64,000 nt of DNA. Source: an uncultured Actinomycetes bacterium. Lineage in GTDB: Bacteria; Actinomycetota; Thermoleophilia; Gaiellales; JAICJC01. The notes beneath the pieces were generated by a model, which was not told where the DNA came from, ran no database searches, and saw only the letters and a list, made by a program, of their open reading frames with translations. This document shows positions 1-64,000 of this stretch, in pieces (positions within the stretch are counted from its first letter, which is position 1; every line of letters starts with the position of its first letter). The stretch covers positions 31,662 to 95,661 of the forward strand of contig CAVRSB010000004.1 of NCBI GenBank assembly GCA_963723785.1. The letters are read 5' to 3'. A program made the position numbers and the translations under genes.

Positions 1-467
1 GCGTTCTCGAGCCCCGCCTTGGCGACGTCGTAAGCGACAGTCCCCACCGCACCCAGCCGGGCGTGCACGGATGTGACGTTCACGATCCTCCCGTACCCGC
101 GCTCGACCATGCCGCGGGCGACGATCTGCATCAGAAACACGGGAGCGTCGAGATTGACCGCCAGCACCCGCCGCCACTCGTCCCGCTCGAACTCGAGCAC
201 CCCTGCGCCGGCAGGGATCCCGGCGCAGTTCACCAGCACGTCCAGCGGCCCCAGCTCGGACTCGATCTGCTCCACCGCCGCCTGGAGGCCGCCGGCGTCA
301 GCGAGATCGTGGGTCACCCAGCTTCGCGCAGCGCTCTCGACAGGCTGAGCCTCGACATCGATCACACCGACCGCGGCGCCCTCGGCCGTGAGCCGATCGA
401 CCACCGCCCGGCCGATCCCCATCGCCCCTCCGGTCACCAGCGCGCGGCGTCCATTCACCAACGACAT
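1..467 (-). CDS. short-chain dehydrogenase/reductase, N-terminal part (3' end lies beyond window start)
   Basis: Not in ORF track (edge-truncated). Reverse translation from ATG 467-465 gives MSLVNGRRALVTGGAMGIGRAVVDRLTAEGAAVGVIDVE with a TGxxxGxG Rossmann motif. The start overlaps the stop of the upstream ATPase gene (TGATG). Confidence 0.8.
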   Translation of the reverse strand, partial: MSLVNGRRALVTGGAMGIGRAVVDRLTAEGAAVGVIDVEAQPVESAARSWVTHDLADAGGLQAAVEQIESELGPLDVLVNCAGIPAGAGVLEFERDEWRRVLAVNLDAPVFLMQIVARGMVERGYGRIVNVTSVHARLGAVGTVAYDVAKAGLEN

Positions 468-1261
468 CAATGCTCCCTCTCAGGTGTGTCGCGACGCGTC
501 CGACCCGCCCAACCCGGAATCGACTCGACCAGCGACTGAGTGTACGGGTGACCGGGCGCCTCCAGCAACTGGTAGGTCGAGCCTCGCTCCACCACCTGGC
601 CTTCCTTCATCACCAGCGCCTCCTCGGTCATGTACCGGATCACCGCGAGGTCGTGGGAGATCAGCACCAGCGCCAGCTCGCGCTGGCGGCGCAGCTCCAG
701 CAGCAGGTTCAGGATCTGTGCCTGGACCGATACATCCAGCGACGAGGTCGGCTCATCGGCGATCAGCACGCTGGGCGAGCAGGCCAGCGCCCGCGCGATG
801 CCGACCCGCTGGCACTGGCCGCCGCTTAGCTCCCGCGGCCGGCGGCGCATCGCATCCTTGGGCAACCCGACTTGGGTCAAGAGTTCTCCCGCTCGGTCGC
901 GCGCCTCGCGCCGGCCGAGGCCCTCCCAGTGCTCGAGCACCTCGGCGACTGCGTCCAGACCCGACATCCCGCCGTTCAGCGAGCCATACGGATCCTGGAA
1001 GATCATCTGAACATTTCGGCGCTGCGCGTCGGTGCGGCGGACATCCTTCCACGCGCGTCCATCCACCAGCACCGAGCCCGAGCTGGGATGAAGCAGCCCA
1101 ACCAGCACCCGCCCGAAGGTGGTCTTGCCCGAACCACTCTCGCCGACGATCCCCACCGATGTCCCGGCATGCACGTCCATGGTGGCGTTCTCGAGTGCCG
1201 GCGTGGCTGCGCCGGGGTAGCGCACCCCGGCTTCAGACGCGGTCAAGATCGGCTGACTCAC
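467..1261 (-). CDS. oligopeptide/dipeptide ABC transporter ATP-binding protein (OppF/DppF type)
   Basis: ORF 467..1303. Walker A GESGSGKTT, signature LSGGQCQR, Walker B LLIADEPTS. Start trimmed to GTG 1261, preceded by GGAGG. Confidence 0.9.
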   Translation of the reverse strand: MSQPILTASEAGVRYPGAATPALENATMDVHAGTSVGIVGESGSGKTTFGRVLVGLLHPSSGSVLVDGRAWKDVRRTDAQRRNVQMIFQDPYGSLNGGMSGLDAVAEVLEHWEGLGRREARDRAGELLTQVGLPKDAMRRRPRELSGGQCQRVGIARALACSPSVLIADEPTSSLDVSVQAQILNLLLELRRQRELALVLISHDLAVIRYMTEEALVMKEGQVVERGSTYQLLEAPGHPYTQSLVESIPGWAGRTRRDTPEREH

Positions 1262-1299
1262 GCGCCACCTCCTTCCAGCGAATGCACGCGCACGCCTGC

Positions 1300-2217
1300 T
1301 CAATGGCGACAGTCTCGAGCGGCGGCGGTGCCTCTTCGCACGCCGGCCGGCAGAACGTGCAGCGCGGCGCGAACCGGCACCCCACCGGAAACTCGCCCAC
1401 CGCCGGCGGGAGTTCCGGGGATCCCGACCAGCGGCTGGCCGGACAAGACGCTGGCGGGACGGGCAGACAGGAGCGCCTTCGTGTACGGGTGGGTGGGATT
1501 TCCGATCACCGCTTCGGTGGGTCCGGTCTCGACGGTCACGCCGGCGTACACGATCGCCGTGTGGTCACTGGTCTCCTCCACCACCGCCAGATCGTGGGTG
1601 ACGAGCACCAGGCTCATCCCGGTTTCACGCCGAAGCCCCGTCAGCAACTCCAGGATCCCCCGCTGGACGGTGACGTCCAACGCAGTGGTGGCCTCGTCGG
1701 CGACCAGCAGCCGCGGCCGACCCGCGATCGCAAGCGCAATCATGATGCGCTGCCGCATCCCGCCCGAGAGCTGGTGTGGGTATGAGCGAAACACCCGCTC
1801 GGGATCTGACAGCTGCACGCTTTCGATCAGCTCCAACGCGCGTGACCTCGCCCCCGCCCTGCCGTCGAGATGGCGCACGGTCTCGACCAGCTGGTCGCCG
1901 GCACGCATCAGCGGATCGAGCGATGACAGCGAGCTCTGCGGAATCAGCGCCACCTCACGGCCACGCAGCTTGGCCCAGTCGGCCTCGCGGGCGGCGCCCA
2001 GATCGACATCGCCAAACCGGGCCGAGCCGCGGGTCACGGACCCGCCGATGCGACCCAACGTGCCGGTCAGCGCCCGGCAGGCAACCGTCTTGCCCGACCC
2101 GGTCTCACCCGCGATCCCGATGCAGCCGCCCTCGGGGAGCTGAAAGCTGATATCGCTCACGACCTCTTGCCCCCGAATGGCAATCGCCAGGTGTTCAACC
2201 GACAGTGCCCCGGCCAT
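1300..2217 (-). CDS. oligopeptide/dipeptide ABC transporter ATP-binding protein (OppD/DppD type)
   Basis: ORF 1300..2217. Walker A GETGSGKT, LSGGMRQR, LLVADEATTALD. Confidence 0.9.
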   Translation of the reverse strand: MAGALSVEHLAIAIRGQEVVSDISFQLPEGGCIGIAGETGSGKTVACRALTGTLGRIGGSVTRGSARFGDVDLGAAREADWAKLRGREVALIPQSSLSSLDPLMRAGDQLVETVRHLDGRAGARSRALELIESVQLSDPERVFRSYPHQLSGGMRQRIMIALAIAGRPRLLVADEATTALDVTVQRGILELLTGLRRETGMSLVLVTHDLAVVEETSDHTAIVYAGVTVETGPTEAVIGNPTHPYTKALLSARPASVLSGQPLVGIPGTPAGGGRVSGGVPVRAALHVLPAGVRRGTAAARDCRH

Positions 2218-3120
2218 TCAGGACTCCCTGCCGCCGACCAGCGCGTCGGCGATCAGGCTCGCTGCCAGGCCGGTCAGCGCCAGCGCGATGCCGGGGAAGA
2301 CGATGATCCACCAGGCCGTCTGAATCACCGTGCGGCCCTCGTACATGATCGCGCCCCACTCGGGTGTGGGCGGCTGCACTCCGGCGCCCAGGAACGGTAG
2401 CGAGGCGGTCACGATGATGATCAAGATGGCGTCGCTGACCGCGTACGTGGCAGTGGTCTTGAACACCGTGGGCAGCAGGTGGCGGCGCACGATCCGCGAG
2501 TGCGAGAACCCCAGCAGCCTGGCGGCGTCGATGAACTCCCGGTTTCGCAGCGCCAGCGTCTGTGCGCGCGCCAGGCGCGCATACAGCGCCCAGCTGGTGA
2601 GAAAGATGGCCACGAACAGCGATGGCAGGCCGGCCGGGAGCGGCCCCACCGTGCGATCCACCCCGAACACCACCACCAGCGCCAGCACCAAGATCACGAA
2701 CGGGAAGGCGACGATGGCGTCGATGATGCGCATGGTGATGATGTCGGGCCAGCGCCGCGCCGATCCGGCCACGACGGTGCCGATCAGCGTGCCCAGCACC
2801 AGCGGCACCGCAACCCCCACCAGCGCGACGAACAGATCGATGCGGCCGGCGGCAAAGACCCGCACGAACAGATCGCGGCCGAACGAGTCGGTACCGAACA
2901 GGTGAGCGGTCGACGGGGGCTGGTCGGGAGTGGCCACCAGCGCGTCGGGGGAGTACCTGCTGATCACAGGGACGATCGCACACAGCACCACGATCACCGC
3001 CAAAAGCACCACTCCAGCGATCAGGCTGCGGCGGCGATGGGCACCGACCACGCCTCCGCGCAGGAGGCGCCAGCGGCCGAGTGAAGCGTCAGCGAGAGTT
3101 GAGGATGCGGGGGTCGACAA
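2218..3120 (-). CDS. ABC transporter permease (DppC/OppC type)
   Basis: ORF 2218..3120, multi-TM, BPD-transporter-like core. Abuts the ATPase start. Confidence 0.85.
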   Translation of the reverse strand: MSTPASSTLADASLGRWRLLRGGVVGAHRRRSLIAGVVLLAVIVVLCAIVPVISRYSPDALVATPDQPPSTAHLFGTDSFGRDLFVRVFAAGRIDLFVALVGVAVPLVLGTLIGTVVAGSARRWPDIITMRIIDAIVAFPFVILVLALVVVFGVDRTVGPLPAGLPSLFVAIFLTSWALYARLARAQTLALRNREFIDAARLLGFSHSRIVRRHLLPTVFKTTATYAVSDAILIIIVTASLPFLGAGVQPPTPEWGAIMYEGRTVIQTAWWIIVFPGIALALTGLAASLIADALVGGRES

Positions 3121-4069
3121 GGGCGTAGATCGCGTCGGTTGCGAAGTTGATGAACACCACGAAGATGGCGGTCAGAAGTGCGACTCCCTGAACCACCGGG
3201 TAGTCGCGGGTGGCGACGGCGTTGACCAGGTCGGTGCCCACACCGGGCAGCGCGAACACCGCCTCGATCACCACCGCGCCGCCGATCAGTGCGCCCATGT
3301 TGAATCCCAGCAGCGTGATCACCGGCAACACGCTGTTGGGCAGCACATGCCGAAGCGTGACGGTGCGGCTGGGAAGACCCCGAGCGGTGGCCGCCTCGAT
3401 GAAGTGCTCGCGCACGGTCTCGTGGGCGGTCTGGCGCACCGCCCGAGCGGTAATCGGGATCAGGTAGGCGGCCAGCGCCAGGCTGGGAAGCCAGACGTAT
3501 CTGGCGTTGTCGGGCCAGCCTCCGCCCCAGCCGCCGGCCGGGGCGAGCCCCGCATCCAGCGACACGAACAGCAGCAATAGCAATCCGACGAAGAACGGCG
3601 GCATCGACAGGAGCAGCACCGAGGAGGAGCGCACCACCGTGTCGACCGGGCGGTACCGGCTGAGGGCCGCCCACAATCCCAGCGGGATACCCAGCAAGAT
3701 CGCAAACAGCACGCTGCAGGCCACCACAGACAGCGTGACCGCGAAGTCCGGCAGGATGATGTCTGCCACCGGACGCCCGCCGAGCACCAACGAGTTACCG
3801 AGATCGCCGTGGGCAAGCTGATTCACAAAGCTTCCGAACTGACGCACCAGCGGTTGGTCGATCCCCATCTCATGCCGCAGCGCGGCCAGCGTCTGGGGCG
3901 TGGCTCTGGTGCCGAGGATCGTCCGCGCAGGATCTCCCGGCACCAGGTGCACGAGCAGAAATGTGATCACCACGACCGCGGCGATCACGCCCAGCAGCTG
4001 GACGGCGCGACCGGCAAGCCGCGCCGTCCAGACTGCGAAGCGCCGGTCAGCTTCCGGCCGGCTGGACAT
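3089..4069 (-). CDS. ABC transporter permease (DppB/OppB type)
   Basis: ORF 3089..4282 trimmed to internal ATG 4069 (MSSRPEADRRF...). The upstream Arg/Pro-rich extension overlaps the binding-protein gene and looks non-coding. Confidence 0.85.
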   Translation of the reverse strand: MSSRPEADRRFAVWTARLAGRAVQLLGVIAAVVVITFLLVHLVPGDPARTILGTRATPQTLAALRHEMGIDQPLVRQFGSFVNQLAHGDLGNSLVLGGRPVADIILPDFAVTLSVVACSVLFAILLGIPLGLWAALSRYRPVDTVVRSSSVLLLSMPPFFVGLLLLLFVSLDAGLAPAGGWGGGWPDNARYVWLPSLALAAYLIPITARAVRQTAHETVREHFIEAATARGLPSRTVTLRHVLPNSVLPVITLLGFNMGALIGGAVVIEAVFALPGVGTDLVNAVATRDYPVVQGVALLTAIFVVFINFATDAIYALVDPRILNSR

Positions 4070-5608
4070 CGTAGAAGCTCGACGCCCCGAGATAGACCCA
4101 GTCTTGGGCCAGCCCGGTTCCGTTGATCTGCGACAGACCCACCAGCGGGACATACGGCATGTCCTTGGCGAAGATCTGACTGACCTGCGACAGGGCGTCG
4201 GTTCGAGCGGCGCCCGCTGAGGCAATCGCGCGGTTGGCCGCCGCATCCATCTGAGGCGAGTCGTAGCCCGAGAACAGGGCATTGATACCGCCGTCTGAGA
4301 TCAGGCCGTAGGTGAGCATCCCGTCCGGAATGTCCACGTAGTCGTACAGCGAGTTGACCTCGAGCTCGAAGGTACCGTTGCCTTCGGCCTCACCCGCAAC
4401 CGACGGGTCGACCTGCTGGATCGAGGCGTTGATCCCGATCGCCTTGAGGTTCTGCTGCACCACGACACCGGCGCGATCGGCGTAGTCCAAGCCGTTACGC
4501 AACATCAGCTTGAGGTTACACCCGTTCGCGCAGGGGGTCCCGGCCAGCAGGCTCTTGGCCTTGTCGATGTTCTGCTGAGCCGGGAATGACGACTGGTAGC
4601 AGCACTGGAACGTCTGCGGGAAGAACGCGTCCGAGATCGAGCTCTTGCCGGAGAACGCGATCTGGTTGATCTGATCGCGGTCCATGGCCAGACTGATCGC
4701 CTGGCGCACGTTGGTGTTGTTGAGCGGTGCGTTTCGATTGTTGACGTACAGGTACACGGCGCCGTACAGCGGTGTGATCGACGGGCGCAGGTTTCCGGTC
4801 AGCTGCGGGATCACCGATGACGACAGCGAATCGGCGATGTTGAGCTCGCCGCCCTTGAGCTGTACCAGCCGGGTATTGGGATCGATCACCGTGACCAGCT
4901 TGATCGTGTTCACGGCCGGCTTGGGGCCCCAGAAGTTCGGGTTCTTGACCAGCGTGATGTCCGACCCGTCCCACGACTGGATCTTGTACGGCCCGGCCGA
5001 GATCGGATTCTTCAGGAACGTCTTGGTGTCCGCCATACCGCTCGCCGGGAACACCAGGAATGCGGGTTCTCCGAGCACGGTGGGAAGCGACGGATAGGTG
5101 GACTTGAGGTTGAAGACGACGGTGTTGGCGTCCGGCGCGGTGCACCGACTTGACCGGCGCCAGCAGACCGGCGTTGACGTTGGCGGCGTCGGCAAGCTCG
5201 CGCTTGAAGGTGGCCACAACGTCGGCGGAGGTCAGTGGCGAGCCGTCCGAGAACTTCAGTCCCGGCCGTAGCCGGAAGGTCACTGACAACTGGTCGGAGG
5301 CAACCTCCCAGGACGACGCGAGGCCGGGCTGGAGGGCGCCGGGCTTGCCCGGGATGGTGGTGAGCGTGCCGCTCAGCAGGTGCAGCGCGTCGAGGTTCGA
5401 CGGCTCCAGCGCCAGGTCAGGGATCGAGGTTCGAGACCTTGAGCGGCAGGCCGATCGTGACCGTGGCCGGCGCGGGGTTGCCGGTGGCCGGTGCCGTGGC
5501 CGAGCTGGCGCTACTGCTACTGCCACCCCCGCAGGCGGTCACACCGACCACCGCGAGCAGCGCCACCACGGCACCGACAGCGCGGGTCAATCTTCGAGAC
5601 GTCTTCAC
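4047..5608 (-). pseudogene. ABC transporter substrate-binding lipoprotein (family 5 peptide/nickel type), reading frame interrupted twice
   Basis: Three collinear pieces. 5417..5608 holds the lipoprotein signal (MKTSRRL...VGVTACGG). The 4516..5526 frame holds the middle (DLALEPSNLDALHLLSGTL...). 4047..5219 holds the C-terminal 390 aa. Junctions near 5419 (CCC run) and 5143, each fixed by removing one base. Confidence 0.85.
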
Positions 5609-7012
5609 TGGAGTTCCCTTTCGTCGTGGGATGAAGGACTGAGAACGAGACGCGCGACACCGTCGATTACACGGGCCGAGGCATCGGGAAGGAACGGCGA
5701 GGCATCGACCTCGTAGCCACCCTCCGCGAACTGCTCATAGGCCGGCAGGTACCCGACCGAGTCGCACACATTGGTCGCGGTGATCACGTGCACCGGCTGG
5801 GCGGCGGCCTGGAACGCGTGGTCATAGGCGCCGGAGAGCTCTCCGGGCCAGCCGACCAGCGCCAGCTCGTCGCCCAGCCGGATCACCACCGGGCGGGCCC
5901 GGCCGGTGTCACCGTCGGGGAATCGCTCGGCCAGATCCTGCTCGATCAGCGCCCGCTGAAGATCCACAGACGCCGACTGATCACCTGCGCTGACGCGCTC
6001 ACGAGCCTGCTCGGCGCGGTGCCGGGCGACGGCGGCGATCGAGCGGCCGCAAGGGCAGATCGAGCTCGCTCACCCGCACCGAGACGTCGACGTCCGGTCG
6101 CTGCGGCAGCGAGGCTCGGGTAATGCACAGGGCCGCGCCGGATTCCCTCACCTCGACCGGTTCGATCTCGAGCAGCGCCTGGCGGCTCTCGAGCAGTGCA
6201 GCCACAGCCGCGTGCCCGACCGCCCTGCCGACCGCGTCGGCGTCGGCCACCTGGTTCGAGAACCCCGCGGCCGGCGCGCGGTCTGCGCCGCAGCCCTGCA
6301 GGAACAGTGCCGGCCCGCCGGTCTCACGCTCGACCACCTCACGCAGCTCGGCGATGTAGTCGGGAGAGACCAAGAAGTTGCCCCACGCCAGCACGGTGGG
6401 ATGGCAGCCAAACGCCACCACGGTGGCGAAGCTCGAACCGTCCTCGGCGAGCAGATCGACCACGTCCAGCGTCTCATCCGAGGGCACATCGGAGACTCCC
6501 ACCAGCCGGCGGCCGAATGCCTGTTGCCGGCGCGAGCGCGCAATCGCACAGGGGACGCGGGTCGCGATTGCCCGCACCGGTCGGCACGCGCTCGCCGCCG
6601 CGACCGCGATCCCGGGGATCTCGGCCATCAGCTCGGCCCGCCGCTCGCGGGCGCTGCCGTCGGGATCCCACGGCGCCAGGTAGGTCTCGTCCAGCGACAG
6701 CCCGCTGTGGGTGTGAGACGCCGCCAGGAACACCGCCGCGGGATCGACTCCCACGGCCGCGCCAACCTCCTCCGCCACCGAGGCTCCCAGGTCGGTGGGC
6801 CAGCTGACCGTGTCGATTGCGATTACCACCGCCGCGGGGCCGGTATCCAGTTGGCCGAGTACCAGCGCCGTTACGGTCAGCGGCTTGTGCACACCGGTCG
6901 ACGTCTGGGTCGCGCGTGCGCCCCACGGTCCGATCGGCATCCCGGCGGTGACCCGGTGCGGCGCGCGCGCGACTCCCGCCAGCAGGCTGCCGGTGACGGT
7001 TCGCCGCGTCAT
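5605..7012 (-). pseudogene. neutral/alkaline ceramidase-like hydrolase family protein (weak call), frame interrupted once
   Basis: ORF 5999..7531 trimmed to ATG 7012 (ATGA overlap with upstream stop), continued by ORF 5605..5967. SHTHSG motif. Junction near 6000-6060. Confidence 0.45.
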
Positions 7013-7800
7013 GACCGGCCTGCCGAGTAGTCGTGCAGCACGCGTCCCTCCGTGAGTGTGAAGTCGGTCCGCCACAGGAACCCGTCCAGCGGTTCTCGCA
7101 CCGGCAGCCGGAACACCGGGGCCTGCGCATTGGGGCGCAGCTCGACGGTGCAGGGGCCGGTGTGACACTCGGAGACCTGCACGTCCTGCAGCCTGCGGGC
7201 GGTCAGCTGACGGATGGCGAGCGATCCCTCGATCGACGGGATCAGCTTGAGGTTGATGTTCTCGCTGAAGTCGTAGTGCGCGAGCATGTCCTTGTGCGGA
7301 CACGCCCGCTGCTTGTACGGCAGGGTGGCGGTGAGCACCTCGATGCCGTTGCGGGCGACCCGGCCGACAACCAGGTCGCCATGCGTCTCGAGGCTCACCT
7401 GGGCGAGCTTCTTGGGCTGGCCGTGCACCTCGCGGCCGTGGGCCACCCCCTCGGGCGAGTCGAGGTACTGGGCGGTGGTGTAGCCACCGATCGTGTCGGC
7501 TCCCAGCCGCACACCCACCATCACGTTGCACTCGTTCACCTGCCCCATGAAGTCGACGTCGGGCATGCGATAGATGTGGGCTACGACCACGTCGCTGATC
7601 ACCTCGAGGGGCGCCGGCACCAGCTGCTCAATGGCCTCGCGGTCGCTGCGGTAGCAGACGGTCAGCACCGTGACGTCACGAAAGCCGACCGGGAAGGGAG
7701 GCACCGCAGGCGCGTCCCACGGCGTCGACCAGGCCCGCTCCGGGATGTCGGCTCGCTCGACTTGACTGGGCCGCCGCGCCCCTCTCCACAACTCGCTCAT
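7009..7800 (-). CDS. acetoacetate decarboxylase (ADC) family protein
   Basis: ORF 7009..7800, 263 aa. Size and sequence pattern typical of the ADC family. Stop overlaps the downstream gene start. Confidence 0.6.
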   Translation of the reverse strand: MSELWRGARRPSQVERADIPERAWSTPWDAPAVPPFPVGFRDVTVLTVCYRSDREAIEQLVPAPLEVISDVVVAHIYRMPDVDFMGQVNECNVMVGVRLGADTIGGYTTAQYLDSPEGVAHGREVHGQPKKLAQVSLETHGDLVVGRVARNGIEVLTATLPYKQRACPHKDMLAHYDFSENINLKLIPSIEGSLAIRQLTARRLQDVQVSECHTGPCTVELRPNAQAPVFRLPVREPLDGFLWRTDFTLTEGRVLHDYSAGRS

Positions 7801-8798
7801 GGCCGCCCCGATCGGAGAGCGTCGACGTATCGTGGATTGACGATCGCCTGAGGCCGGCGACCGGCCAGGAAATCCACCGTCTGGTGGGCGGCGCGCACCG
7901 TCAGGTCGGCCAGCGACTCGGGGGAGTACCAGGCTGCGTGCGGGGTCAGGATCACGTTGGGTGCATCCCGCAAGGGGCTCGACTCCGACAGCGGCTCGTG
8001 CTCGAACACGTCCAGGCCGGCGCCGCCGACGTGCCCCGAGAGGAGTGCACGGGCGAGTGCCTGCTCGTCGATCAGCCCGCCCCGGCAGGTGTTGACGATC
8101 AGGCTCCCCGGGGGGATCAGGGCCAGCTCCCGCTCGCCGATCAGGCCGCGTGTCTCCGGCGTCAACGGAACGTGCAGGGTGAGCACATCGGCAGCCAGAA
8201 GCGCTTGCTCCAAGGGTGCGGTCGCATACCCGAGATCGCCGATGTCGCCCAGCGGGACGTACGGGTCACTGACGATCACGCGGAAACCCACCGAATCCAG
8301 GATCCGAGCCACCCGGCGGCCGATCCGACCGAATCCGAGTACCACCGCTGTCATGGCCGACGGCCGGCGTGCCAGCGGTGCATGCTCGATCGGCTCCCAC
8401 TGGTTTCGGCGGATGCCCGCGTCGAGTGTGGGCAGGCCCCGAGTGCCGGCCAGCACCAGCGCGGCTGTGTGCGCCGCCACCTCCTCGACGCAATAGTCCG
8501 GTGTGTTGGCAACCGCGATGCCGTGACTGGTGGCGGCGTCCAGGTCGATCATGTCGAGACCGATTCCGATGCGGCTAATGAACTCGCAGGTATCGAGCGA
8601 GTCGATCACCGCTGCAGTGATCGGCGCCCACTGCACGATCAGCGCCCGCGCGCCGGTGGCGACGTCGAGCACGTCCTGCGCGGTCGCGCATGATGCCCGG
8701 ACGACCCGGTATCCGGCGTCGGAAAGCACATTCTCGGTCGCATTTCCGGGAAGATCCGAGTCGGTGATGACAATCAGGTCACTCCCCATCGGATTCAT
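7797..8798 (-). CDS. D-isomer-specific 2-hydroxyacid dehydrogenase (NAD-binding)
   Basis: ORF 7797..8888 trimmed to ATG 8798. NAD fold GFGRIGRRVARIL, RGGLID, HAAW near the C-terminus. Confidence 0.85.
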   Translation of the reverse strand: MNPMGSDLIVITDSDLPGNATENVLSDAGYRVVRASCATAQDVLDVATGARALIVQWAPITAAVIDSLDTCEFISRIGIGLDMIDLDAATSHGIAVANTPDYCVEEVAAHTAALVLAGTRGLPTLDAGIRRNQWEPIEHAPLARRPSAMTAVVLGFGRIGRRVARILDSVGFRVIVSDPYVPLGDIGDLGYATAPLEQALLAADVLTLHVPLTPETRGLIGERELALIPPGSLIVNTCRGGLIDEQALARALLSGHVGGAGLDVFEHEPLSESSPLRDAPNVILTPHAAWYSPESLADLTVRAAHQTVDFLAGRRPQAIVNPRYVDALRSGRP

Positions 8799-9471
8799 CC
8801 TCGTCGGAGACCAACGAATGATCGACGCGCGCGGCGGCGATCTGGATGTGCTCGGCCATCTTGGCCTTGGCCCGTTCCGGGTTACCACTGAAGATGGCGT
8901 CGATCAGCTCAACGTGCGAGGCGGTGTGCGCCACCAGCTGGCCCTGCTCCAGCAGATACGTGGCCCGGCGCAGGAAGGCGGCGATCCGCCCACGCAGGCC
9001 CTCGACCAGCTGAATCAGCGTCTGGTGATCGGTGGCCGTCCACAGCCGCTCGTGGAACTCCCGGTCGAGATCCGCCACCCGGTCTCGGTCGCCCTTGACC
9101 GCAGCGGCGGCCATGGCTGCCGCCACCGCCCGGAGCTCGTCCTCGGTGCCGGGCGGTGCATGCGTCTGGGCGCGCACCGCCACCAGCTGCTCGAGCACCA
9201 CCCGCACGCTGGAGATCTCCTCCAGCTCGCGCCTGCCCAGCGAGGCGACCCGGGCTCCCCGCCCGGCGGCGCGCTCGACCAGGCCGTCGTCACTGAGCCG
9301 TGCCAGCGCCTCGCGCACCGGGATATGGCTGATGTGGAACTGGGCTGCGATCCGGCGCTCGACCAGGCGGGTACCGGGCTGCAGCGATCCGTCCTGGATG
9401 GCCGTTCGCAGCTGCGTGTAGGCATCGTCCGCGACGCTTTGACGAGACAGCGGGCGGAGCGGCTCTGTCAC
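8779..9471 (-). CDS. GntR family transcriptional regulator (FadR/FCD subfamily)
   Basis: ORF 8779..9471. N-terminal winged HTH (ERRIAAQFHISHIPVREAL) plus a helical FCD-like C-terminal domain. Confidence 0.85.
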   Translation of the reverse strand: MTEPLRPLSRQSVADDAYTQLRTAIQDGSLQPGTRLVERRIAAQFHISHIPVREALARLSDDGLVERAAGRGARVASLGRRELEEISSVRVVLEQLVAVRAQTHAPPGTEDELRAVAAAMAAAAVKGDRDRVADLDREFHERLWTATDHQTLIQLVEGLRGRIAAFLRRATYLLEQGQLVAHTASHVELIDAIFSGNPERAKAKMAEHIQIAAARVDHSLVSDEDESDGE

Positions 9472-9578
9472 AGCGCGGGCCGCATCACGGATGGGTTGCC
9501 ACCAAGCATGGCGCTAGATACTATAGCGAAATCCAGCAGCGGTCAAGGGCCGAGAACACCGGCTTCGAGAGGAGATCC

Positions 9579-10353
9579 ATGACCCCCAACAGGGCCCGTA
9601 TCGCAGTCGTCACCGGGGGTGCCTCCGGGATCGGGTGGGCGATCGCCTCGCGGCTGGCGGCGGAAGGATGGACGACGGTGGCGGCCGACATCAACCCCGG
9701 CGAGACCGCCCGCGGTAGCGACCGGCGTCGTCTACCGAAACCTCGACATCCGCGACCGCGACCAGGTCGACCAGGTGTTCACCGACATCCGCAGTAGCGA
9801 AGGTGGGCTGGATCTGCTGGTCAACAATGCCGGCATCCAGATTCACGGCCGAACCGAGACGCTCAGCTGGGAGACATGGTCGGCGGTAGTCGACGTCAAC
9901 CTGCACGGGACATTCAACTGCCTCCAGGCCGCCGGCCGAATCATGCTGGCCGACGGTGCCGGCTCAATCGTGAACATCGCATCGGTGGCGGCCGCCCGCG
10001 GCGCTCCCGGCCGTGCTCCGTACGCGGCCACCAAAGCCGCGATCGTCTCACTCACCCGCACCGCCGCAGTGGAGTGGGCCGAGCCGGGGCGTGCGGGTAA
10101 ACGCGGTCGGGCCGGGCTACGTCGACACCGGGGTGTTCCGGGAAGGCCTTGCCAGCGGGGAGCTGGACGAAGCCGCGGTGATGGGCGCGGATACCGATGC
10201 GGCGGGCCGCCGGCAGCCGACGAGATTGCGGCCACCGTCAGCTTTCTCGCGTCACCCCAAGCGTCCTACATCACGGGCCAGGTGCTGTACGCCGACGGCG
10301 GCTTCCTGAGTGACTACGGCATCCCCACCACCGCGCTGGATCCACCTCCGTGA
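9579..10353 (+). pseudogene. short-chain dehydrogenase/reductase, frame interrupted three times
   Basis: Pieces in ORFs 9579..9797, 9619..10353 and 10013..10309. TGGASGIG, NNAG, YAATKAA motifs. Junctions near 9710 (CCC run), 10085 and 10200. Confidence 0.85.
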
Positions 10354-11468
10354 TCGACCCGATCGCCGCCATCGAGGTTGGAACCGCCCGACTCGACCTG
10401 CCCGCGCCGATCCGGATCGCGTCCGGCGAGATCCGCTCGCGCGAGTACGCAGCCGTCCGAATCACCACCGAACAGGGGCTTTCGGGGAAGGCGTACTGCC
10501 TGACCCGCGAGGCGCCGGTCGCGGCTTGCGTACAGCAGCTGGTCTCGCCGGCGCTGATCGGCAGCGACAGCGCCGATCCGGAGGCGGCATGGCGGCACGC
10601 GTCCCGGGCCACGATCATGCCTGGCCGGGTGGGTCTGGTGGTACGGGCGGTGGGATTGGCGGACATCGCCCTTTGGGACATCGCCGCCCAACGCCACGGC
10701 GTGCCGCTGTGGAAGCTGCTGGGGGCAGAGCACAGCCGGCTAGCGGTGATGTCGGTGGCCGCCTACCCCACCCCTGACCGAACACCCGAGTCGCTGGCCG
10801 AGGACGTGCTGCGAAACGCCGCCGCCGGCCATCGCCTGGTGAAGATCGCCCGCGACCCCGACCCCGCCCGCATGGCCCAGCTGTTGGAAGCGCTGAAAAC
10901 GCCGCTTCCGGCCGGGACGGGGCTCGTGATCGACGCCGGCTACGCCTGGGCGGACGCGGCCTCCGCCATCGCCGAGGTGGCGCTGTGGGACGCACCGGAA
11001 CTGGCCTGGCTCGAGGATCCGCTCGTCCCCGAGGACATCGAGGGTTACGGCGCCCTCAGCGAAGCGTTGCCGCAGCGGATCGGGGCGGGCGACGAGCTCA
11101 GCTCGATACCTGGTGTATCGCGACCTGCTGCAGGCATCGGCGCTGGACGTGCTGCGGCTCGATCTCGTCTGCATCGGGGGCGTCACCCCCGCCCGTGAGG
11201 TTCTGCAGCTGGCCGAGCACAACGGAGTCGAGGTGTCGTTCCACGTCTACCCCGAGATGAGCGCGCACGTGGCTGCAGCCTCGGGAGCCTTGATCGAGTC
11301 GTTCGAGCGCGATCTCCCCGGCGGCAACCCACTGCGACCCGGCCGACCGGCTGATCTCCGGCGGACCCGCCTTCGCTGCGGGCTCAGCGGTGATCGGTGA
11401 CCGGCCCGGGCTGGGGTTCGAGCTGGACTGGGAGCTGCTTCTCGATGTCGCCCTCGCCGGTGCGATGA
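10350..11468 (+). pseudogene. mandelate racemase/muconate lactonizing enzyme (enolase superfamily) protein, frame interrupted 2-3 times
   Basis: ORF 10350..11198, then 11113..11400, then the head of 11390..12424 (DRPGLGFELDWELL, a typical family C-terminus). The likely true stop is TGA 11466-11468, overlapping the next ATG. Confidence 0.75.
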
Positions 11469-12424
11469 GCCAGATCGCTGCAGGAGTGCACCGGCTCGAG
11501 GCGCCTCTCGGCGAGCAGTACGTATGCATCTTCGTGGTGGTGGGCGAGACGTCCGCACTGGTCGTGGACACCGGTGTTGCGAACTCACCCGAGGCGACCG
11601 TCGGCATGCTGGCGCCGGATCTGGGGGTCGAGATCTCACACGTGGTCGTCTCGCATGCCGACGTCGATCATTGCGGCGGGATCACGGCCATGCGAGCGAT
11701 CGCTCCGGCCGCACAGGTGCTGTGCTCCCAGGCCGATCGGCCATGGATCGACTCGGTCGACGCGCTGATCGACCACCGCTACCGGGAGTTCCGACACGAG
11801 TACGACATCGACGAGGACGAGGAGTTTTGCTCGTGGGTGCGCCAAAACGACGACGGAGGCCGCGTCGATCACGCGGTCACGCCGCCCGAGACGGTTGATC
11901 TGGGTGGACGCGCGGTCGAGCTCTTGCACACCCCGGGACACACTCGCGGACACCTGACCGTCTTCGACCCAGCGACCCGCACGGCGATCGTGGCCGACGC
12001 GGTGCTCGGAGCGGCGACCCCAGATGCCGCGGGAAACGCCGTCTACGCACCGACCTACCGATACGTGAGCGACTACCGAGCGACGGTCGCCACGCTGCGC
12101 GACCTGGCACCGCACTTCCTGCTCGGGTCGCATTTTCCGGTGGCCGAGGGAGGATCCCAGGTGAGCGCGTTCCTCGACACCACCGAGTCGTTCGTGGACG
12201 CCCTCGAGGCAGCGGCGGTAGCCGCCCTGGAGTCCTCTGCGCCGCTCACCGTGCGTGAGCTGATCGACCTGGCGGCCCCCAGCGTGAGATCCTGGCCGAG
12301 CGCCATGGACATCACACTTGCCGGGCCGGTGGTCGGCCACCTCGAAGACCTTCAAGCCCGCGGCCGGGTGCAGCGCCTCCCCGGGGTCCCCGCGACCTTC
12401 GTACGGGTGGCCGGCGATGGCTGA
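11465..12424 (+). CDS. MBL-fold metallo-hydrolase
   Basis: ORF 11390..12424 trimmed to ATG 11465 (MSQIAAGVHRLE). HADVDHCGG and HTPGHTRGH metal-binding motifs. Confidence 0.8.
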   Translation: MSQIAAGVHRLEAPLGEQYVCIFVVVGETSALVVDTGVANSPEATVGMLAPDLGVEISHVVVSHADVDHCGGITAMRAIAPAAQVLCSQADRPWIDSVDALIDHRYREFRHEYDIDEDEEFCSWVRQNDDGGRVDHAVTPPETVDLGGRAVELLHTPGHTRGHLTVFDPATRTAIVADAVLGAATPDAAGNAVYAPTYRYVSDYRATVATLRDLAPHFLLGSHFPVAEGGSQVSAFLDTTESFVDALEAAAVAALESSAPLTVRELIDLAAPSVRSWPSAMDITLAGPVVGHLEDLQARGRVQRLPGVPATFVRVAGDG

Positions 12425-13427
12425 GGCGACTGTCCAAACCGCACTTTTGGCTGGAACCCACCACGCGGTCGTGCTAGAGAACGACCGCATCCAGGTAACG
12501 ATGCTCCCCGGCCTCGGTGGGGACATCTACTCGGTGCAGGACGTCCGCACCGGAGTCGACGTGCTGTGGAAGACGCCCTGGGGGCTTCAGCCGGACGGCC
12601 CGACCAACGCCGGCGACTCGATCACGGCGTGGGTCAACCGGTATTCCGGTGGCTGGCAGGTGCTGCTTCCCTCCGGTGGCGGGCCGTCGGAGCACGGCGG
12701 CATCACCCACCCGTATCACGGCGAGGCGTGCATGCGCGGCTGGTCGTGGCGGGAGGCGCGCACCGCAGGCGGTGATGCCTGCGTGGCGTTGGACGTGCGG
12801 CTGATCGACACGCCGTTTCGGATCGAGCGAGAGGTGCGGCTGTCGACCGACGGCGCCGGTGTGGTGGTGGATGAACGGATCACCAACGAGGGTGCTTCGC
12901 CCGTTGACTACATGTGGTGTCACCACCCGTCGTTCGGTGCGCCGCTGATCGAGCCGGGGGTGCGCATCATCACCTCGGCCACGTCGCTGGAGGCCGACCC
13001 CGAGATCGACGCGGAATGGAACCCGTTGGTGTTGGGCAGCAGCCATCGCTGGCCGGTGGTGACCGGCCGCGACGGTGCCGACCTTGACCTCTCGGTTTTG
13101 CCGCCGACCGATCACCGGCGCAGTCTGGTCGGCTACCTGTCGAGGTTCACAGCCGGGGAGGCCACCGTCGAGAATCCGCGGCTGGGCCTGGCCTGCACGC
13201 TCAGCTGGCCGTTGGAGGTGTTCCCCTATGCGTGGGTGTGGCAGGAGTTCCGAGGGGAGGCGGGCTGGCCCTGGTACGGCCGCGCATACGTGATCGCGAT
13301 CGAGCCCTGCACCAGCTACCCGGGAGCCGGGCTGGGAGGCGTGATCGCAACCACCAAGACGCACCGGACGCTGGCACCGGGGGAGAGTGCACACGTCGAG
13401 GTGCGCATGACGCTGAACCGTATCTAG
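12417..13427 (+). CDS. aldose 1-epimerase-like (DUF4432-type) protein
   Basis: ORF 12318..13427 trimmed to ATG 12417 (ATGGCTGA overlap with the MBL stop). High GC3. Family call by overall resemblance only. Confidence 0.5.
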   Translation: MAEATVQTALLAGTHHAVVLENDRIQVTMLPGLGGDIYSVQDVRTGVDVLWKTPWGLQPDGPTNAGDSITAWVNRYSGGWQVLLPSGGGPSEHGGITHPYHGEACMRGWSWREARTAGGDACVALDVRLIDTPFRIEREVRLSTDGAGVVVDERITNEGASPVDYMWCHHPSFGAPLIEPGVRIITSATSLEADPEIDAEWNPLVLGSSHRWPVVTGRDGADLDLSVLPPTDHRRSLVGYLSRFTAGEATVENPRLGLACTLSWPLEVFPYAWVWQEFRGEAGWPWYGRAYVIAIEPCTSYPGAGLGGVIATTKTHRTLAPGESAHVEVRMTLNRI

Positions 13428-14164
13428 TCGATCCGCACGCCGCCGTTGACGTCATAGGTCGCGCCCGTTGTGAACGACGAGTCCGGCATCGCCAGCAGCA
13501 CGATGGCGGGAGCGACCTCCTCGGGACGGCCAAAGCGGCCCATCGGGGCACCCGTGGCCATCCGCTCGCGAGCGTCGGGGTGGAGCTGATCGGTGATCGA
13601 CGTATCGATCGGGCCCGGAGTGACCGCATTCACCCGGATGCCCTCGCCGGCCAGGCGGCGGGCGTCGGAGCGGGTGATCGCCAGGATCGCGCCCTTGCTG
13701 GCCGCGTAGTGAACGCTGGTGGTGTATCCGCCGGTCTGCCCCGCGATCGACGAGATGTTGACCACCGACCGGTCTCCGGCTGCAGCCCGAAGCAGCGGCA
13801 GCGCCGCCCGGGTCATCAAGAACGTTCCCCGGGCGTTCGTCTCCAGCACGGCATCCCACTCGTCGACGGTGATGTCGTCCGGCGGCGTGTAGGGACAGAT
13901 GCCGGCGTTGTCGATCAGAATCGAGAGCTCGCCCCAGGCATCGGCCACCTCTGCCACCAGCCCGTCGATCGACGCCGGATCGCGCACGTCGAGCTGCGAC
14001 ATACGAGCCTCCACGCCCCGCTCCCGGCACGCACTCACGACCTGCTCGGCGAGTTCCCTGCGCCCGCCGTAGGTGATCCAGACATCCACCCCTCGCTGGG
14101 CCAGCAGATCGGCTGTGGCGGATCCGATTCCCGAATTTCCGCCTGTTACGAGGGCGCGCGGCAC
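13424..14164 (-). CDS. SDR family oxidoreductase (FabG-like)
   Basis: ORF 13424..14164. TGGNSGIG, NAG, YAASKGA motifs. Confidence 0.9.
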   Translation of the reverse strand: MPRALVTGGNSGIGSATADLLAQRGVDVWITYGGRRELAEQVVSACRERGVEARMSQLDVRDPASIDGLVAEVADAWGELSILIDNAGICPYTPPDDITVDEWDAVLETNARGTFLMTRAALPLLRAAAGDRSVVNISSIAGQTGGYTTSVHYAASKGAILAITRSDARRLAGEGIRVNAVTPGPIDTSITDQLHPDARERMATGAPMGRFGRPEEVAPAIVLLAMPDSSFTTGATYDVNGGVRID

Positions 14165-14189
14165 GACCCGTACGACTATAACGCCGCTT

Positions 14190-16127
14190 CTAGATTGGGA
14201 ACGGAGCTGCCGTCTGGGCGCCGTTCAGGCGCGGCAGGCTCCAGGCGTCCTCCAGCCCTGCGAGCAATCCCGGATGGGTATAGAGGTGAGAATCCGTGGC
14301 GCCGGCGGCGAAGGAGCCGCCCACTCCGATGGTGGCGATGTGCTCATCGCTTTTGCTTCCCTCGTCCCAGGTGAGGATCACTTCGGCGCCGGCATTGAGC
14401 ATGGCGGGCATGTGCGCGGCCAGCCAGGCGTCACCGGCCTGGATCTGGGCGGTGCGACTGGCGCCGTCGTGCATGTCGTTGGCCAGATTGGGGACGACGT
14501 AGGAGAACGCGCGCAGGTTCGAGGCCGAGAACGAGGTGAACGGCAGCACGTTGGCACACGCGGTCGGGCTGGACGTGATGTCGTTGTAGTAGACGGCGGG
14601 GTTGTGGGCCTTCTTGTAGGAGCCGGTGTCCCCGCCGGTGTAGCAGGTGCTGGGCATCGACTCCACGTACTCACCCCAGCTGACGCCCTTGACCTGAAGC
14701 TGGTGGAAGATGTTGTCCGAGCCGCTGGTCGAGCCGTTCAGCCCGCTGGTGTTGAGCAGATAGTCGGGCAGGCTCCCCGGCTGGGCCTGATAGTTCGTGA
14801 AGTTCGTTCCCTTGGCGAGCAGCGTCTGAATGTAGGGGGCGGCGGAGTTGCCGACGATGTCCGCGTAGTGCTTGTTCTCCATCATGATCACGATGATCGG
14901 ATGGGACGGCCCGCCCCCGCTCCCGCCGCTCTGTGGAGTGGTGACCTGGGCGGGGGCCGACTGGGTCGATGTGTTCGGCACCGCGTCGAACGCATCGACG
15001 GTGTAGGAGTAGGTGGTGTTGGGCTGAACACTGGTGTCCGTCCACGACGTCGCCCCACCGGTCACTTTCTGAATCGCCGTGGTCGAGCCGTCTCGATAGA
15101 CGTCGTACCCGACCGTGCCGACCGCGTCGAAACTGGCGGCCCACGACACCGTCACCGAGGTCGGGCTGTTGGCCACGGCCTTTACGCCCGTGGGCATATC
15201 GGGCGGGGTTGTATCAAGCGCCGGCGAGGGCGTGGTCACTGGAACGGACGGCTGCGACTGCAATGAGGTGTTGGGCACCGCATCGAAGGCATCGACGGTG
15301 TACGTGTAGGTGCTGTTCGGCAGCACGGTGGTGTCAGTCCATGACGTCGCTCCACCGGTCACGGTCTTGATCGACGTGCTCGAACCGTTTCGATAAACGT
15401 GGTAGCCCACAGTCCCGACGGCGTCGAAGCTCGCCGCCCACGACACCGTCACCGAGGTGGCGCTATTGGCCACAGCAGTCACTCCTGTGGGCACGTCGGG
15501 CGCCGTCTGATCCGGCGGCGCGGCCGCACCTGCGGCAAGCACGAGGTTGTCGAACGAATACTTTGCGCCGGTGATCGCCGGCTTCTCCAGGACGTTGACC
15601 GTCAGGGAATCGCCCCCGGTCTTGACCGAATACGTCACCGTCGGGAAGTTCTGCCACGCCGAAGTCACGGTCGTGCACGCTTGGGCGCTTCCCACCGACG
15701 TCTGCGTGCCCGCCGTGAGCTCCTTCAGCACCAGACACACGCTCTGGCCGGAGGTCGCGCTCTGCACCTGTCCATCCAAATGATACGCGGTGCCGGCCAC
15801 GGCATTGGTGACCGGCTTGGAGGTCGTGTAGGCGTAGGTCTGGGTTGCGCCGGCATTGGCGGTCAGCTGTGCGGCGTGACCACCACCGTTTCCCGCCACC
15901 ACGCTGAGCGTGCCGTTGCTTCCGCCCCACCCGCTGGTGGATCCCGCACCGGAGCCCTCGAAGGTTCCGTTGGAGATCGCGTTGGTCGCCGCTACGGCAA
16001 TCGACGCGGTGATCGCGCCGGTTGCGGAGGTAACTCCCAGAGCAACGACGAGTACAGACGAGAGCCTGCGAGCGTTTGTGGCTATACGCACACCTGCACT
16101 ACAGCAGTGCGCAGTGGAATATGTCAA
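14190..16127 (-). CDS. secreted multidomain phosphoesterase: signal peptide, CBM_4_9-like domain, 2x fibronectin type III, PF04185-like phosphoesterase domain
   Basis: ORF 14190..16127 (TTG); GTG 16091 is an alternative start. NGTFEGSG...W CBM-like N-domain, two diverged FN3 modules (APDVPTGVTAVANS..., PPDMPTGVKAVANS...), C-terminal IIVIMMENKHY...PGSLPDYL...HNPAVYY. Confidence 0.8.
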   Translation of the reverse strand: MTYSTAHCCSAGVRIATNARRLSSVLVVALGVTSATGAITASIAVAATNAISNGTFEGSGAGSTSGWGGSNGTLSVVAGNGGGHAAQLTANAGATQTYAYTTSKPVTNAVAGTAYHLDGQVQSATSGQSVCLVLKELTAGTQTSVGSAQACTTVTSAWQNFPTVTYSVKTGGDSLTVNVLEKPAITGAKYSFDNLVLAAGAAAPPDQTAPDVPTGVTAVANSATSVTVSWAASFDAVGTVGYHVYRNGSSTSIKTVTGGATSWTDTTVLPNSTYTYTVDAFDAVPNTSLQSQPSVPVTTPSPALDTTPPDMPTGVKAVANSPTSVTVSWAASFDAVGTVGYDVYRDGSTTAIQKVTGGATSWTDTSVQPNTTYSYTVDAFDAVPNTSTQSAPAQVTTPQSGGSGGGPSHPIIVIMMENKHYADIVGNSAAPYIQTLLAKGTNFTNYQAQPGSLPDYLLNTSGLNGSTSGSDNIFHQLQVKGVSWGEYVESMPSTCYTGGDTGSYKKAHNPAVYYNDITSSPTACANVLPFTSFSASNLRAFSYVVPNLANDMHDGASRTAQIQAGDAWLAAHMPAMLNAGAEVILTWDEGSKSDEHIATIGVGGSFAAGATDSHLYTHPGLLAGLEDAWSLPRLNGAQTAAPFPI

Positions 16128-16138
16128 GTACGTGAGTT

Positions 16139-16160
16139 AACTCTCAGAGTTTTCTCATAA
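16139..16160 (+). promoter_or_regulatory. phased TCTCA direct repeat (candidate response-regulator box) upstream of phosphoesterase 14190..16127
   Basis: AACTCTCAGAGTTTTCTCATAA: TCTCA at 16142 and 16153 (11-bp spacing). The first unit lies within the 13-bp palindrome AACTCTCAGAGTT. Confidence 0.4.
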
Positions 16161-16265
16161 AACGTTAGCTAAATTGATCGTCTCGGGCGGCCACCTGCTC
16201 AGAGCCGAAAAGGTGGCCGCTCGGCCAATTGTTACGGAATGATGTAACCGCGCCGAGCCGCTCGA

Positions 16266-16286
16266 GACTTCACAGTTTTCTCACGA
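16266..16286 (+). promoter_or_regulatory. phased (C/T)TTCA / TCTCA repeat, distal site
   Basis: GACTTCACAGTTTTCTCACGA: CTTCA at 16268 and TCTCA at 16279 (11-bp spacing). Confidence 0.3.
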
Positions 16287-16319
16287 CCGGCATGGAACAA
16301 TCACCGCCCGGCGCCGTAC

Positions 16320-16622
16320 CTACCCCCGCGTAGCAACAGCGACCGTGGACACACCGGTCGGGTGGTCGAGGTCCTTCCCAAAGCACACCAAGGCCACCCG
16401 ACCGCGCGTCGTCACAGCCGTTTGGCTCTCGCGACTCTCCCGCCAGATCGACATCGCCAACAGGCTCACCACCGCGGGCGGCAGAATCCAGTACCCCGCC
16501 ACGCCCGCGTGTTCCAGCACTGCCGTGGCGGCGATAGCCACGAGTACACCAGCCGCCACGGCGGCGTCGTCTCCGACCACGAACCGGTAGACGAACCTGG
16601 CGAACCCAACCACTCCCCTCAT
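16320..16622 (-). CDS. small membrane protein (hypothetical)
   Basis: Tail of ORF 16320..17003 from ATG 16622 (MRGVVGFARFVYRFVVGDD...). ATGA overlap with the upstream stop at 16619. Two predicted TM helices. Confidence 0.6.
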   Translation of the reverse strand: MRGVVGFARFVYRFVVGDDAAVAAGVLVAIAATAVLEHAGVAGYWILPPAVVSLLAMSIWRESRESQTAVTTRGRVALVCFGKDLDHPTGVSTVAVATRG

Positions 16623-17377
16623 CGCTGCACCGCTCCGACGACGTGTCCGGCGCGCGCGGACAGCGCCCGCACCATCAGCCACGCGCTGACGGCGTAGAGC
16701 ACCAGCAGCACGACCAGGAACACATCTCCGCCCGGCCAGTCCCCGCCGGCGCCCTCGGCCGCCCAGAACGACCCATAGGTCACCAGCATCAACCCGACTG
16801 AGAACTTCATCGTGTTCTCGGGGACGCGCGCGAGCGGCACGCGTGCCCACAGCCCCGCTGCGACCACCGCCAGCACCGCCGCGATCGCTCCCGCAGCGGC
16901 CAGGGCCACGCTCCCGCCGTTGCTGCCGAACGTGACCACGATGAAGGCGACCTCGAGCCCCTCCAACAGCACCCCTTTGAAGGCGATGGTGAAGGCATAC
17001 CAATCCACCTCAGCGCGCTCATCAGCCGCAACCGTCCGGGCCGCCTCGACCTCGCGCTGATAGATCGCTCGCTCGTCGTGCAACTCGCGGTAGCCGCCGG
17101 CTCTCAGAATCGCCTTTCGCAGCCACTGGAGGCCAAACACGAGCAAGAGCCCGCCCACAACCAGACGCAGCGCGTCGATCGGAATCGCGGTCAACGCCGG
17201 GCCCAGCACGGCAACCACCGCCGCCAGCGCAACGCTCGCCGCCAGCACCCCTGCCATCGCCGACCGCCAGCCGCGCGTCAGGCCGACGGCGAGCACGATT
17301 GTGAGCGCCTCGACTGCCTCCACCCCGCTCGCCAAGAACGACACCAGCACGAGTACCGCCGGGGCCATCGGACTCAC
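16619..17377 (-). CDS. integral membrane protein (COG4280-like)
   Basis: ORF 16619..17377, 252 aa, about 6 TM helices. Start overlaps the PAP2 gene stop. Confidence 0.7.
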   Translation of the reverse strand: MSPMAPAVLVLVSFLASGVEAVEALTIVLAVGLTRGWRSAMAGVLAASVALAAVVAVLGPALTAIPIDALRLVVGGLLLVFGLQWLRKAILRAGGYRELHDERAIYQREVEAARTVAADERAEVDWYAFTIAFKGVLLEGLEVAFIVVTFGSNGGSVALAAAGAIAAVLAVVAAGLWARVPLARVPENTMKFSVGLMLVTYGSFWAAEGAGGDWPGGDVFLVVLLVLYAVSAWLMVRALSARAGHVVGAVQR

Positions 17378-18165
17378 CCCGCCGTCGGTATCCGCCAGAA
17401 CCGGTGCGAGCTGACCTTGACGGCTACGACCGCAACCACGATCCAGGTGGCCACGACCGTTAATTCCATCTCGTCCAGCAGGTGCGCCCGCTCAGCCGAG
17501 ACAATCCGGGCGAGCACCACGGCGCAGACCACGCCGACAACCGCACCGCGAAATCTGGGGCTCATGATCGTGATGCGCACCGGGCGCAGGAGTGACCCCC
17601 TAGCCAGCAGCGGGTCGGTGGCGCGGCTACAGGCGTTGATCACCGGCACCAGCACGCGCTCCATCGCGATTCGCGCGGCGAAGTAGCCGCTCGCGACCGA
17701 CACAACCAGGCTGCCGAGCACGTCGGTGGGGTAGTGCATTCCCGCCATCACCCGAGACGCTGAAACCACGGCGGCGAACACGAGCAGCAACCAACCGGCG
17801 CGACGCGACACGAAGTACACGCCGAAGGCGATCGACAGCGCGGCGGTCGCGTGATCGCTCGGAAAGGACGCGTCGATGGAGCGTGGCAGCAACGGGACGA
17901 TGCTTGGGTGGACCTCGTACGGCCGCGCGCGGTCCCATAGGTGCGAGATCACCTGGTTTGCGAGCAGCCCCAGCGCGGCGGCCGAAAGCCCGGCTGCGCA
18001 CGCCCGCTTCCAGGTGGTGTCGCCCGGAGGGGAGAGCAGCCACAGGCCGACCGCAAGGATGCCGAACAACGGGACGCCCCACGTCGAAAACTCCACAACG
18101 ACGCCGGCCAGCAGCGGGTGTGCATGCATCAGCCGGTTGACCCACTCCACAAACGTCGTTTCCAT
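17374..18165 (-). CDS. PAP2 superfamily phosphatase (membrane)
   Basis: ORF 17374..18165. SFPSDH and GMHYPTDV acid-phosphatase motifs, multi-TM. Confidence 0.85.
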   Translation of the reverse strand: METTFVEWVNRLMHAHPLLAGVVVEFSTWGVPLFGILAVGLWLLSPPGDTTWKRACAAGLSAAALGLLANQVISHLWDRARPYEVHPSIVPLLPRSIDASFPSDHATAALSIAFGVYFVSRRAGWLLLVFAAVVSASRVMAGMHYPTDVLGSLVVSVASGYFAARIAMERVLVPVINACSRATDPLLARGSLLRPVRITIMSPRFRGAVVGVVCAVVLARIVSAERAHLLDEMELTVVATWIVVAVVAVKVSSHRFWRIPTAG

Positions 18166-18262
18166 ATCACTCCCTGCTCGCGTTCACCGTCCATTTACAG
18201 CATACGAGCGATGTACAAACCGCGAGACAGTTACCTCTGCTCGTACTATTCAAGCGACCTAA

Positions 18263-18292
18263 CCTCTCACGAATCTCTCATACGTTCTCACG
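18263..18292 (+). promoter_or_regulatory. three phased TCTCA repeats in the divergent PAP2 / response-regulator intergenic region
   Basis: CCTCTCACGAATCTCTCATACGTTCTCACG: TCTCA at 18265, 18276 and 18286 (spacings 11 and 10 bp). Confidence 0.45.
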
Positions 18293-18372
18293 AGTGGCGT
18301 TTCGATACGCGACCTGCGAGCGGATATTGGCGGTATGGTTGTGGCTGGTGACGACCCCGTGAAGATCACTCC

Positions 18373-19035
18373 GTGATGCGGCCCCGAGTACTCCTCGTCG
18401 ACGACGACTCCGCCATCCTGCGCATGCTGGTGCGGACATTGGAAGCTGAGGGCTACGAGACCGATGCAGCCTCGGACGGGGCCACGGCGCTGGTGCGGGC
18501 GGAAGCCTCGGTGCCCGACGTGATCGTGCTCGATGTGGCCATGCCCGGTATGGATGGACTGGCGGTGTCACGGCGACTCCGGGAGAAGGGGCAGCGGGTG
18601 CCGATTCTGTTCCTGACCGCGCGGGATGCGGTCTCCGACCGGGTTGCCGGCCTGGACGCGGGGGGCGACGACTATCTGGTCAAGCCGTTTGCGACCGACG
18701 AGCTGGAGGCACGCCTGCGCGCTCTGCTCCGGCGCGGTCGTACCCGCAATCGGATCTCGTACGGCGATCTGACGGTCGACGCGGACGCCCGCACCGCCTC
18801 GCGGGCCGGGCGAGAGGTGAGGCTGACAGGCCGCGAGGCCGCCCTCCTGACGCTGCTGGTAAACCGGGCGGGCGAGGTGGTCAGCCGCGAGCAGGCGCTG
18901 GCGGCGGTCTGGGGCGAGGGACGGATGCCGACGGCAAACACGGTCGACCGCTACGTCGCCTATCTCCGCCAGAAGCTCGGTGATCCGCCGCTGATCCACA
19001 CGGTCAGAGGCGTCGGTTTCCAGCTCCGGCAATGA
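18373..19035 (+). CDS. OmpR/PhoB family response regulator
   Basis: ORF 18373..19035. Receiver domain (LLVDDD, VLDVAMPGMDG) plus a winged-helix output domain (TVDRYVAYLRQKL...IHTVRGVGF). Confidence 0.9.
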   Translation: MMRPRVLLVDDDSAILRMLVRTLEAEGYETDAASDGATALVRAEASVPDVIVLDVAMPGMDGLAVSRRLREKGQRVPILFLTARDAVSDRVAGLDAGGDDYLVKPFATDELEARLRALLRRGRTRNRISYGDLTVDADARTASRAGREVRLTGREAALLTLLVNRAGEVVSREQALAAVWGEGRMPTANTVDRYVAYLRQKLGDPPLIHTVRGVGFQLRQ

Positions 19036-20372
19036 GGCGCTGGAAGCTCCGCACCCGTATCGCGCTGGCATCGGCGCTGGCGATGCTGGTCGGGGTTGCG
19101 CTGATGGAGATCGGCGTCCAGGCACTGCTGGCCCGCGAGCTGCACCAGCAGCTCGACCACACGCTGCAGCAGAGAGCAGCCGACATCGACGAGATCGCGG
19201 AGTCGTACCCGGGGACAATCCCGCCGGCACGCGCCCTGGAGTCGGACCCGGTCGCGATCGGGACGACGGTCGAGGTAGTCAACGAGCAAGGCCGTGTGGT
19301 TCAACCCAAACCCAAGGACAAGCAGGGCCAGGTCCCCATCACTCCGGTTGTGAACGAAGTAATCAAGAGCGGGAAGTCTCGTTTCGTCACGACCACCATC
19401 CAGGGCCGCGAGCTGCGGGTGTTCATGCAGCCCCTGGAGCCCAGCGGCGCGGTGTTGGTCGCGTCGTCGACGGATGCGATCGAGGACGGCCTCTCCCAGG
19501 CCCGCTGGCTGACCCTTGTGGCCGGGATCGTCGCCGCCGGCGTGGCGGCCGGGGTGTGCCTGCTGGTGGCCAGCCGTGCGCTTCGGCCATTGACCGACCT
19601 CAACGCCCAGGTGATGGAGGTGCAGCGCACCGCCGATCCCAGCCGGCGGGTGGTGACCGAGCCCACCGGTGACGAGCTGGAGCAGCTGGGCACAGCGCTG
19701 AACGCGATGCTTGAGGCGCTGCAACGGGCCCGGGAGGTGGAGCGGCGGTTCCTGGCCGACGCCTCGCACGAGATGCGCACCCCGCTGACCGCGCTGCGGG
19801 GGAACGCCGCGTACCTGGCCCGGCACGGTGCCGACGCCGAGGCCGAGGCGTTTCTGGATCTCGAGAACGACATGGCCCGGCTGGCGCAGCTGCTCGACCG
19901 TCTGCTCGCTGTGGCCCGCGAGGATGCGGCCGCGCAGCCGACCCAGCCGGTGGCGGTGGACGACATCCTCGACCGGTTCAGAACCGACCCGCGGCTGCGC
20001 GTCACCCTCGATCCCGAGCTCTACGTCCGCGCCGACGCCGATGCGATCGAGCGTGCCCTCACCAACCTGATCGAGAACGCCAAGCTGTACGGGCCCGACG
20101 GCGGGTTGATCACCGTCAGCGCGGCGCTCGACCAGGGCGAGGTGGTACTGACCGTCACCGATACCGGGATGGGCATCCCCGGCGCCACCTTCGACGAGGC
20201 CACCACACGGTTCTGGCGCGGCTCCAACAGCGCCGGGCTAGAGGGTGCCGGGCTGGGGCTGGGACTGGTACGATCGACTGCCGAGCGACACGGCGGATCG
20301 CTCACAATCGACGACGCGAGCTTCTCCATTCGGCTGCCGGCGCTACTCGAAGTTCCTCAACCGCGCACGTAG
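19032..20372 (+). CDS. sensor histidine kinase (2 TM, HAMP, HisKA, HATPase_c)
   Basis: ORF 19032..20372, 4-nt overlap with the regulator gene. H-box SHEMRTPLT, N-box LIENAKLYG, DTGMGIP, GLGLGL. Confidence 0.9.
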   Translation: MRRWKLRTRIALASALAMLVGVALMEIGVQALLARELHQQLDHTLQQRAADIDEIAESYPGTIPPARALESDPVAIGTTVEVVNEQGRVVQPKPKDKQGQVPITPVVNEVIKSGKSRFVTTTIQGRELRVFMQPLEPSGAVLVASSTDAIEDGLSQARWLTLVAGIVAAGVAAGVCLLVASRALRPLTDLNAQVMEVQRTADPSRRVVTEPTGDELEQLGTALNAMLEALQRAREVERRFLADASHEMRTPLTALRGNAAYLARHGADAEAEAFLDLENDMARLAQLLDRLLAVAREDAAAQPTQPVAVDDILDRFRTDPRLRVTLDPELYVRADADAIERALTNLIENAKLYGPDGGLITVSAALDQGEVVLTVTDTGMGIPGATFDEATTRFWRGSNSAGLEGAGLGLGLVRSTAERHGGSLTIDDASFSIRLPALLEVPQPRT

Positions 20373-20380
20373 CTCTGGAA

Positions 20381-20403
20381 AACTCTCAGAGAACTCTCAG
20401 AAA
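20381..20403 (+). promoter_or_regulatory. phased AACTCTCAGA(G/A)A direct repeat upstream of phosphoesterase 20437..22494
   Basis: AACTCTCAGAGAACTCTCAGAAA: CTCTCA at 20383 and 20394 (11 bp). A -10-like TGTAAT/TAATGT at 20410-20417 follows about 11 bp later, the geometry of PhoB-type activation. Confidence 0.45.
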
Positions 20404-20436
20404 CTGCGCTGTAATGTAGTTGCGGGGAGGGCTCCA

Positions 20437-22494
20437 ATGCGCACTTTTACTGCGGTTGTGTTTGGTGTGTGTAGTGTCATGCTGATCGGTGCCGCGGCTG
20501 CACCTGCGGCGACCAACCTGGTTGCAAATCCCGGGTTCGAGGGGTCGGGCGCGGGCGCACTCTCGAGCTGGGGCGGAAGCGCCGGCACGCTCACGCTGGT
20601 CACCGGTGACGGCGGTGGCCACGCCGCGCGTCTGACAGCATCGGGCACCGGGCAGATGTACATCTACACCAGTTCGAAGCCGGCGAAGTCAATCGCGGCG
20701 GGAGCGCCCTACACCGCCGGGGGTCGCGTTTCCAGCATCTCCGCCGGGCAGTCCGTGTGTCTGCAGATCAAAGAGGTACCGGCCGGCGGCAGCTCCGCGG
20801 TCGGTTCGGCCAAACAGTGTGTAACCGCAACGTCGGCGTGGCAGTCGTTCCCGGCGGTCAACTACACGACCAAGACGGCGGGAGACTCACTGACCATCGA
20901 CGTGATCGACGCTGCGCCCGGCTCGAACGCGTCGTTTGACCTCGATAACGTCACACTCAGCACCGGTACCGGTGGCGGAGGTGGCGACACGGTTGCCCCT
21001 TCGGTACCTCAAAACGTGGCTGCCACCGGAGACAGCCCCACCAGCGTCCACATCACCTGGAACGCCTCCACCGACAACAGCGGCACCGTCGCCGGATACC
21101 ACGTCTACCGCGGCACCACCACCATCGCCACGCTCACCGGCACCACCACCAGCTTCGAAGACACCGGCCTGGCAGCATCCACGCCCTACACCTACTCCGT
21201 CGACGCCTTCGACGCAGTACCCAACACCTCCCTCCACTCCGCAACCGCCACCGGCACAACCCTCGCCGGCGGTGGCGGCGGTGACACCGTTGCCCCTTCG
21301 GTACCTCAAAACGTGGCTGCCACCGGAGACAGCCCCACCAGCGTCCACATCACCTGGAACGCCTCCACCGACAACAGCGGCACCGTCGCCGGATACCACG
21401 TCTACCGCGGCACCACCACCATCGCCACGCTCACCGGCACCACCACCAGCTTCGAAGACACCGGCCTGGCAGCATCCACGCCCTACACCTACTCCGTCGA
21501 CGCCTTCGACGCAGTACCCAACACCTCCCTCCACTCCGCAACCGCCACCGGCACAACCCTCGCCGGCGGTGGCGGCTCAGGCCCCTGCGGGCTGCTGCCG
21601 GCTTCGACCGCGCCGTACAAGCACGTGGTCGTGCTGATGGAGGAGAACCTCACCTACTCCGACTTCATCGCCGCCACCGACGCGCCCGAGATGCACGCGC
21701 TCGCCAACAACTGCCGGTTCCTGACCGATTCGGCAGGCGAGACGCACCCCAGCTTCCCCAACTACGAGGCGGTCACAAGCGGCCAGTTCTCGACCTGCCT
21801 GGGTTGCACGACCACCGCGGACAACATCTTCCACCAGATGAACGGGACCGGGCTGACGTGGCGCGACTACAACCAGTCGATGCCGTCCAACTGTGCCACC
21901 AACACCAGCAAGGTCTCGTATTACCGTGACGGCCACAATCCGGCGTTCTGGTACACAAATCTCGGCTCGAAGACCGGTGGCGACGGTTCATGTGCCAAAT
22001 ATGACGTGCCGCTGGATCCGTACTTCTGGAACGACGTCGCCGCCGACAACCTGCCCAGCTTCTCGTGGATCGCGCCCGATGACTGCCGCGACCTGCACTG
22101 GATGAACGGCGTGTGCGAGAACGTCGTGCCCGGCAAGACCCACGACGATCGCATCAACGTTGGCGACGGGTTCGTCCAGCAGGTCGTCTCGGCCATCACC
22201 GCCACTCCGAGCTATCAGGCTGGGGAAACGCTGATCGTGTTCACGTTCGACGAGTCGAACTATCTGTCCACGCAGGTCAAGGGCAACTGGGGCATCGACT
22301 GCTCGAACCACACTGTGTACCTCGCAAACACGAAGACCTGCCAGGTCGCGACTATCCTGATCTCGGCACGGATGCCGAAGGGGCCGACTTCGGCGTTCTA
22401 CAGCCTGTACAGCGTGGGCGCTGCAATCGAGCAGAACTTCGGTCTGCCGCTGCTTGGTCACGAAGGCTCGGTTACACCCGCCCCGATCTATTGA
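20437..22494 (+). CDS. secreted multidomain phosphoesterase: signal peptide, CBM_4_9-like domain, 2x identical FN3, PF04185-like phosphoesterase domain
   Basis: ORF 20245..22494 trimmed to ATG 20437 behind GGGGAGGG. MRTFTAVVFGVCSVMLIGAAAAPA signal, NPGFEGSG CBM-like domain, duplicated FN3, HVVVLMEENLTY...HPSFPNY...GHNPAFWY. Confidence 0.85.
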   Translation: MRTFTAVVFGVCSVMLIGAAAAPAATNLVANPGFEGSGAGALSSWGGSAGTLTLVTGDGGGHAARLTASGTGQMYIYTSSKPAKSIAAGAPYTAGGRVSSISAGQSVCLQIKEVPAGGSSAVGSAKQCVTATSAWQSFPAVNYTTKTAGDSLTIDVIDAAPGSNASFDLDNVTLSTGTGGGGGDTVAPSVPQNVAATGDSPTSVHITWNASTDNSGTVAGYHVYRGTTTIATLTGTTTSFEDTGLAASTPYTYSVDAFDAVPNTSLHSATATGTTLAGGGGGDTVAPSVPQNVAATGDSPTSVHITWNASTDNSGTVAGYHVYRGTTTIATLTGTTTSFEDTGLAASTPYTYSVDAFDAVPNTSLHSATATGTTLAGGGGSGPCGLLPASTAPYKHVVVLMEENLTYSDFIAATDAPEMHALANNCRFLTDSAGETHPSFPNYEAVTSGQFSTCLGCTTTADNIFHQMNGTGLTWRDYNQSMPSNCATNTSKVSYYRDGHNPAFWYTNLGSKTGGDGSCAKYDVPLDPYFWNDVAADNLPSFSWIAPDDCRDLHWMNGVCENVVPGKTHDDRINVGDGFVQQVVSAITATPSYQAGETLIVFTFDESNYLSTQVKGNWGIDCSNHTVYLANTKTCQVATILISARMPKGPTSAFYSLYSVGAAIEQNFGLPLLGHEGSVTPAPIY
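20992..21576 (+). repeat. perfect tandem duplication, period 297 bp (one FN3 module, 99 aa)
   Basis: 20992-21279 is identical base for base to 21289-21576 on line-by-line comparison. Lies inside CDS 20437..22494. Confidence 0.9.
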
Positions 22495-22520
22495 TCGGAT
22501 ACTTACACCGTCTACACAAC

Positions 22521-22540
22521 TCGTCATGGGTCTCTCATGT
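22521..22540 (+). promoter_or_regulatory. weaker phased CGTCA / TCTCA pair upstream of phosphoesterase 22562..23440
   Basis: TCGTCATGGGTCTCTCATGT: CGTCA at 22522 and TCTCA at 22533 (11 bp). Confidence 0.3.
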
Positions 22541-22561
22541 TCGACCGTTAGCTTGTGAGTA

Positions 22562-23440
22562 ATGGGCTCCCAAATACGAGTGGCAGTCATCGGACTAATA
22601 ACGACCTGCGCGTTGTTTTTGGCGATCGCCTCGCCGGCCTCCGCAGCACCACGATTGAAGCATGTGTGGGTGGTCGTTCTCGAGAACCACAGCACCGGCC
22701 AGATCCTGGGGAATCCGCAGGCGCCGTACCTGAACAAGCTGGCCCGCCGAAACGGCCTGGCAACCCGGTACTACAGCCTCGACCATCCCAGTCTTCCAAA
22801 CTACCTTGCGTTGATCTCAGGATCCACGCAGGGGTGCGGATCGGACAGCTGCAAGCCGGGGTACGGCGGCCCGCTCTTGACGCGCCAACTGCGACATCGC
22901 CACCTGGCTTGGCGGGGATATTTCCAGGGACTGCCGCACGCGGGATACATCGGTGGCGACAAAGGCTCGTACGTCCGGCACCACAACCCGTTCGCGTACT
23001 TCAAGTCGATCACCAACTCTCACCACGCCCGGCGAAACATCCGCCCGTTGACGTCACTACGGCGCAGCCTGCGCCATCCGCCGGCGTTCAGCCTCGTGGT
23101 TCCCGACAATCAGCACAACATGCATACCGGCAGCATTGCCAAGTCCGACAAATGGCTCCGCCACTGGATCCCGAAGATCATCCATTCGCGCAAGTTCAGG
23201 CATCAAAGTGCGCTCTTCATCACCTTTGACGAGGGCCACAACGACTCCAGCGGCTGTTGCCTGCGCGGCGTTCACGGGGGCCGCACGGTGCTGATCGCCA
23301 TCACCTCCCACCGGCATCGCTCGAGACTGCATAAACCTCGCACCGCATACTCGCTGCTGCGCACCATCGAGAGCGGATTCCGGCTCAAGCCGATCGCGCA
23401 CGCCTCCCGCGTCCGCCCGCTCAACGCCTTCTGGCGGTGA
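22562..23440 (+). CDS. secreted phosphoesterase family protein (PF04185-like, single domain)
   Basis: ORF 22562..23440. Signal peptide, HVWVVVLENHS...HPSLPNYLALISG...HHNPFAYF. The stop TGA lies inside palindrome copy A. Confidence 0.85.
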   Translation: MGSQIRVAVIGLITTCALFLAIASPASAAPRLKHVWVVVLENHSTGQILGNPQAPYLNKLARRNGLATRYYSLDHPSLPNYLALISGSTQGCGSDSCKPGYGGPLLTRQLRHRHLAWRGYFQGLPHAGYIGGDKGSYVRHHNPFAYFKSITNSHHARRNIRPLTSLRRSLRHPPAFSLVVPDNQHNMHTGSIAKSDKWLRHWIPKIIHSRKFRHQSALFITFDEGHNDSSGCCLRGVHGGRTVLIAITSHRHRSRLHKPRTAYSLLRTIESGFRLKPIAHASRVRPLNAFWR

Positions 23441-23469
23441 ATAATTGGTGCCTGGCACCAATTATTCAC
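23437..23469. repeat. palindromic repeat copy A (33-bp type 1)
   Basis: GTGAATAATTGGTGCC-T-GGCACCAATTATTCAC, perfect 16-bp arms. Confidence 0.95.
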
Positions 23470-23490
23470 CGTACGCCGATCAACGACTGA

Positions 23491-23515
23491 CGCCCTGAGG
23501 CGCGGCCAGCCTCAG
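23491..23515. repeat. secondary hairpin module downstream of copy A
   Basis: CGCCCTGAGGCGC GGCCAGCCTCAG: 7-bp stem CTGAGGC/GCCTCAG with a 7-nt loop. Both halves recur around 51652-51781. Confidence 0.7.
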
Positions 23516-23642
23516 CCGTAACGAGTTCGGGACGGTCCCTCTGACAGACTGAACCATCGACAGGATCCCGACCAATGCCGGTGGATCGATTCAAGGCGGA
23601 CGCCTGGGCGCAGTTGCGTGGGCCGGCCTGGCCGCGACACTG

Positions 23643-24800
23643 GTGTTGAACGCGGGCTCGCTGCTGCTGGGCGTGCTCGATCGCTCCAGCCAGGCGGCGT
23701 TCCCCCAGCTGTTCGAGCTGCTGGTGCTGCTTGCCTACGCCGTCATGGGTGCCGTGGTTGCAAGACGACAGCCGCGAAACCCGATCGGGTGGCTGTATCT
23801 GGCCATCGGATTCGCCACCTCGCTGAACATCTTCGCCGAGCAGTACGCGGTGCGCTCGCTGGTGGCAGATCCCGGCTCATTGCCGTACCCGAAAGCCGCT
23901 CTCTGGCTGGGTTCACCGGCGCTCGACTCGCTCTTCATCCTGGTCGTCACACTGGTGCTGTTGCTGTTTCCCAACGGCCGACCGCTGACACGTCGCTGGC
24001 GATTCGCGGTGTGGATCGCGGTGGCGGGTGCCGCGCTCGGTCTCTCCGAGGCGTTCGTCGATTACCCACTGGAAGCGCCGCTGGCTGGCTACCACAACCC
24101 GCTGTTGGTCACCGGAGCGGCCGGCAGCGTGATCGGCGGCCTCTACCAGATCTCCGGACCGCTCTTGATCGGGAGCTTTTTTGCCGGCATCGCGTGCGTG
24201 GCGCTGCGATTCCGGCGGTCGCGTGGGATCGAACGCCAACAGCTCAAGTGGTTCGCGGCGGCGGTCATGACCGTGCTCGCGGTGATCGTGGTGGTGTTTG
24301 CCGCCTACCAGGCCACCGGCGACGACTACAGCGATGCGATCTTCCTGATCGGCACCTCGATCATCCCGGTTGCCACGGGGCTGGCGATGCTCCGCTACCG
24401 GTTGTACGAGATCGACGTGATCATCCGGCGGACGGTCGTCTACGCCGCGTTGATCGCGGCTCTGGCAGCGCTGTACCTTGGTGGTGTCGCCCTGCTGGGC
24501 TGGATCTTCCGCTCTGTCACCGGTCAGTCCGGGGCGCTTGCGGTGACACTCTCGACACTTTTGGTGGCGGCCGCGTTCCAGCCGCTCCGCTCCCGGATCC
24601 AGCGCACGGTCGATCACCGCTTCTATCGCCGCAAGTACGACGCCGCAGTGACGCTCGACGCCTTCAGCGGTCGCCTCCGCGAGCAGATCGACCTGGACGC
24701 GCTGCAGAGCGAGGTGCTCGGCGTGGTCACAGAGACGCTCCAGCCAAGCCAGGCTTCGCTGTGGCTGCGTACGGTCGAACCGCCGCCGGCGACGCCGTAA
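23643..24800 (+). CDS. polytopic membrane protein resembling the N-terminal sensor module of actinobacterial histidine kinases, no kinase domains
   Basis: ORF 23643..24800, about 8 TM helices, then LRYRLYEIDVIIRRTVVY...RIQRTVDHRFYRRKYD. No H-box or ATPase motifs follow. Confidence 0.6.
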   Translation: MLNAGSLLLGVLDRSSQAAFPQLFELLVLLAYAVMGAVVARRQPRNPIGWLYLAIGFATSLNIFAEQYAVRSLVADPGSLPYPKAALWLGSPALDSLFILVVTLVLLLFPNGRPLTRRWRFAVWIAVAGAALGLSEAFVDYPLEAPLAGYHNPLLVTGAAGSVIGGLYQISGPLLIGSFFAGIACVALRFRRSRGIERQQLKWFAAAVMTVLAVIVVVFAAYQATGDDYSDAIFLIGTSIIPVATGLAMLRYRLYEIDVIIRRTVVYAALIAALAALYLGGVALLGWIFRSVTGQSGALAVTLSTLLVAAAFQPLRSRIQRTVDHRFYRRKYDAAVTLDAFSGRLREQIDLDALQSEVLGVVTETLQPSQASLWLRTVEPPPATP

Positions 24801-24845
24801 GTCCACCGTAATCGCGCCGTAAACGGCGAGGCGCATGATTGCGCC

Positions 24846-25757
24846 ATGAACTCCAAGATCACAGCATTGCTCCTCGGGATCGTGACTCTGGTGGCCATCG
24901 CCGCGGTGGTCGCGGTCGGCATGGGTAGCGCCACGGGGGCGCCGGGGCTGTTCGCGAAGGTCCACGGGTGGATTGCCGTGCGGGGAGTCAAGGGGATCGT
25001 GGCATTCGACCCAGATCACCCCAAGCAGCGGGTGCTGCTCGCACCCAGGTTCGGAGATCCCCTGGCATGGTCACGGGACGGATCGAAGCTGCTGGCGGTC
25101 GCAGGCGATGAGGGCCTGTATGTGCTGCACGGAGACGGCCGCTGGGTTCGAGTCGCCCCGGACGGCTCCACCGGCGGGTCGTTCACACCCGACGGCTCAC
25201 ACGTCGTCTACGAACACAACCACACCATCTACAAGGTGAGCTCCGGCGGAGGTCGGGCCGAGGTCATCGTCAAGCGACCGGCGGGGTCCGGCTTCGGGTT
25301 TCCGGACTTCACGGGGGGACAGCTCTCACCCGACGGAACCGCGATTGTCTACGGCGGACTGAGCCTGATGCGCAGCGACGGCACCCACCGTCGGGCGCTC
25401 GCAACTCCACGGGCGATCGCAGCCCTCACCGGACACCCAGACGCCAACCAGATCGCCGCGCTGGGGTGGTTTCCGGGCAGCAAGCGGATCCTGTTCATCG
25501 CACTCAACCAGAGCACGACCCACTGCGCCCTGCTGACGGTCAATACCGACGGCACGCATCTCCGGCACTGGGGGCCGGCGAGATTCTGCCCGATTCGCGC
25601 CTCATTCTCACCCGATCGTCACCAGGTCGCATTCACGAACTCGCTGTCGCCCCTGATCGTGGCGATCACGCGAACCGACGGCAGCCATCCCCGGACGCTC
25701 AAGAACCTCGGCGTCGTCAACTCCGGGCTCTCACTCGCCTGGAGCGCTGCGGGCTGA
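24846..25757 (+). CDS. membrane-anchored TolB/PD40-like beta-propeller protein
   Basis: ORF 24846..25757. N-terminal TM anchor and repeated S/TxDGS motifs (SRDGSKL, TPDGSHV, SPDGTAI, SPDRHQV, RTDGSHP). Confidence 0.6.
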   Translation: MNSKITALLLGIVTLVAIAAVVAVGMGSATGAPGLFAKVHGWIAVRGVKGIVAFDPDHPKQRVLLAPRFGDPLAWSRDGSKLLAVAGDEGLYVLHGDGRWVRVAPDGSTGGSFTPDGSHVVYEHNHTIYKVSSGGGRAEVIVKRPAGSGFGFPDFTGGQLSPDGTAIVYGGLSLMRSDGTHRRALATPRAIAALTGHPDANQIAALGWFPGSKRILFIALNQSTTHCALLTVNTDGTHLRHWGPARFCPIRASFSPDRHQVAFTNSLSPLIVAITRTDGSHPRTLKNLGVVNSGLSLAWSAAG

Positions 25758-25762
25758 TGCTT

Positions 25763-26465
25763 TCAGCGAACCGGAGCGAGCAGCCGCTCCACCACGCCAA
25801 CCAGACCGTCAAGTGAGGCCAGCTCCGCGTCGGGTTCGACGTCGGCGGGCAGCTCCGCCCCGTTTCGGTTGATCCACACCGCCCGCATCCCCATCGCTTG
25901 CGCACCGCGAATGTCGGTGTCGAGATCGTCGCCCACGTGCACCCACCTGGCCGGGTCGCCGCCCGAGAGCTCCACCGCGTGCAGGAAGGCATCGGCGGCC
26001 GGCTTGGGATCGCCCACACGCTCGGCGTGAACGATGAACGTGAACGTCTCCGCCAGCGGCAGCCGATCGACCGGAAAATTGCCGTTGGTGATCGCCCCCA
26101 GCACGTGCCCGGCCGAGGCCAGCTGCGACAAGGCCGGCTCCACATCGGGATGCAGGACGACACTGGTCACGCGCGCATCCATCCAGGTGGCCACCATCCA
26201 CTCGGGCAGGCCCTCCTCGACCACCCCGTGGTCGGCCGAGCACCCGCCGAAACGACTCCCGCCGGAGGTCTTCGAAGCTGCCGTGCTGCTCAGCCGCCAC
26301 CTGCGCCCGGACGCGGTGAAGCTCCGCCACGTCGATCGCGCCACGGAGATCCGGCCGGCGCTCTTCCAATCCGGCCAGCGTCGCCCGCAGCGCGCCGTCC
26401 ATCATCGGCAAGAACTCCCACAGCGTCTCGTCGAGGTCGAATGACACGACGCTGGTACCGCTCAC
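25763..26465 (-). pseudogene. HAD family hydrolase, frame interrupted once
   Basis: ORFs 25809..26465 (N-terminus, FDLDETLW motif I) and 25763..26344 (C-terminus, GDDLDTDI). Junction near 26235 (extra G in a GG run). Confidence 0.75.
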
Positions 26466-26947
26466 GACCGCCCCAAGAGTGCGACCGCGTGGCAGGCCGC
26501 TCCCTCACCCCGCCCGGCGAAGCCCAGGTGGTCCGTGGTCGACGCCCGCACCGTCACTCGTGTGACCTCCACTCCGAGCACCTCCGCCAGCGCCGATCGC
26601 ATGGCATCGCGGTGAGGGGCGAGTTTGGGAGCCTGCATGATCACGATCGCGTCGACGTTTCGGATCTGCCAACCTTGCCCTGCCAGGGCTGCCCACGCGA
26701 TCCGCAGAAGCTCCAATGACGAGGCGCCCTCCAGCGCCGGATCGTCCGAGGGAAACAGCGCGCCGATATCCTCTCCGCCCGCCGCACCCAGCAGTGCGTC
26801 GGTGACGGCGTGGCACACCAGGTCGGCGTCAGAGTGCCCTGCCAGACCGCGGGCGCCGGGGATCGTAACCCCGGCCAGCACCAATGCACGCCCGTCCGCG
26901 AACGCGTGGGCGTCGAAGCCGATGCCGACACGGAGATCGTCGCTCAC
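26462..26947 (-). CDS. ispF: 2-C-methyl-D-erythritol 2,4-cyclodiphosphate synthase
   Basis: ORF 26462..27019 trimmed to GTG 26947 (GTGA overlap with the ispD stop). GFDAHAF and HSDADL motifs. Confidence 0.9.
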   Translation of the reverse strand: MSDDLRVGIGFDAHAFADGRALVLAGVTIPGARGLAGHSDADLVCHAVTDALLGAAGGEDIGALFPSDDPALEGASSLELLRIAWAALAGQGWQIRNVDAIVIMQAPKLAPHRDAMRSALAEVLGVEVTRVTVRASTTDHLGFAGRGEGAACHAVALLGRS

Positions 26948-27618
26948 GCCAGGGCCTCGGCCAGACGCAGGTCGTCCGGCTCGGTGATCTTGAGATTCGT
27001 CCGTTCGCCCGGTACCCACACAACTCGCATGCCCGCATTCTCGAGCAGGGACGAGCAGTCGGTGGCGGCGTGCAGCTCCGCCAGAGGTCGATCGTAGGCT
27101 CGCCGCAGGCAGTCGGCCCGAAATCCCTGGGGCGTCTGCACTGCGACCAGACCGTCACGCTCGAGCGTGGAGGCGATCGCCTCGCCGGCGGTGCGCTTGA
27201 TCGTGTCGGCCACCGGCAGGGCGGGCACGGCTCCGTCCGCATCGGTGAGTGCCGCCAGCACGCGCGTGACCAGATCGTGCGAGGCCAGGGGGCGCGCGGC
27301 ATCGTGCACCAGGATCAGATCAGCCGTGTCGGGCAGCTCCGCCAGACCGGCTGCCACCGATTCGGCCCGGGTGGCACCGCCTGCGATCACACTTGCGACC
27401 TTGCCCGCCACCATCTGATCGGCCAGCAGCTGGGCCGGGTCCTCCCACCCCGCCGGCACCACCAAGACCATCCGGTGGACGTCGTCGTGGTCCTCGATCA
27501 GGGTAATTGCGCGTTTCAGTAACACGTCACCCTGGAAACCGACGAACGCCTTGGGCCGGTCGGCACCAAACCGCTTGCCCTCTCCCGCCGCCACGACGAT
27601 CGCCCACGTCTGCGCCAA
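26944..27618 (-). CDS. ispD: 2-C-methyl-D-erythritol 4-phosphate cytidylyltransferase
   Basis: ORF 26944..27618 (TTG start). AAGEGKRFG, VHDAARP motifs. Confidence 0.9.
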   Translation of the reverse strand: MAQTWAIVVAAGEGKRFGADRPKAFVGFQGDVLLKRAITLIEDHDDVHRMVLVVPAGWEDPAQLLADQMVAGKVASVIAGGATRAESVAAGLAELPDTADLILVHDAARPLASHDLVTRVLAALTDADGAVPALPVADTIKRTAGEAIASTLERDGLVAVQTPQGFRADCLRRAYDRPLAELHAATDCSSLLENAGMRVVWVPGERTNLKITEPDDLRLAEALA

Positions 27619-28668
27619 CTACGACTCCGTCATGCGCGTGAAGATCATCTTGCCCGACGGCGACTGCAGCACCGAGGTGACCTGCACCGAGACGCTCGAT
27701 CCGACCTGGGAGCGACCGCCTTCGACAACCACCATGGTGCCGTCGTCCAGATAGCCGACGCCCTGGTCGGCCTCCTTGCCTTCACGGATCAGCCGCACCG
27801 TGAACTGCTCGCCCGGGAGCACCGCCGGTTTGAGCGCGTTTGCCAGCTCGTTCACGTTCAGGATCTCGACGTCCTGGATCCGCGCCAGGCGGTTCAGGTT
27901 GTAGTCGGTGGTGAGGATCCGAAGGCTGCGCTGCTTGGCCAGCTTGAGCAGCTTGGAGTCGACCTCGGGGATGTCGGGGAAGTCGACGTCGGGTACCGAG
28001 ACGGTGACCTCGCCGCGCAGCCCCTGCACCACTTCCAGGCCGCGGCGGCCACGGTTGCGCTTCAGCGGGTCAGCCGAGTCGGCCACCTGCTGCAGCTCCT
28101 TGAGCACGAACTCCGGCACCACCAGCTCGCCAGACAGGAATCCGGTCTTGACGATGTCAGCGATCCGTCCGTCGATGATCGCGGAGGTGTCGACCAGCGT
28201 GGCGGAGTCGCGGTTGGCGGCGTCCATCTCGGGCTCACCCACCGAATGGACGCCCACCAGCCGGAGGATGCCGCGATGTTTTTTGGCGCCCACCACCGCA
28301 AACGCGTACCCCAGGATCAGGAACAGCGGAAGCAGCACCCAGTCGCCGATGTACGGCAGCGAGTGCACGGGGAAGTACAGCAGCACAGCCACCAGCAGGC
28401 CCACCAGCAGGCCGACCGCGGCCACCGTGAGCTCACCCGCACTGCGAGATTGGACTGCGCGTTCAAGTCGCTTGAAGGAGCGCTGTAATCCCTTCCCGAC
28501 CAATCCGCCAACCATCCAGCCAACGGCGAAGATCAGGAGAATGATGATGCCAGCGGCGACGTACGCGTAAGAAGCCGAAAAATGATCTCGAAGCCTGGAA
28601 TACAGGCCCGCCTGTATGGCACCCAGCACAGCCAAGAGCGAGAGAACGACTCGGGATACCACCACCAT
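27619..28668 (-). CDS. PIN/TRAM domain-containing membrane protein (YacL-like)
   Basis: ORF 27619..28668. N-terminal TM helices, PIN-like core (LVDTSAIIDGRI), C-terminal TRAM-like beta domain. Conserved position upstream of ispD. Confidence 0.75.
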   Translation of the reverse strand: MVVVSRVVLSLLAVLGAIQAGLYSRLRDHFSASYAYVAAGIIILLIFAVGWMVGGLVGKGLQRSFKRLERAVQSRSAGELTVAAVGLLVGLLVAVLLYFPVHSLPYIGDWVLLPLFLILGYAFAVVGAKKHRGILRLVGVHSVGEPEMDAANRDSATLVDTSAIIDGRIADIVKTGFLSGELVVPEFVLKELQQVADSADPLKRNRGRRGLEVVQGLRGEVTVSVPDVDFPDIPEVDSKLLKLAKQRSLRILTTDYNLNRLARIQDVEILNVNELANALKPAVLPGEQFTVRLIREGKEADQGVGYLDDGTMVVVEGGRSQVGSSVSVQVTSVLQSPSGKMIFTRMTES

Positions 28669-28754
28669 CGTCTGTTCACTCCTCTGATGTGTTCTCTATG
28701 TCAACGTGTCGGTTGGGCTATCGGCCTCCGACCGCGACTCCTTGAAGGTATCGG

Positions 28755-29267
28755 CTACGCCCGCGCCTTCCGGGTGGAGCCAATGTCGTCCAGCACCTCC
28801 TCGAGATACTCGCGGGCCTCATCCTCATCCATGCCCTTGGCGTACATCAACTCGGACGCAAGAATCCGCTTGGCCTTGGAGAACATCTGCTTCTCTCCGG
28901 TCGACAGGCCCTTCTCCTGGTCGCGCTGGGCCAGGTTGCGAACAACCTCGGCCAGCTCGAACACGTCGCCGGTCTTCATCTTGTCCCGGTTGTGCTTGAA
29001 CCGCCGATTCCAGTTCTTCGGCATCTTGGTGCCGTCGCCCTGGAGCACCGCCAAAACCTCTTCGACCGTCTCCTCGCCGATTACCTTGCGCAGACCTGCC
29101 CGGTCAGCGCTGTCGGACGGGATCATCACGGTCATGTCGTTGTGCAGAATCTTGATCGTGAGGTATTCGCGTTCGGACTCGGAGTCCTTACGCACTTCCT
29201 TGGTCACAATTGTGCCCGCCCCGTGGTGCGGATACACGACCTTATCGCCGATGTCGTACAAGGCCAA
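28755..29267 (-). CDS. carD: CarD family transcriptional regulator
   Basis: C-terminal part of ORF 28755..29807. GDKVVYPHHGAGTI...EYLTIKI RNAP-interacting domain. Probable TTG start at 29267 or 29261, behind GGAAGGG. Confidence 0.85.
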   Translation of the reverse strand: MALYDIGDKVVYPHHGAGTIVTKEVRKDSESEREYLTIKILHNDMTVMIPSDSADRAGLRKVIGEETVEEVLAVLQGDGTKMPKNWNRRFKHNRDKMKTGDVFELAEVVRNLAQRDQEKGLSTGEKQMFSKAKRILASELMYAKGMDEDEAREYLEEVLDDIGSTRKARA

Positions 29268-29346
29268 ATAACCCTTCCATTGGTGCCGTGAAAAGACCCG
29301 TGCGAGCGCTTGTAGAACCGCGACCCAACAGGCGCCCAGAGTGAAC

Positions 29347-29355
29347 ATTCTATCA
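29347..29355 (-). promoter_or_regulatory. extended -10 element (TGATAGAAT) upstream of carD
   Basis: Reverse complement of ATTCTATCA, about 80 nt upstream of the proposed carD start, in a locally AT-richer stretch. No clear -35. Confidence 0.3.
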
Positions 29356-29467
29356 GAGAGCGGCTCCCGCGAGGATGAAAGAATCGACCTCATTTGCAAC
29401 ACTTCCAGGATGATTCTTGCCGTTCGTGCCAACATTGCAAAGAATCGGTCAACCTGTGCTGCGAGAG

Positions 29468-30564
29468 TTACAGGTTCAGGTACCGGTCGACCAAATTCTG
29501 TTCCTGCAGCCGCCGCAGGCCCTCCCGAATCTCGCGGGCGCGCACGGTACCCACGCCCTCGACCTCCTCGAGCTCGGACTGGCGAGGCGCGCATGAACGA
29601 CTCGAGGCCCGTCGAAGTGCTCCACCACGTGGCTGATGACCGTTTCGGGGAGCCGCGGGACGTTTGAGAGCACTCGATAGCCGCGCGGCGCCACCGAGTG
29701 GTCGAGCGGGTTGACCGTGCGCGGGTACCCGAGCACCTCGGCCACATCCTCGAGTTCCAGCAGGCGGCTGTCGGGGAGCGTTCGCAGGCCGCGCAGGGCC
29801 TGCTCATGGCCGCCGGTGACCTCGGGCACGTGGTAGTCGCGCACCATCGACTCCTCGTCGCCGGGCACCCACTCGCTGAGCTCGTCCAGCTGGAGCTTGA
29901 TCAGCCGGCCCTCCACCCCCAGCTCGACCACGTTTCGCTCGATCTCACGTCTGATCCGGGTGGTCATCTCGGCTCGCTGAAGCGCCACCAGCACGTCGTC
30001 GAGCATCACCGCCCCCTGGAACTCCAGCGCGGTCAGCCGGGTCGACACCTGCTCCAGACGGGTGCGGTAGGTCTCGAGCGTGGTGACGGCCTGGTTGGTC
30101 TTTGCCAGCACGTCTGAGATCTCCTCCAGCTGGTAGCGCACGTCCCCGATGTAGATCGTGACCACGTCGCGCTGCTGGGAGATCGAGATCACCAGCGCCC
30201 CGGTCTGCTTGGCGACCCGCTCGGCGGTGCGATGGCGCGTGCCGGTCTCCGACGACGGAATGGTCGGGTCGGGCATCAGCTGCACGTTGGCGTACACGAT
30301 CCGGCTGGCATTGGCGCTGAGAATGATCGCGCCGTCCATTTTCGCCAGCTCGTACAGGAGATAGGGCGAGAAGGCTTGATCCAGCCGGATGCCGCCGGAG
30401 AACAGAAACGACAGCTCGGCCGGCTCGCCGATCACGATCAATGCCCCCAGATCGGCGCGCAGAATGTCGTTCAGCCCCTGGCGCATCATCGTGCCGGGCG
30501 CGATCCGGCGAAGAGCGTCCATGAGCACGGGATCCGACCGCACATCCGGAGCAAGTTCTGCCAT
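29468..30564 (-). pseudogene. disA: DNA integrity scanning protein DisA (diadenylate cyclase), frame interrupted twice near the 3' end
   Basis: ORF 29476..30564. DAC domain (GALIVIG, DGAIILS, TGTRHRTAERV). The C-terminal HhH region is restored (LESFMRASPVELEEVEGVGTVRAREIREGLRRLQEQNLVDRYLNL, stop TAA 29468-29470) by removing one base near 29609 and one near 29575. Confidence 0.9.
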
Positions 30565-30589
30565 GCCGAGAGCTTACCGGCTAGGGCTC

Positions 30590-31272
30590 TCAGGCTGCGC
30601 GTAGAGCGGTACGCAGCGTCTCGGTGATCCATTCGGCCGCGCGGCACCTCGCGGGCGCTCACGGCGGCAATGGTGACGTCCACCGCGATACTCGGTACGC
30701 CGCAGCCCCACCACGCCGTCTTCGACCATCGCCCAGGCGGCCCGGCGATCGCCGTCGAACGGCAGTCCCACCGATCCTGGGTTGACCAGTTCGATGCCGC
30801 CCACCGACCGCCGGTACTGGATGTGGATATGGCCGTACAGCACCGTGTGCTGGGCGACGCCGGACAGTTCGGCCTCCACCTCCTGATCGGGCGTGTCGGG
30901 CGCGATGATGTCCTCATCCGACCGCGGAGTGGCGTGGACGGCGAGCAGGTCGTGCTGTTCCAGCGTAACCGTGGGCGGGAGCGAGCCCAGCCAGGCGCTG
31001 CGCTCCGTCCCCACAGCTGCCCGTGTCCACGCGGGCGAATCGTCGGGCTGGTCGGATGCCACCCAGCGGTCGGTATTGCCGCGGATCGCGATCAGGCGAT
31101 CGCCGTAGGAGCGAAGCAGGTCGATACAGGCCGCCGGTTCGGGCCCGAGCATGGCCATGTCGCCGCCGCACAGCAGCCGATCGAAACCCTCAGCCTCAGC
31201 CTCGCTCAACACTGCCTGGAGAGCGCTGAGGTTGCCGTGGATGTCGTACACGACCGCAACCCGCTCTGACAT
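30590..31272 (-). pseudogene. metallophosphoesterase family protein (YfcE-like), frame interrupted twice near the 3' end
   Basis: ORF 30574..31272. DIHGN, GGDM, GNTD, GHIH motifs. Corrected tail ...AEWITETLRTALRAA ends at TGA 30590-30592. Junctions near 30688 and 30632. Confidence 0.75.
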
Positions 31273-32600
31273 CAGAACGCTCCATCGATGGCGGCGCCGA
31301 CCGTGTCCGCGGTTACCAGCTTGAGCCGAGACGCCGCAGGTGTCTCGGTCGGCACGACCAGTTCGGTGACGCCAAACTTGCGCGCCTCCTGCAGGCGCGG
31401 CCCGACATGTCCGACCGCCCGCACTCGACCGGTGAGACCGAGCTCGCCGAACGCGGCCAGCCGGGGACGCAGCGCACGCCCGCGCAGGGCTGACACGATC
31501 GCCAGCGCGACCGCCAGGTCGGCTGCGGGCTCGTCGATGCGAACGCCGCCGGCCACGTTCACAAAGATGTCGCTCGACCCCAGGGGCACTCCGGCGTGGC
31601 GTCCGAGCACCGCCACGATCATGGACAGTCGGTTGCGGTCAAACCCGGTGGCCGCCCGCCGCGGCATCGCCAGGTCGGAGTCGGCCACCAGCGCCTGCAC
31701 CTCCAGCAGGATCGGGCGGGTGCCCTCGATCGCAGGCAGCAGTACCGAGCCGGGCGCTGGCTCGCCGTCGCCGGCGAACGCCGACGAGGGGTCGTCCACC
31801 GGCTCCAAGCCCAGGCCGGTCATCTCGAAGATGCCGATCTCGTTGGTCGATCCAAACCGGTTCTTGACGGCCCGCAGCACTCGCAGGAAGCGGTAGCGAT
31901 CACCCTCGAACTGCAGCACCGCGTCCACCAGATGCTCGAGCACGCGCGGCCCGGCGACGTTGCCGTCCTTGGTCACGTGCCCGACCAGGATGATGGTGAC
32001 CCCATGGCTCTTGGCCACTCGGGCAAGCCGGTCGGCGGCCTCCCGCACCTGGCCGACACTGCCGGGCGAGGAGCTCAGATCTGCGGAGTGCATCGTCTGC
32101 ACCGAGTCAACCACGCACACCTGGGGCGCGGTGGCCACGATCGCCTCACATACCGACTCGAGCTCTGTCTCGGCCAGGATCGAGATCCCGTCGATCGCTC
32201 CCAGCCGCTCGGCCCGCAGCCGCACCTGGGCGGGCGACTCTTCACCGGCCACCAGCAGCACAGGCCTGCCCGCGGCCGCGATCCGCCCGAGCGACTGCAG
32301 GAGCAGCGAACTCTTGCCCACGCCGGGCTCACCCCCGATCAGCACCAGCGACCCCGGCACCAGACCGCCGCCCAGCACCCGATCGAACTCCTCCAGGCCG
32401 GTCGAGATGCGGTCGGAATCGGTCAGCGCGACATCAGACAGGGCCCTGACCGGCCGCCCCACCGGTGCCCGCCGAGACGTGGAGCGCTCGCGCACCTCCT
32501 CGACCAGCGTGTTCCATTCGCCGCAGCCGGAGCATTGGCCCAGCCACTTGGGCGACTCGTGGCCACACTGGCTGCAGGTGAATATGGTGAGCGTCTTGGG
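31272..32600 (-). CDS. radA: DNA repair protein RadA
   Basis: ORF 31272..32648, likely GTG start at 32600. Zinc ribbon CSQCG...CSGCGEW, Walker A GEPGVGKSSL, KNRFG, Lon-like C-domain. Confidence 0.9.
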   Translation of the reverse strand, partial: PKTLTIFTCSQCGHESPKWLGQCSGCGEWNTLVEEVRERSTSRRAPVGRPVRALSDVALTDSDRISTGLEEFDRVLGGGLVPGSLVLIGGEPGVGKSSLLLQSLGRIAAAGRPVLLVAGEESPAQVRLRAERLGAIDGISILAETELESVCEAIVATAPQVCVVDSVQTMHSADLSSSPGSVGQVREAADRLARVAKSHGVTIILVGHVTKDGNVAGPRVLEHLVDAVLQFEGDRYRFLRVLRAVKNRFGSTNEIGIFEMTGLGLEPVDDPSSAFAGDGEPAPGSVLLPAIEGTRPILLEVQALVADSDLAMPRRAATGFDRNRLSMIVAVLGRHAGVPLGSSDIFVNVAGGVRIDEPAADLAVALAIVSALRGRALRPRLAAFGELGLTGRVRAVGHVGPRLQEARKFGVTELVVPTETPAASRLKLVTADTVGAAIDGAF

Positions 32601-32646
32601 CACGGCCCCCCATTGTGACACCCGCCCCGGTCGTACCCAGCCCAGC

Positions 32647-32679
32647 ATGAATAATTGGTGCCTGGCACCAATTCTTCAC
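32647..32679. repeat. palindromic repeat copy B (33-bp type 1, 2 mismatches)
   Basis: ATGAATAATTGGTGCC-T-GGCACCAATTCTTCAC. Confidence 0.9.
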
Positions 32680-32692
32680 TCCGGCCGCCCCG

Positions 32693-32723
32693 GTGAATAC
32701 CGGTGCCTGGCACCGTTATTCAC
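32693..32723. repeat. palindromic repeat copy C (31-bp type 2, 1 mismatch)
   Basis: GTGAATACCGGTGCC-T-GGCACCGTTATTCAC, 13 nt downstream of copy B. Confidence 0.9.
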
Positions 32724-33565
32724 TAGTACGTGCCGAACTGTTTCCAGAGTTGTTCGGCGGTATCCATGCGCCGATTGCGGGCGCCGCCCTTGCGCAAGGC
32801 GACACCTGCGGCCAGTGCCTCCAGCACCACCATGGCCGTGGCCGCGCTGGCGAAGCCGTCGCGCTTTCCCTGGCAGACCAGCACGTGATTTGCCTGACCC
32901 GCGGCCGGCGCCAGCAGGTCATCGGTGATCAGCACCACCGGCGCCCCGGCCGCGCGGAACAGCCGCACCACGTCGGCGGTCACCTTCGCGTAGCGCTGGA
33001 ACGTGAAGGCAATCAGGCGGTCGCGCGGCTCGAGGTCGATCAACTGGTCGGCGATCGTCGGCTCGCCGGCAGCGATCGGCCACACGTTCGAGAGCAGCGG
33101 GTTGAGCAGGTAGTAGGCGTACTCGGCCAGCGCCGCCGACTTGCGGTGTCCGAAGATCCCGATCTTGCCGTGTCCACGAACCAGCATCTCCACGGCGGCG
33201 TCGAACTGGCGGCGATCAACGCCCGCAGCCAGCGCCTCCAGATCACCGGCTGCCTGAAAGGCGATCTGCTCGATCGGGTGGGCCGAGGGGACGGTGCCGC
33301 GCACAGCGGGCTGCAGACGGGTGATCGCCTCGGATGCCAGCGCGTCGTGCAGCTCTGCGAACCCGGCGAACCCCACCCTGGTCGAGAACCGCACCACGGC
33401 CGCCTTGCTGACCCCGGTCTTGGCGGCCAGCGACTCGGCTGTCTCGAACGGCGCTTCCGCCGGGTGCTCGAGCACATAGGTCGCAATGCGACGGTCGTTC
33501 GGCGACAGCCGATCGAGATGGGAGCGGATCAACGCTGATACCGCCCCGTCGCCGAGGTCGATCAT
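32723..33565 (-). CDS. MurR/RpiR family transcriptional regulator (HTH_6 + SIS)
   Basis: ORF 32723..33565. N-terminal HTH (IATYVLEHPAEAPFETAESLAAKTGVSKAAVVRF) plus a SIS-like domain. The stop TAG overlaps the last base of palindrome copy C. Confidence 0.8.
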   Translation of the reverse strand: MIDLGDGAVSALIRSHLDRLSPNDRRIATYVLEHPAEAPFETAESLAAKTGVSKAAVVRFSTRVGFAGFAELHDALASEAITRLQPAVRGTVPSAHPIEQIAFQAAGDLEALAAGVDRRQFDAAVEMLVRGHGKIGIFGHRKSAALAEYAYYLLNPLLSNVWPIAAGEPTIADQLIDLEPRDRLIAFTFQRYAKVTADVVRLFRAAGAPVVLITDDLLAPAAGQANHVLVCQGKRDGFASAATAMVVLEALAAGVALRKGGARNRRMDTAEQLWKQFGTY

Positions 33566-33577
33566 GTGGCAATCATC

Positions 33578-33603
33578 GCACCCCGGCGCGAACGCCGGGG
33601 TGC
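33578..33603 (-). terminator. GC-rich hairpin downstream of clpC
   Basis: GCACCCCGGCG-CGAA-CGCCGGGGTGC: perfect 11-bp stem with a 4-nt loop, 10 nt after the clpC stop. Only a weak U-rich tail. Confidence 0.45.
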
Positions 33604-33613
33604 GAATGCCAAA

Positions 33614-36166
33614 TCAGTCCTCAGACGATGCCTCGTCGCCGTTCTCAGACGTCGGCTCGTCGTCGGCGGGACCCTCTGCGGGCACGAGATCGGCAGGCAG
33701 TGAATCGGGCACATCCACCGGCTCGATCAGCTGCAACGTCATCTCCTCGTCGCCCTCGTGATGATCGACCAGCACGGTCGATCCGGGCTGAAGCGCGCGG
33801 CCCAGAACGAAGTCGGCCAGCGGATCCTCGATGAAGCGCTGGATCGCCCGGCGCAGCGGTCGGGCACCCATGGTCGGGTCGTAGCCCTTGTCGACCATCA
33901 TGTCCTTGGCGGCATCGGTCAGCTCGATCGACACCTCGTGCACCTTCATCTGCTCGCGCAGACGCTTCATCAGCTGATCGACGATCAGCTTGATCTCGTC
34001 CTTGGTCAGCTTCTGGAACACGATGATCTCGTCGATGCGGTTGAGCAGCTCGGGCCGGAAGACCTTCTTCACGTCGCCCATGATGCGGCTCTTCATGTCC
34101 TCGTAGGACACTCCGGTCTCCGCCTCCTCGACCTGGAAGCCGAGCTGGCTGTTCTTGGCGATCGACGACGCTCCGATGTTGGAGGTCATGATCACGATCG
34201 TGTTCTTGAAGTCGACCTGACGGCCCTGAGCGTCGGTCAGCCGCCCCTCCTCCAGCATCTGCAGGAGGATGTTGAACACATCGGGGTGGGCCTTCTCGAT
34301 CTCGTCCAGCAGCACCACCGAGTACGGCTTGCGCCGCACGGCCTCGGTCAGCTGGCCGCCCTCGTCATATCCGACGTAGCCAGGAGGCGAGCCCACCAAC
34401 CTGGAGACCGCGTGCTTCTCCATGTACTCGGACATGTCGACCTGGATCATCGCGTCCTCGTCGCCGAACAGGAACTCGGCGAGCGTACGGGCCAGCTCGG
34501 TCTTGCCGACACCCGAGGGGCCGAGGAAGATGAACGAGCCGGTCGGCCGCTTGGGATCCTTGATCCCGGCGCGGGCGCGGCGGATGGCCTTGGACACGGC
34601 CTCGATCGCCACGTGCTGGCCGATCATCCGCTTGTGCAGCTCGTCCTCCATCCGGATCAGCTTCTGAGACTCAGCCTCGGTCAGCTTGAACACCGGGATG
34701 CCGGTCCACATGGACACGATGTCGGCGACCTCTTCCTCGCCGATCTGGGCATGGTCGGCCTCGCCGGAGGACTTCCAGTTCTCCTCGAGGTCGCGCTTCT
34801 TGAGGGTCAGCTTGCGCTCGGAGTCGCGCAGCGCCGCAGCCTTCTCGAACTCCTGCGACTCGATCGCCGACTCCTTCTCCTTGCGCACCGTCTCGATCTC
34901 GTCGTCGAGCTCCTTGTGCACCGGAGGTGCGGTCATCAGCTTGATGCGCATGCGCGACGCGGCCTCGTCGATCAGGTCGATGGCCTTGTCCGGAAGCTGG
35001 CGCTCCTGGATGTAGCGATCCGACAGCTCCGCAGCGGCCTGCAGCGCCTCGTCGGTGATGGCGACGCGATGGTGGGCCTCGTAGCGGTCGCGCAGCCCGC
35101 GCAAGATCTGCACGGTGTCCTCGATCGACGGCTCCTCCACCTTGATCTGCTGGAAGCGCCGCTCCAGCGCTGAGTCGCGCTCGAGGTACTTGCGGTACTC
35201 GTCCAGGGTGGTGGCACCGATCGTCTGCAGCTCGCCACGGGCCAGCGCCGGCTTCAGGATCGAGGCCGCGTCGATGGCGCCCTCGGCAGCACCCGCGCCG
35301 ACCAGGTTGTGCAGCTCGTCGATGAACAGCACGATGTCGCCGCGCTGGCCGATCTCCTTCATCACCTTCTTGAGCCGCTCCTCGAACTCACCGCGGTACT
35401 TGGAGCCGGCCACCAGAGCGGCCAGGTCAAGCGTGTAGATCTGCTTGCCCTTGAGCAGCTCGGGCACCTGGTTGGACGAGATCCGCTGGGCCAGTCCCTC
35501 GACCACCGCGGTCTTGCCGACACCGGGCTCACCGATCAGCACCGGATTGTTCTTGGTGCGGCGCGACAGGATCTGCATCACGCGCTCGATCTCGTTCTGA
35601 CGGCCGACGACCGGATCCAGCTTGCCCTCGGTCGCGAGCTTGGTCAGGTTGCGCCCGAACTGGTCGAGCAGCTTGGAGCTCTTGCCGCCCTTCTCGCCGG
35701 TCGCGCCGGTGCCCGCGCCCTGACGGCGGCCGGGGCCGGACAGCATCCGGATGATCTCGTTGCGAATCTTCTCTGCGTCGGCGTCGAAGTCGAGCAGGAT
35801 GCGGGCGGCCACGCCTTCGTTCTCGCGCACCAGCCCCAGCAGGATGTGCTCGGTGCCGATGTAGTTGTGACCCAGCGACAGCGCCTCGCGCAGCGCCAGC
35901 TCCAGCACCTTCTTGGCGCGCGGCGTGAACGGGATCTGGCCGGTGGTCACCTCGTCACCCTGGCCGACGATGCGGGCGACCTGCGCGCGCACCTCTTCCA
36001 CGGTGATATCGAGCGAGTCGAGGACACGGGCAGCGAGCCCTTCCTCCTCGCGCAGGAGACCCAGGAGGATGTGCTCAGTGCCGATGTAGTTGTGCTTGAG
36101 CGTGCGGGCCTCGTCCTGTGCAAGCACGACGACCTGGCGGGCACGCTCGGTGAAGCGTTCAAACAT
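33614..36166 (-). CDS. clpC: ATP-dependent Clp protease ATP-binding subunit ClpC
   Basis: ORF 33614..36166, 850 aa, uninterrupted. Two Clp_N repeats and two AAA+ modules ([16 protein letters not shown]). Confidence 0.95.
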
Positions 36167-36417
36167 GTTCGTGCCCCTTGTCGCTGATCTGGAAAAAGTT
36201 GGATGTCATGAAATGCTGAAGGCCGGCCTGCCAAACCGGCCGCGGATGGCTCGGTGGCATTCCGGTATCGAGGGAACGGATCGCACTATAGCACCCACCT
36301 TAACGGGCTCCCGGTGTGGTTTATTGCACGTTCGTTGGCCCCCTAATCGACCTTCTGTGACGGGCGCTTGAGGGGTTTTTCGCACCGCTGGGGAATCTGC
36401 CTGCAAATGGGCGTAAG

Positions 36418-36666
36418 ATGGACGTCGTGAATTTCGCGGTCGAACACTTCCGCGCGATCGACGCGCCGGAGTCGCCGCTCGGTATCGAGTACGTCTCGAC
36501 CGGCCAGATCGACCGGGTCGAGGCCCACGACGAGCCGGCCGCGGCAGCCATCGCGTTGTCGGCCCGCGACGACTTGCAGGAGCTCGACGTGGTGTCGTAC
36601 AACCCCGGCAAGGATCTGTACGGCGTTCTGGGCGAGGACGAGGCCGTGACGGGTGCGCCCGCCTAG
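36418..36666 (+). CDS. hypothetical small acidic protein (82 aa)
   Basis: ORF 36418..36666. Very high third-position GC, unlike the Arg/Pro-rich opposite-strand reading. No family recognised. Confidence 0.55.
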   Translation: MDVVNFAVEHFRAIDAPESPLGIEYVSTGQIDRVEAHDEPAAAAIALSARDDLQELDVVSYNPGKDLYGVLGEDEAVTGAPA

Positions 36667-37265
36667 CGCACGGGTCACCCAGCAGTTCTGCGTCGACCGC
36701 CGCGAGCCCGTCGAGGCTGGAGGTGTTCTTCTCGAGCATGTAGTCGATCAACGCCCGGTCGCCGCCCTTGCGCAGCTTGGTCTCGACCCATGCCGCCGCC
36801 TGCGGGCGCTCTCCCACCTGCTCCATCAGCGGCACGCCGAAGCCGCACGAGTCGGCGATCCGGTGCACGTCGACCACCACCACCGCCCGGCGATCAGCCC
36901 CGCCGGCGGGGGAATCGGGGTGATCGAAGCTTGCGGCCAGCTGCTCGAAGCCCTCGTCTCCGCGCTGCACGATCGTGCCGCGTGCCGTGCAGTCGCAGGA
37001 TCAGCGGCGGCCCGCTGAAGGCGCAGAACATGATCACGATGCGGCCGTTCTGGCGCACATGCGCGATCGTCTCGGCGCCGCTTCCCACCACGTCCAGGTA
37101 CGCGACCGTATGGCCGTCCAGCACCCGGAAGGTGCCGATCGGGCCCTTGGGCGACAGGTTGATGTGCCCGCCGTCGCCGGAGGGCGCCGAGCCGACGAAG
37201 AACATCGGCTGGTGCATGATCCACTCCGACAGCCGTTGATCGATGTGCTCGTGCACCTTGCCCAC
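36663..37265 (-). pseudogene. pyridoxamine 5'-phosphate oxidase family protein, frame interrupted; 3' end uncertain
   Basis: ORF 36894..37265 (N-terminus), then the frame of ORF 36206..36970 (VQRGDEGFEQL...VVVVDVHRIADSCGFGVPLMEQ...). Junction near 36975. Downstream of about 36690 the open frame is an antisense shadow of the 36418 gene. Confidence 0.6.
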
Positions 37266-37268
37266 TGG

Positions 37269-38724
37269 TCAACTCCCCTCGCGGCTGGGAGGGAAGAGGA
37301 TCACCTCGCGGATCGAGCGGATCCCGGTCAGCAGCATCATCAGACGGTCGATGCCGATGCCCACCCCGCCGGTGGGAGGCATGCCGTACTCGAGTGCCAG
37401 CAGGAAGTCCTCGTCCATCGGCGCCGCCTCGTCATCGCCGGCGGCGGCGGCCACGCGCGCCTCCTCGAACCGCGCCCGCTGCTCGGCCGGGTCGTTCAGC
37501 TCGGTGAACCCGTTCCCGATCTCCATGCCGTTGCAGAATGCCTCGAACCGCTCGGTCAGCCCGGGTTTGTCCGGCGCACGCTTGGCAAACGGCGACAGCT
37601 CGACCGGATACTCGGTGAGGAACACCGGGGCGGTGATCTTCGGCTCCACGTAGTGCGACAGCAGGTGGTCGACGGCCTGCGCCCAGGTGTGGTCGGCGGA
37701 GGTGTCGATGTCGTCGGCGCGCATGTGTGCGATCAGCCGGTCGAGGTCACGGTCGGCCATCGGGTCGATCCCCGCGTCGGCGATGATCGCGTCGCGCAAC
37801 GGCAGCCGCGGCCACGGCGGAGTCAGGTCGATCTCACTGCCCACCGCCTCGCCGGCGGCGGCCACCAGCCGCTCGGTCATGTTCATGCCGCTCTGGTAGT
37901 CGCCGTAGGCCTCGTACCACTCCAGCATCGTGAACTCGGGGCTGCGCTTGAAGCTGACGCCCTCGTTGCGAAAGTCCTTGCCGATCTCGTACACCCGCTC
38001 GAGGCCGCCGACGATCAGCCGCTTGAGATAGAGCTCGGTCGCGATCCGCAGGTAGAAGTCGCGCTCGTACGCGTTGTAGTAGGTGGTGAACGGCCGGGCG
38101 GCGCCGCCGCCGTAGAGCGGCTGCAGCACGGGCGTCTCGACCTCCACGAAGCCGTCGGCGTCCAGCACCCGGCGAAGCGCCGCGATCGCCACCGGACGGG
38201 CCATCGCCAGCGTCCGCGACTCCTCGTTGACCGCCAGGTCGAGGTAGCGGCGGCGGTGGCGCGTATCGACGTCGGTGAGCCCGTGGAACTTCTCGGGCAG
38301 CGGCCGCAGGCACTTGGCCAGCAGCGTCCACTCGGCCACCCGCAGGGACAGCTCACCGCGGCGGGAGACGAACACCTCTCCCTCGGCGGTGATCACGTCG
38401 CCCAGGTCGGAGTCCGACAGCGCGTCGTACCGATCCTCTCCGAGCCCGTCCAGGGTGGCGTGCAGCTGCAGCTGCCCGCTGCGGTCGGTGAGATCCAGGA
38501 ACATGGCCTTGCCGTGGCCGCGCCGAGCGGTGATGCGGCCGGCCAGCCGGGCTCGTTCACCGGTCTCGGCGCCCGGCTTCCAGCTCGGAGTAGCGGGCCC
38601 GCACGTCCTGCACCGGCTCCCGATCGACAGCTCGCGGCGGGTAGGGATCGACCCCCGACTCCCGCAGGACGTCGAGCTTGGCCAGGCGATCCGCCCGGAT
38701 CTGGGCTTCGGCGTCTGTGCTCAC
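37269..38724 (-). pseudogene. lysS: lysine--tRNA ligase (class II), frame interrupted once
   Basis: ORF 37269..38504 plus an N-terminal anticodon-binding part reached from GTG 38724. Junction near 38573 (GGG run). Class II motifs FRNEG and GGVGIGIDRL. Confidence 0.9.
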
Positions 38725-38736
38725 GAGAGGCGCCGC

Positions 38737-39213
38737 CTAGGCGGCTTTGATGTCCATGATCTTGAGCCGGATCGCGCCGGCCGGCGCCGCCACTTCGACG
38801 GTCTCGCCCTTCTTGTGGCCGATCAGGGCACGGCCGACAGGGGACTCGTTGGAGAGCCGCCCTGCTCCCGGGTCGGCTTCGGCCGATCCGACGATCTCGT
38901 AGGTGTCGGTGTCGCCGTGGTCGACGTCCTTGACGCGCACCTTCGACCCGACCGACACGACGTCGGTGGGCACGTCCTTGGCGTCGATCACCCGGGCCGA
39001 CCGCAGCTGTTCCTTCAGGCGCGCGATCCGATGCTCCAGCAGCGCCTGCTCGTTCTTGGCGTCGTCGTACTCGGAGTTCTCGGAGATGTCTCCGAACTCG
39101 CGCGCCTCCCGGATCCGATCAGCAACCTCGCGACGCCTGGTTGTTTCGAGTTCTTCGATCTGCGCCTTGAGCCGCTCGTAGCCTTCTGGGGTGAGGATTA
39201 CGTCCTTTTCCAC
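38737..39213 (-). CDS. greA: transcription elongation factor GreA
   Basis: ORF 38737..39294 trimmed to GTG 39213 behind AAGGA. ILTPEGYERLKAQIEEL coiled coil, SENSEYDDAK, C-terminal FKBP-like domain. Confidence 0.9.
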   Translation of the reverse strand: MEKDVILTPEGYERLKAQIEELETTRRREVADRIREAREFGDISENSEYDDAKNEQALLEHRIARLKEQLRSARVIDAKDVPTDVVSVGSKVRVKDVDHGDTDTYEIVGSAEADPGAGRLSNESPVGRALIGHKKGETVEVAAPAGAIRLKIMDIKAA

Positions 39214-39389
39214 GCTGACGTCCTTAGTTGGGGCCCATCCGGGCTCGCTCGCAAACACGAACGGTGTCGCCCCAGAGTGTGCGATTTGCAGCACTTTTCC
39301 TCTGGGCTGACACCGAGGAACGCCGGATTATACCCGTTTCCATGTGCACCGCAAACGTCGCATTCGAGCACGCTGGCTAGGATCCTGCC

Positions 39390-40459
39390 ATGAACCCGCT
39401 GACCGAGAACTGGTACATCAGGGATGTCGAGATTCCGTCCCGGATCGTGCTGGCGCCGATGGCGGGTGTCTCGGTGCAGGCGTTCCGCCGCCAGGGGCGT
39501 CGATTCGGGGCCGGGCTGGTGTGCTCGGAGATGGTTTCGTCGTGCGGGCTGTCCTACGGCAACGAGCGCACTCTGGGGTACCTGCGGATCGCCCGGGACG
39601 AGCATCCGCTGGCCGTCCAGATCTTTGGCTCCGAGCCCGAGCGGATGGCCGAGGCGGCCGAGATGGTGGTCGCGGCGGGCGCCGACATCGTCGACATCAA
39701 CTTCGGCTGCCCGGTTCGCAAGGTGACCAAGACCGGGGCCGGCGCCAGCGCGCTCGAGCAGCACGACCTCGCCTGCTCGCTTGGCCCGGGCGGTGGTGGA
39801 CGCGGTCGACGTGCCGGTGACGGTGAAGATGCGCCGCGGACTCGAGAACGGCTCGCGCACGGCTCTCGACCTGGGGCCCAAGCTCGAGGCCGAGGGGGTC
39901 GCGGCGCTGACGCTGCACCCGCGCTCGGCCAAGCAGATGTACACCGGCACCGCCGACCACACGCTCACGGCCGAGCTGGTCGAGCGCGTGTCGATTCCCG
40001 TGATCGCCTCGGGCGACATCACCGACCGCGCCCGGGCGCAGGTGGTGCTGGAGTCGACCGGCGCCGACGCGGTCATGGTCGGCCGCGGCGCGCAGGGGCG
40101 GCCGTGGGCGCTGAGCGAGATGGCCGGCGGCGAGTCGGCCGAGCCCGATCGCGCCGAGCTCTACGCCGAGCTGGTGCGGTTCATGCGCGAGGTGGTGCGG
40201 GAGATGGGCGACGAGCGCTCGGTCGGATTCCTGCGCAAGTTTTACGGCTGGTACCTGCGCGGTACCGAGGGCGCCCGCGCGGTGCGCGGCGAGCTGATGC
40301 TGTGCCAGACGGTGGACGCCGCCGAGCAGGTGCTGCTGAATGCCTGCCCCGAGGCCCGTGAGCTGCTGATCGCCCACGCGGCCGAGATCGACCTGCTGCC
40401 CGACCTCCGAGTCCGATCGCCTGCTCGACCTGCCGATCTCGATCTACGGCGGCGGGTGA
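39390..40459 (+). pseudogene. dus: tRNA-dihydrouridine synthase, frame interrupted twice
   Basis: ORFs 39390..40361 and 39781..41019. LAPMAGVS, DINFGCP, HPRS motifs. Junctions near 39775 and 40408. The high-GC3 tail (SESDRLLDLPISIYGGG) ends at TGA 40457-40459 inside palindrome copy D. Confidence 0.85.
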
Positions 40460-40487
40460 ATAACGGTGCCTGGCACCATTTATTCAC
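40456..40487. repeat. palindromic repeat copy D (32 bp; type 2 left arm, irregular right arm)
   Basis: GTGAATAACGGTGCC-T-GGCACCATTTATTCAC, between convergent dus and the GNAT gene. Confidence 0.9.
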
Positions 40488-40998
40488 CCCGACGACCTGG
40501 AGCCATTCCGGCTTGAGGCCGGGATTGACCTCGATTCGCATGCCGAGCTTGCGCATGACGCTGATCGAGGCCGAGGTTGGCGTGCTCGGTGGTGGCCACG
40601 ATCCGGGCCAGCTGCAGGTGGTCGAAGCCGAAGGCGATCAGCGCCGCAGCCGCCTCGGTGGCGTAACCCTGGCCGCGCTCGGCGGGCGCCGTTGCCCAGT
40701 ACAGACCGACCTCTGGGCGAAACCGGTGGGGATCGCTGCCGTCGCCGAGGCCGGGGATCAGCCCGAACGGCGCCAGGCACGGCACCAGCCCGACCAGTCC
40801 GACCAGCTCCCCATCGCTTTGGCGCTCCACGGCCCGTTCGCCGTAGGGCGGCTGGTTCAGATCCGCGAGCTGGGCGTATCCCGCCACGGTCCACTCGAGC
40901 CACTGGTCACGCCGCTCTCCCAGCACCCGCTGGACGCCCGCTGCATCACCGCCGGTCAGTGGACGCACCAGGAGACGTTCAGTCTCGAGCAACGGCAT
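40484..40998 (-). pseudogene. GNAT family N-acetyltransferase (RimJ/RimL-like), frame interrupted
   Basis: ORF 40480..40998 (N-terminus) continued in the frame of ORF 40242..40556 (ASISVMRKLGMRIEVNPGLKPEWLQVVG). As given the ORF stops at TAA 40480-40482. The corrected frame would stop at TGA 40484-40486. Both lie in the right arm of copy D. Confidence 0.75.
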
Positions 40999-41011
40999 CG
41001 CGCGATGATAG

Positions 41012-41042
41012 GTGAATAACGGTGCCCGGCACCGTTATTCAC
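41012..41042. repeat. palindromic repeat copy E (31-bp type 2, centre C)
   Basis: GTGAATAACGGTGCC-C-GGCACCGTTATTCAC, between the divergent GNAT and PhyH genes. Confidence 0.95.
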
Positions 41043-41056
41043 GACTAGTGCCGGGC

Positions 41057-41846
41057 ATGGGCAGAGTGGACGACTTTCAGCGAGACGGGGCGGTGGTGGT
41101 GCGGGCCGCGTTCACGCCCGCCGAGGTCGAGCAGGTCACACGCGGGATCGAGCGGAACCTGGCCGAGCCCAGCCCGCGGGCGCTGGTGGCGTCACGGGAT
41201 GACGATCCCGGGCAGGTTCTTCGAGGACTTCTGCAACTGGAGCCGCTTTCCCGAACTCGAGCAGGTGATTCGCGAGAGCCATGCCGCTGCGATCGCGGGA
41301 GAGCTGACGCGAAGCTCGCAGATCCGGCTCTATCACGATCACGTGCTCGTGAAGGAGGCTGCCACGCGCCAGCCGACTCCCTGGCACCAGGATCAGCCCT
41401 ACTACAACGTCGAGGGCCGCCAGACCTGCAGCGTGTGGATGCCGGTCGACCCGGTGCCGCGATCGGCCACGCTCGAGTTCGTGGCCGGCTCCCACCTGGG
41501 GCCGTGGCTGATGCCGCGGACATTCATGGACGGCCAGGCCAGCTGGTTCCCCGAGGGTGCGCTCGCCGACCTGCCCGACATCGAGGCCGACCGCGGCGCC
41601 TTCCCGATCATCGGCTGGGAGCTCGAGCCCGGCGATGCCGTCTTCTTCAACATGCTGACGCTGCACGCCTCCGGCCCCAGCAACGGTCTTCGGCGTGCCT
41701 TCTCGATCCGCTTCATCGGCGACGACGTGACCCACGCGCCGCGGGCCTGGAAGACCTCGCCCGAGTTTCCCGGCCTGGCCGAGCGACTGCCGGCCGGCGC
41801 GGCGATGCAGGACGAGCTGTTCCCGGTCGTGTGGGAGCGGCGCTAG
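41057..41846 (+). pseudogene. phytanoyl-CoA dioxygenase (PhyH) family 2OG-Fe(II) oxygenase, frame interrupted once
   Basis: Head in ORF 41012..42532 from ATG 41057 (MGRVDDFQRDGAVVV), body in ORF 41199..41846 (WHQDQPYY, HAS). Junction near 41211 (GGG run). Confidence 0.7.
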
Positions 41847-41849
41847 ACG

Positions 41850-42542
41850 CTACCGGCGCGAGCAGCGCCAACCCGCGCAGCGTCAGCCACGGATCGACAT
41901 GCGAGACGGTGCGACAGTGGGGAGCGACCACCTCCGAGTGCCCGCCGGTCGCCACCGCCGGCAGCTCCGCGCCCAGCTCGGCCCGAAACCGGGTGACAAG
42001 GCCGTCCACCATGGCCGCGTGCCCGAACACCGCCCCGGAGCGGATCGCTTCGGCGGTGTCGCGCTGCGATGGCATGGGCCGGGGCGTCGCAGCTCGATCA
42101 CCGGGAGTCGATCGGCGTGCTCGGTCAGCGCCGCCACCGAGATACCGATCCCCGGGGCAATCGCACCGCCCGCCCACTCGCCGGACGATGACACCACGTC
42201 CACCGTGGTTGCGGTACCCATGTCGACAACGATGCACGGCCCGCCCACCAGCGCGAACGCGGCGGCCGCGTCAGCCAGACGGTCGGCTCCCACCGGAGCC
42301 GCCGGCACCACGATCGGCGGGCGACCGGTCAGCTCGGTCACGACCGCGTGGTAGCCGGCATCGAGTGCCGGCCCGGCAGTCGCAACCACCACGCCGTCGA
42401 TGCCGTCGCCGATCAGCACCCCCACCAGCTCGCGATCGGCGTGGTCATGGTCGGTGGGGATCCGCCGGTGGGCGATCAACTCGTCGCCGTCGAACAGGCC
42501 TGCGACCGTGTCCGAGTTGCCTGCGTCGATGACCAGCAGCAC
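41850..42542 (-). pseudogene. coaX: type III pantothenate kinase, frame interrupted; 3' end approximate
   Basis: ORF 41883..42770 trimmed to GTG 42542 (LLVIDAGNSDT, VDMGTATTVD), continued in ORF 41713..42237 (DTAEAIRSGAVFG...DPWLTLRGLALL). Junction near 42110. Stop probably TAG 41850-41852 after one further indel. Confidence 0.8.
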
Positions 42543-42553
42543 TGCCGGCGTGG

Positions 42554-42892
42554 CTAGTCGTCCGACAGTTCGAAGCCGGGCGGCAGCACGGTGTCGATCG
42601 TGCCTTCGGGGCGCAGCTCCTCGACCGTCACGTCCTGGGTGGTGTGCACCTCTGCCCGCGGGATGATGCGGCTGGGCCGGTTCTTGTCCCACACCCACAC
42701 GTCCTCCATCGACAGGTGCACCATCGGGTAGGCGGTGGTGTGCTGGGACTCCATCACCAGCCGGTTGCACAGGTAGGTGGCCTCGGCCGTGAGCACGCAG
42801 TAGCGAAACATCCCGAAGACGGTTGCGTATTCGCGTTTCAGCCGGAGCTCAAGCTCGGCGTCGAACTCCTCGAGGTCCTCGAGAAACGACAT
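42554..42892 (-). CDS. DUF2469 domain-containing protein
   Basis: ORF 42554..42892, 112 aa. Conserved actinobacterial pattern (ELELRLKREY...DVWVWD). Confidence 0.75.
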   Translation of the reverse strand: MSFLEDLEEFDAELELRLKREYATVFGMFRYCVLTAEATYLCNRLVMESQHTTAYPMVHLSMEDVWVWDKNRPSRIIPRAEVHTTQDVTVEELRPEGTIDTVLPPGFELSDD

Positions 42893-42901
42893 GCCCCAAG
42901 T

Positions 42902-43404
42902 CTACGCATAAATGCGGCGGTCGCGCACGCCGATCACACCCGCACGACGCCCTGGGGCTCGATCTGCGACAGCCAGTCGCGGCGCGGTGCGTCCGCGGAT
43001 GATCGTCCCGGGGGCGATGTCGGCCAGCGGCCGCAGCACGAACTCGCGCTCGTGTGCACGCGGATGCGGCAGCTCCAGCGCGGGATCGTCGCGACTCGAC
43101 ACCGTCGTACCAGATCAGGTCGAGGTCGAGCGTGCGCGGGCCCCAGCGCCGGTCGCGCACGCGGCCGAACTCGGCTTCGATCGCCTGGAGGCCGGCGCAG
43201 CAGCTCGGCGGGAGCCAGCGGCGTCTCGAGCTCAGCCACGAGGTTGAGAAAGTCGGGCTGGTCGGTCACTCCGATGGCGGCGGTGCGGTAGGTCGGTGAC
43301 ACCGCCCGGACCTCACCGAGACGCTCGCAGGCACTCACCGCCCGGGGCAGCGTGTCCGCAGGATCCCCAAGATTCGCGCCGAATCCTACGAGCGCAACAG
43401 TCAC
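42902..43404 (-). pseudogene. folK: 2-amino-4-hydroxy-6-hydroxymethyldihydropteridine diphosphokinase, frame interrupted twice
   Basis: Pieces in ORFs 42934..43821 (VALVGFGANLGDP...), 42849..43160 (RDRRWGPRTLDLDLIWYDG) and 42902..43102 (LELPHPRAHEREFVLRPL). Start is GTG 43404, or ATG 43449. Confidence 0.85.
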
Positions 43405-43516
43405 CCGATGGGGTGCACTTTCCTTCGCGACCTTGACGAATTTGCTCATCTTTGCCGATGCTCGTGGGGGACGGCTTTTCGCGGGCCGTACCAAAGCTCC
43501 CACGCTCTGACGAAGG

Positions 43517-43831
43517 ATGACCATGTCGACCCTCATGGAATTGACCGTCGTGCTCCTGATCTGTCCGGCCGCCCTCGCCACGTGGGCCGACGCACGGTAC
43601 CCCAAGCTGCGGCCGCGCGAGATCCGGCGAACCACGATCCACCTCGGCATGACCGGCCTGATCGCGTTCGTCGCGATGAAGCCGCTGCTGAGCGAGATCT
43701 TCCAGCTGCTGTCCGGCCCCGCCGGGCGCGCAACCGCGCTGTGCATCTCCTGCATCGCCATCACGTACTGCCTGATGGTGTCGCTGTGGGTCGTGCGGCT
43801 CGCAACCGAGACCGCTCGCACCCGCCGCTAG
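43517..43831 (+). CDS. small membrane protein (hypothetical, 3 TM)
   Basis: ORF 43517..43831, high GC3, hydrophobic helices. Stop TAG lies 7 nt before palindrome copy F. Confidence 0.6.
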   Translation: MTMSTLMELTVVLLICPAALATWADARYPKLRPREIRRTTIHLGMTGLIAFVAMKPLLSEIFQLLSGPAGRATALCISCIAITYCLMVSLWVVRLATETARTRR

Positions 43832-43838
43832 GCTCGGG

Positions 43839-43869
43839 GTGAATAACGGTGCCTGGCACCGTTATTCAC
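43839..43869. repeat. palindromic repeat copy F (31-bp type 2, perfect)
   Basis: GTGAATAACGGTGCC-T-GGCACCGTTATTCAC. Confidence 0.95.
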
Positions 43870-43885
43870 AACCCACCGCTCAGGC

Positions 43886-43918
43886 GTGAATAATTGGTGC
43901 CTGGCACCAATTATTCAC
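43886..43918. repeat. palindromic repeat copy G (33-bp type 1, perfect)
   Basis: GTGAATAATTGGTGCC-T-GGCACCAATTATTCAC, 16 nt downstream of copy F. Confidence 0.95.
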
Positions 43919-44575
43919 GCCATAGCTACCTGGTGGAGGGCCGCTGCGGCTTCAGCCCGGGTGCGGGCGTTGAGCTTGCGCAGGATCGCCTTCACGTGCC
44001 AGCGCACGGTCTCGGGCGACAGGTACAGCTCGGCCGCGATCTGCCCGGTGGTGTAGCCACTGGCGATCAGCCGCAGGATCTCGAGCTGGCGGGGCGTCAG
44101 CTTCTCGCGCTGCTGCGGCCGTGGAGCCAGCTCCAGGCGCTGCTCCGCGCCGCGCACCTCGTCAAGCAGGTAGGACACCATCCGGCGTGACACCGCCGCT
44201 TCGCCACCGACCACGCCCAGCGATCGCTTCGGCCAGCCGGTCGGGCGTCTGATCCTTGGTCAGGTAGCCCACCGCGCCGGCGCGCACCGCCGCCAGCATC
44301 ACCTGTGGGTCGTGCGACTCCGACAGCATCACGACCTTGACGCCTGCGCCGACGGCGTCCAGCAACCGCCGGGTGGCAAGGATGCCGCTGCCGTCCTTCA
44401 GCTCCAGATCCATCAGCACCACATCGGGACGCAGGCGCACACCCCGCTCGATCGTCTCCAGCACACTCGAAGCGGTACCCACGACCTCCATGCCGGCGCC
44501 CTCGAGCAGCGTGATCAGCCCCCGTCGAAAGAGCGGGTGATCGTCAACAACAACAATCCGGATGGGAGCCCCCAT
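43915..44575 (-). pseudogene. NarL/FixJ (LuxR) family response regulator, frame interrupted once
   Basis: ORF 44162..44575 (receiver: VVVDDHPLFR, VVLMDLELKDGSG) plus ORF 43915..44214 (LuxR HTH: LTPRQLEILRLIASGYTTGQIAAELYLSPETVRWHV). Junction near 44215. The stop TGA lies inside palindrome copy G. Confidence 0.85.
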
Positions 44576-44596
44576 TGGTTCAGTTATACGTGGGTT

Positions 44597-44960
44597 TCAG
44601 CGGACGCGCGAGACGGTCACGGCGACGTGATCGAACGGATGCTCGATCGGTGCGTCGGGCTTGGCCACCCGCACCGCTACTTCATCCACCGGGAACTCCG
44701 CCAGAAGCGCGGCGCAGACCACGTCGGCGACCTTCTCGATCAGGTTGTAGGGGCCGCCGCTGACGAGCTCCACAACGCGGTCGCACACCGCCCCGTAGTC
44801 GACGGTGCCGGCCAGCTCGTCGTTTCGCCCGGATTCGGCGTCACTGGCCCGCAGGGTCACGTCGATCACGAACCGCTGCCCGTCGCGGCGCTCGTGCTCG
44901 AACACGCCGTGGTGGGCGAACACCTCGCAGCCCTCGGATCTCGATCAGCGGGCCGCTCAC
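44597..44960 (-). pseudogene. folB: dihydroneopterin aldolase, frame interrupted once
   Basis: ORF 44597..44923 plus the N-terminus VSGPLIEIRGL from GTG 44960. Junction near 44924 (one extra base). Confidence 0.85.
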
Positions 44961-45777
44961 CGATCCCCCGAATCGCTGCCTCGACCGCCAGCCCATGGCG
45001 CATGGCCGCACGTCGTGCACCCGCACCATCCACGCACCGGCCCGCACGGCGGCCAGGCTGGCCACCAGCGAGGCCGCCCCCGGTCGCCCTCATCCGCACC
45101 CGTGACTGCACCCCAGGAAGCGCTTGCGCGACACCCCGACCACCACCGGGTAGCCCAGCGCGACGATCTCGTCCAGCCGCCGCAGCAGCTCGAGGTTGTG
45201 CGCGAGCGTCTTGCCGAAGCCGATGCCGGGATCCACGCAGATCCGGTCGGCCTGGACACCGTGCGCGCAGCGCCCACTCCGCCCGCTCGGCCAGGAACGC
45301 CGACGACCTCGGCGACCACGTCGTCGTAGCGCGGGTCGTGCTGCATCGTGCGCGGCTCGCCCAGCATGTGCATCAGGCACACCGGCACCGCGGCGGCGGC
45401 CACCACCTCCACCATCCGCGGATCGCCGCGCAGCGCCGTCACGTCGTTGACGAAGCTCGCGCCCGCCGCCAGCGCCGCCTCGGCGACGTCGGCCTTCATC
45501 GTGTCGATCGAGACCGGCACGTCGGTCACCGCCGCGATCCCCTCGATCACCGGGATGACCCGGCGCAGCTCCTCTGCGAGCGCCACCGGCTGTGCGCCCG
45601 GACGGGTCGACTCGCCGCCGACGTCGAGCAGATCGGCGCCCTCGCTCGCCAGCCGCCCGGCCGTGCGCGATCGCCGCCGCGGCGTCCAGGAACTCGCCCG
45701 CCGTCCGAGAAGGAGTCGGGCGTGACGTTGACGATGCCCATCACCGCGGGGCCGGGGAACCGATCCAGAACGCTCAT
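44957..45777 (-). pseudogene. folP: dihydropteroate synthase, frame interrupted at least 5 times
   Basis: Pieces in ORFs 45547..45789 (MGIVNVTPDSFSDGG), 44957..45916 (LLDVGGESTRPGA...SIDT...NDV), 45090..45380 (ICVDPGIGFGKT...GVSRKRFLG) and 44841..45065 (VRVHDV). Resolved junctions near 45698 and 45657 (CCC runs). Confidence 0.85.
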
Positions 45778-45846
45778 CGGTCGGGACACTACCGACGGGG
45801 GCGCCGGGGCGGGCAGCTCGCCCCGACGCTCTCGTGGGCGAGGGGG

Positions 45847-47280
45847 CTATCTGAACGACAGGGCGGTCGCCTCGGGGATGTCGCGCTCCCAGTGGTTGGC
45901 ACTGTCGAACGTCCATCCGTGGGAAGGGCTGAGCCCCGGCACCAGCAGCTCGGTGGAGGAGTTGTTGTCAAAGCCGATGGCATCGCGGGCGCCCAGCTGG
46001 CGCAACATCGATGTCCACTGCCACCCGTAGACGCCGGAGTCGGCCGAGCCGGTGATCAGCATCGATCCCCAGCCGTTGGTGCCCATCATCACCGCCGGCC
46101 GCCAGAACCGGCCGCACCACTGGTAGCACGGGTTTTGATCCATCATCGGCGGATCCGCCCAGGGGGTCGTGTAGCGGGCGACGCCATTCTTGACCAGCAG
46201 CGGCTTCCCGCCCATCACCTCGGCGACATGCGCCCACTTGGCCGAGTCGACTGCGACCTTCACGGCCGCGGCCGGCGCCGCCGCAGCGTCCTCCAGGCCG
46301 GTGGCGGCGAAGCGGTCGGCACGCGCCACCAGCAGCGCCTGGCCGGTGTGCAGCGTGATCGACGTGCCCGCGGAGCAGACCCCGCCGGCGCACGCGGTCA
46401 TGGAGATCGGCAGGAGCAGAGAACGGGTGGCCACGCCGCGCTCGCCGAACCGGAACCCCACCACCGTCTCCTTGGCCGAGGTCGAGCTGTTGGTGGGATT
46501 GTGGTAGCCGGTCTTGGTGCCTTGCAGCATCGAGCCAAACGGGCTGGGGACCGCTGCGCTGCCCAGTATCACTCCGATCATCCCCGAGGGGATCTTGAAG
46601 GCGACATTGTGGGCGGTCGCGACCGCCACCTGATCGCCCGGCAGGTCGCCGGTCTTCGAGGCCAGACTGCCGGGGGACGACACGAAGCTGCCGATGGTAG
46701 TCAGCCCGCCGTGGGGCAGCGAAATGTTGGCAGGCACCGCCCGAGGGTTGCCGAACACCATCCCGCCGGGCTGGCCGCCGAGGCCCTTGGTCTCGTACCC
46801 GACGCCGGGACCGCCCCAACCGAACGCATCGACCGTTCGCGCGCGCACCAGCATTCCGCTGGGGTAGCCGCCGTACCAGCCCTTGTACCCGAAGAAATCG
46901 CCGTTGAGGGCACCCACAAGGCCCTTGGGGCCGCTGCGCGTCCAGCTGGAGATGGTGGCCAGGGCGATCGATCCCACAGGGCTCAGGGGGCGCAGCGCCT
47001 CCGCGTCCAGGTGCACGTGTGAATCGCCCACCTTCCACGACAGCTGGTAGATGTTCTGCGTGGGGCCGCCGCGCATGGCCGCGTGCAGGCGAGTGAGCGT
47101 CACCACGGGGTGTCCACCGGCGCGCCGCAGCGTCTTCACACAGGGCGAAGAAGCGCAGCTCAACTTGGTGATCGGCCCACTACCGTGAAGGGTCAGCGGC
47201 CCAGCCGCCGCGCTCGGCGCAAACGCCAGCAGCGCGACAGCCGGGGCCGCAAGCACGACCCCCCTGCCTCGAAATCGCAT
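45847..47280 (-). CDS. secreted protein, phosphodiester glycosidase (NAGPA/DUF2233)-like C-terminal domain
   Basis: ORF 45847..47280, uninterrupted, with signal peptide. The C-terminal region resembles DUF2233. Weak family call. Confidence 0.5.
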   Translation of the reverse strand: MRFRGRGVVLAAPAVALLAFAPSAAAGPLTLHGSGPITKLSCASSPCVKTLRRAGGHPVVTLTRLHAAMRGGPTQNIYQLSWKVGDSHVHLDAEALRPLSPVGSIALATISSWTRSGPKGLVGALNGDFFGYKGWYGGYPSGMLVRARTVDAFGWGGPGVGYETKGLGGQPGGMVFGNPRAVPANISLPHGGLTTIGSFVSSPGSLASKTGDLPGDQVAVATAHNVAFKIPSGMIGVILGSAAVPSPFGSMLQGTKTGYHNPTNSSTSAKETVVGFRFGERGVATRSLLLPISMTACAGGVCSAGTSITLHTGQALLVARADRFAATGLEDAAAAPAAAVKVAVDSAKWAHVAEVMGGKPLLVKNGVARYTTPWADPPMMDQNPCYQWCGRFWRPAVMMGTNGWGSMLITGSADSGVYGWQWTSMLRQLGARDAIGFDNNSSTELLVPGLSPSHGWTFDSANHWERDIPEATALSFR

Positions 47281-47383
47281 GAAAAGTCCGTCCTGAAGAA
47301 AACAAACGCGCTTTCCTACAATCGGCCGGCAGAGGCCGCAATCTCACCTCCCTGAGGGGGATCCCGCTCCACCAAAGGGGTGA

Positions 47384-49370
<1,987 letters not shown>

Positions 49371-49537
49371 ACCTCCCCCGGGAGCTGCTTCTAATGTCGT
49401 CCAGAGTGCGGCCGGGGAGCTCGCCCAATTACCCATCCCGGATGCTAGCACGGTGGATTTCCGCGTCATCGGCACTACGTCCACGCGTCTGAAGCGGATT
49501 GACGGCATCTCACTCAAGGATGCCCGCAAAGTGCGAC

Positions 49538-50113
49538 TTATGCGAGCCCGCCCACAATTTTCGTTTCATCGAGGGCTGCGACGTACGGCAGGCTGCGGTA
49601 GCGCTCGGCGTAATCCAGCCCGTATCCGATCGCGAAACGGTTGGGGATCTCGAACCCGACGTAGCGGCATTCGATGTCTGCAACCCGGCGGTCGGGCTTG
49701 GTCAGAAGCGCACACACCTCGACCGATGCCGGGTTGCGGGCCTCCAGATTGCGCAGCAGGTACGAGAGCGTCAGGCCGGAGTCGACGATGTCTTCGATCA
49801 CAACCACATTGCGCCCCTCGATGCTGGCATCGAGATCCTTGAGGATCCGCACCACCCCGGATGAGTCGGTGCTGTTGCCGTAGCTGGAGACGGCCATGAA
49901 GTCGATCTCGCAGGGGATCGTGAGGCGTCGGATCAGGTCGGCCATGAAGAACACCGCGCCCTTCAGCACTCCGATCAGCAGCAGGTCGGTATCGGCGTAG
50001 TCACGCGAGATCTCGGCACCGAGCTCGGCGACGCGGGCCTCGAGCGCTTCCTCTGTGACCAGCACCTCGGCGATCAAACTCTCCTGGCCGGCGTGCTCGA
50101 GGTCTGCGCTCAT
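49538..50113 (-). CDS. hpt: hypoxanthine phosphoribosyltransferase
   Basis: ORF 49538..50113. PRPP-binding [13 protein letters not shown]. Confidence 0.9.
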
Positions 50114-51055
50114 CTCGAGTGAGGATACCGCGTCGGCGCAGTGAAGCTGAGGGTTCGGCGGTCGCGCACGGCTTCGAGATCGCGTGCCAGCGATAACCGC
50201 TCGACGCCGTCCCCGCGCGTCGCCAGCTGTTCCAGCCTGCCGGTCAGCTCGCGGGGCAGCCGCAGCGGGCGCCCGGCGGCGCGCTCGGCGGCGGCCCGCA
50301 GTACCACCACCCGCAGCCCGCGGGGCAGCTGTGAGAGCGAGTCGAGGTCGAGCTGGTCGGTCACGTGCTCCTCGGCCAGCTCGCTCAGCAGGTCGTCCAG
50401 TTCGGCCAGCAGCTCAGCCGTGCGGGCCAGGTTGACCTCGGCCCCGGGATGCACCCGACGAAGTGCGGGCATCACCTCGTGCCGGATCAGGTTGCGGCGA
50501 TGGAGCGTGTCCCGGTTGGTGGCGTCGACCCGCGGCTCCAGCCCGCGCTGCATCGCACCACGCCCGCGTCTCGCCGGCGGTCAGGCACAGCAGCGGGCGC
50601 ACCAGGTCGCCGTCGCGGGGGCGCATCGCGGCCGCCGCCCGGGGCCCGGACGACGACGCCAGCCGATAGAGCACCGTCTCGGCCTGATCGGACACCGTGT
50701 GCCCGGTCGTGATCACTCTGCCCGCGGCGTACTCGCGGGCGGCGCGGTAGCGGGCCTCGCGGGCGCGGGCTTCCAGATTGCCGCCGGGCGGGATCTCCAC
50801 GTTGACCACCGCCGCCCCCAACTCGGCGCAGAACTCGGCGTCCGCATGTCCCTCTTGGCCTCGCAGCCCGTGCTCGACGTGGAGCGCGTCGACCGGGTAT
50901 CCGAGCTCGCTCATCAGCGTCCACAGGCACAGCGAGTCGGCGCCGCCCGACACCAGCGCGACCAGTTCCTGTCCGGGTTCGAGCAGCCGACCGCCGGCGA
51001 TGTAGTCGGCGACTCGCTCAGCCAGGGCGGCTGTCACGAAGTGCCCGGGTGGCAT
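50110..51055 (-). pseudogene. tilS: tRNA(Ile)-lysidine synthase, frame interrupted once
   Basis: ORF 50414..51127 trimmed to ATG 51055 (PP-loop SGGADS) plus ORF 50110..50553. Junction near 50555. ATGA overlap with hpt. Confidence 0.85.
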
Positions 51056-51566
51056 AGGTCGTGGCCAGCTCGACGTACCGAGCGTGGGCGGTCTCGGCGG
51101 CGTCTTCGTCGCCCGCGCGGTGGGCACGCTCGATCTGGATCAGCAGGTCGTTGAGGCGCTCTTCCAGCCGCAGCTCCAGCACCTGCTCACCCGACAGCTC
51201 CTCCCCGCGCCCGGTCGCACGCAGCCCGCGTGCCTGCCACACGACGGCCAACTCGGCCAGCTTCGGCTCGGCGTTGAGCACGTCGAAGCCGCGAATCGCG
51301 AACGGGCGAAGCGCGTCTGCATCGAAGCGTGGCACCGCGATCTCACCGTCCGAGCCGCCCGGCTGGAAGCGGCCGCCGCACTCACACGCCGCCAACAGCG
51401 GTGCGATCTCGGATTCCACCCCGGCGCTGCCCAGTCGAAACCCTTCGGCGCCGTGATCGGCCAGCCGCACCAGCCCGATCTCGGCCGACAGCGGGGCCAG
51501 ATCGGCGGCGGCCCCGCAATCGCTGCAGCGCCATGGATCGGTGCGGGCGGTGGTGATCGAACTCAC
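51018..51566 (-). CDS. hypothetical protein (possible Cys-pair zinc-ribbon, helical C-terminus)
   Basis: ORF 51018..51566, high GC3. CSDCG and CECGG pairs. No family recognised. Confidence 0.5.
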   Translation of the reverse strand: MSSITTARTDPWRCSDCGAAADLAPLSAEIGLVRLADHGAEGFRLGSAGVESEIAPLLAACECGGRFQPGGSDGEIAVPRFDADALRPFAIRGFDVLNAEPKLAELAVVWQARGLRATGRGEELSGEQVLELRLEERLNDLLIQIERAHRAGDEDAAETAHARYVELATTYATRALRDSRPG

Positions 51567-51588
51567 GCCGTGAAGCGTAGAGCAGCCG

Positions 51589-51621
51589 GTGAATAATTGG
51601 TGCCTGGCACCAATTATTCAC
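51589..51621. repeat. palindromic repeat copy H (33-bp type 1, perfect)
   Basis: Identical to copies A and G. Lies in the 211-nt gap between the hydrolase gene and the 51018 gene. Confidence 0.95.
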
Positions 51622-51651
51622 TCCGACGCCCAGGTGGTGAGTCACGACAGG

Positions 51652-51781
51652 CGCCCTGAGGCGCAGGCCGTTGGGTCTGTGGCAAGGATCGAGCCGCGAG
51701 CGGAGCGCAGGCGTGGCAAAGCCACGGCGAGCACCGCACGCGGCGTGGGACGCCGCCACAGACCCAACGGGCCAGCCTCAG
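51652..51781. repeat. secondary hairpin module downstream of copy H, carrying a nested insertion
   Basis: CGCCCTGAGGCGC (51652-51664) and GGCCAGCCTCAG (51770-51781) match the copy-A module but are separated by about 105 nt that form a long extended stem. Confidence 0.7.
51670..51768. repeat. 99-bp MITE-like or hairpin insertion bounded by 14-bp perfect inverted repeats
   Basis: GTTGGGTCTGTGGC (51670-51683) and GCCACAGACCCAAC (51755-51768), flanked by GGCC on both sides. The interior holds a smaller hairpin, CGTGGC-AAA-GCCACG. Confidence 0.6.
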
Positions 51782-52578
51782 AGGAAGTCGGAGACGGCGA
51801 CGCCGAAGGAGTATGGGGCTTCGATCATAGGCATGTGGCCGACGCCGGGAAGCACCACTTCCTCGGCGCCGAGCAGGTCGGCGAACTCGGGGCCGTTGTC
51901 CCAGCCGGACTGGTCGTGCTCGCCCCACACCACCAGGCAGGGCACGTCCACGTCAGCGGCGATCGTGCGCAAGTCGAGATCTTCGAGCGCAGGCAGGGCT
52001 GACGGCACCACCGGCGCAGCCCGGGCCGCGCCTCGCAGCAGTGACCGGGCCTGATCCGGCTCCAAGCCGTCCAGGTCGTTCATGCCGACGAACCAGCCGA
52101 AGATCACCCTTCGCGGCCACCGCGAACGCGATGCGGCGGCTTCCCACAACCGCTCGCTGCGGGCCAGCACCTTGTGCACCGGCATCACCGCCCGCGCCCG
52201 CCGAATGTGCAGCGGCGTGATTCCCACGGGCGAGGCCAGCACCAGCGCCGACACCGGCCGCGCGGCCGCCCAGCAGACTGCGATCGGCACGCCGAACGAG
52301 TGACCCACAATCGCCGGGTTCTCGGCCTCGAGCTGATCGGCGGCGTCGGCCAGCACCGTCACCAGCCCGTCGAACGTGAACGGGTCCAGCGCCTCGCTGT
52401 CGCCGTGACCGGGGACGTCGAAGGCGATTACCCGGTGTCGCCGCGACAGGCGCTCGGCGAACGGTGCCCAGTAATCGAGCGACCCGGTGAGCCCATGGAC
52501 CAGCACCACCGGAGGCCCGGACCCCCACTCGGTGACGTTGATTCGCAGCCCGTCGACCGAGAGTGTACGGTTCTTCAC
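51778..52578 (-). CDS. alpha/beta hydrolase
   Basis: ORF 51778..52818 trimmed to GTG 52578. VVLVHGL oxyanion region, GHSFG nucleophile elbow, C-terminal GHMP. Confidence 0.8.
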   Translation of the reverse strand: MKNRTLSVDGLRINVTEWGSGPPVVLVHGLTGSLDYWAPFAERLSRRHRVIAFDVPGHGDSEALDPFTFDGLVTVLADAADQLEAENPAIVGHSFGVPIAVCWAAARPVSALVLASPVGITPLHIRRARAVMPVHKVLARSERLWEAAASRSRWPRRVIFGWFVGMNDLDGLEPDQARSLLRGAARAAPVVPSALPALEDLDLRTIAADVDVPCLVVWGEHDQSGWDNGPEFADLLGAEEVVLPGVGHMPMIEAPYSFGVAVSDFL

Positions 52579-53445
52579 ATGTCGGAAGGTAGCACCGAGA
52601 CCGCTGACGAGTACCGGGCGCGCAGCGCCCAGAACTGGGAAGAAGCAGCCGGTTCGTGGGAGCAGAAGCGCGAGTACACCCGCAAGACCTTCCAGCCGTT
52701 GACCGAGTGGCTGCGAGCCCAGACGATGCTCGCCCCGGGCAAGCAGGTGCTGGAGTTGGCGGCCGGTCCCGGCGACACCGCCATCGAACTGGCGCCGGCG
52801 ATCGTCCCCGGCGGCCACTACGTGGCGACCGATCGGGCCGCGGGGATGGTTGCGGCTGCGACCCGCTCAGCCGCCGCCGCAGGACTCACCGACGTGATCG
52901 AATGCCGGGTTGTCGACGCCGAGGCGATCGACGTGGACGACGACAGCTTCGACGCGGTCGTGTGCCGGTTCGGGCTGATGCTGATACCCGACCAGGCCGC
53001 GGTTCTCAGCCAGACGCAGCGGGTCTTGAAGCCCGGTGGGGTGTGCGGATTTGTGGTGTGGGGCGACGAAGACCGAAATCCGTGGGCCACCCGTCTTTGG
53101 GGAGTGCTGGAGCGGCTGGTCGACATTCCCGCATCACCGCCCGGGTCGCCGGGGATGTTCTCACTGGCCGACCGCACACACCTGTCGCAGCTGATAGCCG
53201 GAGCCGGGCTCACGCAGACGGCGATGGAGGCGATCGACATCGAGTTCGAGTACTCGTCGTTCAACGAGTACTGGGAGACGAACTCGGCGCTGGCCGGCGG
53301 CCTTGCGCGGCTGCTGCCCACGCTGACCCAGGCCAAGCGCGATCACCTGATCGAGAGCGTGCGCGACGGGATGGCCGAATTCCGTCTCGCCGACGGGCGC
53401 TACCGCGTCACCGGCCAGGCTCTCTGCGTCGCGGCCGCCCGATAG
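52579..53445 (+). CDS. class I SAM-dependent methyltransferase
   Basis: ORF 52174..53445 trimmed to ATG 52579 (MSEGSTETADEY). Motif I VLELAAGPGD, LKPGG. Confidence 0.8.
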   Translation: MSEGSTETADEYRARSAQNWEEAAGSWEQKREYTRKTFQPLTEWLRAQTMLAPGKQVLELAAGPGDTAIELAPAIVPGGHYVATDRAAGMVAAATRSAAAAGLTDVIECRVVDAEAIDVDDDSFDAVVCRFGLMLIPDQAAVLSQTQRVLKPGGVCGFVVWGDEDRNPWATRLWGVLERLVDIPASPPGSPGMFSLADRTHLSQLIAGAGLTQTAMEAIDIEFEYSSFNEYWETNSALAGGLARLLPTLTQAKRDHLIESVRDGMAEFRLADGRYRVTGQALCVAAAR

Positions 53446-53454
53446 GATCAGCCG

Positions 53455-54168
53455 ATGCCGATCCACCTGCGGGCCGAGCCGGGCGACTACGCCCCGGCGG
53501 TGTTGCTCCCCGGCGATCCCCTCCGGGCTCGCTGGATCGCTGACACGTTCTTGGAGTCGCCCCGGCAGGTCAACGGCGAACGCGGCCTGTTGGGATTCAC
53601 CGGCTCGTTCGACGGCACGCCGGTGTCGGTGCAGGCCACCGGCATGGGCTGTCCCAGCGCTGCGATCGTGATCGAAGAGTTGATCCAGCTCGGCTGCACC
53701 CGGTTGATCCGCGTGGGCACGTGCGGAGCGCTGCAGCCCCAGCTGGCACTGGGAGACATGATCGTGGGCATCTCGGCGGTGCCCGCCGACGGCACCGCGC
53801 GGGCCTACACGGCCGGGGAGCCGCACGCCCCCACCGCCGACTTCGGGCTCACCCACGGGATCATCCACGCCGCCAAAGGCTTCGGCGTGCGGCCCCACGT
53901 GGGTGCGATCGCGAGCTCGGACACCTTCTACGACCCCGACCCCGAGCGGCACAGGCGCTGGGGTGAACGGGGCGTGCTGGCAGTCGAGATGGAGGCTGCG
54001 GTGCTGTTTACGATCGGCGGCCTGCGCAAGGTGCAGACCGCGTGCCTTCTGACCGTGTCCGACCTGGTCTACGGAGAGACGTTCGAACGCATCGGCGACG
54101 ACGACTTGGCCGCCGGTGTCGAGCGCATGTGCCGGTTGGCGATCGCGGCGGCGGTCGACCCCAAGTGA
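53455..54168 (+). CDS. deoD: purine nucleoside phosphorylase, DeoD type
   Basis: ORF 53455..54168. GDPLRARWIADTFLE, GMGCPSAAI, VEMEAA. Collinear with E. coli DeoD. Confidence 0.85.
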   Translation: MPIHLRAEPGDYAPAVLLPGDPLRARWIADTFLESPRQVNGERGLLGFTGSFDGTPVSVQATGMGCPSAAIVIEELIQLGCTRLIRVGTCGALQPQLALGDMIVGISAVPADGTARAYTAGEPHAPTADFGLTHGIIHAAKGFGVRPHVGAIASSDTFYDPDPERHRRWGERGVLAVEMEAAVLFTIGGLRKVQTACLLTVSDLVYGETFERIGDDDLAAGVERMCRLAIAAAVDPK

Positions 54169-55085
54169 CCGCCGTGATGATCGTCAACCCGGCCTCCGAC
54201 AGCGGCGGCACTGCCAAGGCCTGGCCGGGGATCGCCGAGGGAGCGAAGCTGCGCGGGATCGACGCCGACGTGCGCCTCACCACCGCCCCCGGGCACGCCA
54301 CCGAGCTCACCCGCGAAGCACTCACCGAGGGAGCCCGGCTGATCGTGGCGGTGGGTGGCGACGGCACCATCTCGGAGGTCGCCAACGGCTTTTTCGACGG
54401 CGAGCGGGCGATCGCGCCGGAGGCGGAGCTGGCGGTGGTCTGCCGCGGCTCGGGGTGTGACTTCATCCGTACCTTCGGCATCTCCAAGAAGACCGACCGC
54501 GCTCTGGACGTGGCCGCCGGGGGTACCGCGCGCACGATCGACGTGGGTGTGGCCCGCTTCACCGGCCCCGACGGCCTGCCGGCCGAGAGGCTGTTCGTCA
54601 ACGTCGCCAGCGCCGGCATGACCGGCTTTGCCGCCGAGAAGGCCAACCAGTCCTCCAAGCGCCTGGGCGCCACCGTGACCTTCGCCTGGGCGGGCCTGAG
54701 CTCGCTGATCTCCTACACCAACCGCCGCATGCGCGTCACCATCGACGGCCAGGAACGCGAGCTCGTCTCCAACAACGTGATCGTGGCCAACTGCCGCAGC
54801 TGGGCCGGCGGCATGAAGATCCTGCCGATGGCCGAGCCCGACGACGGCGAGCTGGACGTGCTGGTGTGGGGAGACATCTCCAAAGCCGATCTGGTCAAGA
54901 CGCTCCCCAAGCTCTATCGCGGCACCCACATCAACCACCCCAAGGCCAGCATCAGCCGCGCTCGCGAAGTCACGGTCACGCCCGAACAGCCGCTACCGAT
55001 CGAGCTGGACGGGGAACTGCCCGGCCTCACGCCGGTGACGTTCACCATCCGCAAGCAGGCACTCCGGCTGCGCGTACCGGGGTGA
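54165..55085 (+). CDS. diacylglycerol kinase family lipid kinase (YegS/BmrU-like)
   Basis: ORF 54042..55085 trimmed to GTG 54165 (GTGA overlap with the deoD stop). GGDGT motif. Confidence 0.8.
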   Translation: MTAVMIVNPASDSGGTAKAWPGIAEGAKLRGIDADVRLTTAPGHATELTREALTEGARLIVAVGGDGTISEVANGFFDGERAIAPEAELAVVCRGSGCDFIRTFGISKKTDRALDVAAGGTARTIDVGVARFTGPDGLPAERLFVNVASAGMTGFAAEKANQSSKRLGATVTFAWAGLSSLISYTNRRMRVTIDGQERELVSNNVIVANCRSWAGGMKILPMAEPDDGELDVLVWGDISKADLVKTLPKLYRGTHINHPKASISRAREVTVTPEQPLPIELDGELPGLTPVTFTIRKQALRLRVPG

Positions 55086-55088
55086 GCC

Positions 55089-55421
55089 CTACGTAGTCTC
55101 GGACGCCTCGGCAGCGGGCTCTGCGGCCGGCGGCTTCGGCTTGGTGGTGCGCGGACGGCGCGCGGCGGGTTTGGCCGGCTTCTTGGTCAGCTCTGCCAGA
55201 GCAGCCTCGATCCGGTCGACTGACTCCTGCAGCCGCGCGATGTCGTCACGGGTGGCCAGGGGCAGCGCGCCGGCCGCCTGCTGGGCCTTGGTGCGCACCG
55301 CATTGGCGCGATCGCGGGTAGCCGAGACGACCGGGTTGACCTCGTTCTGAACGCGGGTCACTTTCTCGTTGGTGGCATCCACCACGCGCTCGACCAGAGT
55401 CTTGCGATCGTCGTCTTCCAT
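55089..55421 (-). CDS. hypothetical coiled-coil protein with Lys/Pro/Ala-rich C-terminal tail
   Basis: ORF 55089..55583 trimmed to ATG 55421 (MEDDDRKTLVERV). Confidence 0.5.
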   Translation of the reverse strand: MEDDDRKTLVERVVDATNEKVTRVQNEVNPVVSATRDRANAVRTKAQQAAGALPLATRDDIARLQESVDRIEAALAELTKKPAKPAARRPRTTKPKPPAAEPAAEASETT

Positions 55422-55506
55422 CGTTCCCTCCTGGGAAGGCCTGAAACTACTCCGTCGCGGGCACCGTATCAGTCCGGAGGCCGAGTTTTCCAGTAGCTTC
55501 CCGTGC

Positions 55507-55917
55507 GTGAGCACCCCCCGCCGCCACCGCGTCTCGCTGCGCGTGCGCTTCTCGGAGACCGACGCAATGGGAGTCGCCAACAACGGCGTCTACCTGGCGT
55601 GGCTGGAGATCGCCCGGATCGAATACCTGCGCGCCCTGGGCCACAGCTATCGCGACGTGCACGACGGCGGGATCGACCTGGTGGTGGCCGAGGCCAGCGT
55701 CCGCTACCTCAAGCCGCTGCGTTTCGATGATCAGTTCGAGATCGACTGCGGCTGCGCCGAGATCACCCGAGCGACGGTCACCTTCGACTACGAGCTCGTA
55801 TCAGACGCAGGTGTGCATGCGCGGGCGACCACCCGACACGCCTGCGTCAACCGCGAGCTGATGCGACCGGTGCGGCTGCCCGAGTGGCTGCGCGAGATCG
55901 TTACCGCGACCAGCTGA
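55507..55917 (+). CDS. acyl-CoA thioesterase (4HBT/YbgC family hotdog fold)
   Basis: ORF 55369..55917 trimmed to GTG 55507. RVRFSETDAMGVANNGVYLAW pattern. Confidence 0.8.
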   Translation: MSTPRRHRVSLRVRFSETDAMGVANNGVYLAWLEIARIEYLRALGHSYRDVHDGGIDLVVAEASVRYLKPLRFDDQFEIDCGCAEITRATVTFDYELVSDAGVHARATTRHACVNRELMRPVRLPEWLREIVTATS

Positions 55918-56749
55918 CGCCGCCGTCGTCGGAGCGCAGCAGTAGCCCCGACGCCGTCCCGGCAAAGGCATTTTGGGGGTTTCGGGTGTCGACCGCAAGC
56001 GCGGTGATACCCGGCTCCCCGAGCACTCGGGTGAAGCTCTTGCCGTCGTTGCCGGAGTGCATCAGACCGGTCGCGTCTGCGACCAGCAGCACCTCGTCGT
56101 GCGGGGTCGAGGTCGCCACCGCAGTGGCGGAGGCCACGCCCGCGACCCGCTCAAAGCTGGCCCCGGAGTCGGTCGATTTCCACAGCCCCGCAGGCCCGGC
56201 GGCAACGTAGATGGTGTCGGGCTGAGAGGTGTCGGGTCGCCGCGCGGCGACTGCCACGCCACTTGCGGGCAGCCCCGAGGCACGCAGCGGCACCCACGAC
56301 CGGCCGACGTTGACCGAGAGCCACAGGCCGCCCTCTCCATCCAGGGCGTACAGGCGATGGGTCACGTAGTAGGGCGAGGTGACGGCCACCAGCGGTTGGG
56401 GAGCCGGGCGAAACGGCCGCACCACCAGGCCCGTGAACGGCCCCACCCGGGCGCCCAGCGCACCGTACAGGTAGGTGTGTTTCTCCCCGAACGCGATCGC
56501 ACCGCCGCCGGCCGATCCGGCCACCGTCTTCCAGGAGTGGCCACCGTCCTGAGAGCGGTATGCTCTCGCCGGTGTGGTCATCCACAGGGTGCCGTAGTTG
56601 TCAGGCGCCACTGCAACCGCACCTGCCCGGCCCGGCATCGCCACGGGTGACTCGGCCGATTTTGCACAGCCGGCACATGCAACCACGACAGTGACCACTG
56701 TCACCGCAGTGCCCAGCACCGTCCGAAATCGCTCAATAGAAGCCCACAT
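55901..56749 (-). CDS. lipoprotein with BNR/Asp-box (sialidase-like beta-propeller) repeats
   Basis: ORF 55901..57550 trimmed to ATG 56749. Lipobox VVACAGC. Asp-box-like SQDGGHSW, STDSGASF, SGNDGKSF, SDDGGVSW. Confidence 0.65.
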   Translation of the reverse strand: MWASIERFRTVLGTAVTVVTVVVACAGCAKSAESPVAMPGRAGAVAVAPDNYGTLWMTTPARAYRSQDGGHSWKTVAGSAGGGAIAFGEKHTYLYGALGARVGPFTGLVVRPFRPAPQPLVAVTSPYYVTHRLYALDGEGGLWLSVNVGRSWVPLRASGLPASGVAVAARRPDTSQPDTIYVAAGPAGLWKSTDSGASFERVAGVASATAVATSTPHDEVLLVADATGLMHSGNDGKSFTRVLGEPGITALAVDTRNPQNAFAGTASGLLLRSDDGGVSWSR

Positions 56750-56815
56750 ACGCCGAAAAACATAGAACACCCCCCAATTTCCGGGTTCACCGCTCAGCCG
56801 TGGACCGATTCTCCC

Positions 56816-58411
56816 GTGGCGCATACTGACCCAACCCCCATCACCCGCCTGCGCGGGTTGCTCGATGCCACCCGGTTGATCCGGGAAGAGCCCGACCCCG
56901 CCCGCTTGCTCGACGCGATCGCCCAGACAGTGTCGGAATCGCTGGGATATCGCTCGGTGGTGATGAACACCTACAGGCCCGCCTGGGACGACTTCGAGGT
57001 GACCGCGGTGGTGGGCAGCGATGCTGCCCGCGAGGCGCTGATGGGCGATCGGCTGCCATGGTCGGAGTGGGAGATGCTGCTGGACGCGCGGTTTGAGCGC
57101 CGCGGTGCCTACCTGATTCCCGAAGGTGAGTTCGATTGGGAGTCGAGCGCAAGCCGCACATACGTGCCCGCGACCTCGAGCCCCACCGGGTCGTGGCGGG
57201 CGGGAGACGCGCTGTTCGCCCCGCTCAAGCACTCCCGCGGCCACATCCTGGGAATCATCTCGGTGGACGAGCCGCTGTCGGGACATCGTCCCGAGGACGC
57301 GGAGCTCCAGGTGCTGGTGGCGGTCGCAGAACACGCGGCCATGGCACTCGAAGCGAGTCACGAGCACGCCGCCTCCGAGCGCCAGCAGGCCGCGCTGGGG
57401 CAGCTGCTGCAGGTGTCGTCGCAGATGACCGAGACGCTGGCAGCCGACGCCGTGCTGACCTCCATCTGCGAGGGCATCTCTGAGGCACTGGGGTTTGCCA
57501 AGGTGGCGCTGGACATCCCCGATCCCGAGACGGGAGTGATGCAGATGCACGCCGGGGTCGGTTGGGGGGCCGAGGAGCTGGCCGCCCTGACACCGCCCTC
57601 ACTGGCAGAGCTGAAGCCGCTGCTGGATCCGGCGTTCGAGATCGAGGGTTGCTACGTCATGACCCGCGACGAGGCGCTGGCCCGGCTGCCTTCGGGACTC
57701 AGCGTGTACCGGTCGGAGCGAAACGGGGTCGGCCCGTGGGCGTGGGACTGCCACTGGCTGTTGGTGCCGCTGTGGGATCGAAACGGCAACGTGAGCGGCC
57801 TGATCCGAGCCGACGAGCCACTCGATCGGCTGATGCCGGAGCGACCGATGCTGCAGACGCTGCGGGTGTTCGCGAACCACGCCACTGCGGCGCTCGACTC
57901 GGCCGCACGGTTTGAAGAGATGCGATTCCTGGCCGAGCACGACCCGCTCACGCGACTGCTCAACCGGCGCGCGTTCACCACCCGCCTCCAGGCCGCTATC
58001 GAGCGGTCAGAGCGCTACGAGGAGCAGTTCGCACTGGTGTTGTGCGACCTCGACGACCTCAAGCAGACCAACGACCGGCACGGCCACGAGGCCGGCGACG
58101 CCGCCTTGATCAGGGTCGCGATCCAGCTGTCCGGCTCGGTGCGAGGCTCCGACACCGTCTTTCGCATCGGTGGCGACGAGTTCGCACTGCTGCTGCCCTC
58201 CGCCGACGCCACCACCGTGACCGCGGTGACGGAGCGAATCGCCGCCGGCCTGAGCTCGGCGGCAGACGACCAGACACCGCTGCGGGCCAGCCTGGGCGCC
58301 TCGATCTACCCCGACGACGGCACCGACGCCGACGGCTTGTTCCACGCCGCCGACACCGCCATGTACGACGACAAGCGCGACGGCCGGCGTGAACAGGGCA
58401 AGGCGGCCTGA
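56816..58411 (+). CDS. GAF-GAF-GGDEF diguanylate cyclase
   Basis: ORF 56816..58411. Two GAF-like modules, then a GGDEF domain (DPLTRLLNRRAF, RIGGDEF) with an RxxD I-site (RGSD) 5 residues upstream. Confidence 0.9.
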   Translation: MAHTDPTPITRLRGLLDATRLIREEPDPARLLDAIAQTVSESLGYRSVVMNTYRPAWDDFEVTAVVGSDAAREALMGDRLPWSEWEMLLDARFERRGAYLIPEGEFDWESSASRTYVPATSSPTGSWRAGDALFAPLKHSRGHILGIISVDEPLSGHRPEDAELQVLVAVAEHAAMALEASHEHAASERQQAALGQLLQVSSQMTETLAADAVLTSICEGISEALGFAKVALDIPDPETGVMQMHAGVGWGAEELAALTPPSLAELKPLLDPAFEIEGCYVMTRDEALARLPSGLSVYRSERNGVGPWAWDCHWLLVPLWDRNGNVSGLIRADEPLDRLMPERPMLQTLRVFANHATAALDSAARFEEMRFLAEHDPLTRLLNRRAFTTRLQAAIERSERYEEQFALVLCDLDDLKQTNDRHGHEAGDAALIRVAIQLSGSVRGSDTVFRIGGDEFALLLPSADATTVTAVTERIAAGLSSAADDQTPLRASLGASIYPDDGTDADGLFHAADTAMYDDKRDGRREQGKAA

Positions 58412-58412
58412 C

Positions 58413-59972
58413 GTGCTCCGCGACGACCTCACATCGATCAAGCGCCTGCGCGGATTCCTCCAGGTCACCCGGCTGGTGCGCGGCGAGGAAGAGCTGTCGC
58501 TGCTGCTGGACGAGATGGCCGCGGCCATCTCCGACGCGCTCGGGTTTCGCCTGGTGGTGGTGCACATGTACCGGCCGGCCTGGGACGACTTCGAAGCCAC
58601 CACGGTGCACGGCGACGAGCAGGCACGGGCTGCGCAGCTGGAGCAGACCAACGGGTGGGAGCGGTGGTCGCCGCTTCTGGACGACCGGTTCCTCCGCGGT
58701 GGGGCGTATTTCGTGCCCCGCGGCCGCACCGACGTAGCCGACCTGCCCTCGATCAGCTCCACCGAGGACCCCAACACCTGGCATCCCGACGATCAGCTGA
58801 TCGTGCCCCTGCGCCACTCCCAGGGTCAGCTGGTGGGCATCCTGTCCGTGCACGAGCCGGTGTCGGGACGAGTACCCGGCGGCGACGAACTGGACATCCT
58901 GTCGGCCATGGCCGAACACGCCGCGCTGGCAATCCAGGGGGCCCAGGAGACTGCGGCCGCCGCCCGCCATCGCACCGCGCTGGAACAGCTGCTGACGGTG
59001 TCGTCCAAGCTCACCGAGACGTTTGCGATCGACGCCATCCTGCAGGCGGTGTGCGACGGCATCCATACGTCGCTGGGCTTCGAGAACGTCTGCATCGACC
59101 TGCCCGACCCCGAGACCGGGGCGTATCGCACCCGCGCCGCCCACGGCTGGAATGTCGACGACGCGGCCGTCAACCTGCCGATGCAGCCGGCCGAGCTGCG
59201 GCCGTTGATGGCCGCGCGCTTCGAGGTGGAGGGCTGCCACCTGATCGATCATGTGACTGCCGAGGAGCTGATCGGCGACCACCACGTCACCTATCACTCG
59301 GAGCTGCGCGGACACGGCCCCCACGCCTGGGACGATCACTGGCTGTTCGTGGTGTTGTGGTCGCGCAGCGGCGAGGTGATCGGTGTGATCTGGGTGGACG
59401 ATCCCCGCGACCGGCTGCTGCCGTCGGCGCGCAAGCTGCAGGCCCTGCGAGTGTTCGCCAACCAGGCCACCACCGCCCTGGATGCCGCCGCCCAGTACGA
59501 GGAGATGCAGTTTCTGGCGGAGCATGACCCGCTCACACGGCTCTTGAACCGGCGCGCGTTCGACGCCGAGCTGGACGCCGAGATGGCCCGGGCGGTGCGC
59601 TACGAGCACCCGCTGGCGCTGCTTTTGTGCGACCTCAACGGGTTCAAGCAGCTCAACGACGATCACGGTCACGCCGCGGGCGACCTCGCGCTGGAGCGAG
59701 TCGGAGCGGCGCTGCAGGCCACCGTCCGCACGGTCGATTCCGCGTTTCGCATCGGCGGCGACGAGTTTGCCGTGCTGCTGCCCCAAACCGACCGGGCCGA
59801 GGCGCTGGCGGTGATCGACCGGATCTCCGAAGCACTGCAGCACGATCTCGAGATCGGCAGCGTGACGGCCACCTTCGGGCTGGCCGTGTATCCCGAGGAC
59901 GGCGGCGACCCGCACCGGCTGGTACGCACCGCCGATGCCGCCATGTACGCGGCCAAACCCGCTCGCGGATAG
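58413..59972 (+). CDS. GAF-GAF-GGDEF diguanylate cyclase (tandem paralog)
   Basis: ORF 58389..59972 trimmed to GTG 58413, 1 nt after the preceding stop. Same architecture; RIGGDEF with I-site RTVD. Confidence 0.9.
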   Translation: MLRDDLTSIKRLRGFLQVTRLVRGEEELSLLLDEMAAAISDALGFRLVVVHMYRPAWDDFEATTVHGDEQARAAQLEQTNGWERWSPLLDDRFLRGGAYFVPRGRTDVADLPSISSTEDPNTWHPDDQLIVPLRHSQGQLVGILSVHEPVSGRVPGGDELDILSAMAEHAALAIQGAQETAAAARHRTALEQLLTVSSKLTETFAIDAILQAVCDGIHTSLGFENVCIDLPDPETGAYRTRAAHGWNVDDAAVNLPMQPAELRPLMAARFEVEGCHLIDHVTAEELIGDHHVTYHSELRGHGPHAWDDHWLFVVLWSRSGEVIGVIWVDDPRDRLLPSARKLQALRVFANQATTALDAAAQYEEMQFLAEHDPLTRLLNRRAFDAELDAEMARAVRYEHPLALLLCDLNGFKQLNDDHGHAAGDLALERVGAALQATVRTVDSAFRIGGDEFAVLLPQTDRAEALAVIDRISEALQHDLEIGSVTATFGLAVYPEDGGDPHRLVRTADAAMYAAKPARG

Positions 59973-60013
59973 GATCCCACGGCAATCCGACCGCTTCGAG
60001 GGGAGCCGCTCAG

Positions 60014-61174
60014 GTGGACTTCGATCTCACCGACGAGCAACGCGCGATCCAAGAGACTGTGCGCGAGTTCGTCGACCGCCGGGTGTTACCGGTGGCACAG
60101 GAAAACGACATCAATCATCACCTCGATATGGGCATCATCGAGGGCATGGCCGAGTTGGGCCTTCTGGGAGCGCCAATCCCGACCGAGTACGGCGGCGCCG
60201 GGCTCGACTTCGTGTGCGAGGCGCTGATCTGCGAGGAGATCGAGCGGGGCGAGTCGGCCTTCCGCACGCTGATCTCGGTGCATGTCGGCTTGAACTCGCT
60301 GTCGCTTTTGAAGTTCGGGTCTGAGGAGCAGAAGCAGAAGTACCTGGTGCCGATGGCCAAGGGCGAGAAGCTCGGCTGTTTTGGCCTGACCGAGCCGGCC
60401 GCCGGATCCGACGTGGCGGCGATGCTGACCAACGCGATCCGCCAGCCGGACGGCACCTACGTGCTCAACGGACAGAAGAACTGGATCTCGTACGCGACCG
60501 AGGCCGACTACGAGCTGGTGTTTGCAAAGACCGATCCCAGCGCCGCCCACAAGGGCATCTCGGCATTCATCGTGGAGCGCGAGTGGAAGGGCGTCGAGGC
60601 CCGCCAGATCCCGAACAAGCTGGGCATCTGGGCAGGGTCGACCGGCGAGCTGTTCTTCTCCGACGTGCACATCCCCGCCGAGAACCGGGTGGGCGAGGAG
60701 GGCGAGGGCTTCAAGATCGCGATGAACTCACTCGACCAGGGCCGCTTCACCGTCGCAGCCGGCGCGGTCGGCGTGATCCGCGCGTGCCTGGAGGCGTCGG
60801 TCAAGTACGCCAACGAGCGCAGCACCTTCGGCCAGGAGATCGGCAAGTACCAGTTCGTGCAGGACATGATCGCCGACATGGTGCTTGGCTATGAGACCTC
60901 GCGGCTCTTGGTGATGCAGGCCGCCGCCGCCAAGGACAAGGGCGTTCGCAACACCCGCGAGACGTCGCTGGCCAAGTGGCACGCCACCGAGAGCGCGTTC
61001 GACGCCGCCAACAAGGCCATCCAGGTGCACGGCGCCTACGGCTACTCGGCCGAGTACCCGGTGGAGCGCTACTTCAGAAACAGCCGCGCGCCGATCATCT
61101 ACGAAGGCACCACCCAGATCCACAAGATGATGCAGGCAGAGCACGCACTCGGATATCGCAAGCTCAATGGCTGA
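60014..61174 (+). CDS. acyl-CoA dehydrogenase
   Basis: ORF 59627..61174 trimmed to GTG 60014 behind GAGGGGAG. GCFGLTEPAAGSD, QIHGAYGY-type C-terminus, catalytic YEGT. Confidence 0.9.
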   Translation: MDFDLTDEQRAIQETVREFVDRRVLPVAQENDINHHLDMGIIEGMAELGLLGAPIPTEYGGAGLDFVCEALICEEIERGESAFRTLISVHVGLNSLSLLKFGSEEQKQKYLVPMAKGEKLGCFGLTEPAAGSDVAAMLTNAIRQPDGTYVLNGQKNWISYATEADYELVFAKTDPSAAHKGISAFIVEREWKGVEARQIPNKLGIWAGSTGELFFSDVHIPAENRVGEEGEGFKIAMNSLDQGRFTVAAGAVGVIRACLEASVKYANERSTFGQEIGKYQFVQDMIADMVLGYETSRLLVMQAAAAKDKGVRNTRETSLAKWHATESAFDAANKAIQVHGAYGYSAEYPVERYFRNSRAPIIYEGTTQIHKMMQAEHALGYRKLNG

Positions 61175-62055
61175 TCAGCGGCTGGTGGAACTGGACGACG
61201 GCGGCGTGCTGAGCGTCGTCGAGCTGGGAAGCGGGCATCCGCTGGTGCTGCTGCACGGCGGTCCCGGCCTCGATCACCAGGAGTTCCGGCCGTGGCTGGA
61301 TCCGCTGGCCGAGCAGGGCCTGCGGCTGATCATGGTGGATCAGCGCGGCCAGGGTGCGTCCCCTCGGGTCGACCCGGCCGAGTTGACGATCTCGAAGCTG
61401 GCCCAGGACATCGACCGGCTGGCGCGGGCGCTGCAGCTCGACGATTACGCGGTGCTGGGCCACTCGTTCGGTGCCGTGGTCGCGCTCTAGCCATGCGCTC
61501 GAGCGGGGCACCGCCTCGCAGTATGTGATCTCGTCAGGGGCGGCGTCCAGCGAGGCGCTGGTGGCCGACATCGAGCGCGAGCTGGGCCGGTTCGAGCCGG
61601 CCTCCATGCGCGATCAGATCAAGCGCAGCTTCGAGGCGGAGGCAACGCTCACCACCGTCGAGCAGGCCCGGGCCGTTTCAGAGGCGCAGATGCCGTTCCA
61701 CTTCTGGGAGCTGGGCGATGCCTACAGCGCGTTCGTGCAGGCCGACAAGACGCTGTACGCCCCCGAGGTGCTGGCCCACTTCGCCGCCAACGGCTACGGC
61801 GCGTTCGAGTGGGTCGATCACCTGCGCTGGATCCGAAAGCCGATGCTGGTGATCGCCGGCCGGTACGACCGCACCTGCACGCTGGCGCGGTCACAGGAGA
61901 TCCACGCCGAGGTCGAGGGCTCCGAGCTGGTGGTGATCGAGAAGGCCGCCCACATGACCTATGTGGAGCAGCCCAAGGCATATCTGAGCGCGGTGCGCTC
62001 CTGGTTCATCAGCCAGGGCGTGTTGCCGGATCCAACGCTTCCGACTGCGGCCTGA
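61167..62055 (+). pseudogene. alpha/beta hydrolase (proline iminopeptidase-like), frame interrupted once
   Basis: ORF 61167..61490 (LLHGGPG, GHSFG) plus ORF 61471..62055. Junction near 61485. The start overlaps the acyl-CoA dehydrogenase stop. Confidence 0.75.
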
Positions 62056-62863
62056 GGCTCGGGTGGAGATGATCGAGCGCCGGTAGCGACGCCCGGATCT
62101 GGGCGAGCCGCTCGAAATCCAGGTCGGCAGTGATCACGCCGTCGCCGTCGGGCGACTGTGCCAGCACCGTGCCCCACGGGTCGATGATCATGCTGTGGCC
62201 GTAGGACGGCTTGTTGCGACCGCCCGGGAAGCCGTGCTGGCCGGTGGCGAGCACGTAGGCCTGGTTTTCGATCGCGCGCGCCCGCAGCAGCACCTCCCAG
62301 TGGGCCATGCCGGTGTGCAGCGTGAAGTTGGACGGCACCGTCAGCACGGTGGCGCCGCCGCCCAGGGTGAGCAGCCGGTAGAGCTCGGGGAAACGCAGGT
62401 CGTAGCAGACGGTCAGCCCGTAGCGGACGCCCTCGATATCGACCACCACCGGGTCTGATCCGGGCTCGGTGCCGTCCGACTCGCGGTAGCTGTGGCCGCC
62501 CACATCGACGTCGAACAGATGGATCTTGGTGTAGCTGCCGATCCGGTTGCCGTCGCGGTCGTACACGATCTCGACATTGCCGACGCGCTCGCCGGCTTCG
62601 ATCGCGATCGAGCCGCCGATCAGGTTGACGCGATGCTCGCGGGCCCACCCCGCCATCGCCTCGACCGTCTCGCCGGAGTCGATCCGCTCGGCTTCGCGGC
62701 GCATGCCCTCGCCGTCCACCCAGGCGTTCCACTTCTCCGGCAAGAGGATCACGTCGGCGCCGCGGCCGGCGGCCTCGGCCACCAGCGGCGCCATGTCGCG
62801 CACGCTGTCGCTCTTCTCGGGGCGGGCGGCAAACTGGATGCAGGCGGCGCGGACGATGGTCAT
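62009..62863 (-). CDS. carbon-nitrogen hydrolase (nitrilase superfamily) protein
   Basis: ORF 62009..62863. Glu-Lys-Cys triad context (LLPEKW, YTKIHLFD, VCYDLRFPE). Confidence 0.85.
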   Translation of the reverse strand: MTIVRAACIQFAARPEKSDSVRDMAPLVAEAAGRGADVILLPEKWNAWVDGEGMRREAERIDSGETVEAMAGWAREHRVNLIGGSIAIEAGERVGNVEIVYDRDGNRIGSYTKIHLFDVDVGGHSYRESDGTEPGSDPVVVDIEGVRYGLTVCYDLRFPELYRLLTLGGGATVLTVPSNFTLHTGMAHWEVLLRARAIENQAYVLATGQHGFPGGRNKPSYGHSMIIDPWGTVLAQSPDGDGVITADLDFERLAQIRASLPALDHLHPSLRPQSEALDPATRPG

Positions 62864-62872
62864 GGTGGAAGC

Positions 62873-63608
62873 CTAGTCCGGTTCGCTCTTCTTGGTCGAT
62901 GACTGCCGCGAAGGCGATGGCACAGGCCACGAACAGGATCGCGGCCTGCTCGAGTGCCATCGTGATCGCCCCCACCTCCTGGTCACGCAGGGCCGAGAAG
63001 CCCCACAGCTTGGGGGTGTCCAGGTAGAAGTGGTAGATCGGCGACTGGGCCAGTGCGAGCACCAGTGACAGCGGTGAGGCGGCGAAGAAGGCGATCAGCA
63101 GGTATCCCAGCCGGGCCGGCGGCCGCATCCGCCCGGGCGACAGCACCGCCCACCAGAACACCAGCCCGGCGAGCACGAAGATCACGTGCTCGACACCCAG
63201 CGCCCAGTGGTGTCGCAGGGCGTAGTCGTAGAACGCGGGGACGTGCAGGCCGTACCAGGCGGCCAGCCAGAAGACCAGCGCGAACACGGGGTTGGTGGCG
63301 GCCCGCACCACGGTGTGACGCTCGGCCATCGCGAACATCGCAGGAGTCAGCCCCAGCACCAGAAGCGGCGGCGCCCAGTCGGCGATGACCACGTTTTGGA
63401 GCAGGTGGAAGCTGACCATCGACGTCAGCGCGAGATGCTCGATCGGGGAGAGCAGGGCAACTGCGATCAGCCCCAGTCCGGCGGCGAAGGCGGCAATCCG
63501 ATACCACGGGGTGGGCTCGCCGCGGCGGCCCAGCGCCCGCACCACCAGCCCGTAGTCGACCGCCACGATCGCGATCGCGAGCATCCACTCCCAGTCGAAC
63601 ACGAACAC
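62873..63608 (-). pseudogene. cytochrome c oxidase assembly factor CtaG-like membrane protein; 3' end restored by one indel correction
   Basis: N-terminal about 245 aa of ORF 61959..63608 are polytopic (7 TM). The rest of that ORF overlaps the nitrilase gene in another frame and is Arg-rich nonsense. One base removed near 62885 gives stop TAG 62873-62875. Confidence 0.6.
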
Positions 63609-63614
63609 CCACGG

Positions 63615-63646
63615 GTGAATAAACGGTGCCTGGCACCGTTATTCAC
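63615..63646. repeat. palindromic repeat copy I (32 bp, type 2 with one extra A in the left arm)
   Basis: GTGAATAAACGGTGCC-T-GGCACCGTTATTCAC, between the ctaG-like start and the clpS stop. Confidence 0.9.
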
Positions 63647-63948
63647 CCCGAGCTCGAGAGGGGGGCGAGCGTGAGGCCGAAGCCTTGCAGCTGCTCGTGG
63701 TAGTGCTCGGCCTGCTCCTTCTGCCCCGACCACACCACCGCGCGACCGGCCGTGTGGATGGTGTTGGCCAGCTCCATGCCGCGGTCGAACGTCACGCCCG
63801 GGATCGTCCGGGCAAGTGCGAAGGCGACGCCGTCGAAGGTGTTGTGGTTGTCGTTCAGCACCACCACCAGCCACGGGCGGTCGCTGCCGCTGCCGGGATC
63901 GCCGGAGCGGGGGCGCTGCTTTCGCTCGGGCGGGGCAACGGTGCTCAC
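63643..63948 (-). CDS. clpS: ATP-dependent Clp protease adaptor ClpS
   Basis: ORF 63643..63948. VVVLNDNHNTFDGVAFAL core. The stop TGA lies inside palindrome copy I. Confidence 0.85.
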   Translation of the reverse strand: MSTVAPPERKQRPRSGDPGSGSDRPWLVVVLNDNHNTFDGVAFALARTIPGVTFDRGMELANTIHTAGRAVVWSGQKEQAEHYHEQLQGFGLTLAPLSSSG

Positions 63949-64000
63949 GGCTCGATTCTACGGCGGGATCGCAGCGTCGGGGTTTCCCTGATGCCAGGGG

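Follow-up and report, generated by a model that had tools for sequence, protein, structure and literature searches.

A predicted two-component regulon marked by 11-bp-phased direct repeats amid phosphatase genes of an uncultured soil actinobacterium

Results

In an uncultured soil actinobacterium, a sensor-kinase/regulator gene pair lies amid genes for secreted and membrane phosphatases, and the intergenic regions around it carry direct repeats in an 11-bp phase. Sequence comparison gives good support to a regulon governed by this pair and to the repeats as its binding motif; from the features of the boxes, their conservation and their geometry, we infer regulator binding, activation and signal. 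It is probable that the pair forms an autoregulated regulon of the actinobacterial PhoP (M. tuberculosis) or PhoR (C. glutamicum) type, an ordinary kind of bacterial switch that comes nearest to these known systems. Its predicted direct targets in the window (the whole 64-kb stretch of DNA analysed) are three secreted PF04185 acid phosphatases and the system's own operon, probably along with a conserved small RNA, and in relatives the predicted targets include BacA, DedA, a second PAP2, COG4280 with its small partner, FTR1 and GH16.

Gene layout

Pfam searches bore out the gene content that a first-pass annotation had described around the two-component system. An OmpR/PhoB-family response regulator (18373..19035, + strand) is followed, with an ATGA overlap, by a sensor histidine kinase with HAMP, HisKA and HATPase domains (19032..20372, +) and then by two secreted phosphoesterase genes, PE2 (20437..22494, +; two fn3 domains and PF04185) and PE3 (22562..23440, +; a 292-aa acid phosphatase of the short PF04185 type). 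On the − strand lie a PAP2-family integral membrane phosphatase (17374..18165; Pfam), a COG4280-like polytopic membrane protein (16619..17377; PF16955 OFeT_1, 39 bits versus a cut-off of 26.9), a small membrane-protein ORF with two helices (16320..16622) and a further phosphoesterase ORF, PE1 (14190-16127; Pfam, two fn3 domains and PF04185). The phosphoesterases of the window score 49.6–77.1 bits for PF04185 (Pfam cut-off, 23) and have signal peptides, and homologs of PE3 are named acid phosphatase, phosphatidylinositol-3-phosphatase or phospholipase C in their sources.

Gene starts and ends called for some revision. PE1 most likely begins at GTG 16091 on a leaderless mRNA, with the same start codon and spacing to the −10 in the ortholog of locus L087; its probable extent (14190..16091, −) covers a signal peptide with an N-terminal hydrophobic segment, an N-terminal domain, two FN3 domains and the PF04185 phosphoesterase. 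TTG 16127 is the less likely start; that TTG belongs to the −35 of PE1's own promoter (16098..16127, −), which reads TTGACA (16127-16122), an 18-nt spacer and TGTAGT (16103-16098) and in which GAATATGTCAAGT is invariant across the window, L084, L087 and L091. The small ORF is 100 aa as read in the window but is probably truly 69 aa, ending near 16413, because the window has an extra C at 16426 compared with another assembly of the same contig; partners of 61–69 aa follow COG4280 in L040, L084, L087, L090 and L174-L177. Coupling by ATGA overlaps had been claimed along the whole PAP2 operon: it holds up for COG4280 and the small ORF, which are predicted to be translationally coupled, but the PAP2/COG4280 junction is GTGA or, with ATG 17368 as the start, a 5-nt gap.

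Direct-repeat boxes and their geometry

The repeats are enriched relative to shuffled controls, as their proposed regulatory role supposed. The 64-kb window has three copies of exact TCTCA-N6-TCTCA, versus 0.03 expected (~100-fold enrichment; 0 of 100 shuffles reach three), all of them intergenic and adjoining the two-component system. TCTCA cores were confirmed at 16142/16153, 18265/18276/18286 and 20384/20395, but not at two other positions reported as (C/T)TCTCA, which read CTTCACA (16268) and TCGTCA (22522). A weight matrix trained solely on sites from other loci and then applied to the window placed its best four positions at the claimed sites (24.5–30.8 bits). The unit consensus of the 11-bp-phased boxes is approximately (A/T)(A/T)(C/T)TCTCA(G/C/T)(A/G)N, and every box site is on the + strand.

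The strongest box, S4 (20371..20417, +; 30.8 bits), has one degenerate and two perfect units (AACTCTCAGAG AACTCTCAGAA) and is followed by a −10 of TGTAAT/TAATGT at 20410-20417, the ribosome-binding site GGGGAGGG and the PE2 ATG at 20437; L084 has three perfect units at this position. S1 (16139..16175, +; 29.0 bits; AACTCTCAGAG TTTTCTCATAA) has its −10, TAAATT (16170-16175), 12 nt downstream and is kept in L084 with TACATT as the −10. In the divergent region, S3 (18262..18294, +; 25.9 and 24.5 bits) comprises three units (ACCTCTCACGA ATCTCTCATAC GTTCTCACGAG) and sits 43 nt upstream of the probable −10 of the regulator–kinase operon, TATGGT (18334..18339, +), where the window and L084 share GGTATGGTTGT; S3 itself is conserved in L084, L087, L091 and L174 and degenerate in L090. 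The first unit is degenerate in both remaining boxes. S2 (16265..16301, +; 11.4 bits; AGACTTCACAG TTTTCTCACGA), with AACAAT (16296-16301) 12 nt downstream, is directed into the 3' end of the PAP2 operon and recurs with equal spacing in L084 and in L087, whose left-hand neighbour gene differs. S5 (22519..22554, +; 13.0 bits; ACTCGTCATGG GTCTCTCATGT), with TAGCTT (22549-22554) 11 nt downstream, precedes the leaderless PE3 ATG at 22562; box and −10 are kept in L084, and PE3-like genes have a perfect box in L090 and a one-mismatch box in L174, with the same geometry. Neither S2 nor S5 is significant by score (shuffled mean maximum, 14.1), and they are credible only because relatives conserve both with equal spacing to the −10.

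Among 22 exact double boxes, eight have TANNNT 11–12 nt downstream (chance per site, 0.4%; binomial p ~2e-14), the arrangement in which an activator stands in for a −35 element. The regulator would therefore act as an activator that recruits RNA polymerase. The PhoB-like activation geometry noted earlier at 20381-20417 is indeed present, and likewise at 22519-22554, 16139-16175 and 16265-16301. A box had been reported in all four intergenic regions, and this is so, but none is placed to activate the PAP2 operon and S1 faces away from PE1. PE1 has a consensus −35 of its own, and S1, in reverse orientation, occupies −51 to −66 relative to the PE1 start, at a distance that varies (14, 16 or 24 bp). 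The PAP2–COG4280–small operon has a probable −10, TATGCT (18199..18204, −), conserved in the window, L084 and L087, with no box in activating position; what links the operon to a box is the divergent region between it and the regulator gene.

Conservation in relatives and metagenomes

Boxes occur at equivalent places in relatives with kinase identities of 90%, 66% and 65%, despite differing neighbour genes. All five places carry boxes in L084/L085 (90%); in L087/L091 (66%) they precede the regulator, GH16 and a leaderless DedA, and in L090 (65%) a PF04185 gene and a leaderless BacA. L174, whose regulator is 79% identical, has seven boxes with at most one mismatch within 12.7 kb, located upstream of DUF347–FTR1, the regulator, PE–DedA–PAP2 and COG4280. 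Across 1.36 Mb of kinase-homolog loci we found 11 exact boxes, most of them immediately before the regulator gene or immediately after the kinase gene, and in a metagenome scan 19 of ~50 matches on high-GC contigs adjoin an OmpR-type regulator gene. Orthologous positions, association with homologous regulators and the −10 spacing thus agree with the proposal that the repeats are sites of the adjacent OmpR/PhoB-family regulator. Boxes are absent from L086 and L089 (kinase identity 69% and 58%), which are the closest loci outside the core clade and have a MarR–cupin–regulator–kinase layout. The same box class precedes unrelated genes (DUF2231, FCD-domain and HtrA-like protease) beside other regulators in metagenome contigs, and the motif is therefore common to a wider regulator clade, with which cross-talk could occur.

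Relation to known systems

The closest solved homolog of the regulator is M. tuberculosis PhoP (46.5% identity, E = 2e-52; PDB 5ED4, 3R0J), which binds the direct repeats TCACAGC-N4-TCACAGC as a tandem dimer in an 11-bp register (PMC4832192). Four of seven DNA-contact residues are conserved (Asn212, Tyr217, Tyr220 and Arg237), whereas Val213, Glu215 and Ser216 are replaced by Thr, Asp and Arg. Ser216 of PhoP touches motif position 3, where the motifs differ (A in M. tuberculosis, T here), as they also do at position 7. None of the present cargo is shared with the M. tuberculosis regulon, which covers lipid synthesis, ESX-1 and the response to pH.

The C. glutamicum PhoR box, an 8-bp repeat with a 3-bp linker whose reverse complement is TTCACAGG-N3-TTCACAGG, belongs to a positively autoregulated system that targets phoRS and secreted phosphatases, including phoC, annotated as a putative secreted phosphoesterase (PMC3353115, PMC4448153). 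The first-pass annotation had found the motif unlike the PHO boxes it knew, yet TTCACAGG is one base from TCTCAG(A/G)G here, with A rather than T at position 3. The kinase here has two transmembrane helices around a ~128-aa extracytoplasmic domain, then HAMP, HisKA and HATPase, with no PAS domain found in a domain search; C. glutamicum PhoS is built alike, with two transmembrane helices and a ~120-aa extracytoplasmic domain before the same three domains. Both regulators are OmpR-type, and the likeness rests on architecture, box and targets. The PhoR targets pstSCAB, ugp and phoU were not found here, and BacA, DedA, COG4280, FTR1 and GH16, targets in relatives, are not reported for C. glutamicum PhoR.

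An E. coli-type PhoB/PhoR equivalog was rejected on NCBIfam cut-offs (TIGR02154, 178.5 versus 296.2; TIGR02966, 121.1 versus 334.2). Shared with E. coli PhoB are direct repeats that replace the −35 ~10 bp upstream of the −10, autoregulation and phosphatase targets; unlike in E. coli PhoR–PhoB, the extracytoplasmic domain of the kinase is large, a PAS domain and pst/phoU linkage are lacking and the box sequence is another. The autoregulated M. tuberculosis MprA–MprB system uses a TCTCAGGG-like 8-bp direct repeat with a 3-bp spacer. Its likeness to the present system lies in this box and in the HtrA-like proteases behind the same box class in metagenomes, but no protease or sigma-factor gene is linked here.

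Proposed mechanism and signal

In the proposed regulon, the membrane kinase, with its 128-aa extracytoplasmic domain, would phosphorylate the OmpR-family regulator, tandem molecules of which would bind the 11-bp-phased boxes. Binding in activator geometry would switch on PE2, the leaderless PE3 and two +-strand promoters in the spacer between PE1 and the PAP2 operon, one of which probably yields a structured RNA of ~100 nt converging on the PAP2–COG4280–small operon. At its own operon, the regulator would bind the triple box further upstream and create positive feedback; that box may also serve the divergent PAP2 operon, whose control we only infer. The output would be a set of enzymes and membrane proteins for dealing with extracytoplasmic phosphate esters: secreted PF04185 acid phosphatases in the window and, in relatives, also undecaprenyl-pyrophosphate (UPP) phosphatases (PAP2 or BacA), DedA, COG4280 with its small partner, FTR1–DUF347 and GH16.

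What the system responds to leaves two live readings, phosphate scavenging and envelope or lipid-carrier homeostasis. Phosphate limitation is a plausible signal that we hold tentatively, at somewhat short of even; envelope or lipid-carrier stress is somewhat less likely, and something else altogether about as likely as that. The phosphate-scavenging regulon originally proposed survives as a regulon with its boxes, but neither the window nor any locus examined has a pst or phoU gene, no other canonical Pho gene is linked, the pair is not a PhoR/PhoB equivalog, and the PAP2 protein, as a polytopic membrane enzyme, is no secreted phosphatase for scavenging. BacA, DedA, GH16 and FTR1 are not typical Pho genes either. 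BacA/UppP at the place of PAP2 in L090 and the DedA targets point at least equally to a lipid-carrier or envelope function. An envelope-stress regulon resembling MprAB or B. subtilis sigma-M, with a minor though appreciable chance of being correct, would have the kinase sense wall or membrane damage or a shortage of undecaprenyl phosphate, and the regulator boost carrier recycling (UPP phosphatase, DedA flippase) and wall-active secreted enzymes; the PF04185 proteins would then take wall- or lipid-linked phosphoesters as substrates instead of scavenging nutrients. DedA proteins flip undecaprenyl phosphate, and under wall stress sigma-M co-induces BcrC, UptA and IspD/F in B. subtilis (bioRxiv 10.1101/2024.01.17.576085; PMC11474028), co-regulating a PAP2-type UPP phosphatase with a DedA-family flippase (bioRxiv 10.1101/2024.01.17.576085). 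This matches the PAP2/BacA and DedA targets of relatives: in L090 the non-homologous UPP phosphatase BacA, whose −10 has a box 11 nt before it, adjoins COG4280–small; in L087/L091 a leaderless DedA is targeted directly; and in L174 a PE–DedA–PAP2 operon follows a box. GH16 as a target in L087, HtrA-like proteases after the box class in three metagenome contigs and the best NCBIfam matches of the PAP2 protein, the undecaprenyl-diphosphate phosphatases YbjG and SepP, fit as well. However, sigma-M is an ECF sigma factor, not a two-component system, and its regulon lacks secreted PF04185 phosphatases. In the window, boxes in activating position at genes serve only the three secreted acid-phosphatase-type genes and not the PAP2 operon, and the PAP2 gene is missing from the closest relative (L084/L085). 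The targets of close relatives include no sigma factor, protease or peptidoglycan-synthesis gene, and the PAP2 matches that suggest its substrate are below cut-off (65 bits versus 229).

A metal-responsive system, sensing an extracytoplasmic cation (iron, calcium, manganese or a heavy metal) and controlling transporters and metal-dependent phosphatases, is improbable. The COG4280-like protein matches PF16955, a family of iron/lead permeases, has two transmembrane helices with ExxE-type motifs and probably transports cations; in L174, FTR1 follows a box. Among NCBIfam models, the heavy-metal subfamily CztS/CopS is the best full-length match for the kinase and CztR/CopR the second-best for the regulator, but both fall far below cut-off (147 versus 293 and 190 versus 279). 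Moreover, orthologs share no conserved His, Cys or ExxE motif in the sensor domain, the boxes here are direct repeats whereas those of CusR/CopR are palindromic, and the window has no transporter under a box in activating position. Least probable of all is that the repeats are not sites of this regulator and reflect chance, duplication remnants or another factor; the scores of S2 and S5 inside the shuffled range, the sharing of the box class with other regulators and the box-free systems of L086 and L089 would fit this, but the enrichment, the retention of boxes while flanking genes change, the fixed distance to the −10 and the match to the boxes that the nearest characterised regulators use (PMC4832192, PMC3353115) argue against it.

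Hairpins and a candidate small RNA

Directly 3' of the S1 promoter lies a conserved hairpin (16183..16224, +) in which the window and L084 do not differ; its fold z-score is −4.07 on the + strand versus −2.85 on the − strand. In L087 it aligns with the dedA promoter, at the second box, and it may represent a short transcript, a terminator or what is left of a dedA promoter region since lost. Downstream of S2, a candidate regulator-dependent small or antisense RNA of ~100 nt (16306..16410, +) forms two hairpins, is near-invariant between the window and L084 and matches no Rfam family. Its z-scores are lower on the + strand (−3.9, −4.1 and −5.4) than on the − strand (−2.4, −1.7 and −3.6), double changes occur in 8 of 35 pairs, and several G-U pairs are valid on the + strand only. 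The second hairpin may also act as a terminator for the convergent operon.

Locus organization and host

An OmpR-type regulator gene (18373-19035, plus strand) and a sensor kinase gene with HAMP, HisKA and HATPase domains (19032-20372, plus strand) stand divergent from a leftward operon, which begins with a polytopic PAP2 phosphatase (17374-18165, minus strand) and continues with a COG4280-like membrane protein (16619-17377, minus strand) and a small two-helix membrane protein coupled to it. Three secreted phosphoesterase-domain proteins surround the pair: PE1 (14190-16127 as first annotated, minus strand) and PE2 (20437-22494, plus strand), both with two FN3 domains and a C-terminal PF04185 domain, and PE3 (22562-23440, plus strand), a PF04185 protein of 292 aa. 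Pfam and NCBIfam searches confirmed these gene assignments from the first-pass annotation, but the ATGA overlaps it had described within the PAP2 operon do not extend to the PAP2/COG4280 junction, which reads GTGA instead. The window also carries an extra C at 16426 relative to another assembly of the same contig (L001), which shifts the frame of the small ORF from 69 to 100 aa; this base is probably a long-read indel error and the true length is probably 69 aa. PE1 most likely starts at GTG 16091, on a leaderless mRNA, and not at TTG 16127, which forms part of the TTGACA -35 element of the PE1 promoter; this promoter is kept in relatives together with its spacing. Separately, PE2 contains a tandem duplication of 297 bp (20986-21576; 2.0 copies, 99% identical) that doubles one FN3 module and reflects either a very recent event or the assembly.

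The window has a G+C content of 62-71%, and matches a contig of 190 kb in a soil-type metagenome assembly (ENA ERZ25039568, contig_10532). Scanning a genome collection with a kinase profile revealed relatives of at most 42% identity among the matches listed, the nearest named ones being metagenome-assembled genomes of Gaiellales and Solirubrobacterales (~40% identity); close orthologs were collected singly by exact protein. Because of these kinase relatives, we consider the host an uncultured Thermoleophilia-like actinobacterium, in agreement with the carD-ispDF-disA-radA synteny downstream of the locus.

A probable PhoP/PhoR/MprA-type two-component system

The regulator and kinase are an OmpR/PhoB-family two-component system, with all domains above cut-off: receiver (PF00072, 109 bits) and Trans_reg_C winged helix (PF00486, 81.6 bits) in the regulator, and HisKA (PF00512, 45.6 bits), HATPase_c (PF02518, 66 bits) and HAMP (PF00672, 30.2 bits) in the kinase. 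Equivalence to E. coli PhoR/PhoB was rejected on three grounds. Scores fell under the curated cut-offs for both PhoB (TIGR02154, 178.5 versus 296.2) and PhoR (TIGR02966, 121.1 versus 334.2, with only residues 230-427 aligned), a Pfam search of the kinase found no PAS domain, and pst/phoU linkage was absent from the loci: tblastn searches of the window and all collected loci with approximate E. coli PstB and PhoU queries returned no PhoU and, for PstB, just generic ABC ATPases (≤32% identity). Among solved structures, the regulator is closest to M. tuberculosis PhoP (46.5% identity, E = 2e-52) and PrrA, and the system probably belongs to the actinobacterial PhoP/PhoR/MprA type.

Two characterized systems provide points of comparison. 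In the window kinase, transmembrane helices at ~10-33 and 162-180 enclose a ~128-aa loop, and HAMP spans 178-231, which is the architecture of C. glutamicum PhoS (two transmembrane helices, a ~120-aa loop and HAMP-HisKA-HATPase). PhoS-PhoR is a phosphate-starvation system that autoregulates and activates secreted phosphatases (PMC3353115), and one of its targets, phoC, carries the annotation of a putative secreted phosphoesterase (PMC4448153). An 8-bp tandem repeat and a 3-bp linker make up the PhoR box, CCTGTGAAaatCCTGTGAA, or TTCACAGG in reverse complement (PMC3353115); the predicted boxes described below have such a layout and one lies upstream of the regulator gene, but their core, TCTCAG(A/G)G, departs from TTCACAGG at one position. 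M. tuberculosis PhoP binds TCACAGC-N4-TCACAGC as a tandem dimer, with the recognition helix reading the 7-bp motif, Ser216 helping to read motif position 3 via a water molecule, and Arg237 of the wing sitting in the minor groove (PMC4832192). The recognition helix is NTVDRYVAYLRQK here and NVVESYVSYLRRK in PhoP, with Asn212, Tyr217, Tyr220 and Arg237 kept and Val213, Glu215 and Ser216 changed. Motif position 3 is A for PhoP but T here, and Ser216 is replaced by Arg, so the two changes may be linked.

Direct repeats and promoter geometry

The proposal that TCTCA-type units recur as direct repeats at about one helical turn was borne out at five sites, where the units lie 10-11 bp apart and form predicted regulator boxes that are 100-fold enriched and kept in relatives. 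The 64 kb contain three exact copies of TCTCA-N6-TCTCA (16142, 18265 and 20384) compared to 0.03 expected, and none of 100 shuffled sequences reached three exact double boxes. All boxes lie on the plus strand; the 18265 site has a third unit, and the 20384 site has a degenerate upstream unit that is perfect in one relative. At the remaining two of the five positions first listed, 16268 and 22522, the TCTCA core did not stand, as the first units are degenerate (CTTCACA and TCGTCA, respectively). A weight matrix trained exclusively on sites from other loci gave its highest scores in the window to 20381, 16139, 18262 and 18273 (24.5-30.8 bits), whereas 16268 and 22522 scored 11-13 bits, a level that shuffled sequence also attains, and these two sites are credible only because relatives conserve them.

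Box position relative to the promoter was also non-random: a TANNNT hexamer begins 11-12 nt past the last TCTCA in 8 of 22 exact double boxes (6 of 19 without duplicates from the closest relative, L084), for a chance expectation of 0.4% per site (binomial p ~2e-14). The box at 20371 (S4) precedes a -10 element, TGTAAT/TAATGT (20410-20417, plus strand), followed by the ribosome-binding site GGGGAGGG and the PE2 ATG at 20437, and the box at 22519 (S5) precedes TAGCTT (22549-22554, plus strand) and the leaderless PE3 ATG at 22562. The boxes at 16139 (S1) and 16265 (S2) are paired with TAAATT (16170-16175) and AACAAT (16296-16301), both on the plus strand. At all four sites the box spans roughly -43 to -22, in place of a -35 element, so the PhoB-type activation geometry that had been suggested at S4 holds, and extends to the other three, as a prediction from promoter sequence.

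The two divergent operons are arranged differently. The triple box upstream of the regulator (S3, 18262) lies 43 nt from a conserved TATGGT (18334-18339); therefore, activation of the regulator operon would act from an upstream-bound position, unlike at the cargo promoters. The PAP2 operon has its own conserved -10 element (TATGCT, 18204-18199); seen from this operon, the triple box is inverted and covers about -64 to -89. On the minus strand we found no box in the activating position (11-12 nt upstream of the -10), only a lone TCTCG 18 nt from it that is not kept in relatives, and we infer regulator control of this operon from the shared spacer alone. In one relative (L174), the PE-DedA-PAP2 operon and the COG4280 gene do carry boxes. 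Finally, S1 appears to serve primarily the rightward promoter, because PE1 has a consensus -35 element of its own, and S1, inverted with respect to PE1, precedes that element at a variable distance (14, 16 or 24 bp across three lineages).

Conservation of the boxes in relatives

Boxes recur across relatives of decreasing similarity to the window kinase. In L084/L085 (90% identity) they occupy all five equivalent places, with three perfect units upstream of PE2. The L087/L088/L091 loci (66%) retain PAP2-COG4280-small divergent from the regulator-kinase pair with a box in the spacer, and have additional boxes upstream of a GH16 gene and two boxes, 43 bp apart, upstream of a DedA (VTT-domain) gene; the latter mRNA is probably leaderless, since an in-frame ATG lies just 6 nt past the -10 element TAGCCT. 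L090 (65%) has a perfect box upstream of a PE3-like gene immediately 3′ of the kinase and a degenerate one upstream of the regulator. There, BacA/UppP (PF02673) lies divergent from COG4280-small (12154-14015) in the place taken by PAP2 elsewhere, and is leaderless with a box 11 nt upstream of its -10. L174 (regulator 79% identical; no kinase gene adjoining) encodes DUF347-FTR1-regulator-PE-DedA-PAP2 facing COG4280-small (5841-11996), with seven boxes of at most one mismatch in 12.7 kb versus ~0.4 expected. These precede DUF347, the regulator, PE and a COG4280 gene with a leaderless start; L174 also has a box directed into the 3′ end of its PAP2 gene. Two loci with a MarR-cupin-regulator-kinase layout, L086 (69%) and L089 (58%), have no boxes. 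Across 80 kinase-homolog loci (1.36 Mb), 11 exact boxes were found, mostly immediately 5′ of the regulator or 3′ of the kinase. Together, comparative genomics backs well the interpretation as a local, autoregulated regulon of the adjoining system with PhoB-like activation geometry, and at the level of sequence the repeats are real and non-random.

A metagenome scan for the box plus -10 element revealed 82 matches, ~50 of them in high-GC contigs, including 19 loci with an adjoining OmpR-type regulator gene; no PstS-like gene was found among the genes downstream of the matches. The matches mix regulons of several paralogous regulators, with DUF2231, FCD-domain proteins, HtrA-like proteases and dioxygenases among their genes, so the scan backs the box class and is uninformative on this regulator's own regulon. 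HtrA-like proteases lie behind box plus -10 in three high-GC contigs (L103, L121 and L167) and DUF2231 membrane proteins in six contigs (L128, L145, L147, L162, L170 and L171), and a wider actinobacterial regulator clade therefore probably uses TCTCAG-type boxes. The M. tuberculosis MprA box is a TCTCAGGG-like repeat, which may be set beside the occurrence of HtrA-like proteases after this box class.

A candidate structured RNA in the PE1/PAP2-operon spacer

The spacer between PE1 and the PAP2 operon is more conserved than the neighboring coding sequence (91% mean identity between the window and L084), and stretches of ~50 and ~100 nt in it show little or no change. S2 and its -10 element are kept in L087, 3′ of the same operon, despite a different gene on the other side. 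Downstream of them lies a candidate structured RNA of ~100 nt with two predicted hairpins (16306-16410, plus strand; L084 ~8013-8119 and L087 7322-7428). Fold z-scores across three lineages were -3.9, -4.1 and -5.4 on the plus strand versus -2.4, -1.7 and -3.6 on the minus strand, 8 of 35 pairs changed on both sides, and L087 has several G-U pairs that are valid on the plus strand only. These patterns are suggestive of structural conservation over two effective lineages. No Rfam family matched in a permissive search of 14-24 kb or a gathering-threshold search of the whole window. We consider the element a candidate regulator-dependent small or antisense RNA converging on the PAP2-COG4280-small operon; on the improbable reading set out further below, it may also tune that operon.

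A second hairpin (16183-16224), right after the S1 promoter, is invariant between the window and L084. In an alignment with L087, it and S1 fall on the dedA promoter region, and the hairpin itself on the second box there. The hairpin may be left over from a lost dedA gene, a reading prompted by the lack of dedA in the window, or may specify a tiny transcript.

Phosphatases and the COG4280-small pair

All three phosphoesterases belong to the PF04185 family (AcpA/PLC/SapM type), scoring 49.6 (PE1), 63.5 (PE2) and 77.1 bits (PE3) over a cut-off of 23, and all three have N-terminal hydrophobic segments and a predicted secretion signal. Source annotations call PE3 homologs acid phosphatase, phosphatidylinositol-3-phosphatase or phospholipase C; the second name goes back to SapM of M. 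tuberculosis, a PF04185 acid phosphatase that is secreted and measures ~299 aa, and PE3 is of that short type. Sequence searches found no solved structure for PE3 or COG4280, and PAP2 matched solved structures weakly, around the catalytic motif.

PAP2 is a superfamily member (64.6 versus a cut-off of 27.2). Assignment to the undecaprenyl-diphosphate phosphatase equivalogs (BcrC/YbjG/SepP) was rejected (NF008813, 65.3 versus 229; NF047884, 45.6 versus 250), and an undecaprenyl-pyrophosphate substrate is suggested by context, namely BacA in the same place in L090 and the DedA linkage in L174. PAP2 seems dispensable for the locus, because in its closest relative (L084/L085, 9071-9342) the ORF is cleanly absent and the promoter region joins straight to COG4280.

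The COG4280 protein is a member of PF16955 (OFeT_1, iron/lead permease-like; 39.0 versus 26.9 bits over residues 94-236), with a putative transport role. Its unnamed family has ExxE-type motifs (VEAVE and LEGLE) in two transmembrane helices. Members are very abundant, and identity stays unusually high, at 65-75%, over thousands of metagenome proteins. A partner of 61-69 aa lies 3′ of COG4280 in every locus examined (window, L040, L084, L087, L090 and L174-L177). Obligate linkage of the pair to PAP2 or BacA was ruled out by other contexts in L175-L177, L040 and L042. The pair is widespread and uncharacterized, neighbors PAP2 in some relatives but BacA in one other, and is co-regulated with DedA; on the same improbable reading, it may be an unrecognized component of undecaprenyl (pyro)phosphate handling, or supply cations for it.

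Candidate signals and significance

The label of a phosphate-scavenging regulon is plausible, and phosphate limitation is a serious candidate for the signal, although we hold it at somewhat under an even chance. In the window, boxes in the activating position are confined to the genes for the three secreted enzymes of acid-phosphatase type. C. glutamicum PhoSR, which responds to phosphate starvation and has the same layout, offers the nearest functional precedent, and PAP2 and BacA would likewise free phosphate at the outer face of the membrane. However, the PAP2 part of this argument points elsewhere: one relative has the non-homologous undecaprenyl-pyrophosphate phosphatase BacA where others have PAP2, DedA is marked by its box as a direct target and shares one operon with PE and PAP2, and GH16 is among the targets. 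DedA proteins are flippases for undecaprenyl phosphate, and wall stress in B. subtilis induces BcrC together with UptA (bioRxiv 10.1101/2024.01.17.576085; PMC11474028). Envelope or lipid-carrier stress or homeostasis ranks somewhat below phosphate limitation as the signal, on a par with all other signals taken jointly. Among the latter, a metal has weak backing: COG4280 and FTR1 resemble permeases, and NCBIfam heavy-metal two-component models are the best full-length match for the kinase and second-best for the regulator, both below cut-off, but a conserved metal-binding motif is missing from the sensor domain.

Soils are rich in Thermoleophilia-like actinobacteria, yet hardly any work has been done on them, and this locus supplies a regulator, a predicted box and a small, coherent target set. 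If phosphate limitation is the signal, it would define the lineage's Pho-type box and secreted phosphatase set, and bear on soil phosphorus turnover; if envelope stress, it would tie secreted PF04185 enzymes and COG4280-small to lipid-carrier recycling. Either way, the circuit is a variation on well-known PhoP/PhoR-type systems and involves no new principle. Two leads are modestly new: one is the candidate small RNA, the other a link that connects PF04185 phosphatases, undecaprenyl-pyrophosphate phosphatases, DedA and COG4280-small. In its fullest form, a regulon that couples secreted acid phosphatases to polyprenyl-phosphate carrier recycling in these actinobacteria, including the COG4280-small and RNA sub-claims, is improbable.

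Elsewhere in the window, ARAGORN identified a tRNA-Thr(GGT) gene (32291-32381, minus strand) that, at 91 nt, is unusually long for this tRNA.

Follow-up and report, generated by a model that had tools for sequence, protein, structure and literature searches.

REP elements are known from convergent or unidirectional spacers, where they can supply the stop codons of the adjoining genes (PMC3733652). Every tnpA-REP gene has its own REP family, and the substrate of tnpA-REP is the lagging-strand template (PMC6006769). Repeats that flank RAYT-like genes share a published motif, GGGGWSAS. For terminator-like palindromes, a role as DNA uptake signals has also been raised (PMC3993855). Here we analyse a set of palindromes from an uncultured actinobacterial lineage and interpret them, with a probability of about 85%, as REP elements, that is, as the short non-autonomous hairpin repeats of a REP-RAYT system.

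Palindromes in the 64-kb window

The window (the whole 64-kb stretch of DNA that was analysed) contains nine palindromes of 31–33 bp, each of the form GTGAATAA-linker-GGTGCC-W-GGCACC-linker-TTATTCAC. In pattern scans, all nine were found where an earlier note on this DNA had placed them, with centres at 23453, 32663, 32708, 40471, 41027, 43854, 43902, 51605 and 63631. Searching the window with the 16-mer arm and up to two mismatches gave 10 matches against 0.16 expected by chance, and the 13-mer core gave nine against 0.78; neither count was matched by any shuffle. The GC content across the window is 62–71%. By length, the copies fall into a long class of 33 bp with the linker TT/AA and a short class of 31 bp with the linker C/G; short copies often gain a further G...C pair and so reach 33 bp. 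Two copies, at 40456 and 63615, are hybrids of 32 bp, and one or two mismatches occur in the arms of the copies at 32647 and 32693. The earlier note had described the copies at 23437, 43886 and 51589 as identical 33-mers and had placed every copy between genes or at a gene end, and both descriptions hold, the second for 9/9 copies; five of the nine overlap a stop codon. It had also seen no copy in the first 23 kb and no RAYT gene in the window. Pattern scans and nhmmer found not even a degenerate copy in those 23 kb, and a profile HMM search found no RAYT or Y1 transposase gene in the window. No Rfam model matched the window. The putative REP copies (no strand assigned) and the members of a second repeat family are as follows.

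23437..23469, copy 1: long (TT/AA), perfect 33-bp palindrome, centre T; its TGA at 23438-23440 is the stop of a phosphoesterase-family gene (22655-23440, +)
23494..23515, + strand, short derivative of the second repeat family: two ends only, CCTGAGGCGC/GGCCAGCCTCAG
32647..32679, copy 2: long, two arm mismatches (ATGAATAATTGGTGCC T GGCACCAATTCTTCAC); paired with copy 3, at a spacing of 13 nt, in the rpiR-radA spacer
32693..32723, copy 3: short, one mismatch; its first base is the last base of the rpiR stop (TAG, minus strand), an overlap of 1 nt
40456..40487, copy 4: 32-bp hybrid, left arm short C, right arm AT; includes the TGA stop 40480-40482 (minus) of a GNAT gene (40480-40998)
41012..41042, copy 5: short, centre C; between the divergent genes GNAT (-) and PhyH (+), the only copy of the nine in a divergent spacer; copies 4 and 5 enclose the GNAT gene
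43839..43869, copy 6: short, perfect; first of a BIME-like pair with copy 7 in a convergent spacer
43886..43918, copy 7: long, perfect, 16 nt from copy 6; includes the stop 43915-43917 (minus) of a LuxR-family gene (43915-44214)
51589..51621, copy 8: long TT/AA, perfect
51655..51781, + strand, second repeat family: imperfect long hairpin of about 127 bp with ends CCTGAGGCGCAG...CCAGCCTCAG
63615..63646, copy 9: 32 bp, left linker AC, right linker G; includes the stop 63643-63645 of clpS (63643-63948, minus strand)

The long hairpin of the second family lies between copy 8, 34 nt away, and an abhydrolase gene whose TGA stop it supplies, and is missing from the ortholog L036. Its short derivative begins 25 nt past copy 1; 47 bp around it are missing from the ortholog L068.

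A dispersed family at gene ends

A scan of species-representative genomes identified at least 105 blocks with the motif, all of them from nine related uncultured actinobacterial MAGs, the relatives being labelled Gaiellales. The motif is not confined to the window, an alternative that the earlier note had considered. That note had also weighed terminal repeats of an IS or phage element; viral contigs gave no match to the motif. We collected 163 copies from 0.9 Mb. Since blocks were sampled for containing the motif, absolute frequencies are biased. Gene positions were taken from a codon-usage gene caller made for the analysis. By spacer type, the 146 placed copies comprise 80 convergent, 57 tandem and nine divergent, and in these motif-selected blocks the share of spacers with a copy is 47% for convergent, 9% for tandem and 7% for divergent ones. 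Copies in tandem spacers lie close behind the upstream gene, with medians of 4.5 nt to its stop and 89 nt to the start of the next gene. At 100 of 230 gene-end-facing sides (43%), the element's own TGA or TAA is the stop of the flanking gene, ending at element position +4 (TGA) or +8 (TAA). The arm GTGAATAA offers TGA and TAA in two of three frames on both strands, and insertion into the last codons of a gene would therefore still terminate the protein. Judging from these positions, copies may persist at the very ends of genes, where they would be harmless. All 16 pairs spaced 13–16 nt apart combine a short with a long variant, and paired copies have equal centre-base orientation in 16 of 21 cases.

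A RAYT-like transposase flanked by the palindromes

A Y1/HUH protein of 206–251 aa is encoded in relatives that are 90–95% identical to the window at the DNA level, and in more distant ones. The representative at 3554-4201 of L096 matches Pfam Y1_Tnp with an E value of 5e-9, above the curated cut-off. Its best NCBIfam match is REP_Tyr_transpos (REP-associated tyrosine transposase; E value 1e-16), with a score of 61 bits that lies below the equivalog cut-off of 80. The histidines of the HUH motif and the catalytic Tyr do not vary and line up with those of E. coli RayT, and the protein has a C-terminal HTH. BLASTP of the protein against E. coli RayT gave no significant similarity, nor did a sequence search of the PDB retrieve RayT. 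The AlphaFold model (pLDDT 94.6) has as its best fold match in the PDB 4ER8, the complex of RayT with a REP hairpin, followed by the TnpA proteins of ISDra2, IS608 and IS200.

Family palindromes flank the transposase gene in all of the eight distinct lineages that were examined (nine loci, the proteins of L115 and L116 being the same), and lie at both sides of it in six. A copy overlaps or abuts the stop of the gene in seven of the eight lineages, and upstream copies lie 70–170 nt ahead of the transposase start. At five of the six both-sided loci the flanking copies are inverted, with A upstream and T downstream. The linker or arm variant of the palindromes differs by protein lineage, including the two paralogs in each of two MAGs. 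The gene is present in only one of 105 pattern-selected blocks (of at least 105 in all). Thus, the search for a RAYT gene that the earlier note had proposed led to a RAYT-like Y1 transposase flanked by the palindromes, a partnership shown in relatives 90–95% DNA-identical to the window.

Turnover at orthologous sites

Comparison of orthologous spacers revealed presence and absence of copies as well as replacement of subtypes; hence, the palindromes are not fixed at every orthologous position. The rpiR-radA spacer is empty in L107 and L108, is occupied in the window and in L076, and in L109 contains another, related family. At site 8, the window has TT/AA and the ortholog L036 has AA/TT; the subtype has therefore been replaced. 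Site 6-7 has two copies in the window and one (long) in the ortholog L099, in which the centre base of copy 5 is T rather than C. The ortholog of copy 9 in L052 is a perfect short variant, and in L068 a copy stands in place of a gene of the window. The REP/BIME-like reading put forward in the earlier note is supported by genome-wide spread, siting at gene ends, pairing of short with long variants, turnover and the RAYT-like gene of the relatives.

We considered whether the palindromes are instead conserved two-way terminators or other RNA 3'-end structures, comparable to TRITs, which RAYT-like genes would carry as any gene end can. Several features fit this explanation: copies lie directly at stop codons, chiefly in convergent spacers; several orthologous copies have been kept although their flanks diverged; the window shows no enrichment of canonical intrinsic terminators (six against 5.4 expected); and the hairpin is strong, its top being rich in GC and its base, rich in A/U, being akin to an A-tract/U-tract. 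Segments of 61 nt are predicted to fold with −29 to −31 kcal/mol (z −4.4 to −6.7). TRITs are likewise palindromic and two-way, and are centred about −8 from the stop (PMC3152330). However, selection for a hairpin alone leaves unexplained why an identical sequence occurs at hundreds of unrelated loci, why TT/AA was replaced by AA/TT, why orthologous spacers are empty in one genome and filled in another, and why palindromes in lineage-specific variants stand on both sides of the Y1 gene in most lineages. Moreover, a copy upstream of the transposase start is in the wrong place for terminating that gene, and TRIT predictions in M. tuberculosis covered only 2–4% of mapped termination sites (bioRxiv 10.1101/2022.06.01.494293). 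We therefore regard this explanation as improbable. A terminator role is compatible with the REP-RAYT reading as a secondary, host-level function.

Symmetry of the palindromes

Among the odd-length copies, 130 of 156 are perfect palindromes. The family has six linker types, and with a search pattern that imposed no linker, 150 copies had symmetric and six asymmetric linkers. Instead of recent copying, template-switch correction of quasi-palindromes could also maintain such perfect symmetry. The dyad is perfect and each of its halves contains two invariant blocks, GTGAATAA and GGTGCC, as might be expected of double-stranded-DNA sites for a dimeric protein, such as a global regulator, a nucleoid protein or the HTH of the RAYT-like protein, acting as operators or chromosome-organising sites. 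The partner protein does have a C-terminal HTH, and gyrase and IHF bind E. coli REP/BIMEs (PMC3733652). Nevertheless, we consider such sites very unlikely. Block spacing differs by 1 bp per arm, and does so symmetrically, which points to base pairing between the arms rather than to contacts with duplex DNA; only nine of the 146 placed copies are in divergent (promoter) spacers; copies overlap coding ends; and sites turn over between close relatives.

We found no isolated half-site in the 0.9 Mb, all 332 arm matches lying within full or decayed palindromes. Inverted pairs of DNA uptake signals, like the Neisseria DUS pairs that double as terminators, would share the abundance, lineage specificity and gene-end location of the motif, but are extremely improbable, since uptake sequences are found as single sites and within genes too, the link to a Y1 transposase explains the motif more simply, and we know of no evidence for natural competence in this lineage.

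Strand bias and proposed mechanism

The centre is the sole asymmetric base of the palindrome. Of 115 scorable copies, 85 (about 74%; Fisher p 1e-6) have A at the centre of the locally G-rich strand, with strands assigned by the GC skew of 8-kb blocks rather than from mapped origins. The bias was also seen within convergent spacers alone (24:7 versus 8:26). It fits single-strand transposition on the lagging-strand template.

We propose, by homology with E. coli RayT and the TnpA of IS608 and ISDra2, that the RAYT-like enzyme binds the hairpin formed by one palindrome strand in single-stranded DNA, mainly on the lagging-strand template at the replication fork, and that cutting and rejoining at the hairpin would spread or maintain copies. 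The active strand may be the one with centre A, GGTGCCAG, which is close to GGGGWSAS. When transcribed, the element would form a hairpin of 15–16 bp (about −25 to −30 kcal/mol), GC-rich at the top and A/U-rich at the base. Based on its position, and on proposals for E. coli REPs and mycobacterial TRITs, the element is probably a two-way barrier at mRNA 3' ends, serving as a terminator or protecting against 3'-exonucleases.

Comparison with known systems

Like the REP/BIME-RayT system of E. coli and the REPIN-RAYT system of Pseudomonas, the palindromes are 20–40 nt hairpin repeats that are high-copy, extragenic and located mostly on the 3' sides of convergent or co-directional genes, with ends able to provide stop codons; like BIMEs, they form fixed, short-spaced pairs of two sequence types. 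As in RayT systems, a low-copy Y1/HUH gene lies between inverted copies of its own repeat, and its product has RayT 4ER8 as best fold match. Classical REPs are imperfect palindromes with an unpaired GT[AG]G head, whereas those described here are fully symmetric, mostly perfect, and unpaired at a single centre base. They also differ from the REPs of E. coli and Pseudomonas in having AT-rich outer arms in a genome of about 68% GC, and from REPINs, which are inverted pairs, in that paired copies mostly share their centre-base orientation. Unlike E. coli RayT, the transposase has an extra C-terminal HTH and lacks pairwise BLAST similarity to it. The host is an actinobacterium; the REP surveys consulted do not mention Actinobacteria.

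The transposase shares its catalytic fold and its HUH and Tyr motifs with IS200/IS605 elements (IS608, ISDra2), as well as, inferred by homology, recognition of hairpins in single-stranded DNA, and a replication-related orientation bias. In contrast to those elements, there is no IS-like unit and no TnpB, and what has multiplied is the 31–33 nt hairpin, not the transposase gene. The Mycobacterium TRIT (Gardner et al. 2011, PMC3152330), which we compared by its description rather than its sequence, is similarly an actinobacterial, sequence-conserved, two-way palindromic hairpin, with about 150 copies. It, too, has a narrow position relative to the stop codon, largely in the coding end at about −8; here the stop ends at +4 or +8. 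TRIT is reported only from Mycobacterium and without a transposase partner (PMC3152330).

A C-terminal HTH extension also characterises TnpA-REP subclass 2.1 (Quentin et al. 2018, PMC6006769). For that subclass, its authors found no REP-like sequences close to the gene (PMC6006769), whereas the repeat that flanks the gene here makes up a large, dispersed family. The GGGGWSAS motif is comparable to GGGGTCAG (L109) and GGGGCCAG (L119 and L080) in related families and to GGTGCCAG in the window family, whose core is two positions off it. TIRtrons/TIRYT (Di Nocera et al. 2013, PMC3733652) likewise have RAYT-like genes between inverted repeats without GTAG, and some of their repeats, being wholly self-complementary, form moderately abundant dispersed families in dimers (S. 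maltophilia ORF 1152 type; PMC3733652). The REP-RAYT system described here is TIRYT-like, and the palindromes of this soil actinobacterium are a new example of an already known kind of selfish hairpin repeat.

The palindromes belong to a dispersed family of REP size

With a GC content of 62–71%, the window represents a housekeeping part of an actinobacterial chromosome, in which Pfam identified radA, an rpiR-family regulator, clpC, dus, GNAT, PhyH, coaX, LuxR-type, alpha/beta hydrolase, ctaG and clpS genes. Its gene order, radA–clpC–lsr2–lysS–coaX–panD–fol genes–ftsH–hpt–tilS, is the order known from Mycobacterium; lsr2, lysS, panD, the fol genes, ftsH, hpt and tilS were assigned from ORF size and order alone. 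The closest proteins to the rpiR product are labelled Gaiellales wherever they are named. A tRNA-Thr(GGT) called by ARAGORN on the minus strand at 32291-32381 is probably a false positive, since it is 91 nt long and lies within the conserved radA ORF.

An earlier note had described scattered palindromes in this stretch, and we recovered each of them where it had been placed:

Palindrome copies in the window, by position of the centre
Copy 1, 23453: one of three identical 33-mers, from 23437
Copy 2, 32663
Copy 3, 32708
Copy 4, 40471
Copy 5, 41027
Copy 6, 43854
Copy 7, 43902: one of three identical 33-mers, from 43886
Copy 8, 51605: one of three identical 33-mers, from 51589
Copy 9, 63631

The palindromes are a genuine, non-random feature. 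The 16-nt arm, with up to 2 mismatches, matches the window 10 times against 0.16 expected, and the 13-nt core GGTGCCNGGCACC matches 9 times against 0.78 expected; no shuffled sequence attained either count. Two classes can be told apart by the linker between the outer arm and the GGTGCC core: a long class, GTGAATAA-TT-GGTGCC-T-GGCACC-AA-TTATTCAC, and a short class, GTGAATAA-C-GGTGCC-T-GGCACC-G-TTATTCAC, which is often lengthened by an outer G...C pair. Two of the window copies are 32-bp hybrids and two have arm mismatches. A profile search of the window yielded no additional copies, decayed ones included, and agreed with the earlier observation that the first 23 kb are empty; such a gap has a probability of ~0.04 at a uniform rate, and suitable spacers are also few there. 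The centre of every copy (for example, window 23451-23455) reads CCWGG, a Dcm/EcoRII-type site, with GGYRCC on either side.

The earlier note had not recognised the sequence family. At gathering thresholds no Rfam family matched the window, and the surroundings of copy 8 gave no match at E ≤ 1. A search of viral contigs for the motif returned no matches, which rules out a phage repeat.

The note had proposed a wider search for copies, and the motif proved not to be confined to the window. Scanning one genome per species for the exact pattern gave at least 105 blocks of 8 kb; those among the matches listed all belong to nine MAGs from a single Danish soil survey. The motif-bearing public MAGs are deposited as 'uncultured Actinomycetes bacterium'. 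We gathered 163 copies in 0.9 Mb of blocks and window, the blocks having been chosen for motif content: the 64-kb window contributes nine, and the sampled blocks of four MAGs contribute at least 55, 44, 27 and 20. Like REPs, which are hairpins of 20–40 nt present in many copies, the repeat is 31–33 nt long and dispersed, and its RNA hairpin has a predicted folding energy of about −30 kcal/mol. Perfect palindromes make up 130 of the 156 odd-length copies. Although the search pattern left the linkers unconstrained, 150 copies have symmetric ones and 6 have asymmetric ones; six types occur (C/G, TT/AA, AA/TT, AT/AT, CC/GG and TC/GA). Base pairing reaches just 2–4 nt past the element, whose GTGA start pairs with TCAC at the opposite end; the unpaired GT[AG]G (or CGTC) end tag of the imperfect REP palindrome is absent from the family. 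We found no target-site duplication above chance, and the flanks are unconserved.

Two other readings of a dispersed palindrome were considered. We rejected operator sites on account of the position of the copies and the symmetric variation of the linkers. We rejected uptake sequences because 0.9 Mb contained no isolated half-sites, each arm-like match lying within a palindrome that is either complete or decayed.

Sister families that differ by compensated changes occur in genomes at a greater distance:

Forms of the sister families
GGGGCC/GGCCCC core
GTGAGTGG/CCACTCAC arms
GTGACTAA/TTAGTCAC arms
Asymmetric GTGAATAAGAGGGGTCAGTCGCCTTCTATTCAC, in inverted doublets

Sister REPs with TGAATAA...TTATTCA arms and an asymmetric core containing GGGGTCAG were seen in two blocks from more distant relatives (L109, 10883-11025 and 17197-17294; L004, 6798-6830), arranged as inverted, REPIN-like doublets.

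Pairing of the repeats and an associated second repeat

Copies also occur in composite clusters, as REPs do in BIMEs and REPIN doublets. There are 21 close pairs, and all 16 with a spacing of 13–16 nt join one short and one long variant across a weakly conserved spacer (CACYGACGCYC...). These pairs resemble the BIMEs of E. coli with their two REP types; unlike REPINs, 16 of the 21 have the same centre-base orientation.

A separate, ~127-bp long imperfect hairpin with ends CCTGAGGCGCAG...CCAGCCTCAG accompanies the palindromes:

Locations of the second repeat
Window 51655-51781: full copy
Window 23494-23515: ends-only derivative
L076, block from a related MAG, 1742-1869
L002, L047, L054, L064, L073, L087 and L091, blocks from related MAGs

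All 10 full copies, that in the window included, and 13 of 18 left-end matches lie 13–37 nt from a palindrome. In the alignment, 13 pairs vary in a compensatory manner, and on one strand several G-U pairs are fixed; Rfam gave no family match for this repeat. At two sites it is present in one genome and absent from another, and both times it provides the TGA of the neighbouring gene. A possible identity for this second repeat is a MITE or an element akin to REPINs, one that either uses the REP as its target or has been added onto it.

Repeats lie at gene ends and often supply the stop codon

With genes called by our own codon-usage caller, whose calls are approximate, 80 copies fell in convergent spacers, 57 in tandem (co-directional) spacers, 9 in divergent spacers and 3 within genes; the family is therefore extragenic and mostly downstream of genes, as REPs are. 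In the same blocks, a copy was carried by 47% of convergent spacers, 9% of co-directional spacers and 7% of divergent spacers. For copies in co-directional spacers, the median distances are 4.5 nt to the stop codon upstream and 89 nt to the start codon that follows. The stop codon is inside the element on 100 of 230 gene-end-facing sides, and within 12 nt of it on a further 45; stops supplied by the element are TGA at positions 2–4 or TAA at positions 6–8 of GTGAATAA. Clustering of the proteins encoded near copies revealed housekeeping families alone, with no recurrent partner gene. REPs have been described with the same gene-end placement, the end of the repeat furnishing the stop codon (PMC3733652), and the mycobacterial TRIT motif has its centre at about −8 relative to the stop codon (PMC3152330).

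The inner stem of the hairpin is GC-rich and is followed by a tail of UUAUUCAC or AUUUAUUCAC, and one copy alone passes a simple intrinsic-terminator scan. Canonical terminators are not enriched in the window region. Position and folding suggest that a transcribed hairpin of 15–16 bp would mark or protect mRNA 3' ends in both directions. In M. tuberculosis, TRIT predictions matched few of the mapped termination sites (bioRxiv 10.1101/2022.06.01.494293), and hence a terminator role for the palindromes is not to be assumed.

Copies turn over between related genomes

Several blocks contain orthologs of the window, 86–95% identical to it in DNA. A comparison of orthologous spacers, which the earlier note had recommended, revealed differences in presence and in subtype at several sites. 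In a genome with 81% RpiR identity, the rpiR–radA spacer is empty and 36 nt long (...TAC TAG CCTCACC...); the window reads ...TAC TAG TGAATAACGG... at this point, so that the final base of the stop codon is also the first base of its short copy. In a genome at 77% RpiR identity, this spacer is occupied by sister-family copies instead. At site 8, the window has a TT/AA copy and its ortholog an AA/TT copy, and site 6–7 holds two copies in the window versus one in the ortholog. A 303-aa ORF without a Pfam match (window 24846-25757) is missing from L068, a block from a close relative, in which the 24.8-kb site holds a REP copy of the short variant along with what remains of the 3' end of the ORF. 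We also examined L104, a block from a related MAG, as a distant empty site; its synteny with the window stops before the copies. A unique GC-rich hairpin between clpC and rpiR (TCGCACCCCGGCGCGAACGCCGGGGTGCGA, window 33576-33605) is kept in four related blocks (L076, L107, L108 and L109). In contrast to the REP copies, it looks and behaves like an ordinary, vertically inherited terminator.

REP copies 4 and 5 stand on the two sides of the GNAT acetyltransferase gene (40480-40998; window 40456-41042 with the copies). The PhyH–dus interval differs among relatives: L109 has neither GNAT nor the copies, and L108 has four additional genes. The dus gene itself apparently occupies two reading frames in window 39390-40455 (39390-40361, and from 39781 onward), the second of which is open through REP copy 4, antisense to GNAT. 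The split frame is possibly a frameshift error of long-read assembly.

A RAYT-like gene accompanies the repeats in relatives

The earlier note had recognised no RAYT-like transposase gene in the window and had suggested that one be sought. None is present in the window; the search did recover the gene in relatives 90–95% identical to the window in DNA. A scan of all six frames for the motif HxH...YxxNP yielded a single ORF, at 3554-4201 of L096, a block from a related MAG, and this was the one RAYT-like gene found in 0.84 Mb of repeat-containing blocks. It has two short-variant copies upstream, and one copy overlaps its TAA stop. The protein matches Pfam Y1_Tnp (E 5e-9, above the curated cut-off), and an HTH lies at its C-terminal end (Sigma70_r4, HTH_23 and HTH_28 matches); its best NCBIfam match is 'REP-associated tyrosine transposase' (REP_Tyr_transpos, E 1e-16), at 61 bits, below the equivalog cut-off of 80. 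We found 42 homologs, some of which JGI names RayT. Both the HUH histidines and the RYIALNP tyrosine are invariant and align with those of E. coli RayT. The AlphaFold model (pLDDT 94.6) has as its top PDB fold match 4ER8, RayT with a REP hairpin, followed by the ISDra2, IS608 and IS200 transposases. Kinship to E. coli RayT is remote, since pairwise BLASTP against it was not significant and a PDB sequence search missed the RayT that the fold search recovered. With E. coli RayT as the query, phmmer gave no matches among six-frame ORFs of the window and 105 blocks.

Together with eight further loci, L096 makes up a sample of nine loci and eight distinct protein lineages. Two MAGs have two RAYT-like paralogs each; one such pair, L112 and L117, is 58% identical. 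By downstream sequence, L096, L112 and L113 are the same locus, which in L112 and L113 lies between aconitase/LeuD and DUF8230 genes. Palindromes of this family flank the RAYT-like gene in all eight lineages, and a copy overlaps or abuts the stop codon in seven of them. The palindrome variant goes with the protein lineage:

Palindrome variants flanking RAYT-like genes, by locus
C/G linkers: L096, L113
TT/AA linkers: L112
AA/TT linkers: L117
GTGACTAA arms: L114
GATGAATCA arms: L115/L116
Degenerate copies: L118
GGGGCC core: L119

In 5 of 6 two-sided loci, the centre base is A in upstream copies and T in downstream copies; the flanking copies are therefore inverted. Inverted flanking copies are the defining arrangement of REP–RAYT systems, and relatives of the window thus have a transposase flanked by inverted copies, with a variant for each lineage. 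Each tnpA-REP is known to have its own REP family (PMC6006769). By homology, the enzyme would recognise and cleave the hairpin in single-stranded DNA.

The centre base is biased towards one strand

The centre is the sole asymmetric position, and is A or T in 155 of the 163 copies. Centre A lies on the locally G-rich strand in 85 of the 115 copies that could be scored by local GC skew (Fisher p 1e-6), a bias derived from the GC skew of 8-kb blocks only. It persists in convergent spacers, where transcription is symmetric (24:7 versus 8:26). Of the window copies, the seven whose centre is A or T all agree with the bias, and long runs of a single orientation extend along contigs.

The G-rich strand is the lagging-strand template; hence, the bias is as predicted by single-strand transposition of the IS200/IS605 type. 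Transposition of that type is associated with the lagging-strand template (PMC6006769). Alternatively, the same bias could arise if the CTG-loop hairpin, the more stable one, were selectively lost on the G-rich strand. A simple mutational equilibrium is unlikely, because the bias opposes the general A/T skew of the window.

Discussion

The palindromes are a REP family located at gene ends. Close relatives carry its RAYT-like partner gene, and its copies turn over between relatives. The earlier REP/BIME-like reading has thus been borne out, by hairpin repeats that are dispersed, paired and located at gene ends, with a RAYT-like partner gene in relatives.

We tentatively propose, with a probability of about 0.3, a joint reading for this high-GC, Gram-positive lineage: HTH-bearing RAYT-like enzymes would drive its large REP family, which is fully symmetric, and there would be a linker code, a strand mark at the centre base and reliance by the host. 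The linker of 1–2 nt would be a specificity code that matches paralogous enzymes (C/G, TT/AA, AA/TT) to their own repeats in one cell. The single centre base would mark the active strand and would be polarised by replication, and the host would rely on REPs as its main gene-end hairpins, canonical terminators being scarce. If this joint reading were true, the mycobacterial TRIT motif might share a REP origin.

To our knowledge, REP–RAYT systems have been studied almost only in Proteobacteria. We now see the same partnership in a lineage of soil actinobacteria that is abundant and uncultured. The form of the partnership is unusually clean, with perfect palindromes that have one asymmetric base, several paralogs with their own linker variant, and routine supply of stop codons. 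Three questions become testable: how a Y1 enzyme discriminates between its cognate hairpin and a nearly identical one, whether insertions are linked to the template of the lagging strand, and whether repeats of this kind replace intrinsic terminators in high-GC bacteria. In practical terms, the repeats will disturb gene-end calling and the polishing of long-read assemblies in such MAGs, and annotators should mask them.

Among known systems, one close comparison is with TIRYTs, RAYT-like genes flanked by inverted repeats that share GGGGWSAS, some of these repeats being self-complementary and dispersed (PMC3733652). On the strand with centre A, the window family reads GGTGCCAG, with two departures from this motif. 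The core reads GGGGCCAG in L119 and L080, a further related block, and GGGGTCAG in L109, which fits GGGGWSAS. The L096 protein has a C-terminal HTH, as do TnpA-REP proteins of subclass 2.1; no REPs had been found near genes of the C-terminal HTH subclass (PMC6006769). The family most probably belongs to the known REP–RAYT kind and would be of a TIRYT-like type with HTH. Its unusual traits are full symmetry, paralog-specific linkers, a centre base that is apparently polarised by replication, the routine supply of stop codons and an actinobacterial host.

Follow-up and report, generated by a model that had tools for sequence, protein, structure and literature searches.

Mycobacterium genomes each carry some 150 copies of a conserved palindrome named TRIT, for 'Tuberculosis Rho-independent terminator' (Gardner et al. 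2011, PMC3152330), and the portions of that report drawn on here do not describe any strand polarity of a centre base; likewise, orientation bias relative to replication is not discussed in the paper on REPINs and RAYTs (PMC3116915). A link between orientation and replication is described for two other kinds of element: in IS200/IS605 insertion sequences, orientation goes along with the direction in which the replication fork moves, according to the summary of Ton-Hoang 2010 contained in PMC3971601, and integron attC sites, which are imperfect palindromes, work in folded single-stranded form, with a few unpaired bases defining the active strand, whose placement with respect to replication matters (PMC5371416). 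Inverted repeats also provoke template switches during replication, more often on the leading strand, as described for quasipalindromes (PMC6357072), while the actinobacterial NucS/EndoMS cuts G/T, G/G and T/T mismatches (PMC6159521).

The stretch of DNA studied here (the window, 64 kb) belongs to the incomplete metagenome-assembled genome (MAG) of an uncultured soil actinobacterium, of which 1.78 Mb in 29 contigs were searched. The window contains nine copies of a 31-33-nt palindrome, GTGAATAA..GGTGCC-N-GGCACC..TTATTCAC, where N is the centre base; GGTGCCNGGCACC is matched nine times, against 0.78 matches expected by chance. Copy A (23437..23469, centre 23453) is a perfect 33-nt palindrome, and the TGA stop of a plus-strand phosphoesterase gene (22655-23440) lies within its left arm. 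Copies B and C form a tandem pair 45 nt apart: B (32647..32679, centre 32663), of the 33-nt type with two arm mismatches, is located between the 3′-end of an RpiR gene and the start of a radA-like gene, both on the minus strand, and C (32693..32723, centre 32708), of the 31-nt type, adjoins the stop of the minus-strand RpiR/SIS regulator (32723-33565). Copy D (40456..40487, centre 40471) has 32 nt, with arms differing by one inserted base; it lies directly 3′ of a Dus domain and is read through, in the sole open frame, by the plus-strand ORF 39781-41019, and is followed by copy E (41012..41042, centre 41027), of the 31-nt type. The second tandem pair, 48 nt apart, comprises the 31-nt-type copy F (43839..43869, centre 43854), placed after the plus-strand ORF 43517-43831, and the 33-nt-type copy G (43886..43918, centre 43902), whose right arm contains the stop of a minus-strand LuxR/GerE regulator (43915-44214). 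Copy H (51589..51621, centre 51605) is again a perfect 33-nt palindrome, identical in sequence to A, and the right arm of the 32-nt copy I (63615..63646, centre 63631) contains the stop of a minus-strand ClpS gene (63643-63948).

On the plus strand the centre is T in eight of these nine copies and C in copy E, never A or G, exactly as the first-pass annotation had read it; E is the sole full-arm copy with a C or G centre in the whole assembly. It had also been noted that the centre is the same whichever strand the neighbouring gene occupies, and this is the case within the window, where T is found after a plus-strand gene (A) as well as at the 3′-ends of minus-strand genes (C, G and I). The bias itself is thus real, but the probability of 0.008 attached to it under random orientation was somewhat optimistic: since B/C and F/G are tandem pairs and tandem clusters share one centre state (14 of 14 in this genome), the window holds about six independent T loci, which gives p of about 0.03.

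Across the genome the family has about 135 copies, 134 of them centred on A or T (83 T, 51 A); 64 copies are placed between convergent genes, 51 between tandem and five between divergent ones, and 16 inside called ORFs. Centre and stop codon are usually 8-20 nt apart, and in convergent pairs this applies to either side. As high-copy, short, extragenic palindromes found mostly at gene 3′-ends, the elements resemble REPs; their narrow, bidirectional positioning at the stop codon or slightly inside it, as with the phosphoesterase, LuxR and ClpS stops carried in the arms, is like that of TRIT. In a canonical intrinsic terminator a GC-rich hairpin precedes an unpaired U-tract; the RNA hairpin predicted here is strong (-20.6 to -21.1 kcal/mol, z about -7), and its only U-rich run, UUAUU, itself belongs to the stem. 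No Rfam family was matched within the window. The palindromes are best explained as a REP/TRIT-like family of gene-end hairpin repeats with the odd centre in the hairpin loop. This centre, held to A or T, is the sole strand-asymmetric position of the element: when the copies are oriented by it, all mirrored positions are symmetric out to 40 nt (all p>0.09). Nearest-neighbour DNA and RNA folding energies are identical for an A and a U (or T) loop, and unequal hairpin stability as the cause of the centre state therefore has no computed support.

When all genomic centres were mapped against GC skew, the check proposed with the first-pass annotation, their distribution proved far from random in relation to strand asymmetry. 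In 99 of 134 copies the G-rich strand is the one carrying A (Fisher p about 1e-6 with local GC skew, ±25 kb); with the copies reduced to 118 independent clusters, the association holds for total skew (p=5e-6), strand-corrected skew (6e-4) and gene-strand fraction (5e-4), the last two each contributing independently in a logistic model. The contigs agree in sign in 22 of 24 cases, which, by proxy, is an orientation bias of the IS200/IS605 type; the centre flips between contigs of opposite skew (Spearman rho -0.75), and the prediction strengthens as the interval is widened from ±1.5 kb to the contig scale. The eight T centres of the window follow from its contig having a C-rich (presumed lagging) plus strand. 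The G-rich strand carries 64.8% of the coding bases. We infer that the asymmetry is replication itself. The A/T centre appears to be biased by chromosome-scale strand asymmetry, most likely replication direction, and about three quarters of the copies have their A on the strand that is rich in G and in genes (the presumed leading strand); confidence in this reading is moderate.

Replication direction is deduced here from GC skew and gene-strand bias only, because neither origin nor terminus was located: dnaA, dnaN, gyrB and recF had no match in the incomplete assembly, in which only a weak rnpA match was obtained, on contig C18, and no dif-like site was found. In contig C20, whose centres go from TTT to AAA, the cumulative skew is monotonic, so no origin lies there. 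The suggestion made beforehand that the centre may track replication direction is supported by both proxies, best at the contig scale, but it does not fit C3:1-137 kb, a region with 6 T and 10 A clusters in which all proxies nevertheless agree in sign with the remainder of C3 (16 T, 3 A); overall, the rule is obeyed by only about 74% of copies. The polarity is specific to the repeat: A is on the G-rich strand in 47-49% of ordinary CCWGG sites, CWG and GWC control sites are also unbiased, and for GCCWGGC outside the repeats the figures are 49.6% in coding and 60% in intergenic sequence.

A different rule would be set by transcription, with selection favouring A at the loop in the transcript of the gene terminated by the hairpin; the correlation at contig scale would then be secondary, arising because most genes, and the most expressed ones, are on the leading strand. 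The elements are indeed located at gene 3′-ends, and single copies show a weak trend, with 41% A where only a plus-strand gene ends and 23% A where only a minus-strand gene does; this dependence is not significant (Fisher p=0.17), although similar trends are seen in relatives. Moreover, neighbouring copies with unlike centres almost always read A and then T (related MAGs, 10 of 11; metagenome contigs, 3 of 3), so that each copy, approached from its nearer gene, reads A, and in C3:1-137 kb the centre state agrees with the local gene context. However, the centre is independent of the direction of the adjacent gene, as the first-pass annotation had maintained: in the logistic model local gene direction gives p=0.11 alone and p=0.56 after the regional predictors, and gene-strand bias predicts most poorly at ±1.5 kb and best at contig scale. 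In convergent intergenic regions, where transcription cannot decide, there are 49 A and 15 T on the G-rich strand. The sense-strand centre is A after 29 of 36 leading-strand genes and only 7 of 24 lagging-strand genes, a split that fits the replication rule and not the transcription rule, and contig C24, which has no gene-strand bias (0.52) and a negative corrected skew, nevertheless has 10 T and 1 A. The equal folding energies of the two loops argue in the same direction. Local transcription was discarded as the determinant on the sense-base counts, the logistic model and the interval-size trend, and selection of the loop base in the transcript is unlikely to underlie the contig pattern.

Orthologous copies in related genomes bear on how the centre acquires its state. 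Among related MAG loci the association with skew has the same direction (p=6e-4), but the closest relatives share orthologous copies and are not fully independent replicates, two related MAGs are nearly unpolarised (10/19 and 11/19), and the association is absent from short Illumina metagenome contigs (42/96; mean length 3 kb); replication of the polarity in relatives is thus only partial. Orthologous copies show an excess of A↔T swaps: the centres differ in this way in 8 of 37 and 7 of 38 comparisons and never by a change to G or C, whereas such differences affect 0.13% of ordinary CCWGG sites (1/783) and about 0.45% of other W sites. Between Illumina-only contigs, flips occur in two of nine pairs below 85% flank identity and in none of nine at 85-97%; the flip rate is uncertain for this reason, and because most flips involve long-read MAG consensus. 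In-place flipping of the centre base seems to be much more rapid than ordinary mutation. Since orthologous copies differ in their centre, the state changes after insertion, and we infer that the polarity reflects a dynamic equilibrium, with centres flipping in situ, rather than a record of insertion.

These data weigh against a frozen polarity, in which a transposase acting on single-stranded DNA (an IS200/IS605 TnpA or a RAYT-like Y1 enzyme) would have placed the A-loop strand into the lagging-strand template and the centre would be the record of that event. Such an origin would agree with the replication-linked orientation bias documented for IS200/IS605 in the summary available (PMC3971601) and with the REP-like size, copy number and position of the repeats, and its direction is compatible, the G-rich strand that bears A being the lagging-strand template sequence. 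Nevertheless, no match to a Y1/RayT or TnpA-like ORF was obtained in a motif scan, with E. coli RayT as the query (tblastn, phmmer), or with a RayT HMM, which was built on 120 enterobacterial RayTs, and is therefore narrow, and which covered the 1.78 Mb of the incomplete genome and 0.85 Mb from relatives. In copies oriented by their centre there is no asymmetric flank, target or 5′ tetranucleotide, and the distinct ends and one-sided target that accompany the TnpA gene in IS200/IS605 are lacking. Nor does a change of centre reverse the arrangement of the 31-nt and 33-nt types within tandem pairs, 31 followed by 33 being found with both T and A. The strand-specific insertion put forward in the first-pass annotation as an alternative is thus not supported as the cause, given that no such enzyme was found in the incomplete assembly, that the flanks are symmetric and that orthologous centres differ, and frozen polarity appears quite improbable.

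Artefact or chance would offer another account, if long-read MAG consensus were unreliable at a perfect hairpin, or if local copying made runs of like centres whose link with skew is coincidental. It does seem that the genome itself and the relatives that show the effect are long-read MAGs, the called genes are fragmented (median length 205 aa, 80% coding), the bin may hold two related strains (C29 versus C13, 90% identity), and it is the Illumina contigs that lack the skew association and have fewer flips. Consensus error, however, is blind to contig skew and gene-strand bias, so it would hardly produce the concordance among contigs described above; ordinary CCWGG sites in the same assemblies are stable, and both states, A-then-T pairs and some flips are present in Illumina contigs too. 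Contig orientation being arbitrary, local copying alone would not match skew across contigs, and we consider artefact or coincidence more doubtful still. Finally, it is scarcely credible that general mutational skew or Dcm-type methylation sets the centre base: strand-biased mutation is universal and the centre does form CCWGG, as noticed at first reading, but bulk AT skew has the reverse sign (the C-rich strand has more A than T, and there the repeat centre is T), which together with the unbiased CCWGG, CWG and GWC controls led to rejection of mutational skew, and relevance of methylation has no supporting signal, with observed/expected ratios of 0.98 for CCAGG and 1.00 for CCTGG and no ORF in the incomplete assembly carrying C5-methyltransferase motifs I, IV and VI in order.

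In the preferred reading, a centre biased by replication direction, the centre state shows the direction in which an otherwise symmetric element lies, and flips could arise by strand switch or by recombination between the arms, either of which would swap the centre for its complement. By analogy with the two processes as described elsewhere, template switching and NucS together could bias A↔T centre flips by strand. In the specific form considered here, which is speculative and on balance rather unlikely, the centre would be a two-state switch set by the replication fork: an arm strand switch, commoner in leading-strand synthesis, would write the complement and leave an A/A or T/T mismatch, and NucS, which is encoded by a congeneric relative, would then remove T/T and spare A/A, so that A would accumulate on the leading strand. 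If this were true, the repeats would naturally record the direction of replication, and the specificity of NucS would have left its footprint in the genome. Confirmation of the polarity on a closed genome would provide a simple sequence marker of replichore orientation for uncultured Actinomycetota, indicate that gene-end hairpins interact with the replication fork, and supply a natural means of reading out strand-switch events as well as the unusual NucS mismatch specificity.

Compared with known systems, the family resembles REP/BIME and REPIN-RAYT elements, which are also short, dispersed, extragenic gene-end palindromes that are maintained as hairpins and often occur in pairs tens of bases apart (Bertels & Rainey 2011, PMC3116915); REPs, however, are imperfect and intrinsically oriented, with a conserved 5′ tetranucleotide and a RAYT gene, whereas the present arms and flanks are symmetric, the stem lacks that intrinsic asymmetry and no RAYT was found. 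TRIT, as far as the cited portions of its description go (PMC3152330), is similar in copy number, in being mostly bidirectional, in its tight placement on the stop codon and in belonging to a high-GC actinobacterium, but its sequence differs and it is reported as restricted to Mycobacterium. IS200/IS605 elements are of kilobase size, encode TnpA, have distinct ends and, in the summary cited, an orientation fixed at insertion; the present elements have 31-33 nt, are symmetric but for one base and appear to change state in situ. With attC sites they share a replication-linked polarity of a hairpin element in which few unpaired bases set the strand (PMC5371416), but attC sites are recombined by IntI in cassette arrays, while the present copies are dispersed at gene ends and no integrase or array was seen. 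As for template switching and NucS, a flip of a palindrome centre base is known for neither process. Chi and KOPS are asymmetric oligomers that are strand-skewed wherever present, by about 75% or more relative to the direction of replication, and the polarity described here is similar in size; unlike them, GCCWGGC outside the repeats is unbiased in coding sequence and only mildly A-rich in intergenic sequence. REP, TRIT and comparable small palindromic repeats generally pass for strand-symmetric punctuation; in this family a single loop base makes a perfect palindrome polar at chromosome scale, and it is this centre-base polarity that is new.

The window contains nine occurrences of the core GGTGCCNGGCACC, compared with 0.78 expected by chance, and each lies within a 31-33-nt palindrome, GTGAATAA(TT|C|..)GGTGCC-N-GGCACC(AA|G|..)TTATTCAC, whose unpaired middle base, read on the + strand, is here called the centre. 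A recount of the nine copies, designated A to I, confirmed the first-pass annotation: the centre is T in eight, C in one (copy E, at 41027) and never A or G. It was also correct that the centre is the same beside genes of either strand, as Pfam matches confirmed the flanking genes: copy A lies 3′ of a + strand phosphoesterase gene, whose TGA falls inside the left arm, while copies C, G and I adjoin the stops of RpiR, LuxR/GerE and ClpS genes, respectively, all on the − strand. The co-orientation therefore stands as an observation, but its p-value was slightly generous, since B and C, like F and G, form a tandem pair, and such neighbouring clusters share their centre state throughout the genome (14/14 concordant, no discordant pair). 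In 12 of these 14 the + strand carries the 31-nt type ahead of the 33-nt type (e.g., window 43839-43918, C3:33570/33615 and C9:55239/55285); this order is independent of centre base and contig skew, and is odd because contig orientation is arbitrary. A dihydrouridine synthase (Dus) ORF (window 39781-41019), whose domain is confined to residues 1-187, continues through copy D, in the sole stop-free frame, up to copy E; either the true gene end lies near copy D, or the palindrome sits within a coding tail.

The assembly (1.78 Mb, 29 contigs, 68% GC) contains 134 copies whose centre is T (83) or A (51), the sole further full-arm copy being the C-centred copy E; co-orientation is thus not universal, and the polarity is real but statistical, about 3:1 genome-wide. 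Over the whole assembly, gene calls are short, with a median of 205 aa, and the coding density is 80%; frameshift errors are probably present in this incomplete MAG. Copies are placed in convergent intergenic regions (64), between tandem genes (51) or, rarely, between divergent ones (5), and their arms commonly hold stop codons, 8-20 nt off the centre.

T and A centres are grouped by contig. Contigs of negative GC skew are T-rich (T:A of 13:2 in C4, whose positions 31662-95661 are the window, 6:0 in C9 and 10:1 in C24), and those of positive skew are A-rich (1:6 in C6, 0:4 in C13 and in C28). The mapping against GC skew proposed in the first-pass annotation thus revealed an association: A is on the G-rich strand in 99/134 copies, T fraction and skew are correlated across contigs (Spearman rho −0.75), and their signs agree in 22 of the 24 untied contigs, or in 21/23 when C29, which shares 90% identity with a segment of C13, is left out. 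That identity extends over 9.4 kb (C29:9509-18911 and C13:1-9397) and takes in one pair of orthologous palindromes whose centres agree; the bin may contain fragments of two related strains, or the segment may be a diverged duplication. After merging tandem copies into 118 clusters, the centre was associated with total skew (p=5e-6), with coding-strand-corrected skew (p=6e-4) and with the regional gene-strand fraction (p=5e-4). When the corrected skew and the gene-strand fraction are entered together in a logistic model, both remain informative (p=0.018 and p=5e-4, respectively); their correlation is weak (r=0.18), as expected if each is a noisy proxy of a single hidden variable. Prediction strength climbs steadily from ±1.5 kb and is best at contig scale, which points to a chromosome-scale rather than an operon-scale cause.

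A rule based on transcription is the closest competitor. In convergent regions, where transcription is undecided, A is still on the G-rich strand in 49/64 copies, and the direction of the gene ending at the element adds nothing to the logistic model (p=0.56). The G-rich strand is usually identified with the leading strand, an identification that fits the 64.8% of coding bases lying on the G-rich strand of their own contig. The cleanest discriminator is the sense-strand centre after leading- and lagging-strand genes, for which a replication rule predicts A in about 74% and 26% of copies, respectively, and a transcription rule predicts a majority in both; A was found in 29/36 and 7/24. The polarity thus tracks chromosome-scale strand asymmetry; as had been claimed, it does not track transcription. 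Linkage to replication, also raised in the first-pass annotation, is the best reading, to which we give roughly even chances: the centre follows skew and gene-strand bias, but one stretch deviates. The clusters of C3:1-137 kb number 6 T and 10 A, those of C3:137-399 kb 16 T and 3 A, although GC skew (negative), corrected skew and gene-strand bias have the same sign in both; several of the A states in the former are common to relatives, so that it is not an assembly slip, and there the centre happens to match the local gene context. No dnaA, dnaN, gyrB or recF homologue and no dif-like site was found in the incomplete assembly, and origin and terminus were not located.

Where neighbours less than 300 nt apart are discordant, A is on the left and T on the right in 10/11 cases from related MAGs (among them L038, at CAVSFZ28 88264/88310, L044, L098, L023 and L056) and in 3/3 from metagenome contigs (within L109-L199). 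Reverse complementing a pair leaves this order as it was, so it cannot stem from replication direction. It suggests that a separate, local rule acts as well, under which the centre of each copy is A when approached from its nearer gene. A weaker local transcription-side effect possibly lies atop the replication-linked polarity.

In a species-representative genome scan, the palindromes turned up in Gaiellales/Thermoleophilia MAGs and in the MFD series of uncultured Actinomycetes MAGs; the closed 3.79-Mb chromosome OY969804.1 of a relative also contains them. Among 117 clusters of relatives, each with 8 kb of context, T centres again accompany negative skew and a scarcity of + strand genes, and A centres the opposite (p=6e-4, 3e-3 and 4e-3); the nearest MAGs are not fully independent, because they have orthologous copies in common with the genome under study. 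The polarity is clear in two MAGs (26/36 and 21/29) and weak in two others (10/19 and 11/19). Illumina soil contigs, with a mean length of 3 kb, showed no association (42/96), and at about this scale the genome under study likewise shows little.

The centre also changes in place. In 8 of 37 pairs of orthologous copies, one from this genome and one from a related MAG (flank identity 85-96%), the centres are unlike, each time A against T, and three of the eight have no arm-base difference. In a whole-locus comparison, repeat centres had 7/38 A-T differences and no change to G or C, compared with 1/783 and 25, respectively, at ordinary CCWGG sites; at other W sites A-T differences were about 0.45%, and changes to G or C roughly tenfold as many. 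Such a pattern is the mark of an inversion-like event swapping the centre for its complement, and not of point mutation or of a CCWGG-specific sequencing error. In Illumina-only contigs the centre was unchanged in 12/12 near-identical pairs and in 9/9 pairs at 85-97% identity, and unlike in 2/9 below 85%; the flips are thus real, but their rate among long-read MAGs may be inflated. Provided that the state does change at given sites over such a time scale, an insertion orientation frozen in place cannot account for the polarity, which must be maintained by a still-acting bias. Orthologous copies are often of unlike subtype, with both arms altered jointly between the 31-nt and 33-nt types (e.g., C4:153148 and C6:29284 and their relatives), and arms diverge by 11% per site compared with 6.9% in flanks; together, these suggest whole-copy replacement or hairpin-templated correction.

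The alternative of the first-pass annotation, strand-specific insertion of the IS200/IS605 kind, has a precedent in these elements (PMC3971601), but lacks support here: no Y1/RayT gene was found in the incomplete assembly by motif scan, by homology search or with a narrow profile, the centre alters in situ, and copies oriented by their centre have symmetric flanks. All mirrored arm positions and 40 nt of flank are symmetric, so oriented; no base of the element other than the centre is polar, there is no one-sided target or tail, and hairpins with A or T (or U) have identical nearest-neighbour energies. General mutational skew is rejected, as bulk AT skew is opposite in direction, with A exceeding T on the C-rich strand; A is on the G-rich strand at 47-49% of ordinary CCWGG sites and 49.6% of GCCWGGC sites in coding DNA, i.e., without bias. 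The suggested Dcm-type role of CCWGG found no support, its observed/expected ratio being 0.98-1.00 over the whole assembly and no C5-methyltransferase motif set being found in what is an incomplete assembly. GATC likewise occurs at the expected frequency, while GGWCC (0.27-0.28) and CTAG (0.36) are avoided, the former strongly; the avoidance of GGWCC suggests that the lineage has an AvaII-type restriction system.

For the replication-linked polarity, we infer rather than demonstrate the mechanism as a whole. The centre would be exchanged for its complement by a strand switch or by recombination of one arm with the other; in a nascent strand, such an event would leave an A/A or T/T mismatch. 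In E. coli, template switching at inverted repeats is commoner on the leading strand (PMC6357072), and the actinobacterial mismatch endonuclease NucS/EndoMS cleaves G/T, G/G and T/T mismatches (PMC6159521). Flips leaving A opposite A would then persist, those leaving T opposite T would be removed, and A would build up on whichever strand undergoes more switching, in agreement with A on the leading strand. A congeneric MAG encodes NucS/EndoMS (locus L053, 6339-7004, with the span also given as 6339-7076, − strand; Pfam NucS_N and NucS_C); its product has a C-terminal LTLFE clamp-like motif, and the gene starts about 45 nt from a palindrome copy. This combination of strand switching and NucS is a rather improbable account of the bias.

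As far as could be found, a polar, flipping centre base has not been described for REP/TRIT-type repeats, the kind to which this family belongs. TRIT of Mycobacterium is described as comprising 147 palindromic copies, mostly bidirectional and located on the stop codon (PMC3152330); the present family resembles it in its palindromic gene-end copies with stop codons in the arms. The attC sites of integrons provide a further precedent, in which the strand identity of a hairpin is linked to replication (PMC5371416).
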